From Candidatus Poribacteria bacterium (GTDB lineage Bacteria; Poribacteria; WGA-4E; WGA-3G): a DNA stretch of 64,000 bases. Position 1 is the stretch's first letter, and each line of letters opens with the position of its first letter. This document shows, piece by piece, positions 1 through 64,000 of this stretch. Made by a program: the position numbers and the translations under genes. The stretch spans positions 5,152,001 through 5,216,000 of the forward strand of contig OZ251518.1 in assembly GCA_965242965.1 (NCBI GenBank). The letters are read 5' to 3'. The notes under the pieces are model-generated. The model was not told the origin of the DNA, made no database searches, and worked only from the letters and a program-made list of their open reading frames with translations.

Positions 1-462
1 CTGCCCGGGTCCCGTGAAAAGGGTATCAATCGGCACGGAACGTTCACCGTCTGCACTCGCGATGTCCACCTGTGCGTCCAATGCGAGCAAGGCTGCAACC
101 GTATCGGCAGCCGGCGAGGCGTGAGCGATGTTACCGCCAATCGTCGCCAGATTGCGAATCTGGATAGAACCGATTTCCTCGGCACCTTCCGCCAAGGCGG
201 TATAGCCGTTCTGAATTTCATCGGACAATTCAATATCCCGCACTTTCGTCATCGCGCCGATGGATACCCCGCCGGCGTAGTTTGTGATACCCGCGAGGCC
301 GGCAATTTTCTGCAGACTGATGACAGATTGCGGCGTTTCGGTAAGTGCCTTCATACCGATAACCAGGTCTGTCCCACCGGCGAGGAGTTGTGCATGCTCC
401 GCCGCGAACAGGCGCGATGCCTCCGCAAGCGTGGTGGGTTCAAAAAACTCAAAACTTCTCAC
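1..462 (-). CDS. Xanthine/CO dehydrogenase family FAD-binding subunit (CoxM-like), runs off window edge
   Basis: Not in ORF track. GTG at 462 after GGAGG; translation has F-FFEPTTLAEA, LAGGTDL and IGSIQIRNLATIGGNIAHASPAAD, typical of the FAD_binding_5 family. Confidence 0.9.
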   Translation of the reverse strand, partial: MRSFEFFEPTTLAEASRLFAAEHAQLLAGGTDLVIGMKALTETPQSVISLQKIAGLAGITNYAGGVSIGAMTKVRDIELSDEIQNGYTALAEGAEEIGSIQIRNLATIGGNIAHASPAADTVAALLALDAQVDIASADGERSVPIDTLFTGPGQ

Positions 463-561
463 ATTTAATCCTCCGTTTTATTCTGTTCTGCGCGGTTTTT
501 CCGCCCAATAATTATGATACCCTATTCGCGCGTGTTTGTCAACCTTAATGTGCATGCCACA

Positions 562-1806
562 TTAGGGAATCGGCCAACCCGGTGTCGGTTCAGCGCGGAG
601 TGCCTCAAGTTCGTAAAGTTCATCGACGGTGATCTCGCGGCCAAGTTTGGCCGATAAGAGCGAACCGCTCATAATCTCCGCGACCTTCACGCCCAAATCG
701 CCGTTGCTGACAGGTTGCGCGTCGCTGTTACAAGCATTGAGGAAATCAAGGAACTTATCCGGGAATTCCCGTGCCGGCAGTTCCAACGGCGTTTCCACGA
801 GTTTGCCCTGATAACGGCGGCGATTCCCCTGTGCATCGGTATCCCACGTTCCGTTCTCAAGAAAGAGTGCATCGTTGCTGAACGCGCCCTTGGAACCGAA
901 AATAAAGATACCTTGCGGCTGCCCGCTCATATTACTGGCCCAGCCGTTTTCATAGGTAAACGACATGCCGTTGGTAAAGCGGACAAACGCCGAGGCGTGC
1001 TCCTCAACATCGTTAATCTCCTCGCCGGTGTATTCAGGTAACATGCCGCGATAGGCGATGCCGCTAATCGTAGCAGGCTGCGGCGAACCCAGCAGATAGA
1101 GGGAACGGTTGATGAGGTAGACACCGGTGTCGTAGATAGTGCCGCCGCCGCTGTAAACCGAATTGAGGAACCACCTGCCGAAACCAAACATATCCACATT
1201 CGGGCGGCCGCGCGTGCGGTAACTGGTGAGTCTGCCATAGTAGACATCGCCCAGTTTGCCGCCGGTAATGTAGTCCCTGATAGCGTAACTTTTGGAATCA
1301 AGGCAGGTGCCGCCACTTTGGTAAGCGAGTTTCACGCCTGCCTTATCGCACGCGTCGCGCATGTTCCTTGCCTCTGTCGCTGTGCGCGCCATCGGTTTCT
1401 CGCAGAAAACGTGCTTACCGGCGTTTGCTGCCGCTACGGTGGCAGGTTCATGGACGAACGGCGGCGCGGCGATGCTGATAGCATCAAGTTCACACTCCCG
1501 CAACATCTCGTTGTAGTCACTGAAGATTTTGACACCGTTGTCCTGATATGCCGCCAAGCGCGCGCTTCGTGCAGTAAGTAATTCGCGTGTTTCGGCGGTA
1601 TCTGCCTTCTCTGCTTCCTCTTTTGCGGATGCCGCGCGGGAGGCCGCGCTAGAAAACACCTCGGCGTGCCGCCGTTTGGCATTCGCGTCCACCGTATCGC
1701 AGACAGCGACGATTTCCGCGTGTTCCGGATGCGCAAGGTAGCCGTTGATATGTGAACCGGATATCATGCCGCACCCAATCAGTCCGAGCTTAATGCGTTT
1801 CGCCAT
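562..1806 (-). CDS. Gfo/Idh/MocA family oxidoreductase
   Basis: IGCGMIS Rossmann motif, KHVFCEKP, GGG-IYDTGVY; ATG at 1806 has AGGAG RBS. Confidence 0.9.
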   Translation of the reverse strand: MAKRIKLGLIGCGMISGSHINGYLAHPEHAEIVAVCDTVDANAKRRHAEVFSSAASRAASAKEEAEKADTAETRELLTARSARLAAYQDNGVKIFSDYNEMLRECELDAISIAAPPFVHEPATVAAANAGKHVFCEKPMARTATEARNMRDACDKAGVKLAYQSGGTCLDSKSYAIRDYITGGKLGDVYYGRLTSYRTRGRPNVDMFGFGRWFLNSVYSGGGTIYDTGVYLINRSLYLLGSPQPATISGIAYRGMLPEYTGEEINDVEEHASAFVRFTNGMSFTYENGWASNMSGQPQGIFIFGSKGAFSNDALFLENGTWDTDAQGNRRRYQGKLVETPLELPAREFPDKFLDFLNACNSDAQPVSNGDLGVKVAEIMSGSLLSAKLGREITVDELYELEALRAEPTPGWPIP

Positions 1807-1860
1807 GGTAATGCTCCTATAGCCGTTGAACGCCGCTAAAGTTCGCAATTCGTCCCGGCT

Positions 1861-2526
1861 TTACAGGTATCCTGTCGGGGTATGTCCCGCCCCAACTTTG
1901 ACGTGGGTATCTGCCAACTGTGCTTGCACGTGTTCAATGCACTCTTGGAGATTCTTGAACGGCGAGCGCGGATAGGATTCAATGCTAAAATTCAGATCAT
2001 TCTCGCCGAAGGTTACCATATCCACGCCGGGCTTCGCCAACTTGCGGACGTTAATGACAGCATCCACCGACTCAATTTGCAAGATGAGGATACCGTTATT
2101 GTTCCACCACTCGGCGTATTCCAAACGGCCCATCCCGCTCTGGATGCCGTAGCCGTTGCTCGGCCCCCAACTTCGTTTGCCGATTTGCGGATAGTAGAAA
2201 GCATCGACTGCCTCATCCACCGTTTCGACGCTCTCCACTTGCGGAACGACAATCGCGAGCGGTCCCAAATCCAGCAGATTGCCGATGAGATAGGCGTGGC
2301 GCGTATGCTTAATCCGGAGTTGCACGCCAACGCCGAGTTCCGCCGCCATTTTGCAGTAATCCACCAGCAGCACTTCGTCTGCAGCTGCATGCTGATGGTC
2401 TGCCCCGATAAGCGCGTAGTCGTCTCGGCTGAGAACGGCCGCCATTTCGTCTTGAGTGCAACCGAAGGGAACGCCGCTTGCAACTTTGATCGCCTCTTTA
2501 TTGCGAATTCGCTGTTTCAAAGACAT
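1861..2526 (-). CDS. HpcH/HpaI aldolase family protein
   Basis: DHQH, LDLG--IVVPQVES, YPQIGKRSWG, QIES, FGENDL motifs; AGGAGG before ATG 2526. Confidence 0.85.
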   Translation of the reverse strand: MSLKQRIRNKEAIKVASGVPFGCTQDEMAAVLSRDDYALIGADHQHAAADEVLLVDYCKMAAELGVGVQLRIKHTRHAYLIGNLLDLGPLAIVVPQVESVETVDEAVDAFYYPQIGKRSWGPSNGYGIQSGMGRLEYAEWWNNNGILILQIESVDAVINVRKLAKPGVDMVTFGENDLNFSIESYPRSPFKNLQECIEHVQAQLADTHVKVGAGHTPTGYL

Positions 2527-2630
2527 TGGGCTCTCCTCCTGAGGTGATATGACATCTATTATAGCGATTTTTTGTTTTTTGTCAAGTTTTTTAAGTATTC
2601 GCATATTTTGCATCATCTCAGTCCTCCCCA

Positions 2631-2682
2631 GTAGGAGAGACCTCCCGGTCTCGATGCAGGACTCCCGGTCTCGATGCAGGAC
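2631..2682 (+). repeat. REP type C (GTAGGAGAGACCTCCCGGTCTCGATG) with 20-bp tandem duplication
   Basis: GAGACC/GGTCTC palindrome; CTCCCGGTCTCGATGCAGGA occurs twice in tandem. Confidence 0.85.
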
Positions 2683-2744
2683 TTGAAAATTTTCCGAAAT
2701 TTTGATATGCTATATGACATTACGAAGGTAGGGGAGAATAACGC

Positions 2745-3569
2745 ATGCACACTATCCATTCCACTTTGACTGAGGAAGAAAAGTGGTATTTCGATTTACA
2801 CGGATTTCTCGTTTTACGGGATGTCATCCCGAAAGACGAAGTCGCGGAGATGCTCAAGGTGCTTCGGCACTGGCTAACGATTGACGAGGCAGACATCCCA
2901 CCGCCGTTAAAACGGAGCCGACAGGAACCGTGTAAAACGCACATCGATCATGTTCAATACGGACATCCATTGTTTGAAGAATTGGCGATGAATCGTGAGA
3001 TTATGCGGGTTGTGGCGGGGTTAACGATGAACGCGCCGCGCTTATTCCACTGCAATTTCACGATGATGACGAAGCACGATTCACCACAGCACTTCCATCG
3101 CGATGACAGCGGGTTTAAGTTCCCACCGGGCTTCCGCAATCCGCACAACGATTATCAGGCCGCCGCAGGACATATCTACTGTAGCCATATCGCAACGTGG
3201 GTTGCGCTCGTGGATGTGCCGCCGGACACCGGTTTCTGTCTCGTCCCCGGCAGTCATAAATCCGAGTTTTCGACACCGGCGGATTTGCCCGTGAAACATG
3301 CGCCGCCGACATCCATCACGCTGCCGATGAACGCAGGCGATGTCGCAATCTTCTCTACGAATCTCCTCCACGATGCAAGCCCGTGGACAGAAGAAAGCCC
3401 GCGCATGAACATCTTTCAACGTTATCAACTGAGTGCCTATTTCAACGAGACAGGGAAGGGCGGCTATCCGCTAGACGAACATCGCGATAAAATCTCGGCG
3501 GCACAATATGAATTGGAATCTCTCTCAAAAGAGGTGAAAGTCGCGGTAAAACGCATTTTGCCAGATTGA
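2745..3569 (+). CDS. Phytanoyl-CoA dioxygenase (PhyH) family protein
   Basis: FDLHGFLVL, HRD, VPGSHK, AGDV-IF---LLH iron-binding motifs. Confidence 0.9.
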   Translation: MHTIHSTLTEEEKWYFDLHGFLVLRDVIPKDEVAEMLKVLRHWLTIDEADIPPPLKRSRQEPCKTHIDHVQYGHPLFEELAMNREIMRVVAGLTMNAPRLFHCNFTMMTKHDSPQHFHRDDSGFKFPPGFRNPHNDYQAAAGHIYCSHIATWVALVDVPPDTGFCLVPGSHKSEFSTPADLPVKHAPPTSITLPMNAGDVAIFSTNLLHDASPWTEESPRMNIFQRYQLSAYFNETGKGGYPLDEHRDKISAAQYELESLSKEVKVAVKRILPD

Positions 3570-3621
3570 TAAAAACCCACAGTCGCGGTTGAAAACCGCG
3601 CTTCCTCAACGGAGGTAAACA

Positions 3622-4386
3622 GTGAATTTAAACGAACAGGTATGTATCATCACAGGCGGTGGCAGCGGCATCGGCCGCGGTGCCGCCATCAGACTCGCAC
3701 AAGACGGTGCCACGATTGTCATTGCCGGTAGAACAGCAGCGAAATTGGATGCCGTCGCCGCCGAAATCGAGGCAGTAGGTGGAACCGCTGCAGCCTATAT
3801 CCTCGATGTGGCAGATTACCCGGCTGTCCAAAAAATGGCAGACGACGTGCTTGAGAAATTCGGACGCATCGATGTGTTGGTAAACAACGCCGGGCACAGT
3901 TCGCTGCATCGGCGGCTCCTCAACACTACACCCGAAGAGGTGCGTTCAGTCATTGATTCAAACCTCATCGGCACATTTTTCTGCACCCAAGCAGTCGTCC
4001 CTGCGATGCTGAAAGCAAAATCGGGCACAATCATCAACATCTCGTCGCTCGCAGCGGTTACGCCGGGCCCATTTAGCGGCTTTCCGTACGGCGCGGCGAA
4101 GGCGGCAGTTATCAACTTCACCGAGTTCCTTAACACGGATTTGAGGAACACAGGGATTCGCGCGAGCGTTATTATCCCAGGTGAGGTAGTCACGCCGATT
4201 TTGGATAACCGTCCGGTCCCGCCAGATGCCGAAGCACGCAAAATGATGGTAGACGTTGACGAAACGTCCGCCGCGATTCACCTCATCGTGTCGCTACCGC
4301 AACGGAGCAACATCCCCGAGCTGGTCATCCGTCCGACGATGCATCGGAGCACCGCAGGAGAACTCGTTCAGTTCAATGAACCTTAG
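3622..4386 (+). CDS. SDR family oxidoreductase
   Basis: TGGGSGIG, NNAG, YGAAK motifs. Confidence 0.95.
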   Translation: MNLNEQVCIITGGGSGIGRGAAIRLAQDGATIVIAGRTAAKLDAVAAEIEAVGGTAAAYILDVADYPAVQKMADDVLEKFGRIDVLVNNAGHSSLHRRLLNTTPEEVRSVIDSNLIGTFFCTQAVVPAMLKAKSGTIINISSLAAVTPGPFSGFPYGAAKAAVINFTEFLNTDLRNTGIRASVIIPGEVVTPILDNRPVPPDAEARKMMVDVDETSAAIHLIVSLPQRSNIPELVIRPTMHRSTAGELVQFNEP

Positions 4387-4397
4387 GGAGGACGCGC

Positions 4398-5393
4398 CTA
4401 CCGGTAAATTGACGTTTCAGGGTGATAACGCGCCCAAGCGAACCAATAAATATTGACAGCCGGCAGCCGCTCTAATTTGCGGTTGTCGGCTGTCGCTTTA
4501 CCGGTGATGAGATTCCATTGCGTGCCCGAGTCGTCTTGCGCAAAATAGCCGCTGTTATCTCCGTTTGCAAAGGATAGGACGGTATCCTCCAAAGTCCGCG
4601 CGAAAACCGCCGTTGCAAACGAATCTTTATCATGGAAGACGAGAAGCGGCACCCCATCAACGTCATCGTTAATGAACGAGGTTTCTGTAAACAGCGTCAG
4701 CGGATAAGCGCGATAAGTATCCGCAACCTGAACGCCGATAACAAGCGACTTATTAGGAAGCCTATCGTCGGTGTAGTCCATCCCGCTCACGCCGGCGTGT
4801 TGACTGGCGTGGTAGTCTGCATAGACATCGCGACTTTTATCCTCCTGCCTTCCGTTCCTTGATAGGACAGAGAGCACGCGCGTCTCCGGATAGTTCATCC
4901 GCCACGTCTTCCACGCAATTTGTGGCATGGAAGCGAGCATTTTTAACCGCTTGCCCTTGAGCGTGCCTCGTATCGCCTCTCCCGTAATGTGGGACCAGAG
5001 GGATTGCGTCCCGTGGTCATACATTAAAAGCGCGTCTCGCCACAACTTGCCGCTGACACCGAACGTATAGGTTTTACCATCCAATTCCCGGCTATACACG
5101 ATAGCGGTTTTGCAAAGCGGTCACCACGTCGTCGCAATGTTCTCTCCGCCGACGCTGTCGTTAACAATTTCGTGCCCATTGAGCAGATAGAGCGAATAGG
5201 CGCGGCTTTCGCCGTTGATTGCCACCCCGATGACAGGCGCATCGGGGGCCAACTTCGCTTCATCGGCAGAAACAAATTGCGGTTCGGTGATGGCAGGAAT
5301 GGCATCAAAAGGCAGCAATGTCCGAACCGGGTCTTCGGCATCAGCAACGGCCGAGAAAAGTAGCAATGAGAGAATAAGAAGGTAATTTTTCAT
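4398..5393 (-). CDS. DUF3179-family secreted protein, probable selenoprotein (in-frame UGA at 5121-5123)
   Basis: ORFs 5121..5393 and 4398..5099 are in the same frame, joined by TGG-TGA-CCG-CTT-TGC (W-U-P-L-C) where the family has CPLC; DAIPAI, HEIVND, FGVSGKL and YWFAW motifs. Confidence 0.85.
5088..5123 (-). promoter_or_regulatory. Candidate bacterial SECIS element
   Basis: Stem GCTAT/ATAGC with loop CGTGT; loop starts 21 nt after the UGA. Confidence 0.55.
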
Positions 5394-5509
5394 GATTAAA
5401 TGAAAGGCAATTGTAGGCTATCCTTTTTATCTATACCAGTTTGCTTTTGATGCCCTGGCTTTTTATGGGCGGAATGCGGACTTTCATTCGTGTCCCCAGA
5501 GACTGAAGC

Positions 5510-6362
5510 AAGAGAGGAGCAGGATTTGCAGGATTAGCAAGAGTGGAGCAAGTGACTGTAGTTCGGGAGCGCCTGATCCCGAACGGTGCAAGAGCAAGGT
5601 CGCCTCACCTACCGTAGCGCGGGGGCCTGTCCCCCGCGATCGCACCCGTGAAAAAAATCTCTTCAGGGCCTTTAGGTCCTGCATGTCTATAGAAACCCCG
5701 ACCCAAAAAAACTAAGGTCCTTTAGGTCCTTAATACGCAGCAGATGCATCGCCGCGGGGAACATTAAGGTCCTAAAGGACCTTGAGGACTTAGCGGGCCG
5801 CGTATACTATAGACATTAAGGTCCTACGGACCTTGAGAAGACCGTAGTTCGGGATCGCCTGCTCCCGAACGGATGCATGGCGAAGAGAATCCCTTCCTGG
5901 CCCGTAGCGCGGGGGCCTGTCCCCCGCGATCGCCCGATCTACGCGAAAACCGAACGCCAGCCAAAGCCGTTTCCCTCTCGATCGCGGCACGGCGAGGGAC
6001 AGGCCCTCGCCCTACGGGAGAACGACACCTCTTCAGGTCCTTTAGGTCCTGCATGTCTATAGAAACCCCGACCAAAAAAACGCTAAGGTCCTTTAGGTCC
6101 TTAATACGCAGCACACGCAACGCTGCAAGAAAACATTAAGGTCCTAAAGGACCTTGAGGACTTGGCTGTCTGCGTATACTATAGACATTAAGGTCCTAAA
6201 GGACCTTGAAGAGACAGAAGCCGTTCATCTTGAAAATGCTCGGATGCGGCCCTCTTTGTAGGGCAAGAGCACCTGCTCTTGATCCGTTCGGGAGCGGGCG
6301 CTCCCGAACTACAGATGTCGGCAGGTCGAGCGATCGCGGGGGACAGGCCCCCGCGCTACGGT
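5510..6362. repeat. Composite REP cluster (types A, B, D plus two ~180-bp AGGTCCT-AGGACCT modules)
   Basis: GTAGCGCGGGGGCCTGTCCCCCGCG, GGCGAGGGACAGGCCCTCGCCCTAC, GTAGTTCGGGA.CGCCTG.TCCCGAAC; near-identical modules at about 5660-5840 and 6030-6210. Confidence 0.9.
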
Positions 6363-6367
6363 GCATC

Positions 6368-6408
6368 AAAAAAACGCGCGGGCGACACCCAAAGGCACCG
6401 CCCGCGCG
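6368..6408 (-). terminator. Intrinsic terminator of the lamin-tail gene
   Basis: CGCGCGGGCG/CGCCCGCGCG stem followed by a T run on the minus strand, just after the stop at 6432. Confidence 0.75.
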
Positions 6409-6431
6409 AGATATGAAAACAACAGCACGAA

Positions 6432-9400
6432 TTACTCCCGCTGCTTGACTTCGCCAAACGTTGTCAACGAACGATTCGCCGGCGAGACGGGACCCGGTAA
6501 GTAACGCCTCCGCAACACCTCCGGCCGCCCACCTAACGAAACCTCTTCGATCTGGTAATAATACTCGACACCAGGCTTCGCAGAGGTATCGGTGAACGTG
6601 TAAGTTTGACGCTCGCCGGTAGTGCCGGCACCGGCGATGAGGACTGGATTCAAGAGCGTGAATCCACTCTCGCGTTTCAGGCTGCGACGCAGGTTAAACC
6701 CTGCATTGTCGACTTCCGATTCGGTTGTCCAAGTGACCACAACCGGACCGGCATCGGTACGCGTGAGGGTGAAACTCGACAACTCCACGGGCAAGGCTCC
6801 GCCTTGACGATACCCCGGCGTGCCGATGTCCTCGGCATGACCATAATGCAGCGACTCAACTTTAAATTTATTGAAATGCGCCGCTAATGCCCAATTGGAC
6901 TTCAACATGCCATCGCGCGCCACCGCGCCTTTGTCATAACGGCGGACGACCGAACTGCGCGCGCCGTCCCGACGATTCGTGGGCCACACCCACACCGGCG
7001 CGTCATCGGTGCGACGATTGTCATCGATGTTCCCGACCTCGTCTATCTTCGTGCCGTTTCGATCGGATAACTTCAGATAGAACCCCTCGCCGCTCAAGAA
7101 GGTATCTCGCGCCGTTTTGATGCGGAGATTCTTCTCGTGGAGTTCGAGGAGATTGTAGACACGGTCTTCAGGGAAAACATCCGCCGATGAAGCGCGGGCA
7201 TCGCCGGCCACTATCAAGAGGGTCTGATTCGGTTGAATCACTTTCTCTTGCAGCGTCAACGTGACAATCGGTCTGCCGACCAAGTCGTGGGAATTCCGAT
7301 TCTGGATCTCCAACTGCCACCGATTCAGATTCAGTGCTTCTGTCTTGGACTTATTGTAGAGTTCGATCCATTGCGGCAATGTGCCACCTTCAGAATCAAA
7401 CATGATTTCGCTGATGGTCACAGCACCTTTTGGCGTAGATGCCTCCGTTTTGACGGCACCATTCGGATAACCCGGCGTGCCGGCTGTCGCCGCCGATTTG
7501 GAGACCTGCCTGTCATAGCCGATACCGGTAAACGCCGCCTCTGCCCAGGCATCTCGATGATACCCAATAATGTCCGCTTTCGCGCGCTGCCAGACCTTGC
7601 CGGAACTTAGCGCGTCCTCAGTGGCATCACCGGGAGCTTCAAGCACCTGCAAGGGCCAGACATGCGTATCGTAGTCACCGGTTTCATCGCGGACAAACGC
7701 ATCCGTATCACTGCCGCCGCCACCGGCGACATCGATGAACGCCTCATCCAAGCCGAGTTTTTCCTTTGCATTGCGGAGAATCAGGAGGAATTTGCCATCA
7801 TCGGGAAGTGAAAGGCCCGCATCCACTAAAGAGGCATGCGATAAGCCTTTATTCTGTCCACCTGCGAGTGGCGTTTTGTCCGAAGGCATGTTGGTAATGA
7901 GCAACAGCCCATTCGCCGGCACACTCACATCGGGGAAGACGATGAGCGAGGTATCCTCTTTCTTGCCATCGGCGACAACGGAGAGCTCCCAGTCTTTCAG
8001 GGAGACATCTGAACCGCTGACATTGCGGAATTCTAGCCAGTCCTCGGTATCCCCGCTACCGTTGCCGAGTTCGTTGAAAACAATCGGAGAACGCGGCACA
8101 GCCGATGCAACCGCCTTCGGATCCGTCTCTACCGGCGGAAGGTAAATCACAGGCTCCGGCGGCACCGGCACATCGAGCGTAACGGGCCCCAGTTCACTCC
8201 CCGACGCATCCTGCAGCGACAATCCACCCTCAAGCGGCGGCGCAACGACACCCGCACCTACCGCCACCCTATCGCTACCCTGAAGCGCGAGACCCGCTTC
8301 ACGATCCACTAGCCGCGTCCCGGCCGGAATACCTAAACGACTCTCCGGATGCACCGTTTGATCTGCCGGATCCAACGCTTGCAAAATAGCCACATCCGAC
8401 GCTTGCAAAACATAAACGAACGGCACAATCGTGGAACCCGAACGCTCCTCGCCTTGCTGCCAAATCGCATCCCGCGCATTCTCGGCAACCTGTTCGCCCA
8501 GATATATCCGCACATACGGCGGATGCTCGCCTTCATACGTCAAACCGGTTGTTGCAAACGGTAACTCAACGGTGAGCTTATCGCCGGCGTTATACACATC
8601 CGCTTCGGGAGCAACAATCTCCGGCGCGCCCACTTCCAACGCCGGCAGCGTCGTGTCTATCGGCACCGTGAAGGTGGCCTCAAGATTGCCGAGGTTGCTA
8701 TTCGCCGCAACCACCGTATCAGCCGGCACTTGGAGCGTCAACTCACCTTTAAAACCGATCTCAGGCACTAACGTCACCTGATACCGCGTGGCATTATCCG
8801 CAATGCCGAGACGGCTAAGCCCTGTCACCGTGCCGTTCTCAACATTCGCCGCCAGCGCGGCTTGCAACGTCGCAAGGGCATCCTCACTTGTGTCATGGAG
8901 CGGCGCGACTTGGAAGTCACTGTAGTCCTCCTGGAACCGCAATGTCACCATAAACGTGCCGGCTTGTGGCCCCGAGGGCACATCGACTATCTCTGTCATC
9001 GCGGCGACATACGCCGCCACTATCCGCGGATAGTGGATAGCCCCCTTCGCGGTATCATACGTGGGCGGAAAGTGGTGAGGAAACTCCGTCCCTATCTGCG
9101 CATAAAACGGTCTCCGGACCATATAGTGAGCTACGGTCCGCGAAAGGCTTTGGTCATCAATGAGTGGGAGGTAGTCAAGAAGACCGTCGTTGTTTCTGTC
9201 AAGCAGCGCTCGATCAACGACGAAAGTCCCGGCGTTATTGTCATCAGCGTTACCGTAGCGACGATACCGCCGCCTATTGACGAGGACGGCGTTTCCCGGG
9301 TCGGGGTCGTATGGTGCGTTCGCTAAAAACTTAGACACGTCGTGAAATTCGTACCATCCATTACCCCAGTCGTCGTTCGGCGCACCAAATGGCACGGCGA

Positions 9401-10711
9401 ATCCAAACTCCCCAATGTGCTCGCCTTGGATTTGCTGGTATGTGAGACCGGCGACAGACGGGAAATCAGCGTATTCGTAATTAGCACCGGCCCCCCAAAG
9501 GTATGGGACATTGAACGGGTTTACGTGAGCGCCATCCCCATCCAACCACTCGCCCAAGTTATTCAGGGAATCATGGTCCGCTCTCACCTTAAATTGGTAG
9601 ACGATGGTATGGTAACCATCCTTTCCCTTATGCCCCCACTCCTCATGGGTGACGGCGGTGTCAACATCCAGATAGGTTATTTGAAGATCCGCCGGTCGGA
9701 ATGTCTCCCCATCCTGCAGTATCCGTTCCAATGGATAATTGGGGTTCAGGATGCCTATCCCCGGAATGCCCACGGCTGCAACGACCGACCCGCCGGCGAG
9801 TTTATCAAGTCGATCCGTGGGGTAATTGCGCGCCCAGACATCGCCTGGCTCGGGGCCCTTTTGACCGGGCTTGAACCATAAGGGCAAATACGGATCGACC
9901 GAGTTGTCCCAGTCGGCGGTACGGGCATTGGCACTGAACGTCCTATCCGCAGGATTCATGAATTCCTTTGCCGCTTTATAGTAAGTCAGTTTGACGTTGA
10001 TGGCAATGGCGACGGTATCCCCGGGGACTACCGTTGTATGTTCCGAGTCGGTGACAAGTCCACTGTTGCCGGATTTGCTCCTATCTTCCACCAGTTCGCC
10101 CGTATCGGGATGGATATCAACCCAGAAGTAGTCGTCATCCACGGCAGCCAGGGTAGTGTCGCCGTCTAGGATTTCCTCATATTCTTTCCATAAGGACGGG
10201 AACAGCCGCGCGCGCCTTTTTTCAAAACCGGGCGGCGTAATAACATGATTCGTGGTGGTGTTTACTTTTTTATAGTCACTGACTATGGTAAGTTCCGCCA
10301 GCGGCGTGGTTTTCGGATTTTTATAGATGCGTATCCACGCAATATCAAAATGATCTGGATGGATAGCGGTCCTATCGCCACCAAAGAAGTTGTCAGGACT
10401 TAAAGCATGCGTGTGCCCGTGGGCTGAATTCGCATCCAGTGTCATACCTCCCGCTGGCAACGGATGGGCTCCCGGGTCGTGGCTTTCTACTGGGGGTGTG
10501 AGCAGCGTCAGCATTCCGAGGGTGAGCAGCAGGCAGCCTGTCAAAACGTGCCGGATGGCGGAGGTTAACGGATATAGAGGACGGGGGGGGTAAACCGGGC
10601 CAGTGTGTCATCGGCACGCGCAAGCACTCGGCATCGCCGCAATAACGCGGTGACGGTGGGTTTCAAGCGGACAGCAATGCCCGCGAAAATGATAGAGAAC
10701 AGGATTCTCAT
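6432..10711 (-). CDS. Large secreted/surface protein with lamin-tail domains and Ig-like region; frameshift in C8 tract near 5' end
   Basis: 1370-aa ORF with IVFNEL..DWLEFRN and VTISEIM..QWIELYN LTD motifs and LPVELSSF C-terminal domain; ATG 10711 with AAGGAG RBS joins it only if the C8 tract (10583-10590) gains one base. Confidence 0.8.
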
Positions 10712-10810
10712 TTGCTTTTTCTCCTTTTAAGTTGACGTAAAAAATGAAATTGGAATTAAACGTTGTATTAATTATACCATTTTTTCGCGTTTTTGTCAAA
10801 TTAAAAATGC

Positions 10811-11290
10811 GAGCAGGATTTACAGGATTATCACGATTAGGAGCAGGATTTACAAGATTATTATGATTAGGCAAGATTATAGACGCTGATGCATCGAATA
10901 CCCCGTGGCAGGCCACAACCGCGCCGATGCACCAGAGCCCTAATCTTGTGAAATCTTGTAAATCTTGTAAATCCTGCTTCAGATGATTGGCATGGCGAGG
11001 GACAGGCCCTCGCCCTACGGTATGCAGCACGTTTTTTTCACCGTAGCGCGGGGGCCTGTCCCCCGCGATCGTTCGACCCGCGCGAAAAACGCACGCCAAC
11101 CAATGCCGTTTTCCCGATCGAGGCATGGCGAGGGACAGGCCCTCGCCCTACGGTATGCAGCACGTTTTTTCACCGTAGCGCGGGGGCCTGTCCCCCGCGA
11201 TCGTTCAATCTACACGAAAACCGCGCGCCAGCCAGGGCCGTTTCCCTCTCGATCGAGGCACGGCGAGGGACAGGCCCTCGCCCTACGGTG
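10811..11290. repeat. 9-mer (AGGATTTAC / AAATCTTGT) inverted arrays plus alternating REP A/B cluster
   Basis: Direct reading; B-spacer-A unit repeated twice with similar spacers. Confidence 0.9.
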
Positions 11291-11381
11291 AAAAAGGAAA
11301 CCATCGAGGTCGGAAATTTTGTTGACAATATCTTCGCGGATGTGATAAACTTTTTAAAAATAAAAAAGTAAGGAGTTTCCA

Positions 11382-12269
11382 ATGCTTAATATAAATCCTT
11401 TTCAACAGCCAGGACAGTGGTATCGCGGCAATACGCATACGCATAGCACCGAATCCGATGGGAAGCTGCCCATCGCTGACCGGTTCGCCGCATACCGCGA
11501 GAAAGGCTACGACTTCCTCGTGCTGACAGATCATCGGAAAGTGAACGATGTGCAAGATTACAGCACCTCCGACTTTTTGGCGATATCCGGAAGCGAAGTG
11601 CATCCCCCAAATCCATACGGCGGCGCGACATACCACATCGTCGCAATCAATATTCACGAACCAGTGAATTGCGCGAAGATGCACCCGAACGCCGTGCTTG
11701 ATGACATCAAGGCGCAGGGCGGTGAGGCGGTCCTCTGCCATCCTTATTGGTGTGGGCACACGGTGTCAGACTTCCTGCCGTTGCGCGGCTATTTCGCCGT
11801 CGAGGTTTACAACGATACCTGCATGGGCATCGGCAAGGGGTTCTCGGAGCAGGCATGGGATGACCTGCTGGATCGAGGCGGTCCGGTGTTCGGCATCGCC
11901 GCAGACGACGCGCACGGCGTAACCCACGACTGCTTCCACGGCTGGGTAATGGTGAAATCACCGGATCTCACGCTTGAAGGTATCATGGAGGCACTCCGCA
12001 CCGGCGCGTTTTACTCAACACTCGGGCCCGAAATCTCGGACATCACCGTCAACCCCGCCGATAAAAAAATCACTGTGAAGTGCTCCGCCGCGCAATCTAT
12101 TGTCTTCAAGGCGGAGTGTCATCGAGGACGGCGCGTCCTCGCACCGGAAGGGGCAACGTTGACAGAAGCAACGTATCAAGTCCCCGAAGACGCGAAATAC
12201 GTCCGCGTTGAGGTAACGGATGAAACAGGGAAGAAAGCCTGGTCGAATCCGTTCTTTTTCCATTTGTAG
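11382..12269 (+). CDS. PHP-domain metallohydrolase (CehA/McbA-like)
   Basis: GNTHTHSTESDG, LTDH, CHPYW, ADDAH, AWSNPF. Confidence 0.85.
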   Translation: MLNINPFQQPGQWYRGNTHTHSTESDGKLPIADRFAAYREKGYDFLVLTDHRKVNDVQDYSTSDFLAISGSEVHPPNPYGGATYHIVAINIHEPVNCAKMHPNAVLDDIKAQGGEAVLCHPYWCGHTVSDFLPLRGYFAVEVYNDTCMGIGKGFSEQAWDDLLDRGGPVFGIAADDAHGVTHDCFHGWVMVKSPDLTLEGIMEALRTGAFYSTLGPEISDITVNPADKKITVKCSAAQSIVFKAECHRGRRVLAPEGATLTEATYQVPEDAKYVRVEVTDETGKKAWSNPFFFHL

Positions 12270-12272
12270 CTT

Positions 12273-13373
12273 GTGAAACCGACGATACGGCCGATACAGA
12301 AAATCCTTGTGTGCCAAACGGGCGGCTGGATAGGCGACATGGTGCTGCTGACCCCGGCGTTGCGCGCTCTGAAAAAGGCATATCCAACGTCGCAACTTAC
12401 CTTCTGGCTGCGGCCCCGCGTCGCTGATGTGATGGAAACGCATCCTTATGTTGACACGTGCCTTGTGGATACGAAAGCCGAAGGTAGACTCCGTTCGCTA
12501 AAGCCTTTCGTCAATCAGATTCGCCAAAGTAATTTTGATCTGGCGGTTGTTTTGCATCCTACCTCATTTCGGAACGCGCTCCTCCCGTTTCTGGCGCGCG
12601 TGCCGATACGTATCGGGAGTAACGTCAGCGGACGCGGGATGTTGCTTACCACAACCTATCGCGAGAGCAGCGATGTGCATGAGGTGTCCGGGAAAGGAGG
12701 CATCGAGACCAGGAGATCTCTCCTACAGCGCAATACGAGCGATGTGCATGAGGTGCAACGCTACCTGCGCGTCCTACAACTACTTGGCGATGACATCACT
12801 ATGCCAGACGACGAACTCGGCTTTTGGCATACTGACGCTGATCGGCGGGCAGTCCAACGACTCTTGCCGCAGCAAACACACGAGCAGTTCATCGGCATCA
12901 ATTTAGGCACGACTTGGGAAACAAAACGGTGGCATGTGGATAACTTCGCCGCGGTCATCCGGCAGATTTCACGGCAGGTTCCGAACGTAAAGATCGTTTT
13001 AACGGGTTCCGCGGCGGAACGTGACATCGCAGCGGCGTTGCACTGTCCTGAAACTACCGTAAATCTCGCCGGGAAAACGACGATTCTTCAACTCGGCGCG
13101 CTCATCGAACGGTTTCGTGTGTATCTAACGTGTGATAGCGGCCCGATGCACATCGCCGCCGCGGTCGGCACGCCGACGGTGTCGCTATTCGGTCCCACGG
13201 CACCAGCGCGCCACGGGCCCTACGGAAATACTGAACATATCGTGCTTGAGAAACCGGTATCGTGTCGGCCCTGCTATAAACGGGTCTGTCACCGAAAAGA
13301 CGCGCCGCACCTCTGCATGACGGAAATCCGCGCCGCGGAAGTCGCGGCCGCTTTAACACAATTTTTAGTTTAG
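12273..13373 (+). CDS. Glycosyltransferase family 9 (heptosyltransferase-like) with in-frame REP insertion
   Basis: IGDMVL-TP, DSGPMHIAAA, LFGPT, C-PC motifs. Confidence 0.92.
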   Translation: MKPTIRPIQKILVCQTGGWIGDMVLLTPALRALKKAYPTSQLTFWLRPRVADVMETHPYVDTCLVDTKAEGRLRSLKPFVNQIRQSNFDLAVVLHPTSFRNALLPFLARVPIRIGSNVSGRGMLLTTTYRESSDVHEVSGKGGIETRRSLLQRNTSDVHEVQRYLRVLQLLGDDITMPDDELGFWHTDADRRAVQRLLPQQTHEQFIGINLGTTWETKRWHVDNFAAVIRQISRQVPNVKIVLTGSAAERDIAAALHCPETTVNLAGKTTILQLGALIERFRVYLTCDSGPMHIAAAVGTPTVSLFGPTAPARHGPYGNTEHIVLEKPVSCRPCYKRVCHRKDAPHLCMTEIRAAEVAAALTQFLV

Positions 13374-13381
13374 GAGCATGA

Positions 13382-14134
13382 ATGAAAAACATCCGCGCAC
13401 TGCTATTTGACTTCGGTGGAACATTAGATGGAAACGGCATCCACTGGCTTGAACGAACGTATCAATTCATCACCGAACATCACCCCGAAATCACGCGGGA
13501 AGCGTTTGACACGGCGGATAAGGCCGCTGTCGCCGCGTTTGCCCTCGGCGATACTTCTGTCGTCGATCCGCAGTATCAGATCGGTTCTATGGTGCCCGTT
13601 GTCGGTATGGCTTCCGATGGTGCGGCAGCGCGTTGCAGCTTGCGCGATACCAGCGATGCAATCGCGGCTGGCATTTATCAACGCCTCGGCTTACGCGCCG
13701 AATTGAAAGATAGATACGTTGAGTCGTTCTGTCAAGATGTAGCGGCGAGTCTTGAGGAAAATCGCCGATGGTTGGAAACGCTACACGGCACCTATCAACT
13801 GGGTGTCATCAGCAACAACTTCGGCAATACGCGCGGCTGGTGCGACGAATACGGACTCACGCCGCTGCTTGATGTGATTGTGGATTCCACTGCTTTCGGT
13901 GCCGCAAAGCCGGATGCACGCATCTTTCAACACGCGCTATCAGAACTCGGCGTTGCGGCAGCGGAGGCAGTGTATGTCGGCGATAGTTTCGTCCCCGATA
14001 TGAGGGGAGCGAAAGCCGTCGGTATGTGGACAGCATGGCTCATCGGGAACGAAACGAAGACGTGCCCAGACGCGTCCATGGTAGATGTGCAGTTGCGACA
14101 CCTCCATGAATTGGTGGCGTTTCTGGACGCGTAG
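13382..14134 (+). CDS. HAD family hydrolase
   Basis: LFDFGGTLD, ISN, KPD, VGDS---D. Confidence 0.9.
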   Translation: MKNIRALLFDFGGTLDGNGIHWLERTYQFITEHHPEITREAFDTADKAAVAAFALGDTSVVDPQYQIGSMVPVVGMASDGAAARCSLRDTSDAIAAGIYQRLGLRAELKDRYVESFCQDVAASLEENRRWLETLHGTYQLGVISNNFGNTRGWCDEYGLTPLLDVIVDSTAFGAAKPDARIFQHALSELGVAAAEAVYVGDSFVPDMRGAKAVGMWTAWLIGNETKTCPDASMVDVQLRHLHELVAFLDA

Positions 14135-14157
14135 GCGCGCTTTGAAAGCGCGCCTAC
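14131..14157. repeat. REP type F palindrome overlapping stop codon, between convergent genes
   Basis: GTAGGCGCGC-TTTGAAA-GCGCGCCTAC; relatives at 18081, 40431 and 4386-4401. Confidence 0.8.
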
Positions 14158-14166
14158 CGGTGGCGG

Positions 14167-14766
14167 TTACATTTCTCGGTGCAAGCCGATGACCTTACCG
14201 AGGATCATCACATCATCGACACCGATGATGTGCGGCTCATGCTTCGGGTCTGGACTTTCCGGCTGCAGGCGCACTATCTCGCCATCGATGGAAAGACGTT
14301 TGACAGTCGCTTCCTCTTCGAGGAGCGCGACGACAATGTCACCGGGGTCCGCGTCCGCCTGTTTTCTGACGATAACGTAATCGCCTTCGAGGATGCCGGC
14401 GTTGTGCATGCTCGAACCGATGATGCGCAGCGCGAAGCATTCGTGGTTATCCACCATGCGCATCGGGACAGGGAGTGAACCCTCAATATTTTCGGAGGCG
14501 AGGAGCGGTGTGCCGGCGGCGACGCGCCCGACTATCGGCACCTCTTTGATCTGCCGGCCCGGAATCGAAATCGCGCGCGGCTTGCCGGGGACCCGATTGA
14601 TATACTTCTTCTTCTCCAGCGCGCTGATGTGGTCATGCGCGGCTTTCTCGGAGAAGCCGAACTTCGCACCAATCTCCCGCACCGTCGGCGGGTAACCATC
14701 TTCATTGATGCATTGGCGAATGTAGGTAAGCACCTGGTCTTGCCGGGTGGTTAAGTATTTAGACAT
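14167..14766 (-). CDS. lexA: SOS transcriptional repressor LexA
   Basis: LTTRQ..GYPPTVREIG winged HTH, VAAG cleavage site, G-SM and ATVKR catalytic Ser/Lys. Confidence 0.97.
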   Translation of the reverse strand: MSKYLTTRQDQVLTYIRQCINEDGYPPTVREIGAKFGFSEKAAHDHISALEKKKYINRVPGKPRAISIPGRQIKEVPIVGRVAAGTPLLASENIEGSLPVPMRMVDNHECFALRIIGSSMHNAGILEGDYVIVRKQADADPGDIVVALLEEEATVKRLSIDGEIVRLQPESPDPKHEPHIIGVDDVMILGKVIGLHREM

Positions 14767-14854
14767 CGTGTAAATCTCCTTCTAGAAATTTCGCTATAAC
14801 TCTCGGAAACGCGTGCTCGCGCCCGCATTTCCGCGCTGTTAATTCTTTTCTATT

Positions 14855-14883
14855 AGTATACTATACGAAAATTTACAAATCAA
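14855..14883 (-). promoter_or_regulatory. Sigma70-type promoter of lexA
   Basis: TTGATT-17-TATACT. Confidence 0.6.
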
Positions 14884-14954
14884 GGAAAATCGGTCTTGGC
14901 GAAATTTGCAACCAAATTGCGTTTCTAACGTCTTAATATTCAGGGAAACATATC

Positions 14955-15590
14955 ATGAAGAAAATCGTTCTTATTTGCGGGCTCATCGCTGTCACCGCGC
15001 TCGCCGCCTTTAGTAAAGACAAACCGGCGACGGTGAAACTTGACCCGGCGACTGTGAAACTTGACACTATCGTCAAAAATTTTAGTCTCAAAGATGACAC
15101 CGGCAAAAGCCACGCTTTGCAAAAGTTGAGCGAGAAGAAGACAGCCGTCGTCGTGCTGTTCCTCGCCACGCAGTGCCCGATAGCCACCGATTACGCCGAA
15201 CGCATCGTCGCTTTAGTTGACGCATACGCCGAGAAGGACGTGCAGTTTGTCGGTATCAACTCAAATAGACAGGAAACGGTTGAGGAAATCGCCGAATATA
15301 GCGAAAAACACGGCTTTGAATTTCCGGTGCTGAAAGACCCGGGCAACAAAATCGCTGACTATTTCGCCGCGCGCCGAACGCCGGAGGTGTTTGTATTGGA
15401 CAAGGAACGCATCCTCCGCTACCGCGGCGCGATTGACGATAAACGGACAGAACCGACAAAGCACTATCTCCAAACCGCGTTGGATCTGGTAATCGCGGCA
15501 CAGGAGATTCCAGAAAAATCGAAAAAGACACGGGCTGTTGGATGCACCATTAAACGGGTGCGGAAAACGAGTGTGGATAGAACGCCGTAG
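14955..15590 (+). CDS. Thioredoxin-fold (AhpC/TSA, redoxin) exported protein
   Basis: Signal peptide, FLATQCP, TPEVFVLD, YRGAIDD, GCTIK. Confidence 0.85.
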   Translation: MKKIVLICGLIAVTALAAFSKDKPATVKLDPATVKLDTIVKNFSLKDDTGKSHALQKLSEKKTAVVVLFLATQCPIATDYAERIVALVDAYAEKDVQFVGINSNRQETVEEIAEYSEKHGFEFPVLKDPGNKIADYFAARRTPEVFVLDKERILRYRGAIDDKRTEPTKHYLQTALDLVIAAQEIPEKSKKTRAVGCTIKRVRKTSVDRTP

Positions 15591-15609
15591 TTACACGGAG
15601 GAGCAGAAG

Positions 15610-18084
15610 ATGCGTCGATTTTTAACTGCTATTTTTCAGGGAGTGCTCGCGCTGTTTTTCAGCGTCTGCATCCTCGTGTTCATCGTCATTTTTCTCGCTG
15701 TCGGGGTTGGATGCGGCGTGATGCTGGCATGCTGGGAAGATATCTCCACGCTGGACCTGGCGAAGTTAGAATACAAGGGAGACAAGGAGACATGGCGGCA
15801 ACACCTGGAAGTCTACTCCGCTGTCTGCGAAGTCCAGAAGGCGGATAACGTCGATTTCTTGGTGGATAAGTTGCAACGCTTGGAATACGAGAAGGTCGGC
15901 GAGATAATTCCGAGATTGAGCTCGCCGGGCGAATACGCGACAGCGTTGAACGCTGAAAAGAGCGGCACTGTCCACATCCATCTGCGCGAGTTTGAATACC
16001 CGCGCCTGACACCGGAAACAGGGCACGTTCAAGTCGCAGTGAGGACCGGGAAGATTGTTGGCATCCGTAATGCAGAAGGCTCCCCGCGCCAGCGGTTTTA
16101 TCTTGAACCGGAACTGATAGACGAATTTTCCGATGAAGAAGGCACGACGCGCCGGCTCATTCCGCTCGTAGAGATGCCGGAGAGACTCTATGGTGCCTTC
16201 ATCGCTATTGAAGACAGGCGGTTTTACACGCACTGGGGCATTGACATCATCCGTCTCACTGGGGCTGTAGGGAAAACGGTTTTGAGGGGACAACGCCTCG
16301 GGGCGACAAGCACCTTGACGCAGCAATTGGCGAGGAATGTCTACCTCGGAAGACAGCGCGACCTGCCCCGGAAAGTGCGGGAGATTTTGCTCGCCATCAG
16401 AATCGAGAAATCCTTCTCTAAAGACGAGATTTTGGAACGGTATCTCAACTACGTTGACTTGGGACGGTACGGAAAAACGCTCCACGGCGTTCAGCAAGCC
16501 GCACACGGCTATTTCGGCAAGGAGGTTTCGGAATTGGCGTTCCACGAATGCGCGCTATTGGCGGCACTGCCAAAAGCACCCAGTGGTTACTCGCCCATTT
16601 ACAATCCCGAAAATGCCAAAAGGCGGCGTAATCTAGCATTGAAGTTGATGCTCAACGAAGGCTATATCACCGATACCGAATACCTCGCCAGCATTAACGC
16701 GCCGCTCATTGAACAAAATCCGCTCCGCAGCGGCACGAGAAAGACGCGGAAGGAAGCCGGGCATTTCCTCGCTTATGTCGAAAAAGAGCTGCTCAAACTC
16801 TCTGATTTGGGAGATACCCTCTATAGTGGCGGGCTGAAAGTCTACACCCCGATAGATATGTCCATGCAAGCGGTTGCCGAGAAAGCCGTGGCAGACCATC
16901 TTCGGTATATGGATGGCAAGTGGAGCCGCCTGCCGAATTACGATGTCAATAAGCGAAATCCGCACGGGCTCAACCCGATTAAGGATTATCTGCAAGCGGC
17001 ACTCATCGCTTTTGAACCGCATACGGGGCACGTAAAAGCGATGGTAGGCGGCCGCGATTACAACATCAGAATCCCTGCGAAGACAATCGCGGATTTTAAT
17101 TCCTACAACCGCGCTTTGGGGGATGCGAAGCGGCAGCCCGGTTCCGCTTTTAAACCGATTGTGTTCGCCTCGCTGTTAGAGGGCTCCAACCCAGTCTTAA
17201 CGCCCGGAACGCCGATTATTGATGAACGGTGGGGTATTGTTCCTGCACCGGGCCAATCGGCATGGTATCCTCGCAACTACAGTAAGACGTTTCGGGGCCC
17301 GGTTAACTTGCGCGACGTTCTCACCGCTTCCATTAACGTCCCGACGGCGCGCGCTGTGTTGGAAACTCCGATGGGTGAAAATGGCATTTGGGAGGGAATT
17401 AACCGTCTCGTCTCACTCGCTAAGAAGATGGGAATTAACAGTTTCTTGGATCCGAAACCGGCACTCACGTTAGGTTCATCAGGGATAACGGTGTTGGAGC
17501 TGACCTCGGCGTATGGCATCTTCGCCAACGGTGGTATTAAGACGGAACCTGTTCACATCCAGTATATAGTTGACTCGGATGGGAATGTTATCTATCCGCC
17601 GAAGGGACATCAAGATGAACGCACACGTGTTTTAGACGCAGGCGTTGCGTATCAGATTACCTCCTGTCTGCAGAGTGTGATGACGAATGGCACAGGCAGG
17701 CGCGCGAGGAACATGGGGTTAACTCGGCCATCAGCCGGTAAAACCGGCACGACGAACGACTACGTTGATGCATGGTTCGTCGGTTATACGGCAGACATGG
17801 TTGTCGGAGTCTGGGTTGGATTCGATGAACCGATAAAACCGCATCGGCATAACTACAACCAGCAAGGTGCGTGGGCGGCACTGCCGATTTGGGCGCGCTT
17901 CATGATTGACGCATCCAGAGGCCCCGAAAAGGAATTCCCTGTCCCGGACAACATCGTTTTCCGAGAGGTAGACAAAACCACGGGCGGCTTGCGGCGCGTC
18001 GGCAAGTGCCCAGAGGAAAACGTCAGCAATGAACCGTTTATCAGGGGACAGGAGCCGCAGCATCTCTGTCCGAAACATCGGTAG
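15610..18084 (+). CDS. Class A penicillin-binding protein (PBP1A/1B family)
   Basis: EDRRFY-H-G, STLTQQL-RN, SAFK, SIN and KTGT motifs. Confidence 0.95.
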   Translation: MRRFLTAIFQGVLALFFSVCILVFIVIFLAVGVGCGVMLACWEDISTLDLAKLEYKGDKETWRQHLEVYSAVCEVQKADNVDFLVDKLQRLEYEKVGEIIPRLSSPGEYATALNAEKSGTVHIHLREFEYPRLTPETGHVQVAVRTGKIVGIRNAEGSPRQRFYLEPELIDEFSDEEGTTRRLIPLVEMPERLYGAFIAIEDRRFYTHWGIDIIRLTGAVGKTVLRGQRLGATSTLTQQLARNVYLGRQRDLPRKVREILLAIRIEKSFSKDEILERYLNYVDLGRYGKTLHGVQQAAHGYFGKEVSELAFHECALLAALPKAPSGYSPIYNPENAKRRRNLALKLMLNEGYITDTEYLASINAPLIEQNPLRSGTRKTRKEAGHFLAYVEKELLKLSDLGDTLYSGGLKVYTPIDMSMQAVAEKAVADHLRYMDGKWSRLPNYDVNKRNPHGLNPIKDYLQAALIAFEPHTGHVKAMVGGRDYNIRIPAKTIADFNSYNRALGDAKRQPGSAFKPIVFASLLEGSNPVLTPGTPIIDERWGIVPAPGQSAWYPRNYSKTFRGPVNLRDVLTASINVPTARAVLETPMGENGIWEGINRLVSLAKKMGINSFLDPKPALTLGSSGITVLELTSAYGIFANGGIKTEPVHIQYIVDSDGNVIYPPKGHQDERTRVLDAGVAYQITSCLQSVMTNGTGRRARNMGLTRPSAGKTGTTNDYVDAWFVGYTADMVVGVWVGFDEPIKPHRHNYNQQGAWAALPIWARFMIDASRGPEKEFPVPDNIVFREVDKTTGGLRRVGKCPEENVSNEPFIRGQEPQHLCPKHR

Positions 18085-18123
18085 GCGTGCTTTCGGAGCG
18101 CGCACAGCAATAAAGGAAACCGC

Positions 18124-18573
18124 ATGAGAGCCGTTATTCAACGCGTCACATCTGCCAGCGTCACAGTAGCTGGCGAGCTCGTCTCCGAAATCGGGGAGGG
18201 TTTGCTCATTTTCCTCGGCATCGCCCATGACGATACTGAAGCAGAATTGGACTACATCGCGAACAAAGTTATCAACCTCCGCATTTTTGAGGACAGCGAT
18301 GGCAAGATGAACCGTTCGCTTTTAGAGACAGGCGGTGCCGCCCTTGTCGTGTCGCAATTTACGTTATACGGCGATTGCCGGAAGGGGCGGCGGCCGAGTT
18401 TTATTGATGCCGCGCGTCCGGAGCAGGCGAAGGCACTGTATGAGCAGTTTATCGACGTTCTCGCGTCGCGGAATATCCCGACACAGGGCGGCACCTTTCA
18501 GGCAATGATGGATGTGCGGTTGGTAAATGACGGCCCTGTTACGATTTTGTTGGATAGTCGTAAGCAGTTTTGA
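18124..18573 (+). CDS. dtd: D-aminoacyl-tRNA deacylase
   Basis: [26 protein letters not shown]. Confidence 0.97.
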
Positions 18574-18580
18574 AAAATGC

Positions 18581-18609
18581 TTGACATTTGCCAGAAAATA
18601 GGGTAAACT
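18581..18609 (+). promoter_or_regulatory. Sigma70 promoter, probably leaderless transcript
   Basis: TTGACA-17-TAAACT ending 5 nt before ATG 18615; no Shine-Dalgarno. Confidence 0.65.
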
Positions 18610-18614
18610 AACTA

Positions 18615-19415
18615 ATGAAACGCTGGATTGACTCCATAAAACAGGGTGACTGTATTCAGTTGATGTCGGAAATGCCGGCGGAATGCATCGACCTGCTCAT
18701 CACGGATCCGCCGTTCGCCATTGACTTTAAAGCGATTCGGCATAACTACAACCGAAAAGGGGACAGCGTCCTTCAAGGTTACCACGAAATTGAAGGTAAC
18801 GATTACCTCGCGTTTACGCTTGACTGGCTATCACAAGCGACGAGGGTGCTTAAAGATTCCGGCAGCATGTATATCTTCTCTGGCTGGAATTATCTGAAGG
18901 AGCTCTTGATTGCGATTGACGTGTGCGGGCTGACGACGGTCAATCATCTGATATGGAAATATCAGTTCGGTGTGGTAACCCGGCGAAAATACGTCACCTC
19001 GCATTACCACTGTCTTTTTGTCTGTAAGAACGACCGGGAGCGACAGTTTCACCCCTTCGTCCGTTTTGACAAGGATGCCAAAACCGAAACCGGCGGTTCC
19101 GCGCACTACAGAGACAAAGAGGACGTTTGGGAAATCAAGCGAGAATATTGGCCGGGCGCGGTGAAAACGCCCACGAAACTGCCTGCCGAGCTCATTGAGA
19201 AAATTCTCGATTATTCCAGCGAAAAAGGCGATGTGGTTTTGGATCCGTTTTTAGGTTCAGGCCAGGTTGCTGTCGTGAGTAAGATGAAAGAGCGGCATTA
19301 CGTCGGATTTGAGATTGTGCCGGCGTATTACGAATTCGCACGAGATAGGCTAACATCCGGAAAATATCTCATTCAACACACAGAAAAAGCTGCAACGGAA
19401 AAAGCTGTTCAATAA
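18615..19415 (+). CDS. Orphan N4/N6 DNA methyltransferase (beta class)
   Basis: DPPF near N-terminus, VLDPFLGSG near C-terminus. Confidence 0.92.
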   Translation: MKRWIDSIKQGDCIQLMSEMPAECIDLLITDPPFAIDFKAIRHNYNRKGDSVLQGYHEIEGNDYLAFTLDWLSQATRVLKDSGSMYIFSGWNYLKELLIAIDVCGLTTVNHLIWKYQFGVVTRRKYVTSHYHCLFVCKNDRERQFHPFVRFDKDAKTETGGSAHYRDKEDVWEIKREYWPGAVKTPTKLPAELIEKILDYSSEKGDVVLDPFLGSGQVAVVSKMKERHYVGFEIVPAYYEFARDRLTSGKYLIQHTEKAATEKAVQ

Positions 19416-19426
19416 GGAGAAAAACC

Positions 19427-21067
19427 ATGCATAACAGACCTCCGACTATCGGCGAATATCTCTTACGAAAACTGCATCACTACGACATTGAACACATCTT
19501 CGGTATCCCCGGTGATTACGTGCTGCGGTTCTATCACCTCATCGAACAGAACCCCATCCAGCACATCGGCATGACACGCGAAGATGCCGCCGGATACGCC
19601 GCTGACGCTTACGCACGCCTCAAAGGCATGGGGGCCGTTTGTATCACCTACTGCGTCGGCGGATTGTCAATGGTGAATGCCATCGCGGGTGCCTACGCCG
19701 AAAAATCGCCTGTCGTTGTGATTAGCGGCGCACCCGGCATCAAAGAACGCGCCAAGGACGCACTGCTGCACCACAAAGTGCGCGATTTTCACACGCAACA
19801 GCGCATCTATGAGGAGATTACCGTCGCAACCGCGCTGCTTGACGAACCGTTCGCCGCTTTCAACGAGATCGACCGGGTGCTTGACGCTGTTTATCGATAT
19901 AAACGTCCCGGCTACATTGAACTCCCGCGCGATATGGTGGACATCCACGGCTCGCTCCACCAAAGGCCCTCAACAGGCGGACACCTCAGTGACCCGGCCG
20001 TTCTGGATGCTGCCGTTGCCGACGCGCTCGATTTCATCAACCATAGCAAAAATCCGGTGATTCTGGCAGGTGTTGAACTTCATCGATTCGGGTATCAAAA
20101 CAAGCTTCTCAGGTTGGTGGAAGAAAAACGCATCCCTGTGGTGGCGACGCTCCTCGGCAAATCGGTGATGCCGGAGGGACATCCGCTCTACCTAGGCGTT
20201 TATGAGGGTGCGATGGGACGGGAAGATGTCCGCCAATTCGTTGAAAACTCCGATTGCGTCATCATCCTCGGTGCCTTCATGACGGATGTAAATCTCGGCA
20301 TTTACACGGCGAATCTTGAACGCGGGAAATCCATCTACGCAACATCGGAAAAGATTGCCGTGCGCTATCGTGCCTATGAAGAAGTTATGTTGGACGATTT
20401 TATTGACGGCATCGGTTCGTCACATCTCCGGAGGCGGAAGAAACCGAACGTGGAATGGGCAAAGCAGCCCGCCGAACCTTTTGAGATATCCCCAGACGCG
20501 CCGTTAAGCGTGAAACGGCTGTTCCAGCATCTCAACGAATTCATGCGCGAAGGCCTTACGGTAATCGCCGATGCAGGCGATAGTCTCTTCGGCGCGCTGG
20601 ATTTGCGGATGCATCAGCGCAACGATTTTATCAGTCCTGCCTATTACACATCGATGGGGTTCGCTGTCCCGGCATCTGTCGGCGCGCAACTCGGCAGACC
20701 GGATACGCGGCCCATCGTTATCGTCGGCGATGGCGCGTTCCAAATGACAGGGATGGAACTTTCCACAACGGCGCGCTATGGGCTCAATCCGATTGTCCTC
20801 GTCTTGAATAACCACGGCTATGGCACGGAACGGCACCTCCACGAAGGCGCGTTTAACGACATTCGGGACTGGAACTATAGCCGATTGCCGGAGGTATTCG
20901 GCGCGGGTAGAGGCTACCATGTCCGCACCGAAGGCGAATTTGACGATGCCTTCAAAGCCGCTCTCGCAGAGACGGAGCACTTTGTCCTGATTGAAGTGGA
21001 ACTTGAGAAGTTGGACCGGTCACCGGCATTGGCACGCTTGGCGGAACGCATGTCTGATAAAATCTGA
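19427..21067 (+). CDS. ThDP-dependent alpha-keto acid (indolepyruvate-type) decarboxylase
   Basis: FGIPGDY, AIAGAYAE, LLHH, GDGAFQMT..LNN. Confidence 0.92.
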   Translation: MHNRPPTIGEYLLRKLHHYDIEHIFGIPGDYVLRFYHLIEQNPIQHIGMTREDAAGYAADAYARLKGMGAVCITYCVGGLSMVNAIAGAYAEKSPVVVISGAPGIKERAKDALLHHKVRDFHTQQRIYEEITVATALLDEPFAAFNEIDRVLDAVYRYKRPGYIELPRDMVDIHGSLHQRPSTGGHLSDPAVLDAAVADALDFINHSKNPVILAGVELHRFGYQNKLLRLVEEKRIPVVATLLGKSVMPEGHPLYLGVYEGAMGREDVRQFVENSDCVIILGAFMTDVNLGIYTANLERGKSIYATSEKIAVRYRAYEEVMLDDFIDGIGSSHLRRRKKPNVEWAKQPAEPFEISPDAPLSVKRLFQHLNEFMREGLTVIADAGDSLFGALDLRMHQRNDFISPAYYTSMGFAVPASVGAQLGRPDTRPIVIVGDGAFQMTGMELSTTARYGLNPIVLVLNNHGYGTERHLHEGAFNDIRDWNYSRLPEVFGAGRGYHVRTEGEFDDAFKAALAETEHFVLIEVELEKLDRSPALARLAERMSDKI

Positions 21068-21088
21068 ATACCGAAAGGGATATTTCAC

Positions 21089-21886
21089 ATGAACCACACC
21101 GATTTAGAGCAGCTCGTCCCTGCAGGCATGGTGCTCATTCCCGCGGGGCAATTCCAGATGGGCAGCGATGACGATGAGGCGCACGAGAACGAACGGCCGG
21201 TGCATACTGTCCACTTGGATGCGTTCTTCATGGACGTATACGAAGTCACGAACGCGCAGTTCAAAGTATTTGTTGACGCAAATCCACAGTGGCAAAAAGA
21301 CAAGATTGATGCCCGGTTCCACTGGGGCTATTATCTCAACGATTGGGATGACAATAACTATCCCTCTGGGAAAGCCAACCATCCGGTAACTTTTGTGAGT
21401 TGGTATGCGGCGATGGCGTATGCGGCATGGGTTGGAAAACGGCTGCCAACGGAGGCGGAGTGGGAATATGCGGCACGCGGTGGGCTTGCTGGAAAGAAGT
21501 ATCCCTGGGGCAACACGATTTCGCCTGTCAACGCGAACTACGCGGGACATGTCGGCGATACGTCAGCGGTTGGACAGTATGCGGCGAATGGGTACGGGTT
21601 ATACGACATGGCGGGTAATGTCTGGGAATGGTGTATTGACGAATATGATTGTACTCGTGATTTCTACGCTGAGTCTCGTGACAGTCGGAATCCTATCGCT
21701 GGGGAGTGCATCAGTTGGCTCGTGAATAATTTCACAAGTATCCCGCCGAACAGCATCCGTGTGTTGCGGGGTGGAGGCTGGGGCCTTACCGAGCCCTTCC
21801 TGCGTGTCGCCTATCGCGACGATGCTTCGTCGGCGTTCACGCTCGCGCTCGTCGGTTTTCGTTGCGCGAGGACTGCTACGCCTTGA
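21089..21886 (+). CDS. Formylglycine-generating enzyme (SUMF1/CLec fold) family protein
   Basis: F-MG, EVTNAQF, RLPTEAEWEYAARGG, GLYDMAGNVWEW, RGG-W, GFRC. Confidence 0.93.
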   Translation: MNHTDLEQLVPAGMVLIPAGQFQMGSDDDEAHENERPVHTVHLDAFFMDVYEVTNAQFKVFVDANPQWQKDKIDARFHWGYYLNDWDDNNYPSGKANHPVTFVSWYAAMAYAAWVGKRLPTEAEWEYAARGGLAGKKYPWGNTISPVNANYAGHVGDTSAVGQYAANGYGLYDMAGNVWEWCIDEYDCTRDFYAESRDSRNPIAGECISWLVNNFTSIPPNSIRVLRGGGWGLTEPFLRVAYRDDASSAFTLALVGFRCARTATP

Positions 21887-21934
21887 CACTTAACTCCCTT
21901 GCCTATTCTGATTCGTAAACCGATCAGACCCCTT

Positions 21935-22372
21935 GGTAGGAGAGACCTCCCGGTCTCGATACGAGCGATGTCCCGGTAGGCGAGACCTCCTGGTCTCGAT
22001 GCAATAGGGCGGCGCGCCTCCCGGGGCAGCGGCGGCAGAAGGTCCCCCTTCATCGTAGGGCGAGGGCCTGTCCCTCGCCAGCGTTTTGCTGTCAGTTCCA
22101 TCCCCCCTGTAGGTCAGGATCGCCTGATCCTGACCCGTTTGTGATCAGGCGATCACAAACTACAGAGAGGGGAGAACGAAAAAAACGTCTCTTGTTCTCT
22201 TCAGGTCCGTAGGACCTTAGGCACAGCGAGGGACAGGCCCTCGCCCTACGATGGAAGGTCCTACCAGGAAGGCATCAAGACCGGGAGGTCTCGCCTACCC
22301 ACGAAAAACCTATCATCTTGGAAATCTTGGAAATCTTGGAAATCCTGCTCTAAATCCTGCTAACCCTGACAG
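21935..22372. repeat. Composite REP cluster (C, A, D) plus 9-mer GGAAATCTT array
   Basis: Direct reading of the palindromes. Confidence 0.88.
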
Positions 22373-22418
22373 GTGGGAAAACGACATCCGCCCTAATCTC
22401 GCCTATCGTTGTTCCAAC

Positions 22419-24701
22419 TCATTTTCGGATGAGCATTTTCCGCGTCGCCGAAAAGGCACCCGCGTGAAGAGTGTAAAGGTAAACCCCACTACTCACAGGC
22501 TCCCCCATCTCATTGCGGCCATCCCAATAGACTGCCTGCGCTGGAGAAGAATAATCCCCCGATGGCAGTATTCCCGGAGATAGAACGCGAATAAGCTGTC
22601 CTGTTGCGGCGTAGATGCGTATCGTGATAAGGCTCTCGTTCGCAAGCCGGAACGGAATCCACGTTTCTGGATTGAAGGGATTGGGAAAGTTTTGTAGCAG
22701 TTGATTATGCTTGACTTGCCCCAAGGTTACGATGCGTTTCCCGCGCGGTTCCACGGCGACAGCCCCTGAAGGTAACAGTTCCCTTCCATCCCAAATCTGA
22801 ATTTGCCCTGTGTCACTATAGGACAAGACAACCGTGCCATCTTGACTCACGGCAAAACGCGCTGGAATGGGTGAGTGGAGGACAGGTGTGTTGGTTTGCC
22901 ACTCCCAGATTTGGAGGAAGTTGTCTTGCTCGGCGAAAAGATAGCGTCCATCGGTGCTAAAATGCGCCGGACCGTCTACGTCTAACAACGTTGTTACAAG
23001 TTCCGGGGCATCTTGAGTTAATCTCCAGATTTGGAGATGCTCTCGGACGGGCACGGCGAGCACGGTTGTGCCGTCAACCTTACCAAACGCATACTTTTCC
23101 CACCATCCAACGAAAAGTTCTGGCACGTGCCAGGCATATTGGAATGCGAAGGAGTCTCCTTCGCGTTTCCACAGCAGAACCTTGTCTTCGTCGCCGCCGG
23201 TGGCCACCAAGTATGCGTCATTTTCACTGAACGCAATTCCGTCAAACCAGGTTCCGTGTTTTCCATCAGGGATGGCTCGCTGAATCTTCTCCGGATTTTC
23301 GACATCAAAGAGCAGAATTTCCCTATAACCGCGTGCGGCTACCCACCTTCCGGTCGAACTGAAGGCAATGTCAGAGTGGCCGTGTCCGTAAGGAAACTGC
23401 GTTTCAATGTCGCCGGTCTGAAGATTGTAGAGTTGAATCCACGGATCTCGGCCAACCGCCAACTTTTGTCCATCGGGAGAAATGGCGAACATGCGGAATG
23501 TCCCATCTTCCGCGGAGATAAGTTGCCGCAGCTGCTGTGAAGCAATGTCCCAAACTTTAATGAAATAAGGGGATACGGAGACGAGGGTTCGTCCATCAGG
23601 GCTCATTACCGGCGGGTAAAACCCGCTCTCAAAATCGGCCCACATCCTGAGTTGTCGCCTTGCCTCAATGTCCCAGAGGACAGTAGCATCCCAATAGTCT
23701 AGTAGCGCGGTTTTTCCATTTGGCGATAAGGCGAGAGTTTCCAATCTACGAAATTCTGTCCCGAACGTATCAAGTTGTTGTCCGGATGCAACATCCCAGA
23801 TGCGCACCTGGTCATCCCAACCTTCCCAGGTTTTACCGTCTAAGCAACGGAGCGCGCCTGTCTCAGTTGCAACGTATAAGCGTTGACTGTCAGGACTAAA
23901 GACGGCACCTGAGATGTATCCGATGCCGCTCTCTTCCCACCATAACAGTTCTCGCGTATCCAGCTGCCAGACGTAAACGCAACTTGAATGATGTCCAATT
24001 GTTGCGAGGAACTCGCCGTTTGGACTGATAGTCGCCATCTCTATCCAATTGCCGCGATGGCCCTCAAAATGCCCTTCCAAGCGGCGGGTTTTGACGTTCC
24101 ACAACTCTGGTTCCGGTCTGCCGGAGGCGACGATGAGATAATCCGCGTTTGGTGTGAAAACCAGGGCGTGCTCCCTTCGGAAATACGAGCAGGTCCCGCC
24201 GCCTGCGGTGTAGTCGCACTGTTTCCACGGCCGACGTTCACCTGTCATTGTGCTGAGCCACTCGCCGGTTTGCCAATTCCAGAGATGAATCTTATCATCA
24301 AAACCGATGGCGAACAGCGTTCCCTTCGGGCTGAATGCCCCGGCAATCGAGTAGATAGGAATTTCCCACTCGGATATTTGTTCGCGCAGTGTGACATCCC
24401 AAATAGTGACGCGAGTTGCTTTGGGACCAACGCCAGGGCGCAGAATTGCGAGATGTTCCGCGGTCGGACTCAACACCACTTCCATGATGTCGTTTCCCGC
24501 GCCGAATTCGTCGATAACTGCACCTGTCTCAGGATGGATAATCTGCAGATGTGTCCATCCAACGCGCAGGATGGTTCCATCGGAGAGAAAGGCATGTTTT
24601 TCTGGATGGGGCTCCCCAATCGTGCCGATAAGTTCATCAATAGGAAGGGCAGCACACGGCATCCAGAGAAGGCTAAAAAGCAGGACAAAAAGCGTTTTCA
24701 T
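22419..24701 (-). CDS. Secreted WD40-repeat protein with FlgD/T9SS-like C-terminal domain
   Basis: Signal peptide, repeated FSPDG..LW[DN], C-terminal LLQNFPNPFNPETWIPF..WDGRN..SGVY..TRKMLIRK. Confidence 0.88.
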   Translation of the reverse strand: MKTLFVLLFSLLWMPCAALPIDELIGTIGEPHPEKHAFLSDGTILRVGWTHLQIIHPETGAVIDEFGAGNDIMEVVLSPTAEHLAILRPGVGPKATRVTIWDVTLREQISEWEIPIYSIAGAFSPKGTLFAIGFDDKIHLWNWQTGEWLSTMTGERRPWKQCDYTAGGGTCSYFRREHALVFTPNADYLIVASGRPEPELWNVKTRRLEGHFEGHRGNWIEMATISPNGEFLATIGHHSSCVYVWQLDTRELLWWEESGIGYISGAVFSPDSQRLYVATETGALRCLDGKTWEGWDDQVRIWDVASGQQLDTFGTEFRRLETLALSPNGKTALLDYWDATVLWDIEARRQLRMWADFESGFYPPVMSPDGRTLVSVSPYFIKVWDIASQQLRQLISAEDGTFRMFAISPDGQKLAVGRDPWIQLYNLQTGDIETQFPYGHGHSDIAFSSTGRWVAARGYREILLFDVENPEKIQRAIPDGKHGTWFDGIAFSENDAYLVATGGDEDKVLLWKREGDSFAFQYAWHVPELFVGWWEKYAFGKVDGTTVLAVPVREHLQIWRLTQDAPELVTTLLDVDGPAHFSTDGRYLFAEQDNFLQIWEWQTNTPVLHSPIPARFAVSQDGTVVLSYSDTGQIQIWDGRELLPSGAVAVEPRGKRIVTLGQVKHNQLLQNFPNPFNPETWIPFRLANESLITIRIYAATGQLIRVLSPGILPSGDYSSPAQAVYWDGRNEMGEPVSSGVYLYTLHAGAFSATRKMLIRK

Positions 24702-24856
24702 GAGAAACCTCCAAATCCTGTCCGTTTATTGCTTAATATCTAGCAATTTTCATGCCAACGGAATCGCGTTTAAAGGGAGGTTTCAACCGATTTTTCTGGC
24801 AAAAGGCGTAAAATCTGTTCAGTTTCTGAACAAGGATTAGACACTATGCAACCGCT

Positions 24857-25663
24857 CTACTGCAACGCGGCGATTTTATCACGCAAGAACCCCGTGCAAA
24901 AAGGCACCTGCGCCTCCGAAAGCCCGTGCAGTATAACCGGGCCTTCATAACCTGTCCGCTTGAGCAATCCGAGATACTGCTCGTAGTCCAGCAAGCCGGT
25001 GCCTGCGGCGAGGTGTCCCGCCTGGCCGTCTCTATCCAAGTCTTTCGCGTGTGCAAGCACGATGTCTTCGCCGAGTAGTTCAAACGCTTCGTCAAGAATC
25101 TCGCGCATTCGCGGCAATTCGCCTTTGTGGAAGATGTTCGCGCCGTCCATCACCACTTTCAGAAGCGGCGACTGCATTTCATCGATGAGGCGGCGCGCCT
25201 TCTTGGCAGAATCGACGACGTTCGCTACTTCCGGCTCAATTGCAAGCGTGACGTTGTATGCCGCTGCCACCTCTAACGCCTGCGTCATTGAGTCAACCAA
25301 GTCGTTCCATGCCGCTGCCGTATTATTATCGGGATGGGCGCGCCACATGCTGTCCGCATCGCGGCTGCCGGTGCAGAGTGTAATCACCGAAGTGCCGAGC
25401 GGTTCGCACGCCGCCGCGACAGAACGCAACATGTTCAAGCCATCGTGACGTTTCTGAACATCCGGATGAATCATGTTGTAGGTGCCTGATAACGCCGAGA
25501 CAGTTATCTGTCGAGCATCCAACGTCTGACGAATCTCTGCCAGCGGCGGTGCTGATGCAGCGACGTGATATTGTAAATGGTGGACACCGTGTTTGACGAT
25601 AGCATCCAGCGTTTCGCCGAGTGTTTCCCGGCGGATGGTGCCTTCCATCAATCCGATTTGCAT
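24857..25663 (-). CDS. Sugar phosphate isomerase/epimerase (AP_endonuc_2 TIM barrel)
   Basis: LAIEPE, VMDGAN, LAHAKD, G-G-LDY. Confidence 0.88.
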   Translation of the reverse strand: MQIGLMEGTIRRETLGETLDAIVKHGVHHLQYHVAASAPPLAEIRQTLDARQITVSALSGTYNMIHPDVQKRHDGLNMLRSVAAACEPLGTSVITLCTGSRDADSMWRAHPDNNTAAAWNDLVDSMTQALEVAAAYNVTLAIEPEVANVVDSAKKARRLIDEMQSPLLKVVMDGANIFHKGELPRMREILDEAFELLGEDIVLAHAKDLDRDGQAGHLAAGTGLLDYEQYLGLLKRTGYEGPVILHGLSEAQVPFCTGFLRDKIAALQ

Positions 25664-25666
25664 GGG

Positions 25667-26866
25667 TTATTCTCTCCTTCTTTCTTTGAGCTCCGGTTTG
25701 AGACGCATGGCTTTCTCCAGCTCTGCGATGGCCTCTTCATGTTTGCCGAGTTTTGCCTTCGTCACGCCGCGATTACGATATGCCTCAGCAAAATTCGGAT
25801 TGAGCCGCAACGCCTCGTCGTAGTTTGCCAGGGCCTCTTCGGGTTGCTGCAGGCGATTCCAGAGATTGCCTCGGTTGTTGTAGACATTGGCGAGGTTGAG
25901 AAGCGCAACCTTCGACGCACACCGCAGCCGAAGTGCCTCATCGTAAGCAGCAAGAGCCCTTTTCGTTTTGCCGCCCTCCGATAGCAAAAAGCCAAGCGAG
26001 AAAAAGGCGTGCGAGGCAACGGCGTTGATGTGCAATGCCTCTGTTTTCGGCATATCGGTTGGGCTATCTTCCGCTGGTTCTGCCAACCCCGCACCGAATG
26101 CAGGGACGAACTTTTCCTCAAAGTCTTCAATGAGCCGAAAAGTCCATTCCATTACTGAGGCTAACGGATGCTCTCCATCTACTGTATAAGCAAGTTCGAC
26201 GTGCAACGCATGCGCCCACTGATAGTCGTCTTCTGCTAACGCGAGGGGGTTGCCTTGAGAATCTTGCTTGCACTCCGAAATTGTTCCATCACGCCGATGC
26301 ACGAAATCCGTTAATCTCTCAAGCACCTCACTCAGCCAATCATAGTCATCTTCCGAGTAGGGCGGCGTTCCAAGCGTTTCCAATTGAACCGTTTGGACTG
26401 GGGCGGCACCGTCCTGCAATTGCGTCCTGCTCGGCACTATATCAACGAGTAAGGCATTGTCCTCCAATTTTGCAAGGTAGGCGGGTAAGTTATAGCCTTG
26501 CCCAACTATTAACGCCGCATCGGAGGCGGGTTGTGTGCCGGTTAACATTGTCTGAGGGTGTTTCATAACTCCGTTTCGGTATTTATCCCCCCTTGGGGGC
26601 GGGCGAATACCGAGCCCTCTGGCTAAGAAAGACCGGGAGGGCTCTCCTACCGGAAGGTATCGGGCCCACCTCTGTAGTTCGGGATCGCCTGATCCCGAAC
26701 AGTTCAGGATCAGGCGATCCTGAACTATAGGGGGATGCGGTCTGCCAGCAAAACGATGGCGAGGGACAGGCCCTCGCCCTACGTGAAGGGAAGGCGTTTT
26801 TTCACCGTAGCGCGGTGGCCTGTCCCCGCGACGTTGAGCGATATATGAAACACCCTCAGTTAACAT
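25667..26866 (-). CDS. TPR-repeat protein; native start 26548, extended 106 codons by an in-frame MITE
   Basis: C-terminal TPR units (YNNRG..EEALANYDEALRLNP..AYRNRG); MLT start duplicated at 26866 and 26548. Confidence 0.8.
   Translation of the reverse strand: MLTEGVSYIAQRRGDRPPRYGEKTPSLHVGRGPVPRHRFAGRPHPPIVQDRLILNCSGSGDPELQRWARYLPVGEPSRSFLARGLGIRPPPRGDKYRNGVMKHPQTMLTGTQPASDAALIVGQGYNLPAYLAKLEDNALLVDIVPSRTQLQDGAAPVQTVQLETLGTPPYSEDDYDWLSEVLERLTDFVHRRDGTISECKQDSQGNPLALAEDDYQWAHALHVELAYTVDGEHPLASVMEWTFRLIEDFEEKFVPAFGAGLAEPAEDSPTDMPKTEALHINAVASHAFFSLGFLLSEGGKTKRALAAYDEALRLRCASKVALLNLANVYNNRGNLWNRLQQPEEALANYDEALRLNPNFAEAYRNRGVTKAKLGKHEEAIAELEKAMRLKPELKERRRE
26553..26858. mobile_element. MITE-like element (306 bp) with 15-bp TIR and 12-bp target duplication
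   Basis: TGAGGGTGTTTCATA ... TATGAAACACCCTCA flanked by GTTAACATTGTC at 26541-26552 and 26859-26870. Confidence 0.92.
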
Positions 26867-26930
26867 TGTCTACTCCTCACGCATTCCACATTTCTATGCC
26901 CACCGAACAGGCGAATTCAAGGCGGTTAAT

Positions 26931-26960
26931 GGGGGCGGCCATAGATAGCCGTCCCCAAAT
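26931..26960 (-). terminator. Probable terminator hairpin
   Basis: GGGGCGGC/GCCGTCCCC stem just downstream of the stop at 26979. Confidence 0.5.
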
Positions 26961-26978
26961 TGCGCTGACAGATTGCAG

Positions 26979-28406
26979 TTAGTTCTCTTCTTCTGCACGC
27001 TCGGCAGAGTTACCACCGAAGAGCCGTTCAATCAATTCCGCTGTCTCCGCATCGTCTGACTTGAGTTTGCGAAGGCCTTTCTCCTCACCATGGCGGTTCA
27101 AGGTTTCCATCGCACGCTGGAGACGTTCAGGTTCCAGTTCAAACTGCTCTCGGAGTTTCGCCTCAATGCTTTCGTTTGTCGGAAGTTCTGGCATCTGCGG
27201 CGTTAGCAGCTTCTCAAGTTCCGCCGCTATCTCCGCATCGCTCAGCGTCGTCCACTCGCGGGACTGTTCTTGCATCCGTTCAAATTTCTCTTGCGCAGCA
27301 CGGGCGGCTTCCTGAACCCGGTCTGGTGCTTCATCAACGGACTCGGATGCGGGTTGCCTTGAGAGCTCCAAGAGTGCCGGCACCTCTAGCGCAGCATCGT
27401 TGGATGGAACAGGTTCTGCAGTTGGCGTTGGCACGGGTTCAATCCCCAACTGTTCACGCACCGCCCCACGCGAGGGAAGGGAAGCGTCACTGAGGACATT
27501 GCCTTTCTCATCAACGTAGACAACTTCCCATCCATCCGGCACTATACCTCTGTAAAGCAGGTCAAACCGCTGTTTTTCAGAGAGTTGCGGGCCCACAATT
27601 TCCGTTATCTTCCCACTCTCATCCCTCGTTACTGAACTTGACATTGACGCGATAGATGCACCTGTTTCCGAACGCTGAACATACATTCTTCCTGCAGCAG
27701 ATGGATGAACATTTTCACCTATCGTCACCCAACTTTTCACGTCAGGGTTGGCGCGTTTTGCTTCTCGGATGCGTTGGCGCCGCTGAATTAGACTATCAAC
27801 TAACGCCGTTTGCGTTGTTCCCGGTTCATCGCCCGCGGCGCGCTGTTCCTCCCGAAACAGTTTCGAGCGCATGTTCAGGTATGCCTCGTAATCGCCAAAA
27901 TTGTCAATGGTAACCCCTTTGTCAAGGAGCATCTGAATCCACTCGGCGCGGGGATATTCCGCTTCAATGTCAGCCTGCGTCCAATTGACTTTTTGAAGTT
28001 CACCGTCACGGTTTTCTATAGAGAAACTCCCTCTCTGGGTTTCGTTCCTCATATCGTATTGGATATCAAACGCATCCATGAGTGCCGCAACGGTTTGCTG
28101 TCCGTCATACTTCTTCGCCTTGAAAAAGGAGAGCAGTGAACTCTTCTCGCGTTGAACGTCGGCGCGCTTTTCAAATTTCGCGCGCTGTTTGCTCCGGATG
28201 TCGGCTATCTGCGCGCCTGTCAGAGGTGCCGCGTCTGGGTTCTCTGTCTTGAATGTTTCAAGCATCCGCGTGACAGCAGCTTCCGTTTGCACCTCGGTCC
28301 AGTTATCCCACCACGCCTTGGAATTTTGCTCGGCGCGCCACACGAGGAAGGCGGCTCCCAAAACGAGCAAAAGTAACACGGCGATGGCAATGTGTCTGCC
28401 TTTCAT
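26979..28406 (-). CDS. Hypothetical membrane-anchored protein
   Basis: AAGGAGG RBS, N-terminal hydrophobic helix, acidic helical C-terminus; family not recognised. Confidence 0.75.
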   Translation of the reverse strand: MKGRHIAIAVLLLLVLGAAFLVWRAEQNSKAWWDNWTEVQTEAAVTRMLETFKTENPDAAPLTGAQIADIRSKQRAKFEKRADVQREKSSLLSFFKAKKYDGQQTVAALMDAFDIQYDMRNETQRGSFSIENRDGELQKVNWTQADIEAEYPRAEWIQMLLDKGVTIDNFGDYEAYLNMRSKLFREEQRAAGDEPGTTQTALVDSLIQRRQRIREAKRANPDVKSWVTIGENVHPSAAGRMYVQRSETGASIASMSSSVTRDESGKITEIVGPQLSEKQRFDLLYRGIVPDGWEVVYVDEKGNVLSDASLPSRGAVREQLGIEPVPTPTAEPVPSNDAALEVPALLELSRQPASESVDEAPDRVQEAARAAQEKFERMQEQSREWTTLSDAEIAAELEKLLTPQMPELPTNESIEAKLREQFELEPERLQRAMETLNRHGEEKGLRKLKSDDAETAELIERLFGGNSAERAEEEN

Positions 28407-28538
28407 GGTAGTTTCCTCCTTCATAGTTGAGAAAAAAGCGTGTGCCTTATGAACCTGCACTTGGGTAGAGTCAATTGAACCGAAAAAGGATAGTAAAAAC
28501 TGACAAAAAAGCGTATCGCTTTATGTAACGTTCACTAT

Positions 28539-29723
28539 TTAGGATACCTCTCGCTTTTGAATTAAGAAAAGGAATTCGCGGTTTGGACGTTCCGATGCGC
28601 TTACCCATTCATGTGTCCACTTCATGCTGGCCATGACGTTTTTCTTATAATTGCGGGCAACGACATCAAGCAGTTTACCATGCTTTTGAATCACTTCATT
28701 GAGTTCTTTGGCGGTTGCCCGGCCGCCAGAACTATATGATAGAAGTATCCATCGCGCTTGCGTTACCTGAATCAGTTTGTCAATTGCATCAACGGCGATG
28801 AAGCGGCCCTCCCGGTTGCGTCGAAATTCTTCAAAAACAGAGGCAGAAACCGTATCTGATGTATCCTTACGTCGCCTTGCCTTCCCAAAAAGTGGCGGCC
28901 GGTCAAAGAGAACAACGCTTTGCCAGAGGTGGTAATATGCGGCGTATCTAACCCGGGAGGCGGGCATTTTATCATTGCTTGATCCGTACGGCGGATCAAA
29001 ATATGCGATGTCTACGGTGACACGCGGTGCTAACTCAAAAATGTCGCTCCGGAAAACTTGATGTTTTCCAGTTGCACAAGTCAGTCTCCGGTTGCCGAGA
29101 AGGTGTGAATCTGCCCTAACGAGATTCGGCACCTTCATTACAAATTCTCGATAGGAGCGAGGTGCCCATTCTCTGAGATAAGCAGAAAAGTGACCAAGGC
29201 TATTGTCAACCTTGTCTAATGCCAAAATTAGACTTGTTAACGCTACCGCTTTATCTACTGCATTGAGGTTGAGCCTTTCAATTTCCTGCCGGACTGCATC
29301 CAATTTGCGCGTGTTATGCAACTGCCATGGTCTCTTAAGCCCATCTTCTTGCATTGCGCATCCGCCGTTAGGATGCCCACCATAATGCTCAGTGAACCAG
29401 CCATCAACAGGCGGAATGGCGTTGAGATGCTCAATGAGCGGTTGATATGCCTCTTGCCGGTTTTCGGAGAGAAGATAGCATCTCCCAAAAATTTCCGACC
29501 ACGGTGCAATGTCATTGCAGAGGAATGTATAGCCCGACTTGGCGAGTGCCTGTGCGACTCGCGTCGTCCCTGAAAAGCCGTCTAAAACGGTTTTCGCCTT
29601 GACTTTCGCGGCTAGATGCAATATGTCAGGGATAAGTTTCAACTTCGATCCGACGTATTTTATGCCTTCTGTGGCAGGGGCATCAAGCCGGAAGTCATCA
29701 AAGAGTGGAAGCGTTTGAGTCAC
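28539..29723 (-). CDS. DNA adenine methyltransferase (D12 class), R-M modification gene
   Basis: KYVGSK, LDGFSGT, YFDPPY; start overlaps stop of upstream nuclease gene. Confidence 0.9.
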   Translation of the reverse strand: MTQTLPLFDDFRLDAPATEGIKYVGSKLKLIPDILHLAAKVKAKTVLDGFSGTTRVAQALAKSGYTFLCNDIAPWSEIFGRCYLLSENRQEAYQPLIEHLNAIPPVDGWFTEHYGGHPNGGCAMQEDGLKRPWQLHNTRKLDAVRQEIERLNLNAVDKAVALTSLILALDKVDNSLGHFSAYLREWAPRSYREFVMKVPNLVRADSHLLGNRRLTCATGKHQVFRSDIFELAPRVTVDIAYFDPPYGSSNDKMPASRVRYAAYYHLWQSVVLFDRPPLFGKARRRKDTSDTVSASVFEEFRRNREGRFIAVDAIDKLIQVTQARWILLSYSSGGRATAKELNEVIQKHGKLLDVVARNYKKNVMASMKWTHEWVSASERPNREFLFLIQKREVS

Positions 29724-30119
29724 GGTTTTATGCTCCTTCTCTGCTTCAGCGCAGCAATGTCTGCGACAATTGCCTCAACGGCTGACGTGTGTCCTGACTC
29801 TGAGCATACCAAAGCGTGAGAAAACAGTTTGACAAGCTGCCGGTTATGCGAATAGTGAATCCATCCACCGGTAAGGCTCTCGAAGTATTTCTGTCCTTTT
29901 GTTGTATGAGTCCACAGCCCACGTTGAAGAGCGTTTGCACTAGCACCGCCGTAGCGCACTTCGCAGACGTAGTCTTCCGAGTTGTCGTAAAAACGGTAGA
30001 CAGGATGCTTCCTACCCCGGCCCCTGTCTTCTCTGGTGATGCGGGCAGTTTCGCGCACTGCACGCTCCCAGTCAAACACAAGAATGTTGCAACGTTGATT
30101 CCTCTCATCGTAGATGAAG

Positions 30120-30182
30120 GGAAAGCCGGCCGACTCGGAAAGCCGGCCGACTCGGAAAGCCGGCCAGCAAAGCCGGCCGACT
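30120..30182. repeat. 17-bp tandem repeat at element end
   Basis: GGAAAGCCGGCCGACTC x2, then GGAAAGCCGGCC and AGCAAAGCCGGCCGACT. Confidence 0.9.
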
Positions 30183-30199
30183 ACGACCTGAACGGAAAA

Positions 30200-30526
30200 C
30201 TAACCACGACCACCACGCAAGACAACACCATAACCAAGTGGCATCTTTTCATAATAAACCTTGTCTACCAAACGCGAATTCGCCCACGCTAGCTCCTTGT
30301 CTAAATCCACACGCGCTATCTCGTCGCGCAAAGCCGCGCGCTCTTCATGAGAATTAGGACCCCCGGAAAATGCGATGCCAGACGCTTTAAGACGCGCAGA
30401 CAACTCATGAGAACGCCCAGAAAGCTCACACGCGCGATGTAGATACGCGGTCCTAAGCTCTTCCAACTGGGAAAAGGAAAGAGACCGCAAAGACGGCAAA
30501 CTCAAAACCGTCGGCAAAATTGACAT
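30200..30526 (-). CDS. Hypothetical 108-aa helical protein
   Basis: AGGAGG RBS before ATG 30526; own promoter TTGCAA-17-TATACT at about 30635-30663. Confidence 0.7.
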   Translation of the reverse strand: MSILPTVLSLPSLRSLSFSQLEELRTAYLHRACELSGRSHELSARLKASGIAFSGGPNSHEERAALRDEIARVDLDKELAWANSRLVDKVYYEKMPLGYGVVLRGGRG

Positions 30527-30885
30527 TTCGGACCTCCTACAAATACTGGTGGCCAGCAAAGCCGGCCACCGATGGCCATATTCACCTTCTACCTGTTTTT
30601 GCAACACCGGCCCGATGCCGATGATTGCAGAAATAGTATAGCATATCCGCAGACTAATTGCAAGATGGCGAACGCGCGCGCCAGCCGCCTGCATTGCAAT
30701 TTGCAATGCCAACCACGCGCGCCGCGGACAAACGTGTAAATAGAATTTTCGATGACACCGTTTACACAATCAAACAGGACAATTGTGTAAACAGAAATCC
30801 GAACAGCAAACGGTTTACACAAAAAACGCGGACAAGGAAAAAAATTTAAACGCGCGACCGCGATAAATGTGTAAAAGTTATCTGT

Positions 30886-31194
30886 CTATCGGAAAACCGA
30901 ACACCTAAACGGGAAAGGTAAATCGGGAACGATACCGTCTACCCAGCAGCCGAACGCAATCCGGCCGCGCTCATGCCGATGTGTTAAGAACTGGCCATCG
31001 GTTAACGTCTTGACTAAACGAAACGCCGAACCGCTCGGTAAACGCGAAACCGATGACAACCACCGAACCGATGCCGATGGGAAAGCATGCCAGCACTCAA
31101 TAAAAGCACGATGCCGAACATCGGGAAATTGCAACTCAAGGACTCGGTATGGGAAATGCCGACCGAACCAATGACCGCGCACTTCAGAACTCAT
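30886..31194 (-). CDS. Small HTH-like protein, paralog of upstream ORF
   Basis: GGAGGA RBS, ATGA overlap; FIECWHAFP-ASVRWLSSVSRLPSGSAFRLVKTL. Confidence 0.65.
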   Translation of the reverse strand: MSSEVRGHWFGRHFPYRVLELQFPDVRHRAFIECWHAFPSASVRWLSSVSRLPSGSAFRLVKTLTDGQFLTHRHERGRIAFGCWVDGIVPDLPFPFRCSVFR

Positions 31195-31505
31195 GGGATA
31201 TCCTCCAACCGAATCCAATAGCAAGACTCGGACAAACGGGAATCCGCAATAGGGACCCCCTCGCAAATTTGACCGCGCACGTCACCGCGCTTTTCTAAAA
31301 GCCGAATTAACCGGCACGCGGTTGGCCGACTAATGCCAGCCAAACGGGAAAGACACGCGATACCCATTTCGGGAAATTGATGCCACTTGACAATAAATTT
31401 CTCTTGACACCATGACCGAACCTTGACTTCGGGAAAGAGACCCAAAGCCTCATACTGCCAATAATACACGAAAACCTCCTTGTAGGTGGCCCACTCAACG
31501 GCCAC
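31191..31505 (-). CDS. Small winged-HTH-like protein
   Basis: FIVKWHQFP-MGIACLSRLAGISRPTACRLIRLLEKRG resembles an IclR/MarR-type HTH. Confidence 0.7.
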   Translation of the reverse strand: MAVEWATYKEVFVYYWQYEALGLFPEVKVRSWCQEKFIVKWHQFPEMGIACLSRLAGISRPTACRLIRLLEKRGDVRGQICEGVPIADSRLSESCYWIRLEDIP

Positions 31506-32234
31506 AGCACTTGACAGAAAAAGTAGTTAAACATTATTCTGCAGAATAATGACAGCACTAAATACGATGCAACCTTGGCCATCAGAGATTGACAGAATCT
31601 CGGATTGCGGTTTTCAGAAAATGCCGACAACCCCCAAACTTGTCAAATAAATGCAAAGAACCAAGAAAACGGTGCAACGTGGTAACACGTTGACATCACG
31701 AAATTCAGTGAAAGCAGGAGCCTCCAGAATTTTTTGGACCGCGCTCCAGTCGCTCACTTCCGGTCCCGCTTGTTCAAGCAACGGAAACATGCGGAAGTTT
31801 TTATCGGTGGAAAGTTGGAGATGTCCTTCACCGTAAGCTTTGAGGCTGACAGGAAATTCTGAGCCCGTGATTTCATTGATAATTTGGATATCCTCCTCCT
31901 TTGACTTCGCACGGTAGTGTTCCTTGCCCACATGAATCGAACTGAAATCATACATGTATTGATTGATGAATTCAGCGATGGCTATCTCCGCCAAATCTCC
32001 GTGGGTTTTGTTCCCGATAAGCCGCAAGGTGAAGATGTTACTGAGCGTGAGCGTGATTAACTCTGGGTTTTTGCTAAACATCAACTTCATGCGCTCAATG
32101 AAGTCTTTGTATGGATTGTGATTGTTCATGAAATCCTATGCCTTTCCGATTAACTAACAAGCGAATTGTTAACGATAATCAAAGTATACGACATTTTTGA
32201 GCAAAATGCAAGAAAAAACGACGCAGTACTACGT

Positions 32235-32475
32235 TTAGGGTGTTTCATAAATCCGTGTCGGCGTGCCATCCCGGTCTCGAATTCATCGTAGGGCGAGGGC
32301 CTGTCCCTCGCCATCGTGCGTGCCCGCGCACCCCAACGCTCGCGGGGGAAACCCGCTCGGATGCACGTGTGGTATCCGAGGGCCCCCGCGCTACGGGCAG
32401 AGAAAAGCCCTACGGGAAAATCGAGACCGGGAGGTCTCTCCTACCGGGAAAACATCAATATATGAAACACCCTCA
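32235..32475. mobile_element. MITE-like TIR shell with REP cargo
   Basis: TTAGGGTGTTTCATA ... TATGAAACACCCTCA enclosing REP A, B-variant and C. Confidence 0.8.
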
Positions 32476-32502
32476 CTTAGATTCGCGTCCACGTGGCATT
32501 CA

Positions 32503-33747
32503 TCACTTGAACGCATCCAACAGAGAAACCATCTCCCCTTGAATTATTTCCTCTACAAACGGTTCCAACGCCAACCGATACGGCCCACTCAGCGCATGGT
32601 TGCGCGGGCCCGCCTCGTAGCCGCCCCGCAAGCCCAATTCATAAGCACGCTGCGTCGCAACGTAGACTTCACTGCCGTTGGTGTAGCCGAAGACGAAGGT
32701 GTGTCCGAACGGCGAATGTTCATCGGCGAACAACTGATATTCCGCGAAGAGTTCATGCGGGAAAGAAAGAAGACAGAGCGCATCGCCGACAGCAAAGGCA
32801 CTCATCGGAAACGGCAAAGTCCGCTTTTCGCCGCTTTTGGCGATGCCTAACAGCGCGACGTAACGTTCGTCATCAGGAAATTCGGCGATGAGCTGCTCGC
32901 ACTCGGCAACCGAAGGTGGGGAACGAAACGGTAACTTCAGGTGAACGGAACGCGCTTTGAGCGCGGCAGATGGAATCTCTTCTGCTGTCTTTAACGCTTG
33001 CGCTGTTGCAAAGGCAAGGGCAAACCCAGCGACATCGCACGCGCTGAAACCGCCGCGCAACGGATAGCCGTTGATATCCGCCGCGCACCCCTGCGCGAAC
33101 ATTAAAACGGTGTCAGGTTTCAAATCCGCACCGATGAAATTGCGCAGATGATTGACTGCGTAACCGGGATAATCGGCACCCATCTCCTCGCTAGCCCAGT
33201 GGACAATCACGGGATGCGCCGCATGCGAAAATAGCACTGCAATGAACTGCCCGTTCGCATCGTCCACGCCTAACACGTCAACCCACGGCACAACCGCTCC
33301 TTCGGGATTCGGTGCCATCGTGATGTAACCGTCATCGTTCATCAGTCGACGGTTGTAGCCAATCTGCACCGGGGCGCGTCCGGCGCGTAGTGTCGCGGGT
33401 TCAAGTGCCGCCACTGCATCCGATACCAGTTTGGCAAGGCAGTCTGCCAGCCACGCCTCAGACTCTTCGGTTATCCAGCGTCCATCAACGCCGGGCGCGT
33501 TGTGCGTATGACTACAGTTGATGACGATGTGCTCGGGTGGGATGTCTGTGGCACGGTAGATAGCGTCTAGCAATACCTGATTGTAGTCAAGCGGAAATTG
33601 TCCGAAGTCTGCCGTGACGATGGCGAGTTGTTTTTCGGCATCGGCGAGCACCAGCGCGCGGGCATAGAGTTCGGCGTAGACATCGGGCTTGTCCTTGATT
33701 TGGGTTATGGGAGTTTCGGCGGCACCTGCCGTTAACGTGGTGTTCAT
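32503..33747 (-). CDS. Neutral/alkaline ceramidase-like amidohydrolase
   Basis: LYARALVL, INCSHTHNAP, HAAHP, ADYPG, QGCAADIN, GYTNG..GGYE; AGGAG before ATG 33747. Confidence 0.8.
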   Translation of the reverse strand: MNTTLTAGAAETPITQIKDKPDVYAELYARALVLADAEKQLAIVTADFGQFPLDYNQVLLDAIYRATDIPPEHIVINCSHTHNAPGVDGRWITEESEAWLADCLAKLVSDAVAALEPATLRAGRAPVQIGYNRRLMNDDGYITMAPNPEGAVVPWVDVLGVDDANGQFIAVLFSHAAHPVIVHWASEEMGADYPGYAVNHLRNFIGADLKPDTVLMFAQGCAADINGYPLRGGFSACDVAGFALAFATAQALKTAEEIPSAALKARSVHLKLPFRSPPSVAECEQLIAEFPDDERYVALLGIAKSGEKRTLPFPMSAFAVGDALCLLSFPHELFAEYQLFADEHSPFGHTFVFGYTNGSEVYVATQRAYELGLRGGYEAGPRNHALSGPYRLALEPFVEEIIQGEMVSLLDAFK

Positions 33748-33769
33748 GGGGTTCTCCTGTCGGTTTGCG

Positions 33770-34098
33770 GCGTGGCGAGGGACAGGCCCTCGCCCTACGA
33801 TGTCGGTTAGATCAGGGTGTTTCATAACCCCGTTTCGGTATTTATTCTGCCTTGGAGGGAGGGCGAATACCGGAAGGCATTGAGCCCATCTCTGTAGTTC
33901 GGGAGCGCCTGATCCCGAACGGGTCAGGATCAGGCGATCCTGACCTACAGGGGTGATGCGGTCTGACAGTCAAACGATGGCGAGGGACAGGCCCTCGCCC
34001 TACGGTGTCAGTTCGGTTGGTTGGCGAGGGACAGGCCCTCGCCCTACGATGGCGGTGTGGTTTGCGGCGTGGCGAGGGACAGGCCCTCGCCCTACGGC
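33770..34098. repeat. REP A/D cluster containing a lone MITE left end at 33812
   Basis: Four REP A copies, D pair and TCAGGGTGTTTCATAACCCCGTTTCGG. Confidence 0.85.
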
Positions 34099-34119
34099 GG
34101 AGGTGCGGTAACGCGTTGC

Positions 34120-35178
34120 TCATGTCAAATCAGCGAGCTGCGGCATCACCTCATTCTGGAGCAAATCCATTGAATGCACCCACTGCTCCTTCGGCTCCCA
34201 CTCGTGTCCCATCGTGAGGAGCACGCCAAAACCACCGACTTCCTCATAGAGTTCGCGGAGGCGGTCCGCGACATGCTCAGGACTGCCCACAATCCACAGC
34301 GTATCCAACAGATTTTCCAGACACGCTTCCACGTCGGGAATGCTCGCGTCTTGCTTGAATTTCTCCCATCCGAATAGGCGGAACCAGTAATCCCGAAAAT
34401 CGCGGCCGAGGGTGCCTTCAAGTGCCTCTTTGCGCGCCTGCTCAGTGGTATCGGCGACGTAGACCTCGCGGGCGATGCGCCACGTAGAACGAGACGGCGA
34501 AAGCCCTGTCTTTGCCGCACCTTCTTCAACTGCGTCCCAATGCGTTTTGATAACGGAGACTGGGGCGAGGTTGATACTCATCGGAATCCAGCCGCGCTCG
34601 CCTGCCAAGATAAGCGTATCCGATTTAGCAGAAGAGCCGGCCACCGCAATCGGCGGGTGCGGTTTCTGATACGGCTTCATGTGGATGCTGACGATGCCCG
34701 TGCGCGGTTCGGGGATTTTAAACTCCCAGAAATCGCTTTTGTAGTGCCCGGGCTCGGGGTCCTCCCAGATTTTGAGGACAGCGTCAATTCCCTCGCGTGT
34801 CGCGCGGCGTCTATCGCCATCTGCCATGAACATCTCCGCGTCGCTCGGCGTGGAACTGGAACCGACACCCCAGTGGAAGCGTCCGTGTGCGAGATGGTCC
34901 AACTGCGCGATGCGATGTGCCACAACAGCAGGGTTGTGTATCGGCATACAGGTAATCCCGGTGCCGAAGACGATGTTTTCTGTCATCGCCACTGCTTTCG
35001 CGATGAAGAGATCTGGGGAGGGGATATTCTCCCACGTGAAGGTAAAATGCTCACCGATGTAAGCTTCCTTGTAGCCCATCCGGTCGAGCGTCACCATCTG
35101 CGCCATATCATCGTCCAGCGTTTTCGTGGTGTCGCTACCGGGTGGATGCAACGGCATCGTGAAAAAACCGAGTTCCAT
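34120..35178 (-). CDS. LLM class flavin-dependent oxidoreductase
   Basis: FFTMPLHPP, YIGEHF, AQLDHLAHGR, PYQKPHPPIAVA, IVGSPE-V. Confidence 0.92.
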   Translation of the reverse strand: MELGFFTMPLHPPGSDTTKTLDDDMAQMVTLDRMGYKEAYIGEHFTFTWENIPSPDLFIAKAVAMTENIVFGTGITCMPIHNPAVVAHRIAQLDHLAHGRFHWGVGSSSTPSDAEMFMADGDRRRATREGIDAVLKIWEDPEPGHYKSDFWEFKIPEPRTGIVSIHMKPYQKPHPPIAVAGSSAKSDTLILAGERGWIPMSINLAPVSVIKTHWDAVEEGAAKTGLSPSRSTWRIAREVYVADTTEQARKEALEGTLGRDFRDYWFRLFGWEKFKQDASIPDVEACLENLLDTLWIVGSPEHVADRLRELYEEVGGFGVLLTMGHEWEPKEQWVHSMDLLQNEVMPQLADLT

Positions 35179-35306
35179 GAAAGTGCTCCTCTTGTCAGCG
35201 CGCTTATTAAAAAAACGTGACAATCCTGGGCGAAATGTGTTATTATATATACGCGTATCTTGTTAAGAAATTATCACAAACGCAAATATTTTACAAGGAG
35301 AATTTG

Positions 35307-36491
35307 ATGAAACTTAAACTTTTCGCCTTAATGGCACTCGTTTTTCTCACTGTTTTGTCCGGATGCGAGCGGATAAGAACGGTGGTTGTCCCCAATGATA
35401 CCGAAGCACCGATGGCGGATGCAACGCTAAAAATCGGTGTAATCCAGCCATCAAACATCTTCTCCACCTTTAGCCAAGGTGCGGAAACGGCGCGCGCCCA
35501 GATTAATGAAAAAGGCGGCGTGCTCGGCATGCAGGTGGAGTTTATCACGCGGGATAACCAACCCGTGGCGACTGCACCGCCAACGCCGGAGGCAAGCGCA
35601 AGTGCGGCGACTGAACTCATTGAAATGGAGAACGTCTTCGCGCTCCTCGGTCCAGTCTACTCTACCAATACTGTCGACGTGGGCCCAATCGCGCAGGAAG
35701 CACAGCGGCTCTTGCTGCCCGGTTCAAGCGGTTCGCACGTACCAGAGAGCGGGAATTACGTCTTCCTCATCACCGTGCCAAACGCCTTCCAAGGCAGTGT
35801 CATGGCGAAATTCGCGATGGATGCCGATGAACTCGGTGCTAAAACGGCGGCGACAATTCATCAGCACGAAGATGTTTACTCCGATGATCTCGTGCAAGCG
35901 TTCCAAACCGCCTTCAAAGAGATGGGCGGCGAAATTGTCAGCAGTAGCACCTATACCGTCGGTGATACGACGTTTAGTGAGTTGCTGACAGAAATTAGCG
36001 AGGCAAATCCGGACGTTATTTTCTGTCCGAGTTTCCTCCCCGAAGTGCCGTTGCTCATCAATGAGGCACGGCAAAAGGGCATCAACGCGCCGTTCCTCGG
36101 CGGTAGTGCTTGGGATGACAGAGAACGGTTTCTCAGCGTTTTAGACGATAACACCGTTTTAGATGGGAGTTACTATCCCACGAACTTCTCTGTTGCAACG
36201 CAGGATGCCGATGTGCAAGAATTTGTGCAGGGATATACGGCACTCTTTGAGAGTCCGCCTGATGGCATCGCTGCGTCTGGTTACGATGCAATGCGGCTCT
36301 TAGCATTAGCGATAGAGACAGCGGGTTCGCTGGAGGCGGCTGCAGTTCGCGATGCCTTCGCTGCAGGCAGCGGTTACAGAGGTGCCACAATGATTTCGCA
36401 TTACACCGAACAGCGGCACCCTGTCAAGAGTCTCGCCATTCAGACATACCGCGAGGGACAGGTAGAACTCTACAAAATCGTGGAGCCGTAG
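35307..36491 (+). CDS. ABC transporter substrate-binding lipoprotein (branched-chain amino acid family)
   Basis: LSGC lipobox, INEKGGVLG, LLGPVYS, GYDA. Confidence 0.9.
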   Translation: MKLKLFALMALVFLTVLSGCERIRTVVVPNDTEAPMADATLKIGVIQPSNIFSTFSQGAETARAQINEKGGVLGMQVEFITRDNQPVATAPPTPEASASAATELIEMENVFALLGPVYSTNTVDVGPIAQEAQRLLLPGSSGSHVPESGNYVFLITVPNAFQGSVMAKFAMDADELGAKTAATIHQHEDVYSDDLVQAFQTAFKEMGGEIVSSSTYTVGDTTFSELLTEISEANPDVIFCPSFLPEVPLLINEARQKGINAPFLGGSAWDDRERFLSVLDDNTVLDGSYYPTNFSVATQDADVQEFVQGYTALFESPPDGIAASGYDAMRLLALAIETAGSLEAAAVRDAFAAGSGYRGATMISHYTEQRHPVKSLAIQTYREGQVELYKIVEP

Positions 36492-36586
36492 TCTAGCTGT
36501 TTCGACTGTATGGGCGGCTTTCTGTATCCGTCCGAGCCGCCCATTTTTAGAGAGGGAGATTGGCCCATCTTTGGAGGGAAATTGGT

Positions 36587-37621
36587 ATGACACAAACCAT
36601 TCACTTGGGAGTCGTTGGATGTGGTTGGGCGGGTTGCCAAGCCATCCGTGCCGCGAACGCGACTTCCCGTCTGAAAGTCATCGCCATCGCCGAACGTGAC
36701 GCAAGTCGCCGTGAGCAGGCAGGCACTGACTACGCAGTGCCACATCGCTACGGTGACTATCAGGCACTCTTGGCTAATCCCGCGGTTGATGCTGTCTATC
36801 TCGCCACATCTCCCGCGGGCCGCTTGCAGCAGGTGTTAGATACGTTGCATGCCGGCAAGCACGTTTTGGTGCAGAAACCGCATGCGGTTCGCGCGCCAGA
36901 AATTCTAGAGATGGAAGCGGCAGCACAGCAATCCGGGAAGACGCTCCAATTCTGCTATTTCATGCGTCACTTTCCGCAAAATCGGCACATTCGGCGCGCA
37001 ATTCAGAACGGGAAAATCGGCACGCCGTATCATGCCCGCGTCTTCGGAAAATATAACTTCATTCCCGATTTTGATGAAAACAGCCGCTGGCTGCACGTCT
37101 ATGGACAGAAAGGTGGTTCGTTGGGACAACACTATTCTCACGAACTTAACCTTATCTGGTGGTGGATGGGCTGTCCACTGCCAGAGTGGGCGTTTGCGGC
37201 GATGCACGTGCTTTATCCGCAGTATGATGGCCCGGAGGGCGCGGCTGAGGACTATTTCACCGGCATCGTCGGATGTGAAGGCGGGAAAACCCTCCAGATT
37301 GACTGTTCACGGATGAGCCACTCGGATTCTGCCAGTGTTGTTGAGTTTTACGGCACTACGGGGGCAATCACGAACGGCGGCATCTCGCGGTTCAAAAATG
37401 GCGAATTCATCAGAGAATCTATCGATGAACCGATGGAAACCGCACACGGTGAGTTGCCGGAAGACGTTCCTGTCTTCTTTTATGAGCTCAACCATTTCGC
37501 GATGGCCATCGCGGGTGAAGTCGCGCCGGATGTCGCCGCGGACGATGCCTATACGTTCATGACAATCTTGGATGCCCTTTACGACAGCGCGAAAAGTGGG
37601 GAGAAGGTTTATATCGGTTGA
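36587..37621 (+). CDS. Gfo/Idh/MocA family oxidoreductase
   Basis: VGCGWAG, GKHVLVQKP. Confidence 0.88.
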   Translation: MTQTIHLGVVGCGWAGCQAIRAANATSRLKVIAIAERDASRREQAGTDYAVPHRYGDYQALLANPAVDAVYLATSPAGRLQQVLDTLHAGKHVLVQKPHAVRAPEILEMEAAAQQSGKTLQFCYFMRHFPQNRHIRRAIQNGKIGTPYHARVFGKYNFIPDFDENSRWLHVYGQKGGSLGQHYSHELNLIWWWMGCPLPEWAFAAMHVLYPQYDGPEGAAEDYFTGIVGCEGGKTLQIDCSRMSHSDSASVVEFYGTTGAITNGGISRFKNGEFIRESIDEPMETAHGELPEDVPVFFYELNHFAMAIAGEVAPDVAADDAYTFMTILDALYDSAKSGEKVYIG

Positions 37622-37640
37622 TGTGTCACGGATACCTAAT

Positions 37641-38184
37641 TGAGGGTGTTTCATATCTCGATATCTTCCCGGTAGGAGAGACCTCCTGGTCTCGATGTTC
37701 CCGTAGCGCGGGGGCCTGTCCCCCGCGATGGCTCAAGAACCGTTTTTTTTATCGTAGCGCGGGGGCCTGTCCCCCGCGATCTCCATAGTCAAGTGTTAGC
37801 GTTTTAGGTCCTATGGACCTTAGGGATAGCGAGGGACAGGCCCTCGCCCTACGGTGGATGGGGGCGATTTCTTAGTCATGCCCGTAGCGCGGGGGCCTGT
37901 CCCCCGCGCGCTCTCAATCGCTGCGGAAAACGCCCGCAACCCAGAGACCCCGGATGTTTGCTGCTCAGCCCGGTGCATGGCGAGGGACAGGCCCTCGCCC
38001 TACGGTGAAAGCGGCACTCAAGCATGGCGAGGGAAACCCTCTCGCATGCGCGTGTGGCATGCGAGGGCCCAAGCCCTACGTGAAGGAAAGGCGTTTTTTT
38101 CACGGTAGCGCGGGGCCCTCGGATGCCACACGCGCATCCGAGCGGGTTTCACCGCGACGTTGAGCGATTTAGGAAACACCCTCA
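37641..38184. mobile_element. MITE-like TIR shell with REP cargo
   Basis: TGAGGGTGTTTCATA ... TAGGAAACACCCTCA enclosing C, B, A and variant palindromes. Confidence 0.85.
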
Positions 38185-38208
38185 TTCGGCACAAGGAGTA
38201 TCACTATT

Positions 38209-39156
38209 GTGAAAGCCATTGTCACCAAACTCTTGCCCGATAAACGACGCGAGACAGTTGTCGTTAACGACTGGCCAGAACCAGCACCGCCTGCCGGCAA
38301 CGAAGTGCTTTGCGAGGCAGTCTATACAGGACTCACTAACGGCACCGAACGCAATCAACTCATCGGCGGGAATTATTCTGCGCCGGATGAACGGCTCCCG
38401 ACAGGCGGCGGGTATCAGAACGTCGGCCGCGTCATTGAAACGGGTGCTGACGTAACCCACCTCCAGCGCGGGGACATCCTCTATGCCAGCGTAGCTCACG
38501 TGGCGCGATTTACTATTCAGGAAGATGGGCTGCTGTTGAAATTACCGGCGGATGTTAACCCTGCGCAAGCCGCCCTTTTCGGCATCGCCGGGGTGGCGAT
38601 GCATTGCTGCCGCCGCCTCGATGCGCGCATCGGTGAGAAGGTGCTGATTATCGGGCAAGGGTGCATCGGCATGTTTGCGGCGCAAATCGCCAACGCAATG
38701 GGCGCGCGGGTTACAGTATGCGATATTGATGAATCGCGACTGGAACACGCGCGGCAACTCGGGGTAGCCGAACAGGTTTTCAACACTAGCGGCGATGGCT
38801 GGGACGCGCAAATTGAAGCCGATGCTTACGATGCCGTGATGGACTTCGCCGGGGCTCCCGACATGGTAACGTCAATGATACGTGCTTGCAAACTGCGCGG
38901 ACGAGTGCTGTTAGTTGCAGGACGCTTTGACGTGAACTACACCTTCAACGTCGGGCAACACAAGGAAATCAGCATTCTCCAGTGCAGTCACTTTACCTGC
39001 GATGATTTGGAGAATATCTGCCGGCTTCTCCGACAGGGCACTTTCAGAATTGCCCCGCTCATCCGGCATCAGGTGCCTGTTGACGAGGCACCACGGATAT
39101 ATCGGTGTCTCCGCGATGAACCGATGCGCCTGTTAGGCACAGTTTTTGAATGGTAA
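38209..39156 (+). CDS. Zinc-binding alcohol dehydrogenase (MDR) family protein
   Basis: GYQNVGRV-E-G, IIGQGCIG. Confidence 0.85.
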   Translation: MKAIVTKLLPDKRRETVVVNDWPEPAPPAGNEVLCEAVYTGLTNGTERNQLIGGNYSAPDERLPTGGGYQNVGRVIETGADVTHLQRGDILYASVAHVARFTIQEDGLLLKLPADVNPAQAALFGIAGVAMHCCRRLDARIGEKVLIIGQGCIGMFAAQIANAMGARVTVCDIDESRLEHARQLGVAEQVFNTSGDGWDAQIEADAYDAVMDFAGAPDMVTSMIRACKLRGRVLLVAGRFDVNYTFNVGQHKEISILQCSHFTCDDLENICRLLRQGTFRIAPLIRHQVPVDEAPRIYRCLRDEPMRLLGTVFEW

Positions 39157-39161
39157 TTTGT

Positions 39162-39413
39162 TGAGGGTGTTTCATAACTCCGTTTCGGCAGTTATCCCCC
39201 TTGGGGAGCGCGCTTCGGGCCCACCTCTGTAGTTTGTGATCGCCTAATCACAAACGGGTCAGGATCAGGCGATCCTGAACTACAGGGGGGATGCGGTCTG
39301 CTAGCAAAACGCGTGGCGAGGGACAGGCCCTCGCCCTACGTGAAGGTGAGGCGTTTTTTATCGTAGCACGTGGTCTGTCCCCGCGACGTTGAGCGAAATA
39401 TGAAACATCCTCA
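39162..39413. mobile_element. MITE-like TIR shell with REP cargo
   Basis: Both ends and interior closely resemble 26553-26858. Confidence 0.88.
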
Positions 39414-39454
39414 TTAAAATGATGGCATTTGCGTCAATCCTATAGGAGAACTTC

Positions 39455-40420
39455 ATGTCAAACGTTAGATTAGGCTTCATCGGCACGGGTGGTAACATGA
39501 ACCGCCACCTGCGCGAATTGACGGAAATCGGCGGCACGCAATTCGTCGCCTTTTGTGATATTGTCGTTGAGAAGGCAGAGAAAGCGGTTGCGCAATATGG
39601 CGGCAACGCTTATGCCGACTACAACCAGATGCTGGCACGGGAGGAATTGGATGCCGTTTATGTCTCCATTCCGCCGTTCGCGCACGGCGCACCGGAGAAA
39701 GCTGTCATCGCCGCGGGACTCCCGATGTTCGTCGAAAAGCCTGTCCACATGGATGCCGACGATGCGAAGGAAATCGCCGCGTTAATTGAGGAAAAGGGTA
39801 TCATCACCGCGACTGGATATCAGGAACGCTACCTTGATATCATCGACAAGGCGCAGGAGCTCCTCGCCTCCCGACGCGTCGGATTTTTCATGGGTTATTG
39901 GATGGGCGGCATGCCCGGCGGTTGGTGGCGCGATAAGTCAAAATCCGGCGGACAACTCATGGAGCAGACGACGCACGAATTCGACATGGCGCGTTATCTG
40001 TTCGGCGAGGTGAAAACCGTATATGCCGTCGCACGCAACGGGCTAGTCCCGGATGCCGATTACGATATTGAGGAGGCATCCGCTGTCTCCTTGCAATTTG
40101 AGAGCGGCGTTTTCGGCATCATGTTTTCCGCGTGTTTCACGACAACGGGACTTCGCCGTTCCGGATTAGACATCTTCTGTCAGGACGGTTCGCTGGAATA
40201 TCACCTCCGAAGAGCCTTGGTGCTTACCACAGCCGATGGCGAAACCCGGTGGGAGCCGCAGAATAATTGCACAATCGCCATGGACAGCACCTTTATTGAC
40301 GCTGTTCGGACAGGCGATGCCAGTAAAATCCGTTCTCCCTATGCCGATGCCGCCAAAACGGCGATTTTGTCCATCGCCGCGAATCACTCTTTGGCAACAG
40401 GGGAACCGGTTCATTTGTAG
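39455..40420 (+). CDS. Gfo/Idh/MocA family oxidoreductase
   Basis: FIGTGG, FVEKP, SGGQLMEQTTH. Confidence 0.9.
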   Translation: MSNVRLGFIGTGGNMNRHLRELTEIGGTQFVAFCDIVVEKAEKAVAQYGGNAYADYNQMLAREELDAVYVSIPPFAHGAPEKAVIAAGLPMFVEKPVHMDADDAKEIAALIEEKGIITATGYQERYLDIIDKAQELLASRRVGFFMGYWMGGMPGGWWRDKSKSGGQLMEQTTHEFDMARYLFGEVKTVYAVARNGLVPDADYDIEEASAVSLQFESGVFGIMFSACFTTTGLRRSGLDIFCQDGSLEYHLRRALVLTTADGETRWEPQNNCTIAMDSTFIDAVRTGDASKIRSPYADAAKTAILSIAANHSLATGEPVHL

Positions 40421-40481
40421 AACAGAGCCCGTAGGCGCGCCTTGATATCGCGCCTACAGAGCCGTTTTTGAATTCAGAAAA

Positions 40482-42817
40482 ATGGAACACCACATCACTC
40501 TCCCTGTCACTGGGATGCATTGCGAAAACTGCGCCACTCTCATCACGCGGAATCTGAAAAAGATGGAGGGCATTTTGTCCGCAGATGTCAGCATCGCGAC
40601 GGAGCAGGCGGCCGTTACCTTCAATGCGGATTCTGTCAGCGAGGATGCTATTGTTGACAAGATTCGCGCCCTCGGCTTTGACGTTGTCGATGCAGACGCG
40701 GAGTCAACAGCGCGCGCCGAGGAATTCCAGCGACAGAGGTTGCAATTCACCGTCGGCGTAGTTTTCACACTGCCGCTTTTCCTACTCAGCATGGGTAGAG
40801 ATTTTGGGGTTATCGGCGGCTGGGCACACGCAGCCTGGGTGAACGGACTCATGTTCGCCTTGGCGGCACCGGTGCAGTTTTATGTCGGTTGGGACTACTA
40901 CGTCGGTGGGTTTAAGGCGTTGCGCAACCGAGCCGCTAATATGGACGTGCTAGTCGCGATGGGCTCGTCTGTGGCGTTTCTCTATAGCGTCGCCGTCGCG
41001 CTTGCTGGCGATGCACTCGGCACGCACGTTTATTTTGAGACAGCGGCGGTGATTATCACGCTAATCAAGTTAGGCAAACTGCTGGAAGCACGCGCAAAAG
41101 GACAAACAAGTGCCGCTCTCAAAAACTGCTTGGGCTATCACCGAAAACGGCGTGTCTCCTAAAAAACGGGGAGGAAGAACACATTCCGATCGCACAGGTG
41201 ACAATCGGCGATTTGCTCCGCGTCCGCCCCGGTGAAAGCATGCCTGTTGATGGCATCGTGCGCACAGGAGAAAGCGCGGTTGATGAAAGCATCTTCACCG
41301 GCGAAAGTTTACCTGTAGATAAAACCGTCGGTTCAGAGGTGACAGCGGCAACGATTAACCAGAGCGGCCTGCTGACGATTGAGGCGACGCGCGTCGGTTC
41401 AGAAACCGCGCTCGCGCACCTGATTCAACTCGTGCAGGCGACGCAGCAGAGCAAGGCACCCATTCAACGCATCGCCGATGCAGTTGCAAGTGTGTTCGTG
41501 CCTGTCGTCATCGGAATCGCTTTTGTGACGTTCCTCGCGTGGTGGCTCTGGGTTGGAGAGGGGTTTACCCCCGCAATGCTACGGTTGGTAGCGGTGCTTG
41601 TCATCGCGTGCCCGTGTGCATTGGGGCTCGCCACGCCGACAGCCGTGATGGTAGGCACCGGCATCGGCGCGCAGCGCGGCATCCTCTTCCGAAATACCGA
41701 ATCGCTGGAACGCGCAGGGAAATTAGCAACGGTTATTCTTGACAAGACTGGCACCTTGACGCGGGGAGAGTTGACGCTTACGGACATCGTCTTGCGGGAG
41801 GGAGCAAGCGTGGCAAGCGCGTCTAATTCTCTCTTACGGCTTGCTGCTTCTGCTGAACGCGGAAGTGAGCATCCTATCGGCAAGGCAATTGTCCGCGCCG
41901 CTGCTGAACACGGTATTGATACCGTCGCGCCCACCCAATTCACGGCAGTCGCGGGACACGGCATCATCGCCTCTGTTGACGCAACTCCGGCCTCGTCGGG
42001 AGGCGCGCTTTGTAAACGCGCTGATGTTATCATCGGCACCCCCGCGCTCCTGCACCAACACGGAATTTCTGCAGAAGACACCGTTGGAGAGCCCTCACAC
42101 CCAGTAGGAGAGTCCTCCCGGTCTCGACAGGTAGGAGAGACCTCCCGGTCTCGATGCAGCGAAGACGCAAAACGCTTGCAAGCTGAAGCAAAAACCGTCC
42201 TTTGGGTAGCCATCAACGGAAAAATTGAAGGCATCATCGCCGTTGCAGATACGCTGAAGCCAGATGCGAAAAATGCCGTTGCCGAACTCCGCCACCTCGG
42301 TTGCGAGGTGACAATGATGACAGGCGATAACCGCGCCACCGCCGCCGCAATCGCCCAAGCCGCCGGGATTGACGATGTCATGGCGGAACTTTTGCCAGAA
42401 GACAAGGCATCGGCACTGCAGAAAAAACAGACTGAAACCGATGGCCTCGTCGCCATGGTAGGCGATGGTATTAACGACGCGCCCGCGCTCGCGCAAGCAG
42501 ATGTCGGCATGGCACTCGGCACCGGCACCGATATCGCCATGGAAACGGCAGATTTGACGCTGATGCACGGCGAGCTGCGCGCAATCCCTGAAGCGATACG
42601 CCTCAGCCGCGTCACCATGCGCACGATTCGGCAGAACCTCTTCTGGGCATTTTTCTACAACGTGCTGCTCATTCCGCTTGCCGCGGGCGTGTTTTATCCG
42701 CTAACTTTCCTACCGATGATGCTCCGCGAACTGCACCCGATGCTGGCGGCGTTCGCAATGGCGTTGAGTAGCGTTTCGGTGGTGCTAAATAGTTTGCGTT
42801 TGCAATGGAGAAAATAG
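40482..42817 (+). CDS. copA: Copper-translocating P1B-type ATPase, frameshifted at A5 tract 41121-41125
   Basis: [35 protein letters not shown] and YN motifs split over two ORFs; one extra A restores [13 protein letters not shown]. Confidence 0.88.
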
Positions 42818-45800
42818 TGATAACCTACGGAACAATCGTTAAATCCGAACTCTGGCAAGAGCCTGTTCAAGTCATCGCCTATCAGCCTATTTCTGATGGC
42901 GATGTCCATATTGTCGGCAAATTGACGCATTCGCAAAAATCGGTAGATCAGGTGCTTACATCGGCAGAGACAGCGACGTTGGAAATTGCCGCGGCGCAGT
43001 TAGATTGGACGGCGGAGGCGCGCCACGCTTTCCTCTGCCTTGAGGCGAAACGTTACCGATACGCCGCCCGCTATGCTCCCACGTTGGCAGTTAGCATCTC
43101 CAAAGTAGAGCCGCTGCCGCATCAAATCGAAGCGGTGTGGCGGGTGCTGAAACAGCAGCGCATCCGATTTCTCATCGCCGATGACCCGGGTGCAGGCAAG
43201 ACGGTAATGGCAGGGCTCATCGCGAAGGAGCTCAAACTCCGCAATCAGGCGCAACGCATCCTGATTGTCGTCCCCGGACATCTCGTCACACAGTGGATAC
43301 ACGAGATGAAAGATCGGTTTGAGGAGAATTTCATACACGTCACGCGTCCCTATGTCGATGCGCATCCGCAGGAAAACGTCTGGCATCGGGAGTCCCAGCT
43401 GATCACCTCCATAGATTTCGCGAGGCAAGACGACATCCGCGATGCCATCGCAAATGCGCAGTTCGATCTGGTTATCGTAGACGAAGCGCATAAGATGGCT
43501 GCCTATCAATATGGCGATAAAATTGAGAGAACGAAGCGGTATCAACTCGGCGAATGCCTCTCTCGCCAGACGACGCACCTTCTATTCCTCACGGCGACAC
43601 CGCACCGGGGCGATTCTGAAAACTTCCGGCTCTTCCTCGATCTACTTGAACCCGGCTTCTTCGCCGATGCCGCCCAAATTCAGGAATCAATTCAGCGGCA
43701 AGACAATCCACTCTTCATCCGCAGAATAAAAGAGGCACTCAAGGATTTTGAAGGGAATCCTCTCTTCTTGCCGCGGCACGTCAAGACACACCCGTTCCAA
43801 CTCGGTGTAGATTCTGAAAGCGAGATGAACCTCTATAATTCCCTCTCGGATTATATCAGAGAGCAGTATAACCGCTTTTCCGATGAGTCACAGAAGCGAA
43901 ACAACGTCGCCTTCGCCTTAGTCATCTTACAGCGGCGGCTCGCCTCTAGCACGCAGGCACTCTGTTTGTCCCTCCAACGCCGAAAACAGCGGCTCACAGA
44001 ACTGCTCCGGCAAGCATCCGCGATCTCAGCCGATATCTCCTCTTTGCCTAACGCACAGGCACTTGAGGAAGCGGAAGACCAGGGGGAAGCCGAACGGTGG
44101 GAACTTGAGGAGGAGTGGGCAGTCCTCTCTGTCGCCGAAAACCGCGAGGAGTTGGAAGACGAAATTGAGACGCTGAATCGTCTTGAACGCGAGGCGCAAC
44201 GGATTATTGACAGCGAAAGCGAACTCAAACTCAAGGCTCTCCGAGATGCGCTTGATGAACTGAATACAGAATACCCGAATCAGAAAATTCTCATCTTCAC
44301 GGAGTATTTTGATACGCTGGATTACCTTGAGCAGAAGGTAAAGGCGTGGGGATTTTCTGTCTCGGTTATCCACGGGAAAATGCCGCACGAACAGCGGATA
44401 GCGGCGCAGGATGCATTTCGGGATGAGACGCAACTCCTCTTGGCAACCGAAGCCGCGGGCGAAGGCATTAATCTCCAGTTCTGCCACCTTATGCTCAACT
44501 ATGATCTTCCGTGGAACCCGAATCGCTTGGAACAGCGGATGGGGCGCATCCACCGCTACGGACAGAAAAACGAGGTGCATGTCATCAATCTTGTCTCCAC
44601 CGATACGCGAGAGGGTGCCGTTTTTAACCGTCTTTTTGACAAACTGGAGACGATTCGCGCCGAACTCGGCAGCGACAGGGTTTACGATGTCATCGGCGAA
44701 CTCTTTCCGAAAAAGAATCTGGCGCAACTCATCTTGGAAGCCGCGACGAATACCCGCGGCGAGAGCCAAACCATCGTTGACGAACTTGAAACGACGCTGG
44801 ATGAGGCGCAACTCAACTTCCTGAAGGAATTCAATCAGGAGACGCTTGTCTCGCCTTTCATCAACTTGCCAGATGTGAAATCCCTCCAGCAGCAGTCCCG
44901 TGAGCAAGGCCTTATCCCGGAATACACGCGCGAATTCTTCCGGAAGGCACTTGAAACCCTCGGCGGTGAACTCCGACTGCGCAGAGATGGATTTTTCACG
45001 CTCCCGCGCATCCCAGCGGAAATCTGGAGAATTGCCCAGAAAACATCCAATACCGGTAGGAGAGACCTCCTGGTCTCGACAAATAGGAAAGCCCTCCCGG
45101 TCTCGACAAGTAGGCGAGACCTCGGGACTCGAAAACTGACGTTCGACAAATCCCTCGCGCAGGCGGACTCGACGGCAGAATTCATATCGTTCGGGCATCC
45201 ACTTTTCGAGGCGGTTATCCAGTGGGCAGAGCAAACCCTCGCCGATGCCCTCAAAACCGGTGCCTGCTTTGAAGACCCGGGGGGCAAATACAACGGTGTC
45301 ATCGCCTTTTACGAAGGTGAAATCTGCGACGGTGCGGACGCAATCGCCGGAAAACGACTCTTTGCTTTTTACCTCCCCGAAAACAGCGACGGTGTTACCA
45401 CAATCAACCCGACGCTTCTCTGGGATTTCCAAGAGGCAGAAGCGACTCCGGAAACAACACCGATGCAGATCGCTGACTTGGAGGCGAAAGTCGGCGTGCA
45501 CGTCCTCCAGCAGCTTGAGGAATATAAGCAAGAACTGGCCGGGGAACGTCAACGGCAGGTGGACATCAAAAGGCGATACGGTATCGCATCGTTGGAGCAA
45601 CTTATCATCAAACTAGATGGCGAGCTGCTAGAATTAGATATCCGTAGCAACAACGGCGAAGATGTTCGGCTTGTCAGACAAAACAAGCAGGAACAGAAAA
45701 CCCATTACGATGACAGGAAAGCGCGGTTGGAGGAGGCATGCCAGCAAGAAGTAACGCTTTTCAGAAAGCCTCCCACGTTTGCCGGTGCGATTCGCGTCAG

Positions 45801-46209
45801 ACCGGCGGCGGATGCCGATGCCTCCATGAAAACCGCTCCAGAAATTGAACGTATCGGCATGGAAGAAGCTACCCGTTATGAGGAAGAGCAGGGGAACACC
45901 GTCGAAGATGTCTCGGCAGAGAACCTCGGCTTCGATCTTCGTTCAACGACTCCTGATGGCTCTGTTCGATGCATTGAGGTAAAAGCCCGCGCTCTCCGCG
46001 CGCCGATAGTCCTCACTTGGAACGAATGGCACAAAGCGCGGCAACTGAAGGATGCCTATTATCTCTACGTTGTCTTCAACGCTGCCACGGAGCCGGAACT
46101 TCACCGTATTCAGGATCCGGCGCGGCTCCCGAACGTGCGTCCTATCACGGAGGTTCGGTATCAAGTTTCGGTTTCGGAGATAGTGGGGAATGGCTCCCTG
46201 GGAACGTAA
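42805..46209 (+). CDS. SNF2-family helicase with C-terminal DUF3883 nuclease-like domain
   Basis: [50 protein letters not shown]. Confidence 0.93.
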
Positions 46210-46388
46210 TATAGTAGTTGCAGGAGATAGTTCTGAGGGGCACGTAGCGCGGGGGCCTGTCCCCCGCGTTGCCGTGGCCCACAAAGGCGGCCGATTTCGC
46301 AAATCACGGCCACCTCCCCTTTAACTTGCAATTTAAAACTCGGACATTGTATAATATGCTAATGTCAATTGCAAGCGAGGATGAACTT

Positions 46389-46862
46389 ATGGACGAAAAA
46401 CAAGAACTGCTAGCAATCTACAAACTGCACGCGGAACTCGCCGACAGCGTCAGCAGACAACGCGCTACAGCAAACCGCTTCTATATGCTGGTGCTGTCCG
46501 GATTAGTCGTCCTCTTTTCCGCGCTGATCCAACGTCAAAACGGCATCCCACTCGGCATCCTCATGGTAGGTTTCGGGCTATTCGGTATGCTTTTGGCGGC
46601 GGCATGGTATGTCGTCATCCGTTCCTATCGCCAACTAAATTCCGGCAAATTCAAGGCGTTGCACGAATTGGAGGCGAAACTCGCCTACCCATTTTTCAAA
46701 CGCGAATGGGAATTGCTTGAGGAGGGGAAGGAACGGAAAACCTATTGGCGGCTAACTATCGTTGAAACGTTCGTGCCGTTCATTTTCTTTATCTGTTTCG
46801 TCGTCTTGCTAATTATCGGGATTTACCTCCTGGTTGCAAATGGGGCTGGCGGCGCGCAATGA
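46389..46862 (+). CDS. Small membrane protein, RipA-like family
   Basis: VSRQRATANRF, W---IRSYRQLNSGKF..LE..F-REW pattern with three hydrophobic segments. Confidence 0.7.
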   Translation: MDEKQELLAIYKLHAELADSVSRQRATANRFYMLVLSGLVVLFSALIQRQNGIPLGILMVGFGLFGMLLAAAWYVVIRSYRQLNSGKFKALHELEAKLAYPFFKREWELLEEGKERKTYWRLTIVETFVPFIFFICFVVLLIIGIYLLVANGAGGAQ

Positions 46863-46870
46863 AAATTAAT

Positions 46871-47426
46871 TGAGGGTGTTTCATAACTCAAGAAACTGTC
46901 CGGTTACCGTAGCGCGGGGGACAGGCCCCCGCGAGCGTCCCGTAGGAGAGACCGCCCGGTCTCAATGCAACACTCTAAACCTTATTAAGGTCCTACGGAC
47001 CTTGATAGGGTGAAGCACGTGTTTCTATAGACATTTAGGTCCTACGGACCTAAAAGAGCGGTTCGGTGGACCGCAGCCTGGCGAGGGGAACCCTCTCGCA
47101 TGCGCGTGTGGCATGCGAGGGCCCTCGCCCTACGGTGAAAGGGGGCCGTTCTGCGGCCAAGAAACCGTCCGGTTACCGTAGCGCGGGGGCCTGTCCCCCG
47201 CGATCTCCATCGTCACGATGAGTGTTTCCCCTTCTGTAGTTCGGGAGCGCCCGCTCCCGAACGGGTCAGGATCAGGCGATCCTGAACTACAGCGGTGAGG
47301 CGGTCTGCCAGCCAAACGCATGGCGAGGGACAGGTTTTCCCACCGCCCTACGTGAAGAGTCGGCGTTTTTTACCGTAGCGCGGGGCATGTCACCGTTAAC
47401 GTTGAGCGATTTATGAAACACCCTCA
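46871..47426. mobile_element. MITE-like TIR shell with REP cargo
   Basis: AAATTAATTGAGGGTGTTTCATAA ... TTATGAAACACCCTCAATTAATTT (perfect 24-bp inversion including flanks). Confidence 0.88.
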
Positions 47427-47500
47427 ATTAATTTGACAAATTTCGTTTTTATGTGGTATCATTTAAATGTAGACGAATTTTCCCACAAAAGGAGAACGAT

Positions 47501-48748
47501 ATGCTGAGAGAGGATTTAGCGATTGTCCCAATCGTTAGGGAAGCCACCCGCGCGCAAAGTGAGACCGTAGAGAGCGTTATCACCCGTTGGAATAGCGGGC
47601 GTATCGTCATTCCGGATTACCAGCGCGACGCAGAGCAGTGGGATCACCGGAAAGAATCCCTCTTCATTGAATCGTTGTTGAACAATCTTACTACACCGGC
47701 GTTCTTTTTTTCGGAAAACCACGAAACCGGTTCTATAGAGGTAGTTGACGGCCAACAACGGCTGAGCACCATCCTGAAATATGCGAAGGACCAGCTGCGT
47801 TTAATGGGCAATGGGGCTATTAACTATTTTGCCCCGCAAAACGTCCACTATAGCGGGAAAAATTTTTCGGAACTACCGAGGGCGTTCCAAAACGTCTTTA
47901 ACGACTATCCGCTCACGATTATTTACCTCCCGCCGAGCCTAGAGCTTTCAACGAAATTGGAAATCTTCCGGCGCATCAACGAAGGTGGAACGCCGCTCAC
48001 CGCGCACGATATCCGGCTCTCTTACTATAGCAAATCTAAGTGCGTTTATTTCATCCGCCTCGCCGGACTTTACGCAGAAACACCGGCTGCTCAGCGTATG
48101 GTAGCCGCTGCCGCGAAAAAGGAGGTTGCCAACCCGTGGAAACAATATCCTGACACGTGGGACCTCTGGAAAGCATGGTGGGAAGGTAAAGAACTCGCCA
48201 AAGGGCAAACTCCCTCGGCGATGATTCTCTGGTACCTCGTGTTTGGGCACAGAGAAAAGTTGCATAGCCTCATTTCCTCTCCGAATTCCATGAAGCATCT
48301 CCCGCTTGTGTTTCATGGTTCAACAGAAGAGGCACTTGACATCTATTGCGCGCAGTTGCAATACACCGACGATACAAAAGGTGGAACCCCGGTCTTCCCG
48401 ACTTACGGGAACGGGCTTGAAGCCGAATTCCAGAACTTCGTGAAGTGGATCGGCGCAATCCTCCAAAGCGGACTCCCCGGACTCAGTGTGGATAAATACA
48501 AACAAATGGCGTTGTTCATCGGAGCTGCAGTTGAATTGGGACTGGATCCGGCACAGTTGAACGATGGGACATGGGATGCAATCGCAGAATTTATACAAAC
48601 ACCGCGCTTGGCCGGAGAAAAGTGGCTTGCTGAAGAAGGAGGATATCCAGAATCAAGGGGCCGCTGGAAAGGCGAACGCGGACAAAAGACGCAATGTGAT
48701 ATGGCGAAACTCCTTTTATCACGAATTGTGGCGGAGTACTCATCATGA
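47501..48748 (+). CDS. DUF262 (GmrS/ParB-like) domain protein
   Basis: PDYQR, FIESLL, VVDGQQRL, IFRRINEGG-PL. Confidence 0.9.
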   Translation: MLREDLAIVPIVREATRAQSETVESVITRWNSGRIVIPDYQRDAEQWDHRKESLFIESLLNNLTTPAFFFSENHETGSIEVVDGQQRLSTILKYAKDQLRLMGNGAINYFAPQNVHYSGKNFSELPRAFQNVFNDYPLTIIYLPPSLELSTKLEIFRRINEGGTPLTAHDIRLSYYSKSKCVYFIRLAGLYAETPAAQRMVAAAAKKEVANPWKQYPDTWDLWKAWWEGKELAKGQTPSAMILWYLVFGHREKLHSLISSPNSMKHLPLVFHGSTEEALDIYCAQLQYTDDTKGGTPVFPTYGNGLEAEFQNFVKWIGAILQSGLPGLSVDKYKQMALFIGAAVELGLDPAQLNDGTWDAIAEFIQTPRLAGEKWLAEEGGYPESRGRWKGERGQKTQCDMAKLLLSRIVAEYSS

Positions 48749-49017
48749 GCAAACTTCCAAAACATCTCCCGCCACGCGACCCGCGGGCACGGACTTTCCC
48801 AACCGCGTGGAAAGAATCGTATTTCCGAAGAAATTTCGACAAGAACCGCGGCGGCTATATCTGTCCGGATTGCAATAAAGCTTTCGCCGGACCCGCAGGG
48901 TTCCGGCAACTGGACGCGGATCACATCAAGCCCTATGCAAAAGGTGGACTAACCGTATGGGAAAACCTTATCTTGCGGTGCAAACCCTGCAACTCGGCGA
49001 AGAGTGACAAAATGTAG
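48745..49017 (+). CDS. Stand-alone HNH endonuclease
   Basis: CPDC, DHIKPYAKGG-T--ENL---C-PCN; ATGA-coupled to the DUF262 gene. Confidence 0.9.
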   Translation: MSKLPKHLPPRDPRARTFPTAWKESYFRRNFDKNRGGYICPDCNKAFAGPAGFRQLDADHIKPYAKGGLTVWENLILRCKPCNSAKSDKM

Positions 49018-49235
49018 AAAACCCAAAACGATTTGGAATTACGCTACAATCTCAACGTAATTCCAAAATCTCCGCGATGGAGGCAAACATGCTTAACTTT
49101 TTTAGTAGTCTCTTTTGATTTTCATCTTCTCAAACTAGACGCTAATACCTATTCAGAGGGTGCATAGGGAAACGACTTTCGTAAAAAATGGAAAAATTTT
49201 TAATTTCCCGAAAATAGTACCATAATGATGTTAGT

Positions 49236-49686
49236 TGAGGGGGGGGTCATATTTCGAGGCGTTCGGTAGGAGAGACCTTCTGGTCTCGATTTCTTCCTTG
49301 TAGGCGAGACCTCCTGGTCTCGATGCGCCGGTAGGCATCGGGCCCACCTCTGTAGTTCGGGAGCGCCCGCTCCCGAACAGGTCAGAATCAGGCGATCCTG
49401 ACCTACAGGGTCTGGCGCACGAACGATGGCGAGGGAAACCCGCTCGCATGCGCGTGTGGCATGGCGAGGGACAGGCCCTCGCCCTACGTGAAGGGACGGC
49501 GTTTTTTTTATCGTAGCGCGGGGGCCTGTCCCCCGCGAACGTTGGAGTGCACGAACGATGGCGAGGGACAGGCCCTCGCCCTACGTGAGGGGAGGCGTTT
49601 TTTATCGTAGCGCGGGGCCTCGGATGCCACACGCACACCCGAGCGGGTTTCCCCCGCGACGTTGAGCGATTTATGAAACACCCTGA
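49236..49686. mobile_element. MITE-like TIR shell (degenerate left end) with REP cargo
   Basis: TGAGGGGGGGGTCATA ... TATGAAACACCCTGA. Confidence 0.8.
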
Positions 49687-49718
49687 ATTAACAAACTACG
49701 CAATATGGAGGAATTCAA

Positions 49719-50162
49719 ATGACTTTGACAAAGGTTACCGTTCCCCAGAAGCATGATATGATTCTGCCCCGACTCAGACTGATGTCTGATGGACAAGGAT
49801 ACGGCATAAAGCAGATGGAAGAAGCTGTCATCGCAGATCTCGCGTTATCCGTTGAGCAGACGGAAATGCGGGTTGGCTCCGGGCAGCAGAAGCAGGTTTA
49901 CAATCGGATTAGTTATAGCAACACCGATTGCAAACACGCGGGTTATATTGAGCCCATTGAGAATAAACAGTGGCGAATCACGCCACTGGGACTGGAGGCT
50001 TACGAACTCCTTGAAGAATTGGAAACACAAGGACGTAGTGACGAGTCTATTCCACTTCTTCGCGAAATGGCCAAACCCAAGCACAATTTTATGGGCTCGC
50101 CGATAGGTGCTGTGACTGTGAAGGAGCTTAAACGGCTCCTTGGCGGTGCGACTTCGGGTTAG
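49719..50162 (+). CDS. Mrr N-terminal winged-helix domain protein, no nuclease domain
   Basis: VP----ILP-L-LMSDG, SGQ---YNRISY, AGYI, WRIT-LG. Confidence 0.75.
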   Translation: MTLTKVTVPQKHDMILPRLRLMSDGQGYGIKQMEEAVIADLALSVEQTEMRVGSGQQKQVYNRISYSNTDCKHAGYIEPIENKQWRITPLGLEAYELLEELETQGRSDESIPLLREMAKPKHNFMGSPIGAVTVKELKRLLGGATSG

Positions 50163-50287
50163 GATAGGAGCCTGATCCGCTTGACTCTATACTTCCTGCG
50201 GATGTAAGGCGAGGTCTTTTGCTAGTTCAAACTCGGCAAGGCACAAGGCTTTGCCCTACAGCCCAAATCAGGACGAAAAAAATAAAT

Positions 50288-50316
50288 TTGACAATTAATC
50301 GAAAATATGGTATCAT
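50288..50316 (+). promoter_or_regulatory. Sigma70 promoter copy P1
   Basis: TTGACA-17-TATCAT inside AAATTTGACAA..TTGTCAAATTT inverted repeat. Confidence 0.75.
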
Positions 50317-50579
50317 ATTAACAAGTTGTCAAATTTTCCCAACAACTCTACTCAAACGGCAGAGACATTTCTCCCCTTTCTGTAGTTTGCGATCGCCTGA
50401 TCGCAAACAAGTCAAGATCTGGCGATCTTGACTTACAGGGAGGGCACGTGTTTTCGATTTTCAGGAGCGACATCCAAACCGAAAACTAAATGACTCTGAC
50501 CAAAATTTTAAACTTGCTAAACATTCGGGATTATGTTAAAATTTAGCATAATCCCGAAATCTTCGCGATGGAGGCACGC

Positions 50580-50855
50580 ATGTTTAACTTTTTAACAGGT
50601 CTCTTTCGTAAAGAGACACCTGAACCCCCAACCACAGAGGCTCTCTTGAACCGTATCCCTTTCCACCTCGTGGAGGATTGGAAACCCGGCGACAGAGTGA
50701 GTTTCGCTGGCAGCCCTGGGAAGATTTATGATATTGTTCCTCATGAGATTCCCTCAGGGGAAAAGATCGCATCTATTGGTGTGATGTATGACGATGAGCC
50801 GGGTGTCATTCGGCTTGTTGAATCTGATTTTCACTTACTCAAATTTGAAGGCTGA
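50580..50855 (+). CDS. Small hypothetical protein (SH3/KOW-like beta pattern)
   Basis: GGAGG RBS, own promoter TTGCTA-17-TAAAAT; WKPGDRV...GKI pattern. Confidence 0.7.
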   Translation: MFNFLTGLFRKETPEPPTTEALLNRIPFHLVEDWKPGDRVSFAGSPGKIYDIVPHEIPSGEKIASIGVMYDDEPGVIRLVESDFHLLKFEG

Positions 50856-50973
50856 TATCGACTCAGCGGCCGCGTAAGGGAACAGCTTCCCTCGGTTGCT
50901 ATACTGGAGAGAGGGTTTGCTGTTTTGACAGCACAGTGACCCTCCCCACCACGATAACGCTCAAAGGATTGAA

Positions 50974-51861
50974 ATGAAACAAGATCAAGTCATCATCTGG
51001 AAAGAGTTATCGCAGCAGATTGCCGCTTGCGCTTTTTCCAAAGCAGACTTAAGAACGCTTTGTGAAAGACTACAAGAGGCGAGTTACGAAGCAGCGAATG
51101 AGGAAATAAGCCATTACGCGCCGCCGGATCGGCCTGAAGAAGAAATCCTCAAAGATAAAGAATTGCTCAAATCGGGATTTGAACTCAAGGTAACCGTGAG
51201 CGGCATGAACGACGAGACGGTTTTTGGCACAATTCCTATGGTGTTTGACTCTGCCCGTTTTCCGGAAAAAATTAAGAGTCTTTATATCAACAGTAGCCAA
51301 GAGTTAAGAAATCTACACGACTGGGCTCCGCGGAATCGTTTTGAGTTGCTCTTAGATTTCACCAAACCCGCACGCATCAATTTCTTACTGGCACCCGCTG
51401 GGCCTACTCCGAACGCAAGCAAGATTCTTGTTACCGGACTGAATTCTGCTTGGGTTAATGGGGTCTATAGGGACGTTGTGGACTTCGTTAGGGGACGAAA
51501 AACGCATCGCCGACTGCTCCACAGAAGTGGGGTTTATGATTTGCTCCTCCTCTGCGGAGGCATCCCCTTCGCCTTTTCGATCTCCGCAAAACTCTCCGGC
51601 ATCATGAACACGCTGTTCGGCGAACTCTCCGGACTCCTGCACAGTGCCGCACAAGTCTATGTCTTCTTCATCGCACTCAGTTTGTTCCGAATCGTGTTTG
51701 ACTACGCCCGATGGATCTTCCCACTCGTAGAATATCAAGACCCGAGCGGAACAGTTATCAAACATAGAATCTTTTTGGGAGGACTCATCCTCGGCGTTCT
51801 CGGAAATTTCATCCATGATCTTCTCAAAATTCTCCCAGGCTTCCTGACCCCAAATCCCTAA
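50974..51861 (+). CDS. Hypothetical protein with three C-terminal transmembrane helices
   Basis: 295-aa ORF with hydrophobic C-terminal segments. Confidence 0.75.
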   Translation: MKQDQVIIWKELSQQIAACAFSKADLRTLCERLQEASYEAANEEISHYAPPDRPEEEILKDKELLKSGFELKVTVSGMNDETVFGTIPMVFDSARFPEKIKSLYINSSQELRNLHDWAPRNRFELLLDFTKPARINFLLAPAGPTPNASKILVTGLNSAWVNGVYRDVVDFVRGRKTHRRLLHRSGVYDLLLLCGGIPFAFSISAKLSGIMNTLFGELSGLLHSAAQVYVFFIALSLFRIVFDYARWIFPLVEYQDPSGTVIKHRIFLGGLILGVLGNFIHDLLKILPGFLTPNP

Positions 51862-51886
51862 AAATCCGTTATTTGTAAAAATAAAT

Positions 51887-52046
51887 TTGACAATTAATCC
51901 AAAATATGGTATCATATTCAACACATTGTCAAATTTTTCAAAAAAACGGAGACCAGCGTGAAACAACGACAAACGCATCATCGAAACCGATGAATGTCTC
52001 TAAAATAAAAAATAAATTTGACAATTAACCCATTTTGTGGCATCAT
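51887..52046 (+). promoter_or_regulatory. Tandem promoter copies P2 and P3 upstream of the DUF1156 gene
   Basis: TTGACA-17-TATCAT (51887-51915) and TTGACA-17-CATCAT (52018-52046). Confidence 0.75.
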
Positions 52047-52087
52047 ATTAACACGTTTTCCACTATTCTACCCAAACGGAGACTCGC

Positions 52088-54694
52088 GTGAGCAACGACA
52101 AACGCATCATTGAGATTGAATTTCCAGTCGATGAGGTTCGCGGATCAGGGGGCCAGGAAATCGCAGGGATCCACACGTGGTTCGCGCGCAGACCTCTTAG
52201 TCCCTCGCGCGGCACGGCATACGCTGCCCTCTCAAATCCTCTTCAAAATGATGCGTCGAAAGACTTATACAGACAAGCGTTCATTGTCGAACTTTGCAAG
52301 TGGGAAAACGCGAGGAAACCACTCTGGATCGACGAGGCTCGTCGCGACATCTTGGATGCCCACGATGGGCAGCCGCCCAAAGTGCTTGACCCTTTCGGTG
52401 GTGGCGGTTCAATTCCCCTTGAAGCGCAGCGGCTCGGCTGCGAAACTCACTCGTGCGATCTCAACCCCGTTGCAGTGCTCATTCAGAAGTGCACGCTTGA
52501 ATACCCGCAAAAATACGGCAAACGTCTTTCTGACGATGTCAAGAAGTGGGGAGAGCAAATCATTGCACAAGTGACAGAAGAACTGGAGCAGTTTTATCCA
52601 AAGGAGCCGGACGGTTCACACCGCTATGCCACTATTTGGGCGCGCACCCTTCCGTGCCAGAACCTCTCTTGCAATACCGTCATCCCGCTTGTGAGGAAGT
52701 ATTGGCTTGCGAAGGGCAGAATCGCCCTTTTCCCCTATGAAGACGATGGACAAATCTCCTTCCGTATCGTCGGCAATGGGTATGAGCCGATCCCTGAAGG
52801 CTTCGACCCAGCTAAAGGGACAGTAGTGCGTGCCAATGTTACTTGCCCCGTTTGCAAAAATACGATTCCTGCGCGAGATACCCATCGCCTATTCCATGAA
52901 GAGGTGGTAAAAGAACGCATCCTTGCCGTGGTTACCTATCATCCGAACGTTGCTGGAAAACGATACCGTCTTTCCACGGATGCCGATATGGAGGTTCTCG
53001 CGTCTGCCAAAATCCGTCTCTCTGAAAAACGCCAGTCTCTCCATGAGCAATGGGGAATAGATCCGGTGCCAGATGAAGAGACTCCTGCTGGGACAGGGGG
53101 TGCTTCAGTACAGGTCCGCCTATACAATCTAAACACCTATGGAGCTCTCTTCAACCCGCAGCAGCAACTCGCTCTTATTACCTTTACGGAGAAGATACGG
53201 AACGCACATACGGAGATGCTCGGGCAGGATTATGACCCTGACTATGCGCGTGCTGTTACAACCTACTTGGGCATGTGGCTGAATCGAATAGCCCAGGATT
53301 TGTCCAATCTTTGTAGATGGAGGGACGATACTCAAGGGGTTGTTGGATTGTTCGGTATGCAGGCACTCTTCATAGTTTGGGATTATGGAGATGCCAATCC
53401 GCTGCTGATTGCCACCAATAAATTACAAACCATTCTCAGGCCGCTCAAGCCTCTGTCCGAGATGCGCGCGAAGCCCGTTGTTGTCGAACAAGCATCGGCT
53501 GCCAACCTTCCCTATCAAGGTGACACCTTTGATGCGGTGCTCACGGACCCTCCCTATTACAATAACATCGAATATGCGTATCTCTCAGAGTTCTTCTACG
53601 TCTGGCTCAAAAGGAGCGTGCAGAACCTGCATCCTGAACTCTTCCAGACAGACATGACTCCCAAGAAAGACGAAATTGTCGCCTACCCTCACCTTGATGG
53701 ACAGGTGAAGGCGACCGAACGGTTTGAAAAAGGATTATCAAGAGCCTTTGCCGAAGTGCATCGGGTTTTGAAACCGAACGGCATCACCGTAATCGTCTAT
53801 GCGCACAAGTCGAAAGAGGGATGGGAAACCCTGATTAACGCGCTGCTTGACTCAGGACTCGTCATTACGGCCGCGTGGCCTCTTGAGACAGAGCAGAAAG
53901 GAAATAAATTCGGTGGGACCCGGAGGGCACTCTTAGCAACATCTATCTATATGGTTGCCCGGAAAGCGGAGCGCGAAGCATTCGGGCTGTATCAAGAGGT
54001 TCGCGCGAACGTTGAGGAGCACCTCAAGAAGCGATACGCGGAATTGTGGGAGTCTGGACTCTCTGGAGCAAACCTGTTCATCGCAACAATCGGAAGTGCC
54101 CTTCAGATATTCGGCAGGTATCAGGAAGTGATTGACGGTAACGACAACACTATTCGTGCGGATAAGATGCTTCAGGATATCCGGGAAATCGTCGCGACTT
54201 GTGCGATGGAGCAAGTTATCCCGAATGCGACTGCGTTGACGCGCTTCTACCTATATTGGCGGCAGGCGCACGGGGAAAAACGTGCAACGTTTGACGCAGC
54301 GAATAACTTGGCTTCTATCTCCGCCGGTCTTAATTTGACAGAGGAGTTAGGAAGAGGCGGCGCGGTTCAAAGAGAGGGCACGTTTGTTCGGGTTTTGGGC
54401 CCGCATGAGCGCGAATTTACGGACATCCCCACTAGCGACGAACTCGTCGACATCTTACACCATGCTCTGTGGTTTTGGCGGAAGGGCAAACACGAAGCAA
54501 TGATTCAACACCTCGCTAGAGGACAGGTAGGTTTAAACGAACCTATCTATACCCTCGCCCAGGCGGTGAGTTTAACTCTACCGCTTGAGAGTCAGGAACG
54601 GCGGTGGCTTGACGGGTGGCTTGCCGTTAAAGAGGTCATTAAGGAAGAGATTAAATCTACCTTAGAAGAGGCGAGACAGACGCGAATCGCTTGA
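52088..54694 (+). CDS. DUF1156 domain adenine DNA methyltransferase with Zn ribbon
   Basis: IHTWFARRPL, LDPFGGGGSIPLEA, DLNPVA, CPVC, TDPPYY. Confidence 0.92.
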   Translation: MSNDKRIIEIEFPVDEVRGSGGQEIAGIHTWFARRPLSPSRGTAYAALSNPLQNDASKDLYRQAFIVELCKWENARKPLWIDEARRDILDAHDGQPPKVLDPFGGGGSIPLEAQRLGCETHSCDLNPVAVLIQKCTLEYPQKYGKRLSDDVKKWGEQIIAQVTEELEQFYPKEPDGSHRYATIWARTLPCQNLSCNTVIPLVRKYWLAKGRIALFPYEDDGQISFRIVGNGYEPIPEGFDPAKGTVVRANVTCPVCKNTIPARDTHRLFHEEVVKERILAVVTYHPNVAGKRYRLSTDADMEVLASAKIRLSEKRQSLHEQWGIDPVPDEETPAGTGGASVQVRLYNLNTYGALFNPQQQLALITFTEKIRNAHTEMLGQDYDPDYARAVTTYLGMWLNRIAQDLSNLCRWRDDTQGVVGLFGMQALFIVWDYGDANPLLIATNKLQTILRPLKPLSEMRAKPVVVEQASAANLPYQGDTFDAVLTDPPYYNNIEYAYLSEFFYVWLKRSVQNLHPELFQTDMTPKKDEIVAYPHLDGQVKATERFEKGLSRAFAEVHRVLKPNGITVIVYAHKSKEGWETLINALLDSGLVITAAWPLETEQKGNKFGGTRRALLATSIYMVARKAEREAFGLYQEVRANVEEHLKKRYAELWESGLSGANLFIATIGSALQIFGRYQEVIDGNDNTIRADKMLQDIREIVATCAMEQVIPNATALTRFYLYWRQAHGEKRATFDAANNLASISAGLNLTEELGRGGAVQREGTFVRVLGPHEREFTDIPTSDELVDILHHALWFWRKGKHEAMIQHLARGQVGLNEPIYTLAQAVSLTLPLESQERRWLDGWLAVKEVIKEEIKSTLEEARQTRIA

Positions 54695-54701
54695 AAGGAG
54701 A

Positions 54702-57224
54702 ATGCATCCTATGGCAGGATTTGAGACAATCGCCAAGCCGCATAACGATATTCTACGCGGCAATTTCACCTTGGATACCTACGCAGCAAACCTCGGCGAC
54801 GTAGTGAAAGGGGAAGGACCTGCTGAATATCGGCACCCCAAGCGGTTTTTCCAGAAAACCTATATGACTGAAGGGTTAAAGACGTTGCTCCGTGGCGTGG
54901 AACGCCGCGTGAAAGGCCGCGGCGGCGATGCCGTTATTCAATTGCAAACCCCTTTCGGTGGCGGCAAAACCCATACCCTCATCACGTTGTTCCACAAAGC
55001 GAACGAGTGGAAAGCGAAGCCGGTCGTCATTGTTGGCACCGAGATGGAGGCGGATCACACGTTGTGGGGCCAGATGGAAGCGCAGCTGACCGGGGAGATT
55101 CAGGAGTTTCAAGGGCATCGGGCACCAGGGAGCGCGAAAATCTCCGAACTCTTCAATCAGGTTGGGAAACCTATCGTCCTCTTAATGGACGAGGTGCTGA
55201 ACTATTTGACGGCTGCTACGGCCGTGGACGTTGGCAGAAGCACTTTAGCAAAGCAGGCACTGCGGTTTGTGCATAATTTAACCGAATCGGTGAGTGCATC
55301 CAACAACGTCACCTTGATTGCGACGCGGCAGTCGGGCGAGCACGAGGATTACGGCGAGAGAGAGCTCTCAAATGATTTCAAGCAGCTGCTGGACAGAATG
55401 GCTCGGGTCGGAACACCGGTGGCTGATTCCGAAATCGCGCACATCATTCGGAGTCGGTTGTTCTCTGAAGTGAACGAATCGGCAGCCAAACGGATTGTCC
55501 GTGAATTTGCGAATTACGCCGATAGGGAGTCCATTCTGCCGCCCGGTGAGCAGAAATCGGAGTATCGCGAGCGGTTCGTCGCAAGCTATCCGTTTCAACC
55601 CGAGGTCATCGATGTGTTGTATCATCGGTGGGGCAGTTTCCCGAATTTTCAACGGACGCGCGGCGTGCTGCGTCTCCTCTCGCGTGTCGTGCAACGTTCC
55701 CTGCGCAAGAATCTGCCCTACATCACCCTCGCCGATTTTGACCTGGGCGACGCGGACATCCGTGGCGAACTTTTAAGACATGCGGGTAACGTTTTTAGCA
55801 GCATCATCGCGAACGATATTACGGCTTCCGACGCGGGCGCGAGGTTAGCGGACGAGGCACTGGGAGATGCATTAAAGAATTTGGCATTAAGCACGCGCAC
55901 GGCGACTGCTATTTTCCTTTATTCCTTCACCGGTGGACAGGAACGCGGTGCGACGTTGGATCAGATTAAGCGGAGCACTGCATATTCCGATACGCCATCG
56001 GCGGTGATAGATTCGGCGATAACGCAGCTGAACACGCACCTCTCTTACCTCCGCACCGAAAGTGGGAAGTCCTATTTCGATACGCAACCCAACTTACAGC
56101 GGCTTGTGCAGATTCGGATGGAAAATGTGGAGGATGAAGAAGTTGCATCGCGTGCCGAAGCACAGATTAAGAAGAGTTTCACAACCAGATCGGGGGCTAA
56201 GATGAAGACGTTCATCGCACCGCGAAAAGGGACAGATATTCCGGAAACGCCGGATCTGAAACTGATTGTGCTTCCTCAGCGGGACGACGAATTCTGCCGA
56301 AACCTGCTAGAGATGCGCGGTGAAAGCCCGCGTATCTATCGGAATACGCTTTTCTTCCTCGTTCCGCTTTCCGGTAGCGCGGAGAAGTTGGGTACCGAAG
56401 TGAAGCGCGTCCTCGCTTACGAAGCGATTGGTAATGATAACTCCCTGAATTTATCCGATGAGCAACAGAAGGAAGTCAAGACCCAGTTACGGCAGTCTGG
56501 CGGCGCGCTCAATGATGCGGTGTCCCAAGATTATCGCACCCTTCTGATTCCGACGCGAGAAGGCTTTCGTGAGGAAGACCTCGGGTTGCCTGCGCACGGA
56601 ATGAACACGCCGTTGGATGAGAAAGTCTATGAGACGCTCCGCGTAAAGGGAGAGATTTTGTCCAGCATCGGACCGCGAAACATCGCCATCCGTTTTTTGA
56701 AAGACAACGAAGCGGTGTCAACGGCGCAACTCTATTCGTCCGGTCTTCGCACGCCGGGTGAGACGCGCGTGCTCCGTGAGGCGTGGATAACCGGGATCCG
56801 CGATGGCGTGGTGCAGGGAGAATTTGGCATCGGCGAGAAGATGGGAGGCGAACTCATCCAGCGTGCCTTCAATCAAGACCCGAGAACGGTAACGCTTAGC
56901 GATAACGAGGTAATTATCCATCCATCGCGTTGGAAAGAGATTGAGCCGGAACCGAAACCGAAACCACAGGAAACGCAGGAGGAAATTATTGAGCCGCAGC
57001 AGCGAAAAATTGAGCCGCAGCAGCCGCGGAAATCAGTTCGTCTCCGGTTTACCGTGCCGAGTGGAAAGGTAAGTCAGATGTCCCAACGCGTCAACGCGTT
57101 GCAGTCTCAATTCAAAAACATTCGGATTGAATTGACAACCAGCGATGGCGAAATCTCCGATGCGGACTACGAAAAACTTAAAGCAGATTTCCTTGAATCA
57201 GGGATTGAGGTGGAGGAAGTCTAG
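54702..57224 (+). CDS. DUF499 family AAA+ ATPase
   Basis: AKPH-D, LQTPFGGGKTH, LMDE, SYPF-P, FQRTRGVLR. Confidence 0.92.
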   Translation: MHPMAGFETIAKPHNDILRGNFTLDTYAANLGDVVKGEGPAEYRHPKRFFQKTYMTEGLKTLLRGVERRVKGRGGDAVIQLQTPFGGGKTHTLITLFHKANEWKAKPVVIVGTEMEADHTLWGQMEAQLTGEIQEFQGHRAPGSAKISELFNQVGKPIVLLMDEVLNYLTAATAVDVGRSTLAKQALRFVHNLTESVSASNNVTLIATRQSGEHEDYGERELSNDFKQLLDRMARVGTPVADSEIAHIIRSRLFSEVNESAAKRIVREFANYADRESILPPGEQKSEYRERFVASYPFQPEVIDVLYHRWGSFPNFQRTRGVLRLLSRVVQRSLRKNLPYITLADFDLGDADIRGELLRHAGNVFSSIIANDITASDAGARLADEALGDALKNLALSTRTATAIFLYSFTGGQERGATLDQIKRSTAYSDTPSAVIDSAITQLNTHLSYLRTESGKSYFDTQPNLQRLVQIRMENVEDEEVASRAEAQIKKSFTTRSGAKMKTFIAPRKGTDIPETPDLKLIVLPQRDDEFCRNLLEMRGESPRIYRNTLFFLVPLSGSAEKLGTEVKRVLAYEAIGNDNSLNLSDEQQKEVKTQLRQSGGALNDAVSQDYRTLLIPTREGFREEDLGLPAHGMNTPLDEKVYETLRVKGEILSSIGPRNIAIRFLKDNEAVSTAQLYSSGLRTPGETRVLREAWITGIRDGVVQGEFGIGEKMGGELIQRAFNQDPRTVTLSDNEVIIHPSRWKEIEPEPKPKPQETQEEIIEPQQRKIEPQQPRKSVRLRFTVPSGKVSQMSQRVNALQSQFKNIRIELTTSDGEISDADYEKLKADFLESGIEVEEV

Positions 57225-57228
57225 TCTA

Positions 57229-58167
57229 TCAAGGCAAATAACCCTCCACCGCCTCCACCACCTGCGCAACCGTAATGCCGTCAATCACCGCGCAACTGCC
57301 AGCACCACATCCCCCAGGATGCCGCCCCGGATGACACGGATTACATCCTAACTGCAACCCACTCTGCACGACAGTGTGCTTTTCTCCGTAAGGACCGCTT
57401 CGATGGTGGTTCGTCGAACCGAAAAGCGCGACGACAGGTGTCTTCACAGCGGCGGCAATGTGCATCGGACCGGTGTCATTCCCAATGTAAACATCGCATG
57501 CCGCGATTAAGGCGGTAAGTTCCCGCAGATTTTTTGTTTTGACGAGAATAGGTGAGGGATGCATCATGTCCGCTACCTGCGCTTGGAGTTCGCGTTCATC
57601 CGGTCCCGCGAAGAGGAGGATTGCGGCACCGAATTTTTCTGATAGGATTGTGGCGAGTTGCGCGTATTTTTGCGCGTCCCAGAGTTTGTATGTCCAATTG
57701 CCACCGGGATGGATGCCGATGCGGCATCGAGACCGGGAGGTCTCTCCTACCGATTCGGTGAGTTGGAGGTGAGGATGTGCATCGGTTATGTCAACGCCGT
57801 GACGTTGTAGCACCTCTAGGTATCGGGTCACGGCGTGACGATTTCCGCTGCTATGTCCCATTCCCCAATGTTTCGCGCCGATGCATCTCGCCACAAGGCT
57901 GTCGCGGAGGTTGACAACAATGTCGAATTTTTCGCGGCGCAAGGTTTTGATGAGGCGCAGCCGGCCTCTCCACCCGGCGTGTTCATCTCGGTTGTCGTAA
58001 ATGTGAACGGCATCGATTTGCGGTTCGGCGGTGAAGAGTGCCGCCGCCCGCGGTCCGACGAGGAAAGTGATGTGGGCATTAGGGAAGTGTCGCCGCAGGG
58101 GTTGGATAACGGCAGTGGAAAGCACAGCATCGCCGATGAAGGTGAAACTGAAGATGAGGATTTTCAT
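57229..58167 (-). CDS. Glycosyltransferase family 9 with in-frame REP insertion
   Basis: IGDAVLST, IGIHPG, NDTGPMHIAAA, LFGST. Confidence 0.9.
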   Translation of the reverse strand: MKILIFSFTFIGDAVLSTAVIQPLRRHFPNAHITFLVGPRAAALFTAEPQIDAVHIYDNRDEHAGWRGRLRLIKTLRREKFDIVVNLRDSLVARCIGAKHWGMGHSSGNRHAVTRYLEVLQRHGVDITDAHPHLQLTESVGETSRSRCRIGIHPGGNWTYKLWDAQKYAQLATILSEKFGAAILLFAGPDERELQAQVADMMHPSPILVKTKNLRELTALIAACDVYIGNDTGPMHIAAAVKTPVVALFGSTNHHRSGPYGEKHTVVQSGLQLGCNPCHPGRHPGGCGAGSCAVIDGITVAQVVEAVEGYLP

Positions 58168-58204
58168 TTGATATTCATAGTTTGCGAGTGCTTGAAGGTC
58201 TGGG

Positions 58205-58775
58205 AGCATCGAGACCGGGAGGACTCGCCTACCGGGAAGACATTGAGAACCGTAGCGCGGGGGCCTGTCCCCCGCGATCGCTCGATCTGCGCGAAAACCG
58301 CACGCCAGCCCAGGCCGTTTCCTCGACCGAGGCATGGCGAGGGACAGGCCCTCGCCCTACGGGCCATGCGGCGATTTCTGAGTTGTTACCGTAGCGCGGG
58401 GGCCCTCGGATGCCATACGCGCATCCGAGCGGGTTTCCCCCGCGATCTCTCAACCGCTGCGGAAAACGCCCACAATCCAGAGACCCCGGCTGTTTGTTGC
58501 TCAGACCGACGCATGGCGAGGGACAGGCCCTCGCCCTACGTGCCATGCAGCGATATCTGAGTTGTTACCGTAGCGCGGGGGCCTGTCCCCCGCGATCGCT
58601 CGATCTGCGCGAAAACCGCACGCCAGCCCAGGCCGTTTCCTCGACCGAGGCATGGCGAGGGACAGGCCCTCGCCCTACGTGCCATGCGGCGATTTCTGAG
58701 TTGTTACCGTAGCGCGGGGGCCCTCGGATGCCATCCGCGCAGCCGAGCGGGTTTCCCCCGCGATCTCTCAACCGA
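58205..58775. repeat. REP cluster with ~200-bp direct repeats (period 318)
   Basis: B-spacer-A-spacer-B' unit starting at 58252 and 58570. Confidence 0.9.
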
Positions 58776-58788
58776 TTTTGCCTCCGAT

Positions 58789-60030
58789 TCAGACAACCGA
58801 AGCCTCAATCAAATCCACTGCTGTCGTCAATCCATCTTCTGCGTTGAGTTTTTCGCCGAGGGTTTGCGCGCGTTCTGTCATCGTAGAGTCAGCGAGGACA
58901 GTTTCAATTCGTTTTGCTAAACGAGCCGGTGTCATCCTGCGGCGCGGGAGGCTCTTCGGTGCGACACCGAGTTCAGCGAGCCGCTTCGCCCAATAAAACT
59001 GGTCTGCGTGATGCGGCACGACTATCGATGGCAGTTTCGCGCGACACACCGATGCTGTCGTCCCTGCGCCGCCGTGGTGGACGACGCAACTCGCTCGCGG
59101 GAACAGCCACCGATGCGGCACATAGTCGGTGAAAAGGATGTCCGGTACCTCAGCGTCTAAGCCGAGTTGTCCCCAGCCGGATTGGACGATGGCGCGTTGT
59201 CCCGTCTTTTTGATGGCGGCGATCAGCAGTTCGGTTGTCTCTTTGGCGTTTGTGCCGCCCATTGAACCGAACGTGACAATGACAGGCGGCGCGCCGTCCT
59301 CCAAAAAATCGAGCAGTTCTGATGGCGGCGTGTAGGCAGGCTCATCTAAAAACCAAACCCCCGTGAATTCATGTTTTTCAGGAAAATCGGCGGGCGGCGG
59401 ACAAAGCGTCGGCGAAGCAGCCATGAGGTTCAACTGCGGTGAGTATATCCCATCCAGCGCGAAATTCCACCTCGGCTCACCACCGATAGACGCGATAAAG
59501 CGGTTAAAATAGGCATCTAAGGCGCGAGTCAGCCGGAACTCTACTAACTTCCACAAACACTGATTGAGCCACGGGCTGAAATCTGGAAAAATATAGGGCG
59601 CGTGAAACCGAGACGGCACAAACCCAGGACAATAACTATGTGTGAACCACGGCAAACCGAGACGAATAGCGGCTTCTTGTCCCGGAATATCCCCGGAATG
59701 ACAGAGTGCCAAGTCATAGCCTTTCATCGCCGAGAGGCAGTCACGATACCACTTCTCGCCGCCTCTCAAAATCCCCTCTTTCACGGTGACGAGGAGTGGC
59801 CTGAGCGGGTCGCGCATGGGGATGATGTCGTCCATCGCTTTATGAAAATGCCTCAATTCAAAAGCGATGCCGACTTCGCGGTAGTCCGCGCCGATGCGTT
59901 GAATACGTTCCTTGTAAAGCGCGGGCGCGCAGACGCGCACCTCATGCCCGCGGCTCAGCAGGCGTTTGACTACTGCCAAGATTGGATAAACGTCACCGGT
60001 TGTGCCCCAGGCCGCTACGACGATTTTCAT
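58789..60030 (-). CDS. Glycosyltransferase family 1 (sterol/rhamnosyl-transferase-like)
   Basis: GTTGDVYP, VTFGS, VPHRWLFP, VHHGGAGTT, DQFYWA. Confidence 0.92.
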   Translation of the reverse strand: MKIVVAAWGTTGDVYPILAVVKRLLSRGHEVRVCAPALYKERIQRIGADYREVGIAFELRHFHKAMDDIIPMRDPLRPLLVTVKEGILRGGEKWYRDCLSAMKGYDLALCHSGDIPGQEAAIRLGLPWFTHSYCPGFVPSRFHAPYIFPDFSPWLNQCLWKLVEFRLTRALDAYFNRFIASIGGEPRWNFALDGIYSPQLNLMAASPTLCPPPADFPEKHEFTGVWFLDEPAYTPPSELLDFLEDGAPPVIVTFGSMGGTNAKETTELLIAAIKKTGQRAIVQSGWGQLGLDAEVPDILFTDYVPHRWLFPRASCVVHHGGAGTTASVCRAKLPSIVVPHHADQFYWAKRLAELGVAPKSLPRRRMTPARLAKRIETVLADSTMTERAQTLGEKLNAEDGLTTAVDLIEASVV

Positions 60031-60047
60031 AAGTGTTCTTTTGCTCC

Positions 60048-60280
60048 AGCATGGCGAGGGACAGGTTTTCCCTTCCTTGCCCTACGCATTAAGGTGAAGG
60101 TCTTCTATTGCACCAGCATGGCGAGGGACAGGCCCTCGCCCTACGCATTAAGGGAAAGGTTTTCTATTGCGCCGGCATGGCGAGGGACAGGTTTTCCCTT
60201 CCTTGCCCTACGCATTAAGGGAAAGGTTTTCTATTGCGCGAGCATGGCGAGGGACAGGCCCTCGCCCTACGCATTAAAGG
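60048..60280. repeat. Four tandem REP A units, alternating two variants
   Basis: GCATGGCGAGGGACAGG..GCCCTACGCATTAA repeated four times. Confidence 0.9.
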
Positions 60281-61310
60281 ATGGAGAGATTTCCTCGATT
60301 TTGTTCCAGACTTTCTCGATGGGAAGTTTTTTGGTGCATTCCCAGTCGATTTTGCACTTATGCGCGCTGCAAGGCCAGCACGGCATGTCCCGGCGCACAA
60401 TAGATGCATGCTCACTCAAGGGATGCCACGCCACGTGGTCCGTCGGACCGAAGATGGCCACCGTCGGCACGGCTAACGCCGCGGCGAGGTGCATCGGGCC
60501 GGAATCGTTGCAAACGACGAGGTTGCAACACCGCAGCAGTGCCGCTAATTCGCGAATTGAAGGCGGCGCGTAAACGACAGCGCGCGTTTGCATCGTTTCC
60601 TGAATCTCGCGCGCCAACGCCATCTCATCGGGTCCGTGCAGAATCAAGACCTCGGCGTTGTAGTGGCGCGCCAGTCTATCTGCGAGTTCGGCGTAGTGCT
60701 TCTCCGGCCACCGTTTATCAAACGAACTCCCCCCAGGGTGAATGCCGATGAGAAACCTATCCGCGCTGATGCCCCATGTTTTTAGACGCGTTTTTAGAAA
60801 GACTTCGGCGTTGCCAATTTCATCGGGATTGAGATGAAAAACGAGCCGCCGCACCCCATCGCCGTTGCAAATGAGACGCACCAGTTCCAAGTTCCTATCC
60901 ACCTCGTGTGTTTCGCCTTTTCGGTATGAACCGCGCCACGCATGCGTGAGCGTGGATTTAAACCGCTTTTGATACCTGCCTAATCGATACCGCGCGCCGG
61001 TGAGAAACGCGACAAAGTGCGGCCACGTCGCTGTCTGCATCGCAACGACAAGTTGAAACCGTTCACGACGAAGGTTCTGATAAAACCGAATCCGCTCGCG
61101 CAAACCACCCCCATCGAAGATGAGAATCCTGTCAACATCAGGGTTGCCGTGTAGCACCGGGGCATTGAGCGGCCGTGCCAACACCGTTATCTCGGCATCG
61201 GGGTAGTTTTGGCGGAGCAGCGCGATTGCGGGGGTTGAATTCAGCAAATCGCCGATGCCATCGGTGCGGATGATGAGTATCTTTTTGATACCTGGCAGCG
61301 TCAATTGCAT
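60267..61310 (-). CDS. Glycosyltransferase family 9
   Basis: GIGDLL-STP, IGIHPGG, NDSGPMHLAAA, IFGPT; AGGAG before ATG 61310. Confidence 0.92.
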   Translation of the reverse strand: MQLTLPGIKKILIIRTDGIGDLLNSTPAIALLRQNYPDAEITVLARPLNAPVLHGNPDVDRILIFDGGGLRERIRFYQNLRRERFQLVVAMQTATWPHFVAFLTGARYRLGRYQKRFKSTLTHAWRGSYRKGETHEVDRNLELVRLICNGDGVRRLVFHLNPDEIGNAEVFLKTRLKTWGISADRFLIGIHPGGSSFDKRWPEKHYAELADRLARHYNAEVLILHGPDEMALAREIQETMQTRAVVYAPPSIRELAALLRCCNLVVCNDSGPMHLAAALAVPTVAIFGPTDHVAWHPLSEHASIVRRDMPCWPCSAHKCKIDWECTKKLPIEKVWNKIEEISPSFNA

Positions 61311-61337
61311 GCCGTTTCTCCTGCAATTACTGTAGCA

Positions 61338-62023
61338 TAGGGTGGATAAAAATGCAAATGCGTTAAGCCCCTTCATCGTAGGGCCTGGGCCCTCGCATGC
61401 CACGCGTGCATGCGAGCGGGTTCCCCTCGCCATGCGTTTTGCTGTCAGCCTGCATCACCTCTGTAGGTCAGGAGCGCCTGCTCCTGACCTGTTTGTGATC
61501 AGGCGATCACAAACTACAGAGGTGGGCCCAATGCCTTCCAGTAGGAGAGACCTCCTGGTCTCGATGCAATAGGACGGCGCGCCTCACCCCTGTAGGTCAG
61601 GATCGCCTGATCCTGATCCGTTTGTGATCAGGCGATCACAAACTACAGAGAGGGGACCTAAAACGCCATCTCTTGACGATGGAGATCGCGGGGGACAGGC
61701 CCCCGCGCTACGGGAAAAAACGCTTCCCCTTCACCGTAGGGCGAGGGCCTGTCCCTCGCCATCGTTCGGGCCCTCCAACGCTCGCGGGGGACAGGCCCCG
61801 CGCTACGGGAAAAAACGCCCCTTCACCGTAGGGCGAGGGCCTGTCCCTCGCCATCGTTCGGGCCCTCCAACGCTCGCGGGGGACAGGCCCCCGCACTACG
61901 GGCACATCGAGACCAGAGGTATCTCCTACGGGGATGCATCGAGACCAGGAGGTCTCTCCTACCGGGGAGAATTGAGACCCGAGGTCTCTCCTACCGAACG
62001 CATCGAAATATGAAATACCCTCA
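61338..62023. mobile_element. REP cluster in a MITE-like shell (right TIR clear, left degenerate)
   Basis: TATGAAATACCCTCA at right end; A, B, C, D palindromes inside. Confidence 0.72.
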
Positions 62024-62079
62024 TTTTTGCGCGTGATATTTTTCTTGCATAACACTCATCAATGTGGTATCATAAACGT

Positions 62080-63948
62080 ATGCACGAAAAAGAACCCTGC
62101 GCGCCACGCCGCTTTATCTTCGGAACCCTCGTCTTCGGTTCCATTCTCATCATCCTCACCTGCTATTGGATTATCTCTGCAGAAAACCGTGTGGTGTGGG
62201 AGTTGACAGATTTCTCCATCTTCCCCACCGTGCTGTTCACGTTTTTCCTGCTGGCTGTGATTTCGCCGCTGCTCACCCGGTTCCTCAAAAATTTCGCGCC
62301 TACCTCACGCGAGCTCGCGATGACGTACGTGATGGTATCTGTCGCGACCGCGCTCGCTGGGCACGACATCGTGCGGCAACTCGTGCCGATGATTGTGAAC
62401 GCCGGCTGGTTCGCAACCCCCGAAAATGAGTGGGCATCGCTGTTCTTCCGATTCATGCCGACATGGCTGACGATTACTGACAGACGCATCCTGCAAGGCT
62501 ATTTTGAAGGCGACGACACTTTCTGGCAGCGGCACTATCTGGAAGCGTGGATGTGGCCCATCATCGCATGGAGCGCGCTGGTTGTCGTGCTGCTGTTTAT
62601 GATGCTGTGCGTTAATATCATCATCCGAAAACAGTGGATCGACCACGAGAAGTTGAGTTATCCTCTCACAACGCTGCCGGTAGAACTCCTCGGCAACACC
62701 TCTTCTCTGTTTCGGAACAAACTGATCTGGCTCGGTTTCGGGATTGCGTTCGGGTTAGAAATCCTCGCCGGTTTCAATTATTTGTTTCCGGTGCTGCCAT
62801 CGCTGAAAATCAAATATCAGCTCGTCTTTTCAGAGCGTCCGTGGAACGCGATGGGCCGACTGCCTGTCTACGTTTATCCGTTTGCGATAGGGCTCGGCTA
62901 TCTGATGCCGCTGGAATTATCGCTGTCGTTTTGGTTTTTCTACCTGTTCTGGGGTATGCAACGCATCTTTTTCAGCGCGATAGGGTGGACAACCGCCATC
63001 GGCTTCCAGACGGAGCAGCGCGGCGGTGCTTGGCTCGGCATCGGGGTGCTCGCGCTGGTGACGAGTCGGCGGCAAATCCTGCAAGTGCTCGGCGGCGTGT
63101 TCGCCTTTAAATCCAAAGACAGGCTCTATTACCTCGCCGTTTTCGGGCTGCTCATCGGGCTTGCCATCGTGCTGACATTTTGGTATTTCGCCGGGTTGTC
63201 ACCGTGGGTAGCACTCGGCTATTTTGTCATCTATCTGGTACTGTGCATTGCGATGACGCGCATGCGCGCCGAACTCGGCCCGCCAACACACGAGTTGCAC
63301 AACATGCATCCCGACAGAATCATGCTCTTGTTCGCTGGCAGCCGCCCGTTAGGCGCGCAAAATCTGACGAATACGACGCTGCTATCGTGGCTCGCGTATG
63401 GCTACCGATGCCACCCGATGCCGCATCAATTGGAGGCGTTCAAAATCGGCAGACACTTCAACTTGCGCGAAAACCGCCTGGTCATCGCCTTGATTGTCGC
63501 CTCAATTGTCGGTGCAGTCGTCTCTGTTGTCGGACATGTTGCACTCTATTATGAATACCGATTTGCGCGATGGGGAGTCGGCGAGTTTAATCGCTTGCAA
63601 AGTTGGATTACCGCGCCGCGCACCCCGAACCTCCCCGCTATCCAACACATCACATTCGGATTCGGCTTGACTGTCGCCCTGACATTTCTCAAACGGCAGT
63701 TTCTGTGGTGGCCGTTCTATCCGGTGGGTTACGCTGTCGGCAACGGTTGGGCGATCGGCTGGATGTGGTTCTCCATTTTCTTAGGCTGGCTCTTCAAGCA
63801 GCTGCTCTTCACCGGCGGCGGTGTGCGCGCATATCGCAAGGCGTTACCGCTGTTCCTCGGGCTCATCTTCGGGCAGTTCCTCGCCGGAAGCCTGTGGAGT
63901 CTACTCGGCGTAGTGCTGAACATGAATATGTATACGCTCTTTCCTTGA
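62080..63948 (+). CDS. Polytopic membrane protein (DUF6785/DUF6784-like, transporter-like)
   Basis: Many TM segments; QW-DHEKLSYPL, RMRAELG, WWPFYPVGY, PLFLGLIFG. Confidence 0.75.
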   Translation: MHEKEPCAPRRFIFGTLVFGSILIILTCYWIISAENRVVWELTDFSIFPTVLFTFFLLAVISPLLTRFLKNFAPTSRELAMTYVMVSVATALAGHDIVRQLVPMIVNAGWFATPENEWASLFFRFMPTWLTITDRRILQGYFEGDDTFWQRHYLEAWMWPIIAWSALVVVLLFMMLCVNIIIRKQWIDHEKLSYPLTTLPVELLGNTSSLFRNKLIWLGFGIAFGLEILAGFNYLFPVLPSLKIKYQLVFSERPWNAMGRLPVYVYPFAIGLGYLMPLELSLSFWFFYLFWGMQRIFFSAIGWTTAIGFQTEQRGGAWLGIGVLALVTSRRQILQVLGGVFAFKSKDRLYYLAVFGLLIGLAIVLTFWYFAGLSPWVALGYFVIYLVLCIAMTRMRAELGPPTHELHNMHPDRIMLLFAGSRPLGAQNLTNTTLLSWLAYGYRCHPMPHQLEAFKIGRHFNLRENRLVIALIVASIVGAVVSVVGHVALYYEYRFARWGVGEFNRLQSWITAPRTPNLPAIQHITFGFGLTVALTFLKRQFLWWPFYPVGYAVGNGWAIGWMWFSIFLGWLFKQLLFTGGGVRAYRKALPLFLGLIFGQFLAGSLWSLLGVVLNMNMYTLFP

Positions 63949-64000
63949 GAATTTCCGGTCAAGGTCTGAGCACAACCAGGTCAGGAGCAGGCACTCCTGA

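Follow-up and report, generated by a model that had tools for sequence, protein, structure and literature searches.

REP-built miniature elements in Candidatus Poribacteria share their termini with a DDE insertion sequence

The window, that is, the whole 64-kb stretch of DNA that was analysed, appears to be part of a REP-rich Candidatus Poribacteria chromosome. A blastn-short map shows 98 REP units in these 64 kb, and of the 83 units assigned to families A, B, C, c and D, 79 have GTAG beside the stem. One survey (PMC3733652) defines GTAG-tagged REPs as short palindromic stem-loops that carry GTAG unpaired on one side, and the class is tied there and in a second paper (PMC2817692) to RAYT transposases. 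A preliminary description of this DNA had placed the units in the REP/RAYT-linked class, which the tag count bears out. A/B and C/c units form inverted doublets and arrays.

The second repeat of the window is a terminal 15-mer, TGAGGGTGTTTCATA, which has 14 matches with up to three mismatches against an expectation of 1.13 (maximum of 4 in shuffled controls; 0 of 100 shuffles attain 14). Thirteen matches carry no or one mismatch, and all of these lie between 26.5 and 62 kb; the fourteenth, at 59841 with three mismatches, falls within the ORF 58789–60030 and is probably due to chance. The 15-mers form five exact +/− pairs (the elements starting at 26553, 32235, 37641, 39162 and 46871; Table 1) and a sixth in which the − end at 49686 is joined by a degenerate left partner of 16 nt with a G-run at 49237, recognisable as a terminal inverted repeat (TIR) despite its decay because its subterminal sequence matches X-type ends. 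All six neighbouring pairs face outwards, + on the left and − on the right, and two ends, + at 33812 and − at 62023, are unpaired. The preliminary description had located inverted termini at all these positions correctly, but its left end near 61338 was not borne out: the candidate agrees with the 15-mer at only 9 of 15 positions and lies within the beginning of the ORF 60267–61433. Five right ends share ACGTTGAGCGA, as had been described for five ends, and a few subterminal end types (L1, R1 and X) are combined differently among the elements.

Table 1. Repeat elements and TIR-free REP clusters of the window
Feature	Coordinates	Strand	Composition and flanks
Family-1 MITE, 306 bp	26553..26858	+	L1 end, inserted D-variant REP, C/c doublet, A/B doublet, R1 end
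Direct repeat GTTAACATTGTC, perfect, 12 bp	26541-26552 and 26859-26870		Flanks MITE 26553..26858
241-bp element, mismatched ends	32235..32475	+	L1-like left end (TTAGGG variant), X-type right end (TIR and D unit); interior A, B unit with nested E palindrome, D; no flanking duplication
Truncated family-1 MITE	33812..34004	+	L1 left end, C/c doublet, A unit; no right end; extra A units outside at 33774-33799 and 34023-34096
544-bp element, mismatched ends	37641..38184	+	X-type left end, R1 right end (CCTA variant); no flanking duplication
Family-1 MITE, 252 bp, shortest full copy	39162..39413	+	L1, C/c, A/B, R1; no flanking duplication
556-bp element	46871..47426	+	Left end with 19 nt in common with L1, then 320-bp REP array; right half (47190-47426) family-1 backbone with R1 end
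450-bp element	49237..49686	+	Degenerate X-type left end (G-run), two D units, family-1 backbone with A/B doublet tandemly duplicated and nested E palindromes, R1 end (TCAGGG variant); no flanking duplication
One-ended REP array, 13 units	61368..62023	+	X-type right end (D, D, TIR); no convincing left TIR
REP cluster without TIR	5554..6363	.	B, C, F, A units
REP cluster without TIR	10943..11295	.	A and B units alternate, BIME/REPIN-like
REP cluster without TIR	21935..22349	.	D, A, c/C doublet, F
REP cluster without TIR	58202..58774	.	D, then B, A and E units alternating
Tandem A-type REP array without TIR	60036..60281	.	

Bounded by paired TIRs, the window elements are non-coding and 241–556 bp long, which is the size and the terminal organization of MITEs. 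No Pfam family matched any of the nine ORFs that overlap them, and they have no coding capacity. The shortest full copy, 39162..39413, is predicted to fold strongly as single-stranded DNA (−61.9 kcal/mol, z = −6.5). A search of the whole window with Rfam gathering thresholds matched no family; a sub-threshold match to DUF3800-VI (58740–58774, E 0.03) is regarded as chance. Gene starts often lie shortly downstream of right ends. TIRs enclose 37 of the 98 REP units. Another 42 lie in TIR-free arrays, including every cluster of the first 26 kb, which suggests that REP spread is independent of the TIR-bounded shells. C/c and A/B doublets are also found free-standing outside them.

A genome scan for the TIR motif yielded at least 30 loci (L numbers below), with 22 distinct Poribacteria loci being used; the 30 listed comprise 23 from Candidatus Poribacteria MAGs and seven single matches in other taxa. 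Alignments of the elements (A1 and A2) reveal two related MITE backbones, both composed of REP doublets. Family 1, about 250 bp long, is ordered as TIR, C/c doublet, A/B doublet and TIR, and family X as TIR, D unit, B units, F units and others, followed by a D unit and the terminal TIR. In A1, full-length family-1 copies from three loci align over their entire length. Either backbone is present in two genomes at non-matching loci (A1, A2), which indicates that REPs travel inside the MITE. The element 37641..38184 and L020:10001–10865, for instance, have module order and spacers in common, the left 176 bp of the former (37637–37812) being 88.6% identical to L020:9997–10169. A synteny search of the window against the 30 loci returned repeat-to-repeat matches only, without shared flanks. 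Among the loci listed, REP families A–F occur together with REP-filled MITEs only at L020/L021, besides the window. A + and a − TIR lying 3 kb apart at L020, considered as a possible autonomous insertion sequence (IS), turned out to belong to two MITEs flanking an MnmE-like gene.

Differences between copies consist of module-sized insertions, nestings and duplications. In alignment A1, a discrete insertion of a 40-bp REP into the MITE distinguishes the copy at 26553 from that at 33812; the inserted unit adjoins TACCG, which mimics its own tag end. The same alignment shows palindromes nested in REP loops and tandem duplication of a REP doublet. The unit map confirms the earlier view of the interiors as mosaics of REP-type units. 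The further picture of constant ends with interchangeable cargo has to be modified: the end motif is real, but most elements share long backbones and not their ends alone.

The preliminary description had postulated a DDE enzyme behind the TIRs and proposed a search for an autonomous IS with the same termini. Such an IS, with a length of 1107–1114 bp and the TIR at both ends, is found in related Poribacteria at L013, L024, L026, L027 and L028. Each IS holds a single transposase ORF, and the 332-aa frame is open in the L026, L027 and L028 copies. The terminal 18–20 bp are common to IS and MITEs; the right terminal 20 nt of 46871..47426 recur without change at the terminus of the L027 IS. Identity between the TIRs and the IS extends to 16–20 bp and that of the MITE bodies stops at this point, which argues that the bodies are not IS-derived. 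L004 contains a 685-bp internal-deletion derivative of the IS, and L001, L005, L014 and L023 contain truncated remnants. In 13 of the 22 distinct Poribacteria loci, DNA coding for the transposase lies directly next to the TIR. The 64-kb window holds neither a copy of the IS nor any similarity to its transposase, the IS being known from related Poribacteria MAGs. Several short-read MAG contigs break exactly at the TIR.

The transposases match Pfam PF13612 (DDE_Tnp_1_3) with 33.7 and 39.2 bits, above the cut-off of 27. Their best NCBIfam match is IS982 (NF033520), with scores of 55.0 and 58.7 bits that lie far under the cut-off of 130, so that the assignment is loose. The closest annotated plasmid genes are likewise IS982 family transposases (23–25% identity, 83% query coverage). 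Homologues at E≤1e-5 number 1136; among the 120 of these that are listed, most have 331–335 aa and the sole name is 'hypothetical protein' (n=3). The IS is probably a distinct, as yet nameless subgroup, distantly IS982-like. The termini had been thought to recall IS5 or IS1182 loosely; the NCBIfam and plasmid matches of the partner point to IS982 instead.

Fourteen TIR pairs, eight REP-filled and six IS-type, were inspected for flanking repeats, which agree at 6/6 positions in four pairs, 5/6 in one, 12/12 in one and 12/13 in one. Among IS-type pairs the repeat is 6/6 in L027 and L028, 5/6 in L026, and 4/6 or 3/6 in L004, L024 and L013. Among REP-filled pairs it is 6/6 at the window element 46871..47426, which lies between perfect copies of ATTAAT (46865–46870 and 47427–47432), and at L020 10001; 12/12 and 12/13 in two family-1 copies, neither of which a 6-bp stagger accounts for; and absent in four, including 39162..39413, canonical family-1 copy though it is. 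The 6-bp duplications are AT-rich (ATTAAT, GTTAAT, AATAAC and ATTAAA), and their occurrence at IS copies as well as at long REP-filled elements supports the reading of the latter as DDE-mobilized MITEs. Indeed, perfect duplications beside elements of 556 bp (window) and 865 bp (L020) suggest that each of these moved, or was at least inserted, as one unit between its TIRs. Two other readings, a 4-bp TTAA/YTAR target as in IS5 and TNA for the initial three bases, were abandoned in view of the 6-bp duplications at IS copies.

Target duplication had been attributed to the window elements, and two of the six pairs show it (12 bp at 26553–26858, 6 bp at 46871–47426) whereas four do not. The combinatorial pairing of end types, also proposed at the outset, exists in that different combinations are seen; however, duplications accompany none of the three mismatched-end elements, a small comparison of three elements with five, and there is no sign of these elements transposing as such. 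They are probably juxtaposed or recombined fragments.

The search for RAYT genes that the preliminary description had also proposed returned none in the window or the 30 loci. Pfam found no RAYT among 45 large window ORFs. With E. coli RayT as the tblastn query, the best match anywhere in the window or the 30 loci, together ~430 kb drawn from several genomes, had an E of 0.08. A crude screen of the loci for HUH motifs retained three candidates, none of which resembled a Y1 transposase by eye. No REPtron, that is, a RAYT flanked by REPs, occurs in the ~430 kb searched, which is no evidence of genome-wide absence given genomes of ~5 Mb. The mechanism of REP mobility therefore rests on analogy with the literature, by which the REP mover would presumably be a RAYT-type HUH enzyme.

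We consider it likely, at roughly three chances in four, that the elements represent two related MITE families with REP-built bodies that are mobilized in trans by the 1.11-kb, distantly IS982-like IS, while the REPs also spread independently. The 332-aa DDE transposase of the IS would be supplied in trans to both families; it would bind the TIRs, cut the target with a 6-bp stagger and move any DNA between two correctly oriented ends. Three processes account for the differences among copies. Single REP units insert into them, as in the 40-bp case above; palindromes come to lie within REP loops and doublets are tandemly duplicated, both of which A1 shows; and pieces of different MITEs have probably recombined or come to lie side by side in REP-rich intergenic DNA, which would leave mismatched ends without duplications.

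A stronger form of the two-tier system, in which the DDE shell is the main disperser and reshuffler of REP modules, possibly in place of a RAYT, and cargo exchange is intrinsic to it, for instance by a transposase that pairs any two TIRs and packages the REP array between them, is considerably less probable. It would agree with the presence of REP-laden backbones at different loci in two genomes, with the perfect 6-bp duplications of the 556- and 865-bp REP-filled elements, with the joint occurrence of families A–F and REP-filled MITEs only in the window and L020/L021 among the loci listed, and with the failure to find a RAYT in the window or the 30 loci. However, the ~430 kb covered say little about genomes of ~5 Mb, 42 of the 98 REP units lie in TIR-free arrays, with no TIR at the clusters of the first 26 kb, and C/c and A/B doublets stand free outside shells. 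A single REP unit entered a MITE copy alone, that is, in the direction opposite to ferrying, and the elements with 'combinatorial' ends carry no target duplication (0/3). Of the ferrying proposed in the preliminary description, carriage of REPs inside the backbones is thus retained, alongside movement of REPs into and outside them.

It is improbable that the pairs are not elements at all but solo TIRs, left by decayed IS or MITE copies, that border REP-rich permissive spacers. Solo ends do exist (33812 and 62023), as do the IS remnants in L001, L005, L014 and L023, and four of six window pairs without duplications and three elements with mismatched end types would fit. Against this, all six neighbouring pairs face outwards, three loci have full-length family-1 copies that can be aligned from one terminus to the other, and perfect 6- and 12-bp and near-perfect 13-bp duplications hug four REP-filled elements. 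Solo TIRs probably explain the three mismatched-end elements and not the whole set. That the 15-mer serves the host as a regulatory or structural motif (an operator or another class of palindromic repeat) unrelated to transposition, as its right ends shortly upstream of gene starts might suggest, can be dismissed as very improbable, being contradicted by its position at both termini of a transposase-bearing IS (five loci) with target duplications, by short-read contigs that break at it as is typical of a dispersed repeat, and by Rfam, which has no matching family.

One may speculate, at low probability, that two unrelated transposition systems are physically coupled: the IS982-like DDE enzyme would move REP-bodied MITEs, a second and RAYT-independent route for REPs, and REP insertion and REP-mediated recombination would keep producing variants of the MITEs. 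If the source genome had no RAYT at all, these REPs would have no active vehicle other than the DDE shell. The understanding of REP spread and of mosaic clustering is still incomplete, and small repeats are commonly assigned either to MITEs or to REPs. Here they are interlocked, doublets forming the MITE body and single REPs inserting into it, so that carriage and invasion can be separated by comparing copies. These repeats also fragment short-read Poribacteria assemblies, and the abundant transposase family (1136 homologues) could be named and serve as a marker for these sponge symbionts. A literature search, with subscription papers outside its coverage, found no description of these Poribacteria elements; the MITE/IS pair is new and the REP-built body is unusual.

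With the IS982 family the partner IS shares a length of ~1.1 kb, one DDE ORF, a DDE_Tnp_1_3 match above the cut-off and IS982 as best NCBIfam and plasmid matches. Duplications of the family measure 3–9 bp according to ISfinder, a range that includes the 6 bp observed here. The partner differs in its scores (55–59 bits against a cut-off of 130) and its 23–25% identity; IS982 ends are of AC type, and those described here begin with TGAGGG. BOX elements of Streptococcus pneumoniae have the modular structure boxA-boxB(n)-boxC, with internal modules that vary in number and order between constant ends, and resemble the present elements as modular small repeats with constant ends and variable interior modules. 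To our knowledge, no autonomous IS matches BOX, and its modules are not GTAG REPs.

Bacterial MITEs known to be cross-mobilized by DDE IS include Correia/NEMIS, RUP, Nezha and R0/R2 of Pseudomonas fluorescens, the last with inverted repeats equal to those of a resident IS (PMC3184786 and PMC3733652). The elements described here are alike in being short and non-coding, with IS-identical TIRs, target duplications at some copies, intergenic positions beside genes and strong predicted structure. They differ in that the body did not arise from the IS by deletion but consists of GTAG REP doublets that are also free in the genome, in that copies vary by whole REP modules, and in the 12–13-bp duplications of two of them.

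The REP units themselves resemble the GTAG REPs, REPINs and BIMEs of the literature, being stem-loops of 20–40 bp in which GTAG is left unpaired on one side, present as several families per genome, in pairs of opposite orientation and in mosaic clusters, some of them intragenic (PMC3733652 and PMC2817692). They differ in belonging to Poribacteria, a phylum not mentioned in the accessible part of the survey PMC3733652, in the enclosure of 37 of 98 units within DDE-type TIRs, and in the lack of a REPtron or RAYT in the ~430 kb searched. The same part of the survey describes the GTAG-15 dimers of Anabaena variabilis and the CGTC-1 dimers of Halothiobacillus neapolitanus as embedded in long palindromic sequences, so that in these cases too REP dimers lie regularly inside an unrelated inverted-repeat shell (PMC3733652). 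For those shells, neither a partner transposase nor target duplications were reported, and none was found to be devoid of REPs (PMC3733652), whereas the shell ends described here belong to an identified IS.

The TIR-bounded elements of the window are real and coherent; together with an IS of related genomes they make up a MITE/IS pair that is new but of a known kind, the MITE having an unusual REP-built and REP-invaded body. The 15-bp end motif (TIR; TGAGGGTGTTTCATA) is matched 14 times with at most three mismatches, against a mean of 1.13 in dinucleotide-preserving shuffles, none of 100 of which reached that count. Thirteen of these matches, every one of them within 26.5-62 kb, have no more than one mismatch. 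A three-mismatch match at 59841 falls within an ORF and was set aside as a probable chance occurrence. All six TIR pairs are oriented outwards (Table). Five pair positions given in the preliminary description are exact, and ACGTTGAGCGA is common to five right ends, as it stated; the further left end it placed near 61338 matches, as read by eye, at only 9 of 15 positions and is not accepted.

TIR-bounded elements, solitary ends and TIR-free REP clusters of the window
Feature	Position	Strand	Basis
TIR pair	26553/26858	+/-	motif search
TIR pair	32235/32475	+/-	motif search
TIR pair	37641/38184	+/-	motif search
TIR pair	39162/39413	+/-	motif search
TIR pair	46871/47426	+/-	motif search
TIR pair, degenerate left end	49237/49686	+/-	G-run at 49237; subterminal sequence matches other ends
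Solitary end	33812	+	motif search
Solitary end	62023	-	motif search
TIR-free REP cluster	5554-6363		
TIR-free REP cluster	10943-11295		
TIR-free REP cluster	21935-22349		
TIR-free REP cluster	58202-58774		
TIR-free REP cluster	60036-60281		

A scan of genome contigs with TGAGGGTGTTTCATAWNTC listed at least 30 loci (here numbered L001 to L030). Candidatus Poribacteria MAGs account for 23 of the 30 matches listed; L020 and L021 overlap, which leaves 22 distinct places. The other seven are single matches in unrelated taxa, as expected by chance for a pattern of such length. Among the matches listed, the motif lies directly beside transposase-coding DNA at 13 of these 22 Poribacteria sites. In five of the loci listed, + and - TIRs 1107-1114 bp apart enclose a transposase gene, whose frame is open (~332 aa) in L026, L027 and L028 and broken in L013 and L024; an autonomous IS with the same TIR, as the preliminary description envisaged, thus exists. 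In L001, L005 and L023 the solitary ends belong to truncated IS remnants that include transposase-coding DNA, and the one in L014 is an IS-type end only. In L004 (1715-2399), a 685-bp derivative of the IS has an internal deletion but retains the two TIRs and the transposase's C-terminal half; in contrast to the window's REP-built MITEs, it stands between the IS and a MITE of the classical deletion type. Nine short-read Poribacteria contigs among the matches listed end at or within ~240 bp of a TIR (L002, L003, L008, L009, L010, L018, L019, L029, L030), six of them within a few bases (L002, L003, L009, L010, L019, L030); a dispersed repeat would produce such breaks, and assemblies therefore frequently break at this IS/MITE family.

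The transposase passes Pfam DDE_Tnp_1_3 (33.7 and 39.2 bits against a cut-off of 27). Among NCBIfam models IS982 scores highest (55-59 bits, far below the cut-off of 130), and IS1182 and IS5 score much lower. Four of five plasmid protein matches are IS982 family transposases (23-25% identity over 83% of the query); the fifth, with the best E-value, covers 42% of the query and is named only 'transposase'. At E<=1e-5 the protein database contains 1136 homologues; lengths among the 120 listed range from 273 to 342 aa, mostly 331-335, and the only name among them, on three, is 'hypothetical protein'. Judged by these similarities, the autonomous partner is a distant, unnamed IS982-like element rather than one of the IS5/IS1182 type, with whose termini the preliminary description had loosely compared the ends.

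Fourteen TIR pairs, six from the window and eight from the loci, were examined for flanking target duplications. Perfect AT-rich duplications of 6 bp flank two intact IS copies (AATAAC, ATTAAA), an 865-bp REP-filled element of L020 (GTTAAT) and the 556-bp window element 46871-47426 (ATTAAT), and the L026 IS shows a 5/6 match. Whereas the IS copies and these other elements carry 6 bp, two family-1 MITEs carry 12-13 bp: a perfect 12-bp duplication at 26553-26858 (GTTAACATTGTC, 26541-26552 and 26859-26870) and a 12/13 duplication at L020 12797-13061 (12784-12796 and 13062-13074), which might reflect two successive events or the action of another transposase that cuts with a different stagger. Seven of the 14 pairs show no flanking duplication (window 32235, 37641, 39162 and 49237; L004, L013 and L024). 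Same-family ends go with a duplication in four of five elements, albeit in small numbers, and all three elements with ends of mismatched families (32235, 37641, 49237) have none. The latter are therefore read as products of events between separate insertions, perhaps juxtaposition, deletion or REP-mediated recombination.

Identity between MITEs and IS is limited to the terminal 16-20 bp. The family-1 MITE backbone (L1 end, C/c doublet, A unit, T-run, B unit, R1 end) runs end to end in the elements at window 26553, window 39162 and L020 12797, recurs in the truncated copy at 33812 and forms the right halves of the 46871 and 49237 elements. Its copies differ by module-sized changes: a palindrome ('E' unit) nested in the B loop, a tandem duplication of the A/B doublet and, in one case, a GTAG-tagged D variant of 40 bp that is cleanly inserted in 26553 when this copy is compared with 33812; it adjoins TACCG, a repeat of the unit's own tag end. 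The second, X-type backbone (TIR, D unit at fixed spacing, B, T-run, B, F and so on) is common to window 37641 and L020 10001, which have the same module order and inter-module spacers and unrelated flanks; L020 19768 begins likewise. The shortest full copy, as single-stranded DNA, has a strong predicted fold (-61.9 kcal/mol, z = -6.5). No Rfam family matched, and none of the nine ORFs overlapping the elements had a Pfam match.

Mapping of eight unit motifs over the whole window (blastn-short) located 98 REP-type units (A 24, B 18, C 12, c 9, D 20, E 9, F 6), with A and B, and C and c, forming inverted doublets. GTAG lies immediately 5' of the stem in 79 of the 83 units of families A, B, C, c and D, a tag that, according to PMC3733652 and PMC2817692, defines the GTAG REP superfamily; F units lack it. 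REPs are equally common outside the shells: 37 units lie within the six two-ended shells, 19 within two one-ended arrays and 42 where no TIR is present. In one intergenic region, a larger repeat of ~180 bp occurs twice (5653-5835 and 6033-6213); it is made up of four hairpins of the F type (TTAAGGTCCTAAAGGACCTT-like) that surround TCTATAGA cores. Short tandem repeats of a AAATCTTG-like unit, terminating in AAATCCTGCT, lie at 10943-10980 and 22313-22360 and adjoin two TIR-free clusters. Of the fetched loci, L020/L021 alone contain the REP families in combination, and five isolated D-type matches in L005, L013 and L024 are likely chance.

The preliminary description proposed that a DDE-mobilised MITE ferries and shuffles HUH-type REP modules. 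The DDE/MITE half is well supported by the IS with the same TIRs, its DDE_Tnp_1_3 transposase and the target duplications. Ferrying is supported in a modest sense, as the body of the MITE consists of REP doublets, which consequently travel with it. Its stronger forms are not supported: two backbones account for most copies, so that free interchange of cargo does not apply, and at least one REP got into a MITE on its own. As to the RAYT half of the proposal, a search of the window and the loci, ~430 kb drawn from several genomes, revealed no Y1 transposase.

Self-comparison gives 6,712 bp of repeated DNA in the window. Pfam searches of its 45 large ORFs found no transposase of any kind and an ordinary chromosomal content (GFO/IDH/MocA oxidoreductases, FGE-sulfatase, WD40, PBP1, LexA, glycosyltransferases). 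A defence-like gene run at 42805-57224 (SNF2 helicase with NOV_C domain, 8xMP membrane protein, GmrSD_N, Mrr_N, 868-aa methylase-like protein, DUF499) is interrupted by the MITEs at 46871 and 49237, and G+C falls to 0.46 within it, at 50-52 kb. Two ORFs, one with an HMA domain (40482-41162) and one for an E1-E2 ATPase (41198-42817, beginning at profile position 24), apparently represent a single copper-type P-type ATPase that has been split, perhaps as a pseudogene or through a sequencing error.

No description of these elements was found in the literature searched. D-type GTAG REP units also lie in frame inside four long ORFs, a P-type ATPase, an SNF2/NOV_C helicase and two family-9 glycosyltransferases, without breaking the frames (42104-42155, 45055-45106, 12702-12726, 57726-57751), and contribute peptide stretches such as VGETSRSRC; they resemble the in-frame palindromic elements of Rickettsia. 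For the MITEs themselves, the nearest precedent appears to be the REP dimers embedded in long palindromes that PMC3733652 (section 7) describes in Anabaena variabilis and Halothiobacillus neapolitanus.

Follow-up and report, generated by a model that had tools for sequence, protein, structure and literature searches.

The window, that is, the whole stretch of 64,000 nucleotides analyzed here, carries a restriction-modification locus in which the restriction gene is interrupted by a foreign insert of 1,561 bp. By its sequence, the host locus is a type II restriction-modification pair, and the parts of it that concern us are the following.

31679..32129, minus strand: 5′ part of the restriction endonuclease (REase) gene, codons 1-150 and the first base of codon 151; 148 of 150 residues identical to the homolog P0003
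30118..31678, minus strand: inserted element, 5′-GTTGCACC ... GCTTTCCCT-3′ in gene orientation, delimited by comparing empty-site with filled contigs
29720..30117, minus strand: 3′ part of the REase gene, from the remainder of codon 151 to the stop; 128 of 133 residues identical to P0003 residues 150-282
28539..29723, minus strand: intact D12-class N6-adenine DNA methyltransferase, 394 aa, overlapping the end of the REase gene by 4 bases

The intact homolog P0003 (282 aa) matches the REase_II profile of PADLOC (E 7.7e-124, profile positions 5-279 of 281), while the methyltransferase matches MTase_II of PADLOC (E 3.9e-153) and MethyltransfD12 of Pfam (E 4.3e-16). More than 3,000 full-length relatives of the rejoined REase were found. 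As the first-pass annotation had proposed, and as the alignment of both halves to P0003 bears out, removal of the insert restores a single 282-aa frame, followed by one stop and adjoining the methylase. The restored frame reads VLP-LIYDE at the joint, as do a 99%-identical intact homolog and these full-length relatives; the homologs inspected, P0003 and three others, have VLPLIYDE. The annotation had staked its claim on the existence of such intact homologs across the junction, and it survived that check.

A genuine and polymorphic insertion

The limits of the insert were set with contigs from sponge metagenomes. Two of the four runs compared (X1 and X2) carry the empty allele; X6 and X7 carry the filled one. 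In the X1 and X2 contigs (2,026 and 2,265 nt), position 30117 is fused straight to 31679 with 0 bases in common, showing that at insertion the target neither gained nor lost a base, and displays neither duplication nor microhomology. Both limits thus lie two bases to the left of those given by the first-pass annotation (30120-31680), and the 2-bp CC overlap that it had read at the ends is not there. The earlier cut also yields 282 aa, but its joint reads P-F instead of the P-L of the empty site and of each of the four homologs inspected. The junctions in gene orientation are ...CCAC|GTTGCAC...TTCCCT|TCATC, and a repeat search found no terminal inverted repeats of the insert, so that the previously noted lack of both inverted repeats and target duplication holds.

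The filled site is identical, with 0 differences, in X6 (3,699 nt) and X7 (3,746 nt), each a single contig over 29700-32100, and both junctions are therefore spanned independently, a second check that the annotation had asked for. X6 and X7 come from two separate studies; either could be the source data of the genome, but not both. The 1,561-bp insertion into the restriction gene is genuine, and close strains in sponge metagenomes differ at its site, sister strains of this sponge-associated host keeping the gene uninterrupted. Within the 5.7-Mb genome the insert is single copy: a DNA search finds only itself, with no second copy, no locus with the same ends and no paralog.

The restriction ORF is broken and the methylase ORF whole, in line with the earlier suggestion that restriction was disabled and methylation kept. 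Loss of the former with retention of the latter would be harmless to the cell, and the insertion would have persisted for that reason. The locus would offer a clean natural case of a restriction gene silenced beside a retained methylase. Two further interruptions were seen in this REase family: in a family-level relative (G010), the homologous gene is interrupted by an IS630-type element, and another contig holds a split allele with the break near codon 126.

Genes, repeats and composition of the insert

The coding content of the insert consists of three small ORFs, each with a Shine-Dalgarno sequence, as previously annotated. They are accompanied by repeats, palindromes and hairpins, listed here in the direction of transcription.

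31532..31551, no strand: perfect 20-nt palindrome CATTATTCTGCAGAATAATG in the ORF1 leader; inverted repeat I18
31191..31469, minus strand: ORF1, 92 aa, small winged-helix/HTH protein; GTG start 5 nt after AAGGAGG
30886..31194, minus strand: ORF2, 102 aa, paralog of ORF1; its ATG overlaps the ORF1 TGA (ATGA)
30733..30876, no strand: array of five GTTTACACA/TGTGTAAAC boxes that alternate in orientation, lying between ORF2 and ORF3; repeats D7, D8, I5, I12 and I17
30691..30709, no strand: perfect 19-nt palindrome GCATTGCAAATTGCAATGC, preceding the promoter-like site of ORF3
30663-30635, minus strand: ORF3 promoter-like site, TTGCAA-17-TATACT with TG, from a promoter scan
30548..30570, minus strand: hairpin GGTGGCCGGC-TTT-GCTGGCCACC in the ORF3 leader, whose 17-nt core GGCCGGCTTTGCTGGCC is common to the 3′-terminal hairpin
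30200..30526, minus strand: ORF3, 108 aa, helical hairpin of no family; AGGAGG 6 nt upstream
30120..30183, minus strand: 3′-terminal block of a 17-nt repeat, two exact units and two variants; repeat family D1

ORF1 and ORF2 are translationally coupled. They had been described as paralogous HTH-like proteins, and indeed 20 of 60 aligned positions are identical (BLASTP E 5e-7) and both give weak matches to IclR/MarR-type HTH models. For HTH_IclR, ORF1 remains below the cut-off (E 5.5e-4), whereas its relative P0123 is above it (24 bits); the relatives of ORF1 begin at the same start position. An AlphaFold2 model of ORF1 predicts a three-helix core at residues 20-61 (mean pLDDT 60), with nothing in the PDB at E <= 0.001 by Foldseek. 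A profile search with ORF1 was uninformative, returning 27 proteins, generic small winged-helix and long multi-HTH ones. For ORF2, the best 10 family-bearing matches of an Atlas search all belong to one family, of small IclR-type HTH clusters (top score 0.91). ORF3 is modeled as two long antiparallel helices (pLDDT 82); Foldseek against PDB and BFVD gave nothing at E <= 0.001, and its Atlas scores, 0.80 at most, are at chance level. Searches of the insert ORFs against Pfam, NCBIfam, PHROGs and PADLOC returned the weak HTH matches alone. Judging from these comparisons, none of the three proteins belongs to a known recombinase family, which supports the earlier view of a foreign insert without recognizable recombinase.

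Non-coding DNA makes up about 40% of the insert. From its sequence, the box array is operator- or iteron-like: the box 7-mer occurs in the chromosome at 0.012 per 160 nt, and four or more boxes cluster within 200 nt at just one other place, a plain 9-nt tandem repeat. We considered whether the TGTGTAAAC boxes are host DnaA boxes and dropped the idea, the other chromosomal cluster being that simple tandem repeat, so that no tie to oriC emerged. The claim that the insert has its own promoter was not confirmed: the coding strand carries a single consensus match, the one before ORF3, and the insert has 3 promoter-like sites versus 1.2 +/- 0.9 in shuffles. The two ends differ in folding. On the coding strand, the 3′ block forms two predicted hairpins of 11-12 pairs, the last stem stopping 6 nt short of the junction; as single-stranded DNA it folds at -21.4 kcal/mol (z -3.0, equalled by 1 of 200 shuffles), compared with z -1.1 for the opposite strand. 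The 5′ end folds weakly (z -1.5), and the closest similar hairpin with a GGCC stem lies about 175 nt inside it. An Rfam search of 29500-32500 on both strands found no ribozyme and only a chance miRNA match (E 0.94).

The insert has an AT skew of +0.31 on the plus strand, equalled by 32 of 56,605 same-size segments of the chromosome; its coding strand has T over A and G over C. The T-A skew of the three ORFs is 0.25-0.38, compared with -0.04 +/- 0.09 in 2,892 host ORFs of at least 250 aa, figures that bear out the T-rich coding strand reported earlier as unlike host genes. Other regions of extreme AT skew were dismissed as counterparts: their long ORFs, which by eye look like coiled-coil genes, have an A-rich coding strand, the polarity opposite to that of the insert. 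Host REPs are absent from the insert, again as annotated, with 2,345 in the chromosome, 24 in the window and 0 in the insert. A link between the target and these REPs was also rejected: TCATCGTAG is common to the target and a minority REP variant, of which just CGTAG falls in the conserved REP core, and that variant, TCATCGTAGGGC, has 303 chromosomal occurrences versus the 2,345 REP copies.

Relatives of the insert proteins were found on other metagenome contigs. ORF1 has four, P0123, P0153, P0124 and P0154, at about 77% identity, and ORF3 has P0126 alone, 72% identical over its full length. Their contigs measure 3.5, 4.0, 4.5 and 19.7 kb, all exceeding the element in size; P0154 and P0126 both lie on 3,497-bp contigs, which we take to be one and the same. 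These protein matches suggest that an element family exists and is rare. Searches of 60 relatives and of phages, plasmids and species genomes did not find the insert, the single hit in the relatives (38 nt in G004, 88% identity, E 3.2e-4) being taken as a chance match. Neither the insert DNA nor ORF1 and ORF3 by tblastn matched phages or plasmids. Protein-pattern scans with ORF1 and ORF3 of species genomes, IMG/VR and JGI metagenomes gave nothing beyond a spurious 40-residue match within a 513-aa ORF of a high-GC contig (L011). A profile of ORF3 run against 176 genomes of the phylum returned itself and one match at E 0.009. In the parts of the literature that a full-text search reaches, we found no description of such an element.

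Origin of the insertion

We tentatively favor, at somewhat less than an even chance, the explanation that a helper acting in trans inserted a rare, non-autonomous element here by a single-stranded or rolling-circle route. The element would belong, as a non-autonomous form, to a rare family whose members endure within larger DNA, and its winged-helix pair would bind the TGTGTAAAC box array to regulate or maintain it. An enzyme supplied in trans would cut and join single strands without homology; this would be an HUH-type (Y1/Y2) transposase or a Rep acting on a single-stranded or rolling-circle intermediate, for which the hairpin block near the 3′ end, 6 nt away from it, would act as the signal for recognition or termination. 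A single-stranded phase would have left its footprint in the excess of T over A and of G over C on the coding strand. The asymmetric ends, this strand bias, the seamless joint, the lack of a recombinase and the existence of family members elsewhere are all consistent with such a helper. Against it, a single insertion site was seen, and the genome has neither a second copy nor a locus that shares the ends; a convincing hairpin of the kind found at IS200/IS605 ends is missing from the 5′ end; and the flanks lack the targets of IS91 (GTTC/CTTG), Helitrons (A|T) and IS608 (TTAC, abutting the junction). A small replicon, moreover, would account equally well for the box array and the paired winged-helix genes.

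The genome itself yielded no helper for the element. It contains two Y1_Tnp loci, a RAYT-like gene and a broken TnpA beside a TnpB-like ORF, and the GGCCGGC hairpin motif of the element is in neither. Genome searches for IS91-type transposases (PF04986, PF14319), Rep_1 and Rep_trans were blank, with silent controls for three of these four, PF04986 and PF14319 included, so that the blanks of these three carry little weight. The second contig, C2, was discarded as a helper source: it is tailed-phage-like (portal, large terminase), with no Rep or integrase in the 21 ORFs scanned.

The alternative that we consider next, and find somewhat unlikely, is a one-off capture, in which host repair ligated a small plasmid, or a piece of a plasmid or phage, into a double-strand break in the restriction gene, leaving a dead passenger. 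The captured DNA would have brought along the winged-helix operon, ORF3 and the box array, the last as an origin or operator region. Such a capture would agree with the single copy and with the lack of a helper and of shared ends in the genome, as well as with the likeness of its content to a replicon (boxes resembling iterons, palindromes and a coupled pair of DNA binders), and the larger size of the relatives' contigs is as expected for a module of a larger replicon. The break point lies in non-coding DNA, which is about 40% of the element, and its position is therefore without signal. The joint, however, is clean: the target kept every base and gained none, and microhomology is absent, an outcome that end-joining seldom gives. 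The element stops on its 3′ side 6 nt past a strand-specific hairpin block, not at an arbitrary place; and no phage or plasmid record matches the element by DNA or, for ORF1 and ORF3, by tblastn.

Insertion by a tyrosine recombinase of the Tn916/Tn554 type, borrowed from an integrative element, is improbable in our judgment. Such systems make no target duplication and do not need inverted repeats, and if a non-identical overlap was tolerated, a few terminal bases would be coupling sequence from the previous site, making the zero overlap compatible with this route. Att-like repeats and arm sites were not identified, though, the ORF list for 27000-35000 contains no integrase, and the strand bias would be left unexplained.

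We give still less credence to an autonomous element whose small proteins, for instance the winged-helix pair with ORF3, are a new recombinase catalyzing seamless insertion. Conservation of the three ORFs in relatives is 72-77%, a Shine-Dalgarno sequence precedes every one of them and no similar protein occurs elsewhere in the genome; but the proteins have just 92-108 aa, their models predict an ordinary HTH core and a helical hairpin in which no catalytic motif was recognized, and the copy number is one.

The first-pass annotation had pointed to crossover at a 2-bp CC core by a recombinase of the serine or IS110 type, a mechanism that is now hardly credible. CC does adjoin both junctions of the filled allele, but the empty-site joint 30117/31679 has no shared base, and with a joint overlap of zero, recombinases needing a shared core are therefore excluded. 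Such a crossover would also put Phe at a position that Leu occupies in the empty allele and the homologs. A genome search for DEDD_Tnp_IS110, whose control worked, came up empty, and the sole resolvase-type match is distant (C1:972185). An assembly chimera, conceivable for a metagenome-derived genome, has a negligible chance of accounting for the insert, because the filled site is reproduced without difference across 29700-32100 in the single contigs of X6 and X7, from two studies.

A broader proposal, which we regard as doubtful, is that of an undescribed class of tiny recombinase-less elements, satellite in part and transposon in part, existing as hairpin-ended single-stranded circles that a helper HUH enzyme would write seamlessly into chromosomes, and spreading partly through restriction-gene knock-outs that are tolerated or favored. 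In a bolder variant, the winged-helix pair and ORF3 would be a new minimal insertion machinery. If relatives sit in other genes with the same ends, they would make up a new small mobile family in symbiont genomes, and since both the empty and the filled alleles are in public sponge data, the question is directly testable.

Comparison with known systems

The non-autonomous element favored above resembles PATEs, non-autonomous derivatives of IS200/IS605 (Y1 HUH), in lacking target duplication and terminal inverted repeats, in its presumed reliance on an enzyme in trans and in having, within a few nt of its 3′ end, a strand-specific subterminal hairpin, with Y1_Tnp domains present in the genome. 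PATEs, however, are short, multi-copy and non-coding, with related hairpins at both ends, whereas the element occurs once, bears three genes together with a box array, lacks a clear hairpin at its 5′ end, and ends unlike the resident IS605-like element or the RAYT locus. Held against IS200/IS605 itself, the element shares the lack of target duplication and inverted repeats and has a hairpin at its 3′ end (z -3.0, compared with -1.5 at the 5′ end), while none of the three ORFs matches Y1_Tnp or TnpB; no multiple copies share ends with a transposase-bearing resident, a single site being known.

With IS91/ISCR and Helitrons, the element has in common that its ends are asymmetric, the 3′ one alone having a hairpin close inside it, along with seamless insertion and the single-strand bias expected of them. 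IS91 targets GTTC/CTTG, and Helitrons insert between A and T with ends 5′-TC...CTRR-3′; the element has neither such flanks nor such ends. It contains no Y2 transposase, and the genome search for one was blank, as was its control.

RS1 and TLC, satellites of filamentous ssDNA phages in Vibrio cholerae, are likewise small, T-rich and coded on one strand, with regulators and origin-like repeats and no integration enzyme of their own, so that they depend on functions from outside. They integrate at dif via XerCD and carry an RstA-type Rep, whereas the element has its target inside a coding gene and no Rep, and the searches found no phage relative of it. Iteron plasmids, with a Rep of two winged-helix domains and iterons, are similar in their two winged-helix modules, array of 9-11-nt boxes and A/T-rich tract; in the element the modules are separate proteins of 92 and 102 aa that match generic IclR/MarR HTH models, not Rep families, and no plasmid record matches it.

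Insertion sequences in restriction genes, such as the IS630-type one in G010, also break R and keep M, but ordinary ones have a transposase, inverted repeats and target duplications, all three of which the element lacks. Compared with IS110 and serine-recombinase elements, it has neither the shared 2-bp core nor a DEDD or serine recombinase gene. Group I and group II introns and IStrons find no support, Rfam detecting no ribozyme structure in 29500-32500. Integron cassettes have G|TT boundaries and a 3′ attC (RYYYAAC ... GTTRRRY), and here the target is without G at -1 and the element ends in ...CCCT.

To our knowledge, bacteria seldom show DNA inserted seamlessly where a recombinase gene, inverted repeats and a target duplication are all missing. 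The routes indicated by such cases so far are single-strand (HUH) transposition and retrohoming, and the element, which is gene-bearing, single-copy and replicon-like, fits neither known non-autonomous form.

The restriction endonuclease gene and its insert

Ten public sequencing runs contain part of positions 29700-32100; five of the ten, from two studies, contain 0.87-1.00 of the words of this interval, and four sponge-metagenome runs contain about a fifth. We compared contigs from four runs (X1, X2, X6 and X7) with the interval. The results show a filled site in one contig each of X6 (3,699 nt) and X7 (3,746 nt), which carry the entire interval with zero differences, and an empty site in one contig each of X1 (2,026 nt) and X2 (2,265 nt), where 30117 is joined straight to 31679. 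This joint omits 1,561 bases, with zero letters shared between the ends and zero separating them. Over about 840 flanking positions, X1 shows 14 differences from the window and X2 shows 9, the closest of them 40 nt from the joint. Since both contigs join 30117 to 31679 without shared bases, the insert spans 30118-31678. The first-pass annotation was thus right that an insert interrupts the gene, once its limits (30120-31680, with a 2-bp CC overlap) are corrected: the CC is no real overlap, and that cut, which also yields 282 aa because it has the same length as the true insert, predicts Pro-Phe where the empty allele, the intact homolog P0003 and three other homologs have Pro-Leu.

Features of the locus
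28539-29723, minus strand: methylase gene (M), 394 aa
stop at 29720, minus strand: ORF fragment directly upstream of the methylase gene
start at 32129, minus strand: ORF lying another 1.56 kb upstream

The endonuclease (R) ORF is broken after codon 150, its N-terminal fragment extending 21 codons into the insert (P0158), and the M ORF is intact. Without the insert, the reading frame encodes 282 aa followed by one stop. Of the 3,425 candidates in a search with the N-terminal piece (150 aa), 3,097 longer proteins scored E ≤ 0.001; the 120 matches listed measure, with few exceptions, 278-300 aa, most of them exactly 282 aa. The top match, P0003 (282 aa), is identical to the N-terminal piece at 148/150 residues and to the C-terminal piece at 128/133, and is covered end to end by a PADLOC type II endonuclease model (E 7.7e-124). 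This endonuclease family had no match in Pfam, NCBIfam and PDB sequence searches. The neighboring methylase matches a type II methyltransferase model (E 3.9e-153) as well as the Pfam D12 N6-adenine class. Of 143 columns with conservation of 95% or more in 120 homologs, six differ in the R copy of the window, and all six deviations are common to the intact P0003. The rejoined copy thus shows no visible decay, suggesting, from sequence comparison, that the insertion is recent. Given that the genes of the insert are co-oriented with R and M, a promoter-like site upstream of ORF3 could still drive transcription into M.

This endonuclease family has two further broken alleles. In G010, a family-level relative, an insert interrupts the homolog near codon 25 (L010 2390-3300; G010:C27 ~86390-87300). 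Its two ORFs, of 106 and 186 aa, overlap, and the second has a DDE-like C terminus; by eye, these ORFs would make the insert an IS630-type element. Another allele, at least 90% identical and known from proteins alone (P0163 and P0160, both assigned to a 5,040-nt contig), has its break near codon 126: its N part ends in PEVSA, and its C part runs uninterrupted across VLPLIYDE, leaving the 150/151 site intact. Because the C part reads through this motif, the break is a separate, independent disruption of this gene.

Layout and proteins of the element

Features of the insert, in gene orientation
5' part of the insert: leader of ~210 nt with a 20-nt perfect palindrome
ORF1: 92 aa, GTG start 5 nt after AAGGAGG
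ORF2: 102 aa, ATG overlapping the TGA of ORF1
360-nt spacer: five GTTTACACA boxes in alternating orientation, an A/T tract, GC-rich runs and a 19-nt palindrome
inside the spacer: promoter-like TTGCAA-17-TATACT site and 10-pair hairpin
ORF3: 108 aa, AGGAGG 6 nt upstream
abutting the 3' junction: 17-nt repeat block

On the coding strand, two hairpins of 11-12 pairs form within the 17-nt repeat block (-21.4 kcal/mol, z -3.0), and the final stem stops 6 nt short of the element end. Folding of the complementary strand is no better than that of shuffles (z -1.1), and folding at the 5' end is weak (z -1.5). Neither terminus is related to the other, nor did an inverted-repeat search of the insert pair them; an Rfam search of the insert found no ribozyme and no other RNA family. 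Two promoter-like sites lie on the plus strand, antisense to the element genes (30520-30547 and 31511-31540, 10/12 matches each), one of them overlapping the 20-nt palindrome of the ORF1 leader; these sites may produce antisense RNAs. Elsewhere in the chromosome, the TTTACAC motif is clustered at one place only, G000:C1:1087737-1087775 in this genome, as a simple tandem repeat, (GATTTACAC)x4, with a similar (GATGTCCAA) repeat ~120 nt upstream.

ORF1 and ORF2 are paralogous to each other, with 33% identity across 60 residues (E 5e-7). The top Pfam match of ORF1 is HTH_IclR, slightly below the cut-off, and its relative P0123 scores above it; the clusters closest to ORF2 in the Atlas are, without exception, small stand-alone IclR-type HTH proteins. 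The AF2 model of ORF1 has a three-helix core (pLDDT ~80 at residues 20-60, 60 overall), for which Foldseek returned weak matches, all to DeoR, AsnC or MarR DNA-binding domains. Of the 27 proteins that ORF1 retrieved in a full profile search, 14 were scanned and proved to be generic wHTH or multi-HTH proteins. The model of ORF3, a helical hairpin, is confident (pLDDT 82), and the structure search gave it no informative neighbor. None of the three ORFs matched transposase, integrase, resolvase, Rep or nuclease models.

Composition and relatives

The composition of the insert marks it as foreign. Its plus strand contains 32.8% A and 17.1% T (AT skew +0.31), a value as extreme being found in just 32 of 56,605 equal-sized chromosome windows. 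The other extreme-skew regions that we looked at lie over long ORFs with an A-rich coding strand, of polarity opposite to the insert; read by eye, these are probably coiled-coil genes. Coding-strand T-A skew is 0.25, 0.38 and 0.31 in ORF1, ORF2 and ORF3, compared with -0.04 ± 0.09 in host ORFs (2,892 ORFs of at least 250 aa, a crude set including some shadow ORFs), and third-position T is 0.33-0.40 compared with 0.21 ± 0.035. The host REP (GTAG plus hairpin; consensus CCGTAGGGCGAGGGCCTGTCCCTCGCCA, counted at ≤2 mismatches to the 22-nt core) has 2,345 copies, 24 of them in the window (for example at 32283-32330 and 33840-34120) with the insert having none. The genome also carries, at C1:3147583-3147918 (L013), a RAYT-like Y1 gene containing an HLH motif. 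Contig C2 of this genome (38,183 nt; L017, L018), with ORFs nearly all on one strand, including one of 1,643 aa, and matches to portal protein (E 1.6e-13) and large terminase (E 8.2e-59), has one REP copy where ~16 are expected, and is therefore likely to be either a phage or foreign DNA binned here in error.

No second copy was found in the 5.7-Mb genome by DNA search, short-word BLAST of the ends or tblastn of the ORFs. The element was likewise not found in the 60 related genomes searched, in 176 genomes of the phylum by an ORF3 profile search, in peptide-pattern scans of ~186,000 species genomes, IMG/VR and JGI metagenomes, or in the phage and plasmid records searched. A 15-billion-protein collection yielded four ORF1 relatives of ~77% identity (P0123 and P0153, 97 aa; P0124, 87 aa; P0154, 92 aa) and one full-length ORF3 relative of 72% identity (P0126), on contigs of 19,662, 4,503, 4,013, 3,497 and 3,497 nt. 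As every contig exceeds the element in size, these relatives are embedded in larger DNA, not assembled as 1.6-kb circles. The equal length (3,497 nt) of the contigs of P0154 and P0126 suggests that these share one contig, in which case the gene set would travel together. In X6, a 175-nt contig of low depth (2.5; record 4) matches just 33 bases (30591-30623) before running into unrelated sequence, and could be a diverged relative or a chance match.

Routes of insertion

For the mode of movement, which we infer, four routes are left. On circumstantial grounds we favor single-strand HUH chemistry, either IS200/IS605-like or IS91/Helitron/Rep-like, because the element is asymmetric, with a strand-specific hairpin block just inside its 3' end and an excess of T over A and of G over C, a bias expected for DNA frequently in single-stranded form. 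The genome has two Y1 loci, the RAYT-like gene and a broken TnpA adjoining a TnpB-like ORF; the hairpin motif of the element is absent from both, and a helper enzyme was not found. Genome searches for Y2, Rep_1 and Rep_trans were blank, with silent controls in three of the four cases. The IS200/IS605-type locus L012 (G000:C1:3123891-3127127) comprises a 405-aa TnpB-like ORF adjoining a Y1 TnpA remnant that two TGA codons break up.

The main rival to the HUH route is blunt illegitimate joining, which agrees with the single-copy state and replicon-like content, but less well with a joint as perfectly clean as this. The other routes left are Tn916/Tn554-type tyrosine recombination involving a coupling sequence, and something new. 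The joint without a shared base excludes strand exchange in an identical core, that is classical tyrosine integrases, serine recombinases and the IS110 family, so that the earlier pointer to serine or IS110-type enzymes was mistaken. Ordinary DDE transposition is excluded by the lack of both target duplication and inverted repeats, and an intron by the lack of a ribozyme.

The flanks differ from the textbook targets of IS608, IS91 and Helitrons. The element is a rare orphan that belongs to no described family, and we class it with the non-autonomous, seamlessly inserting kind.
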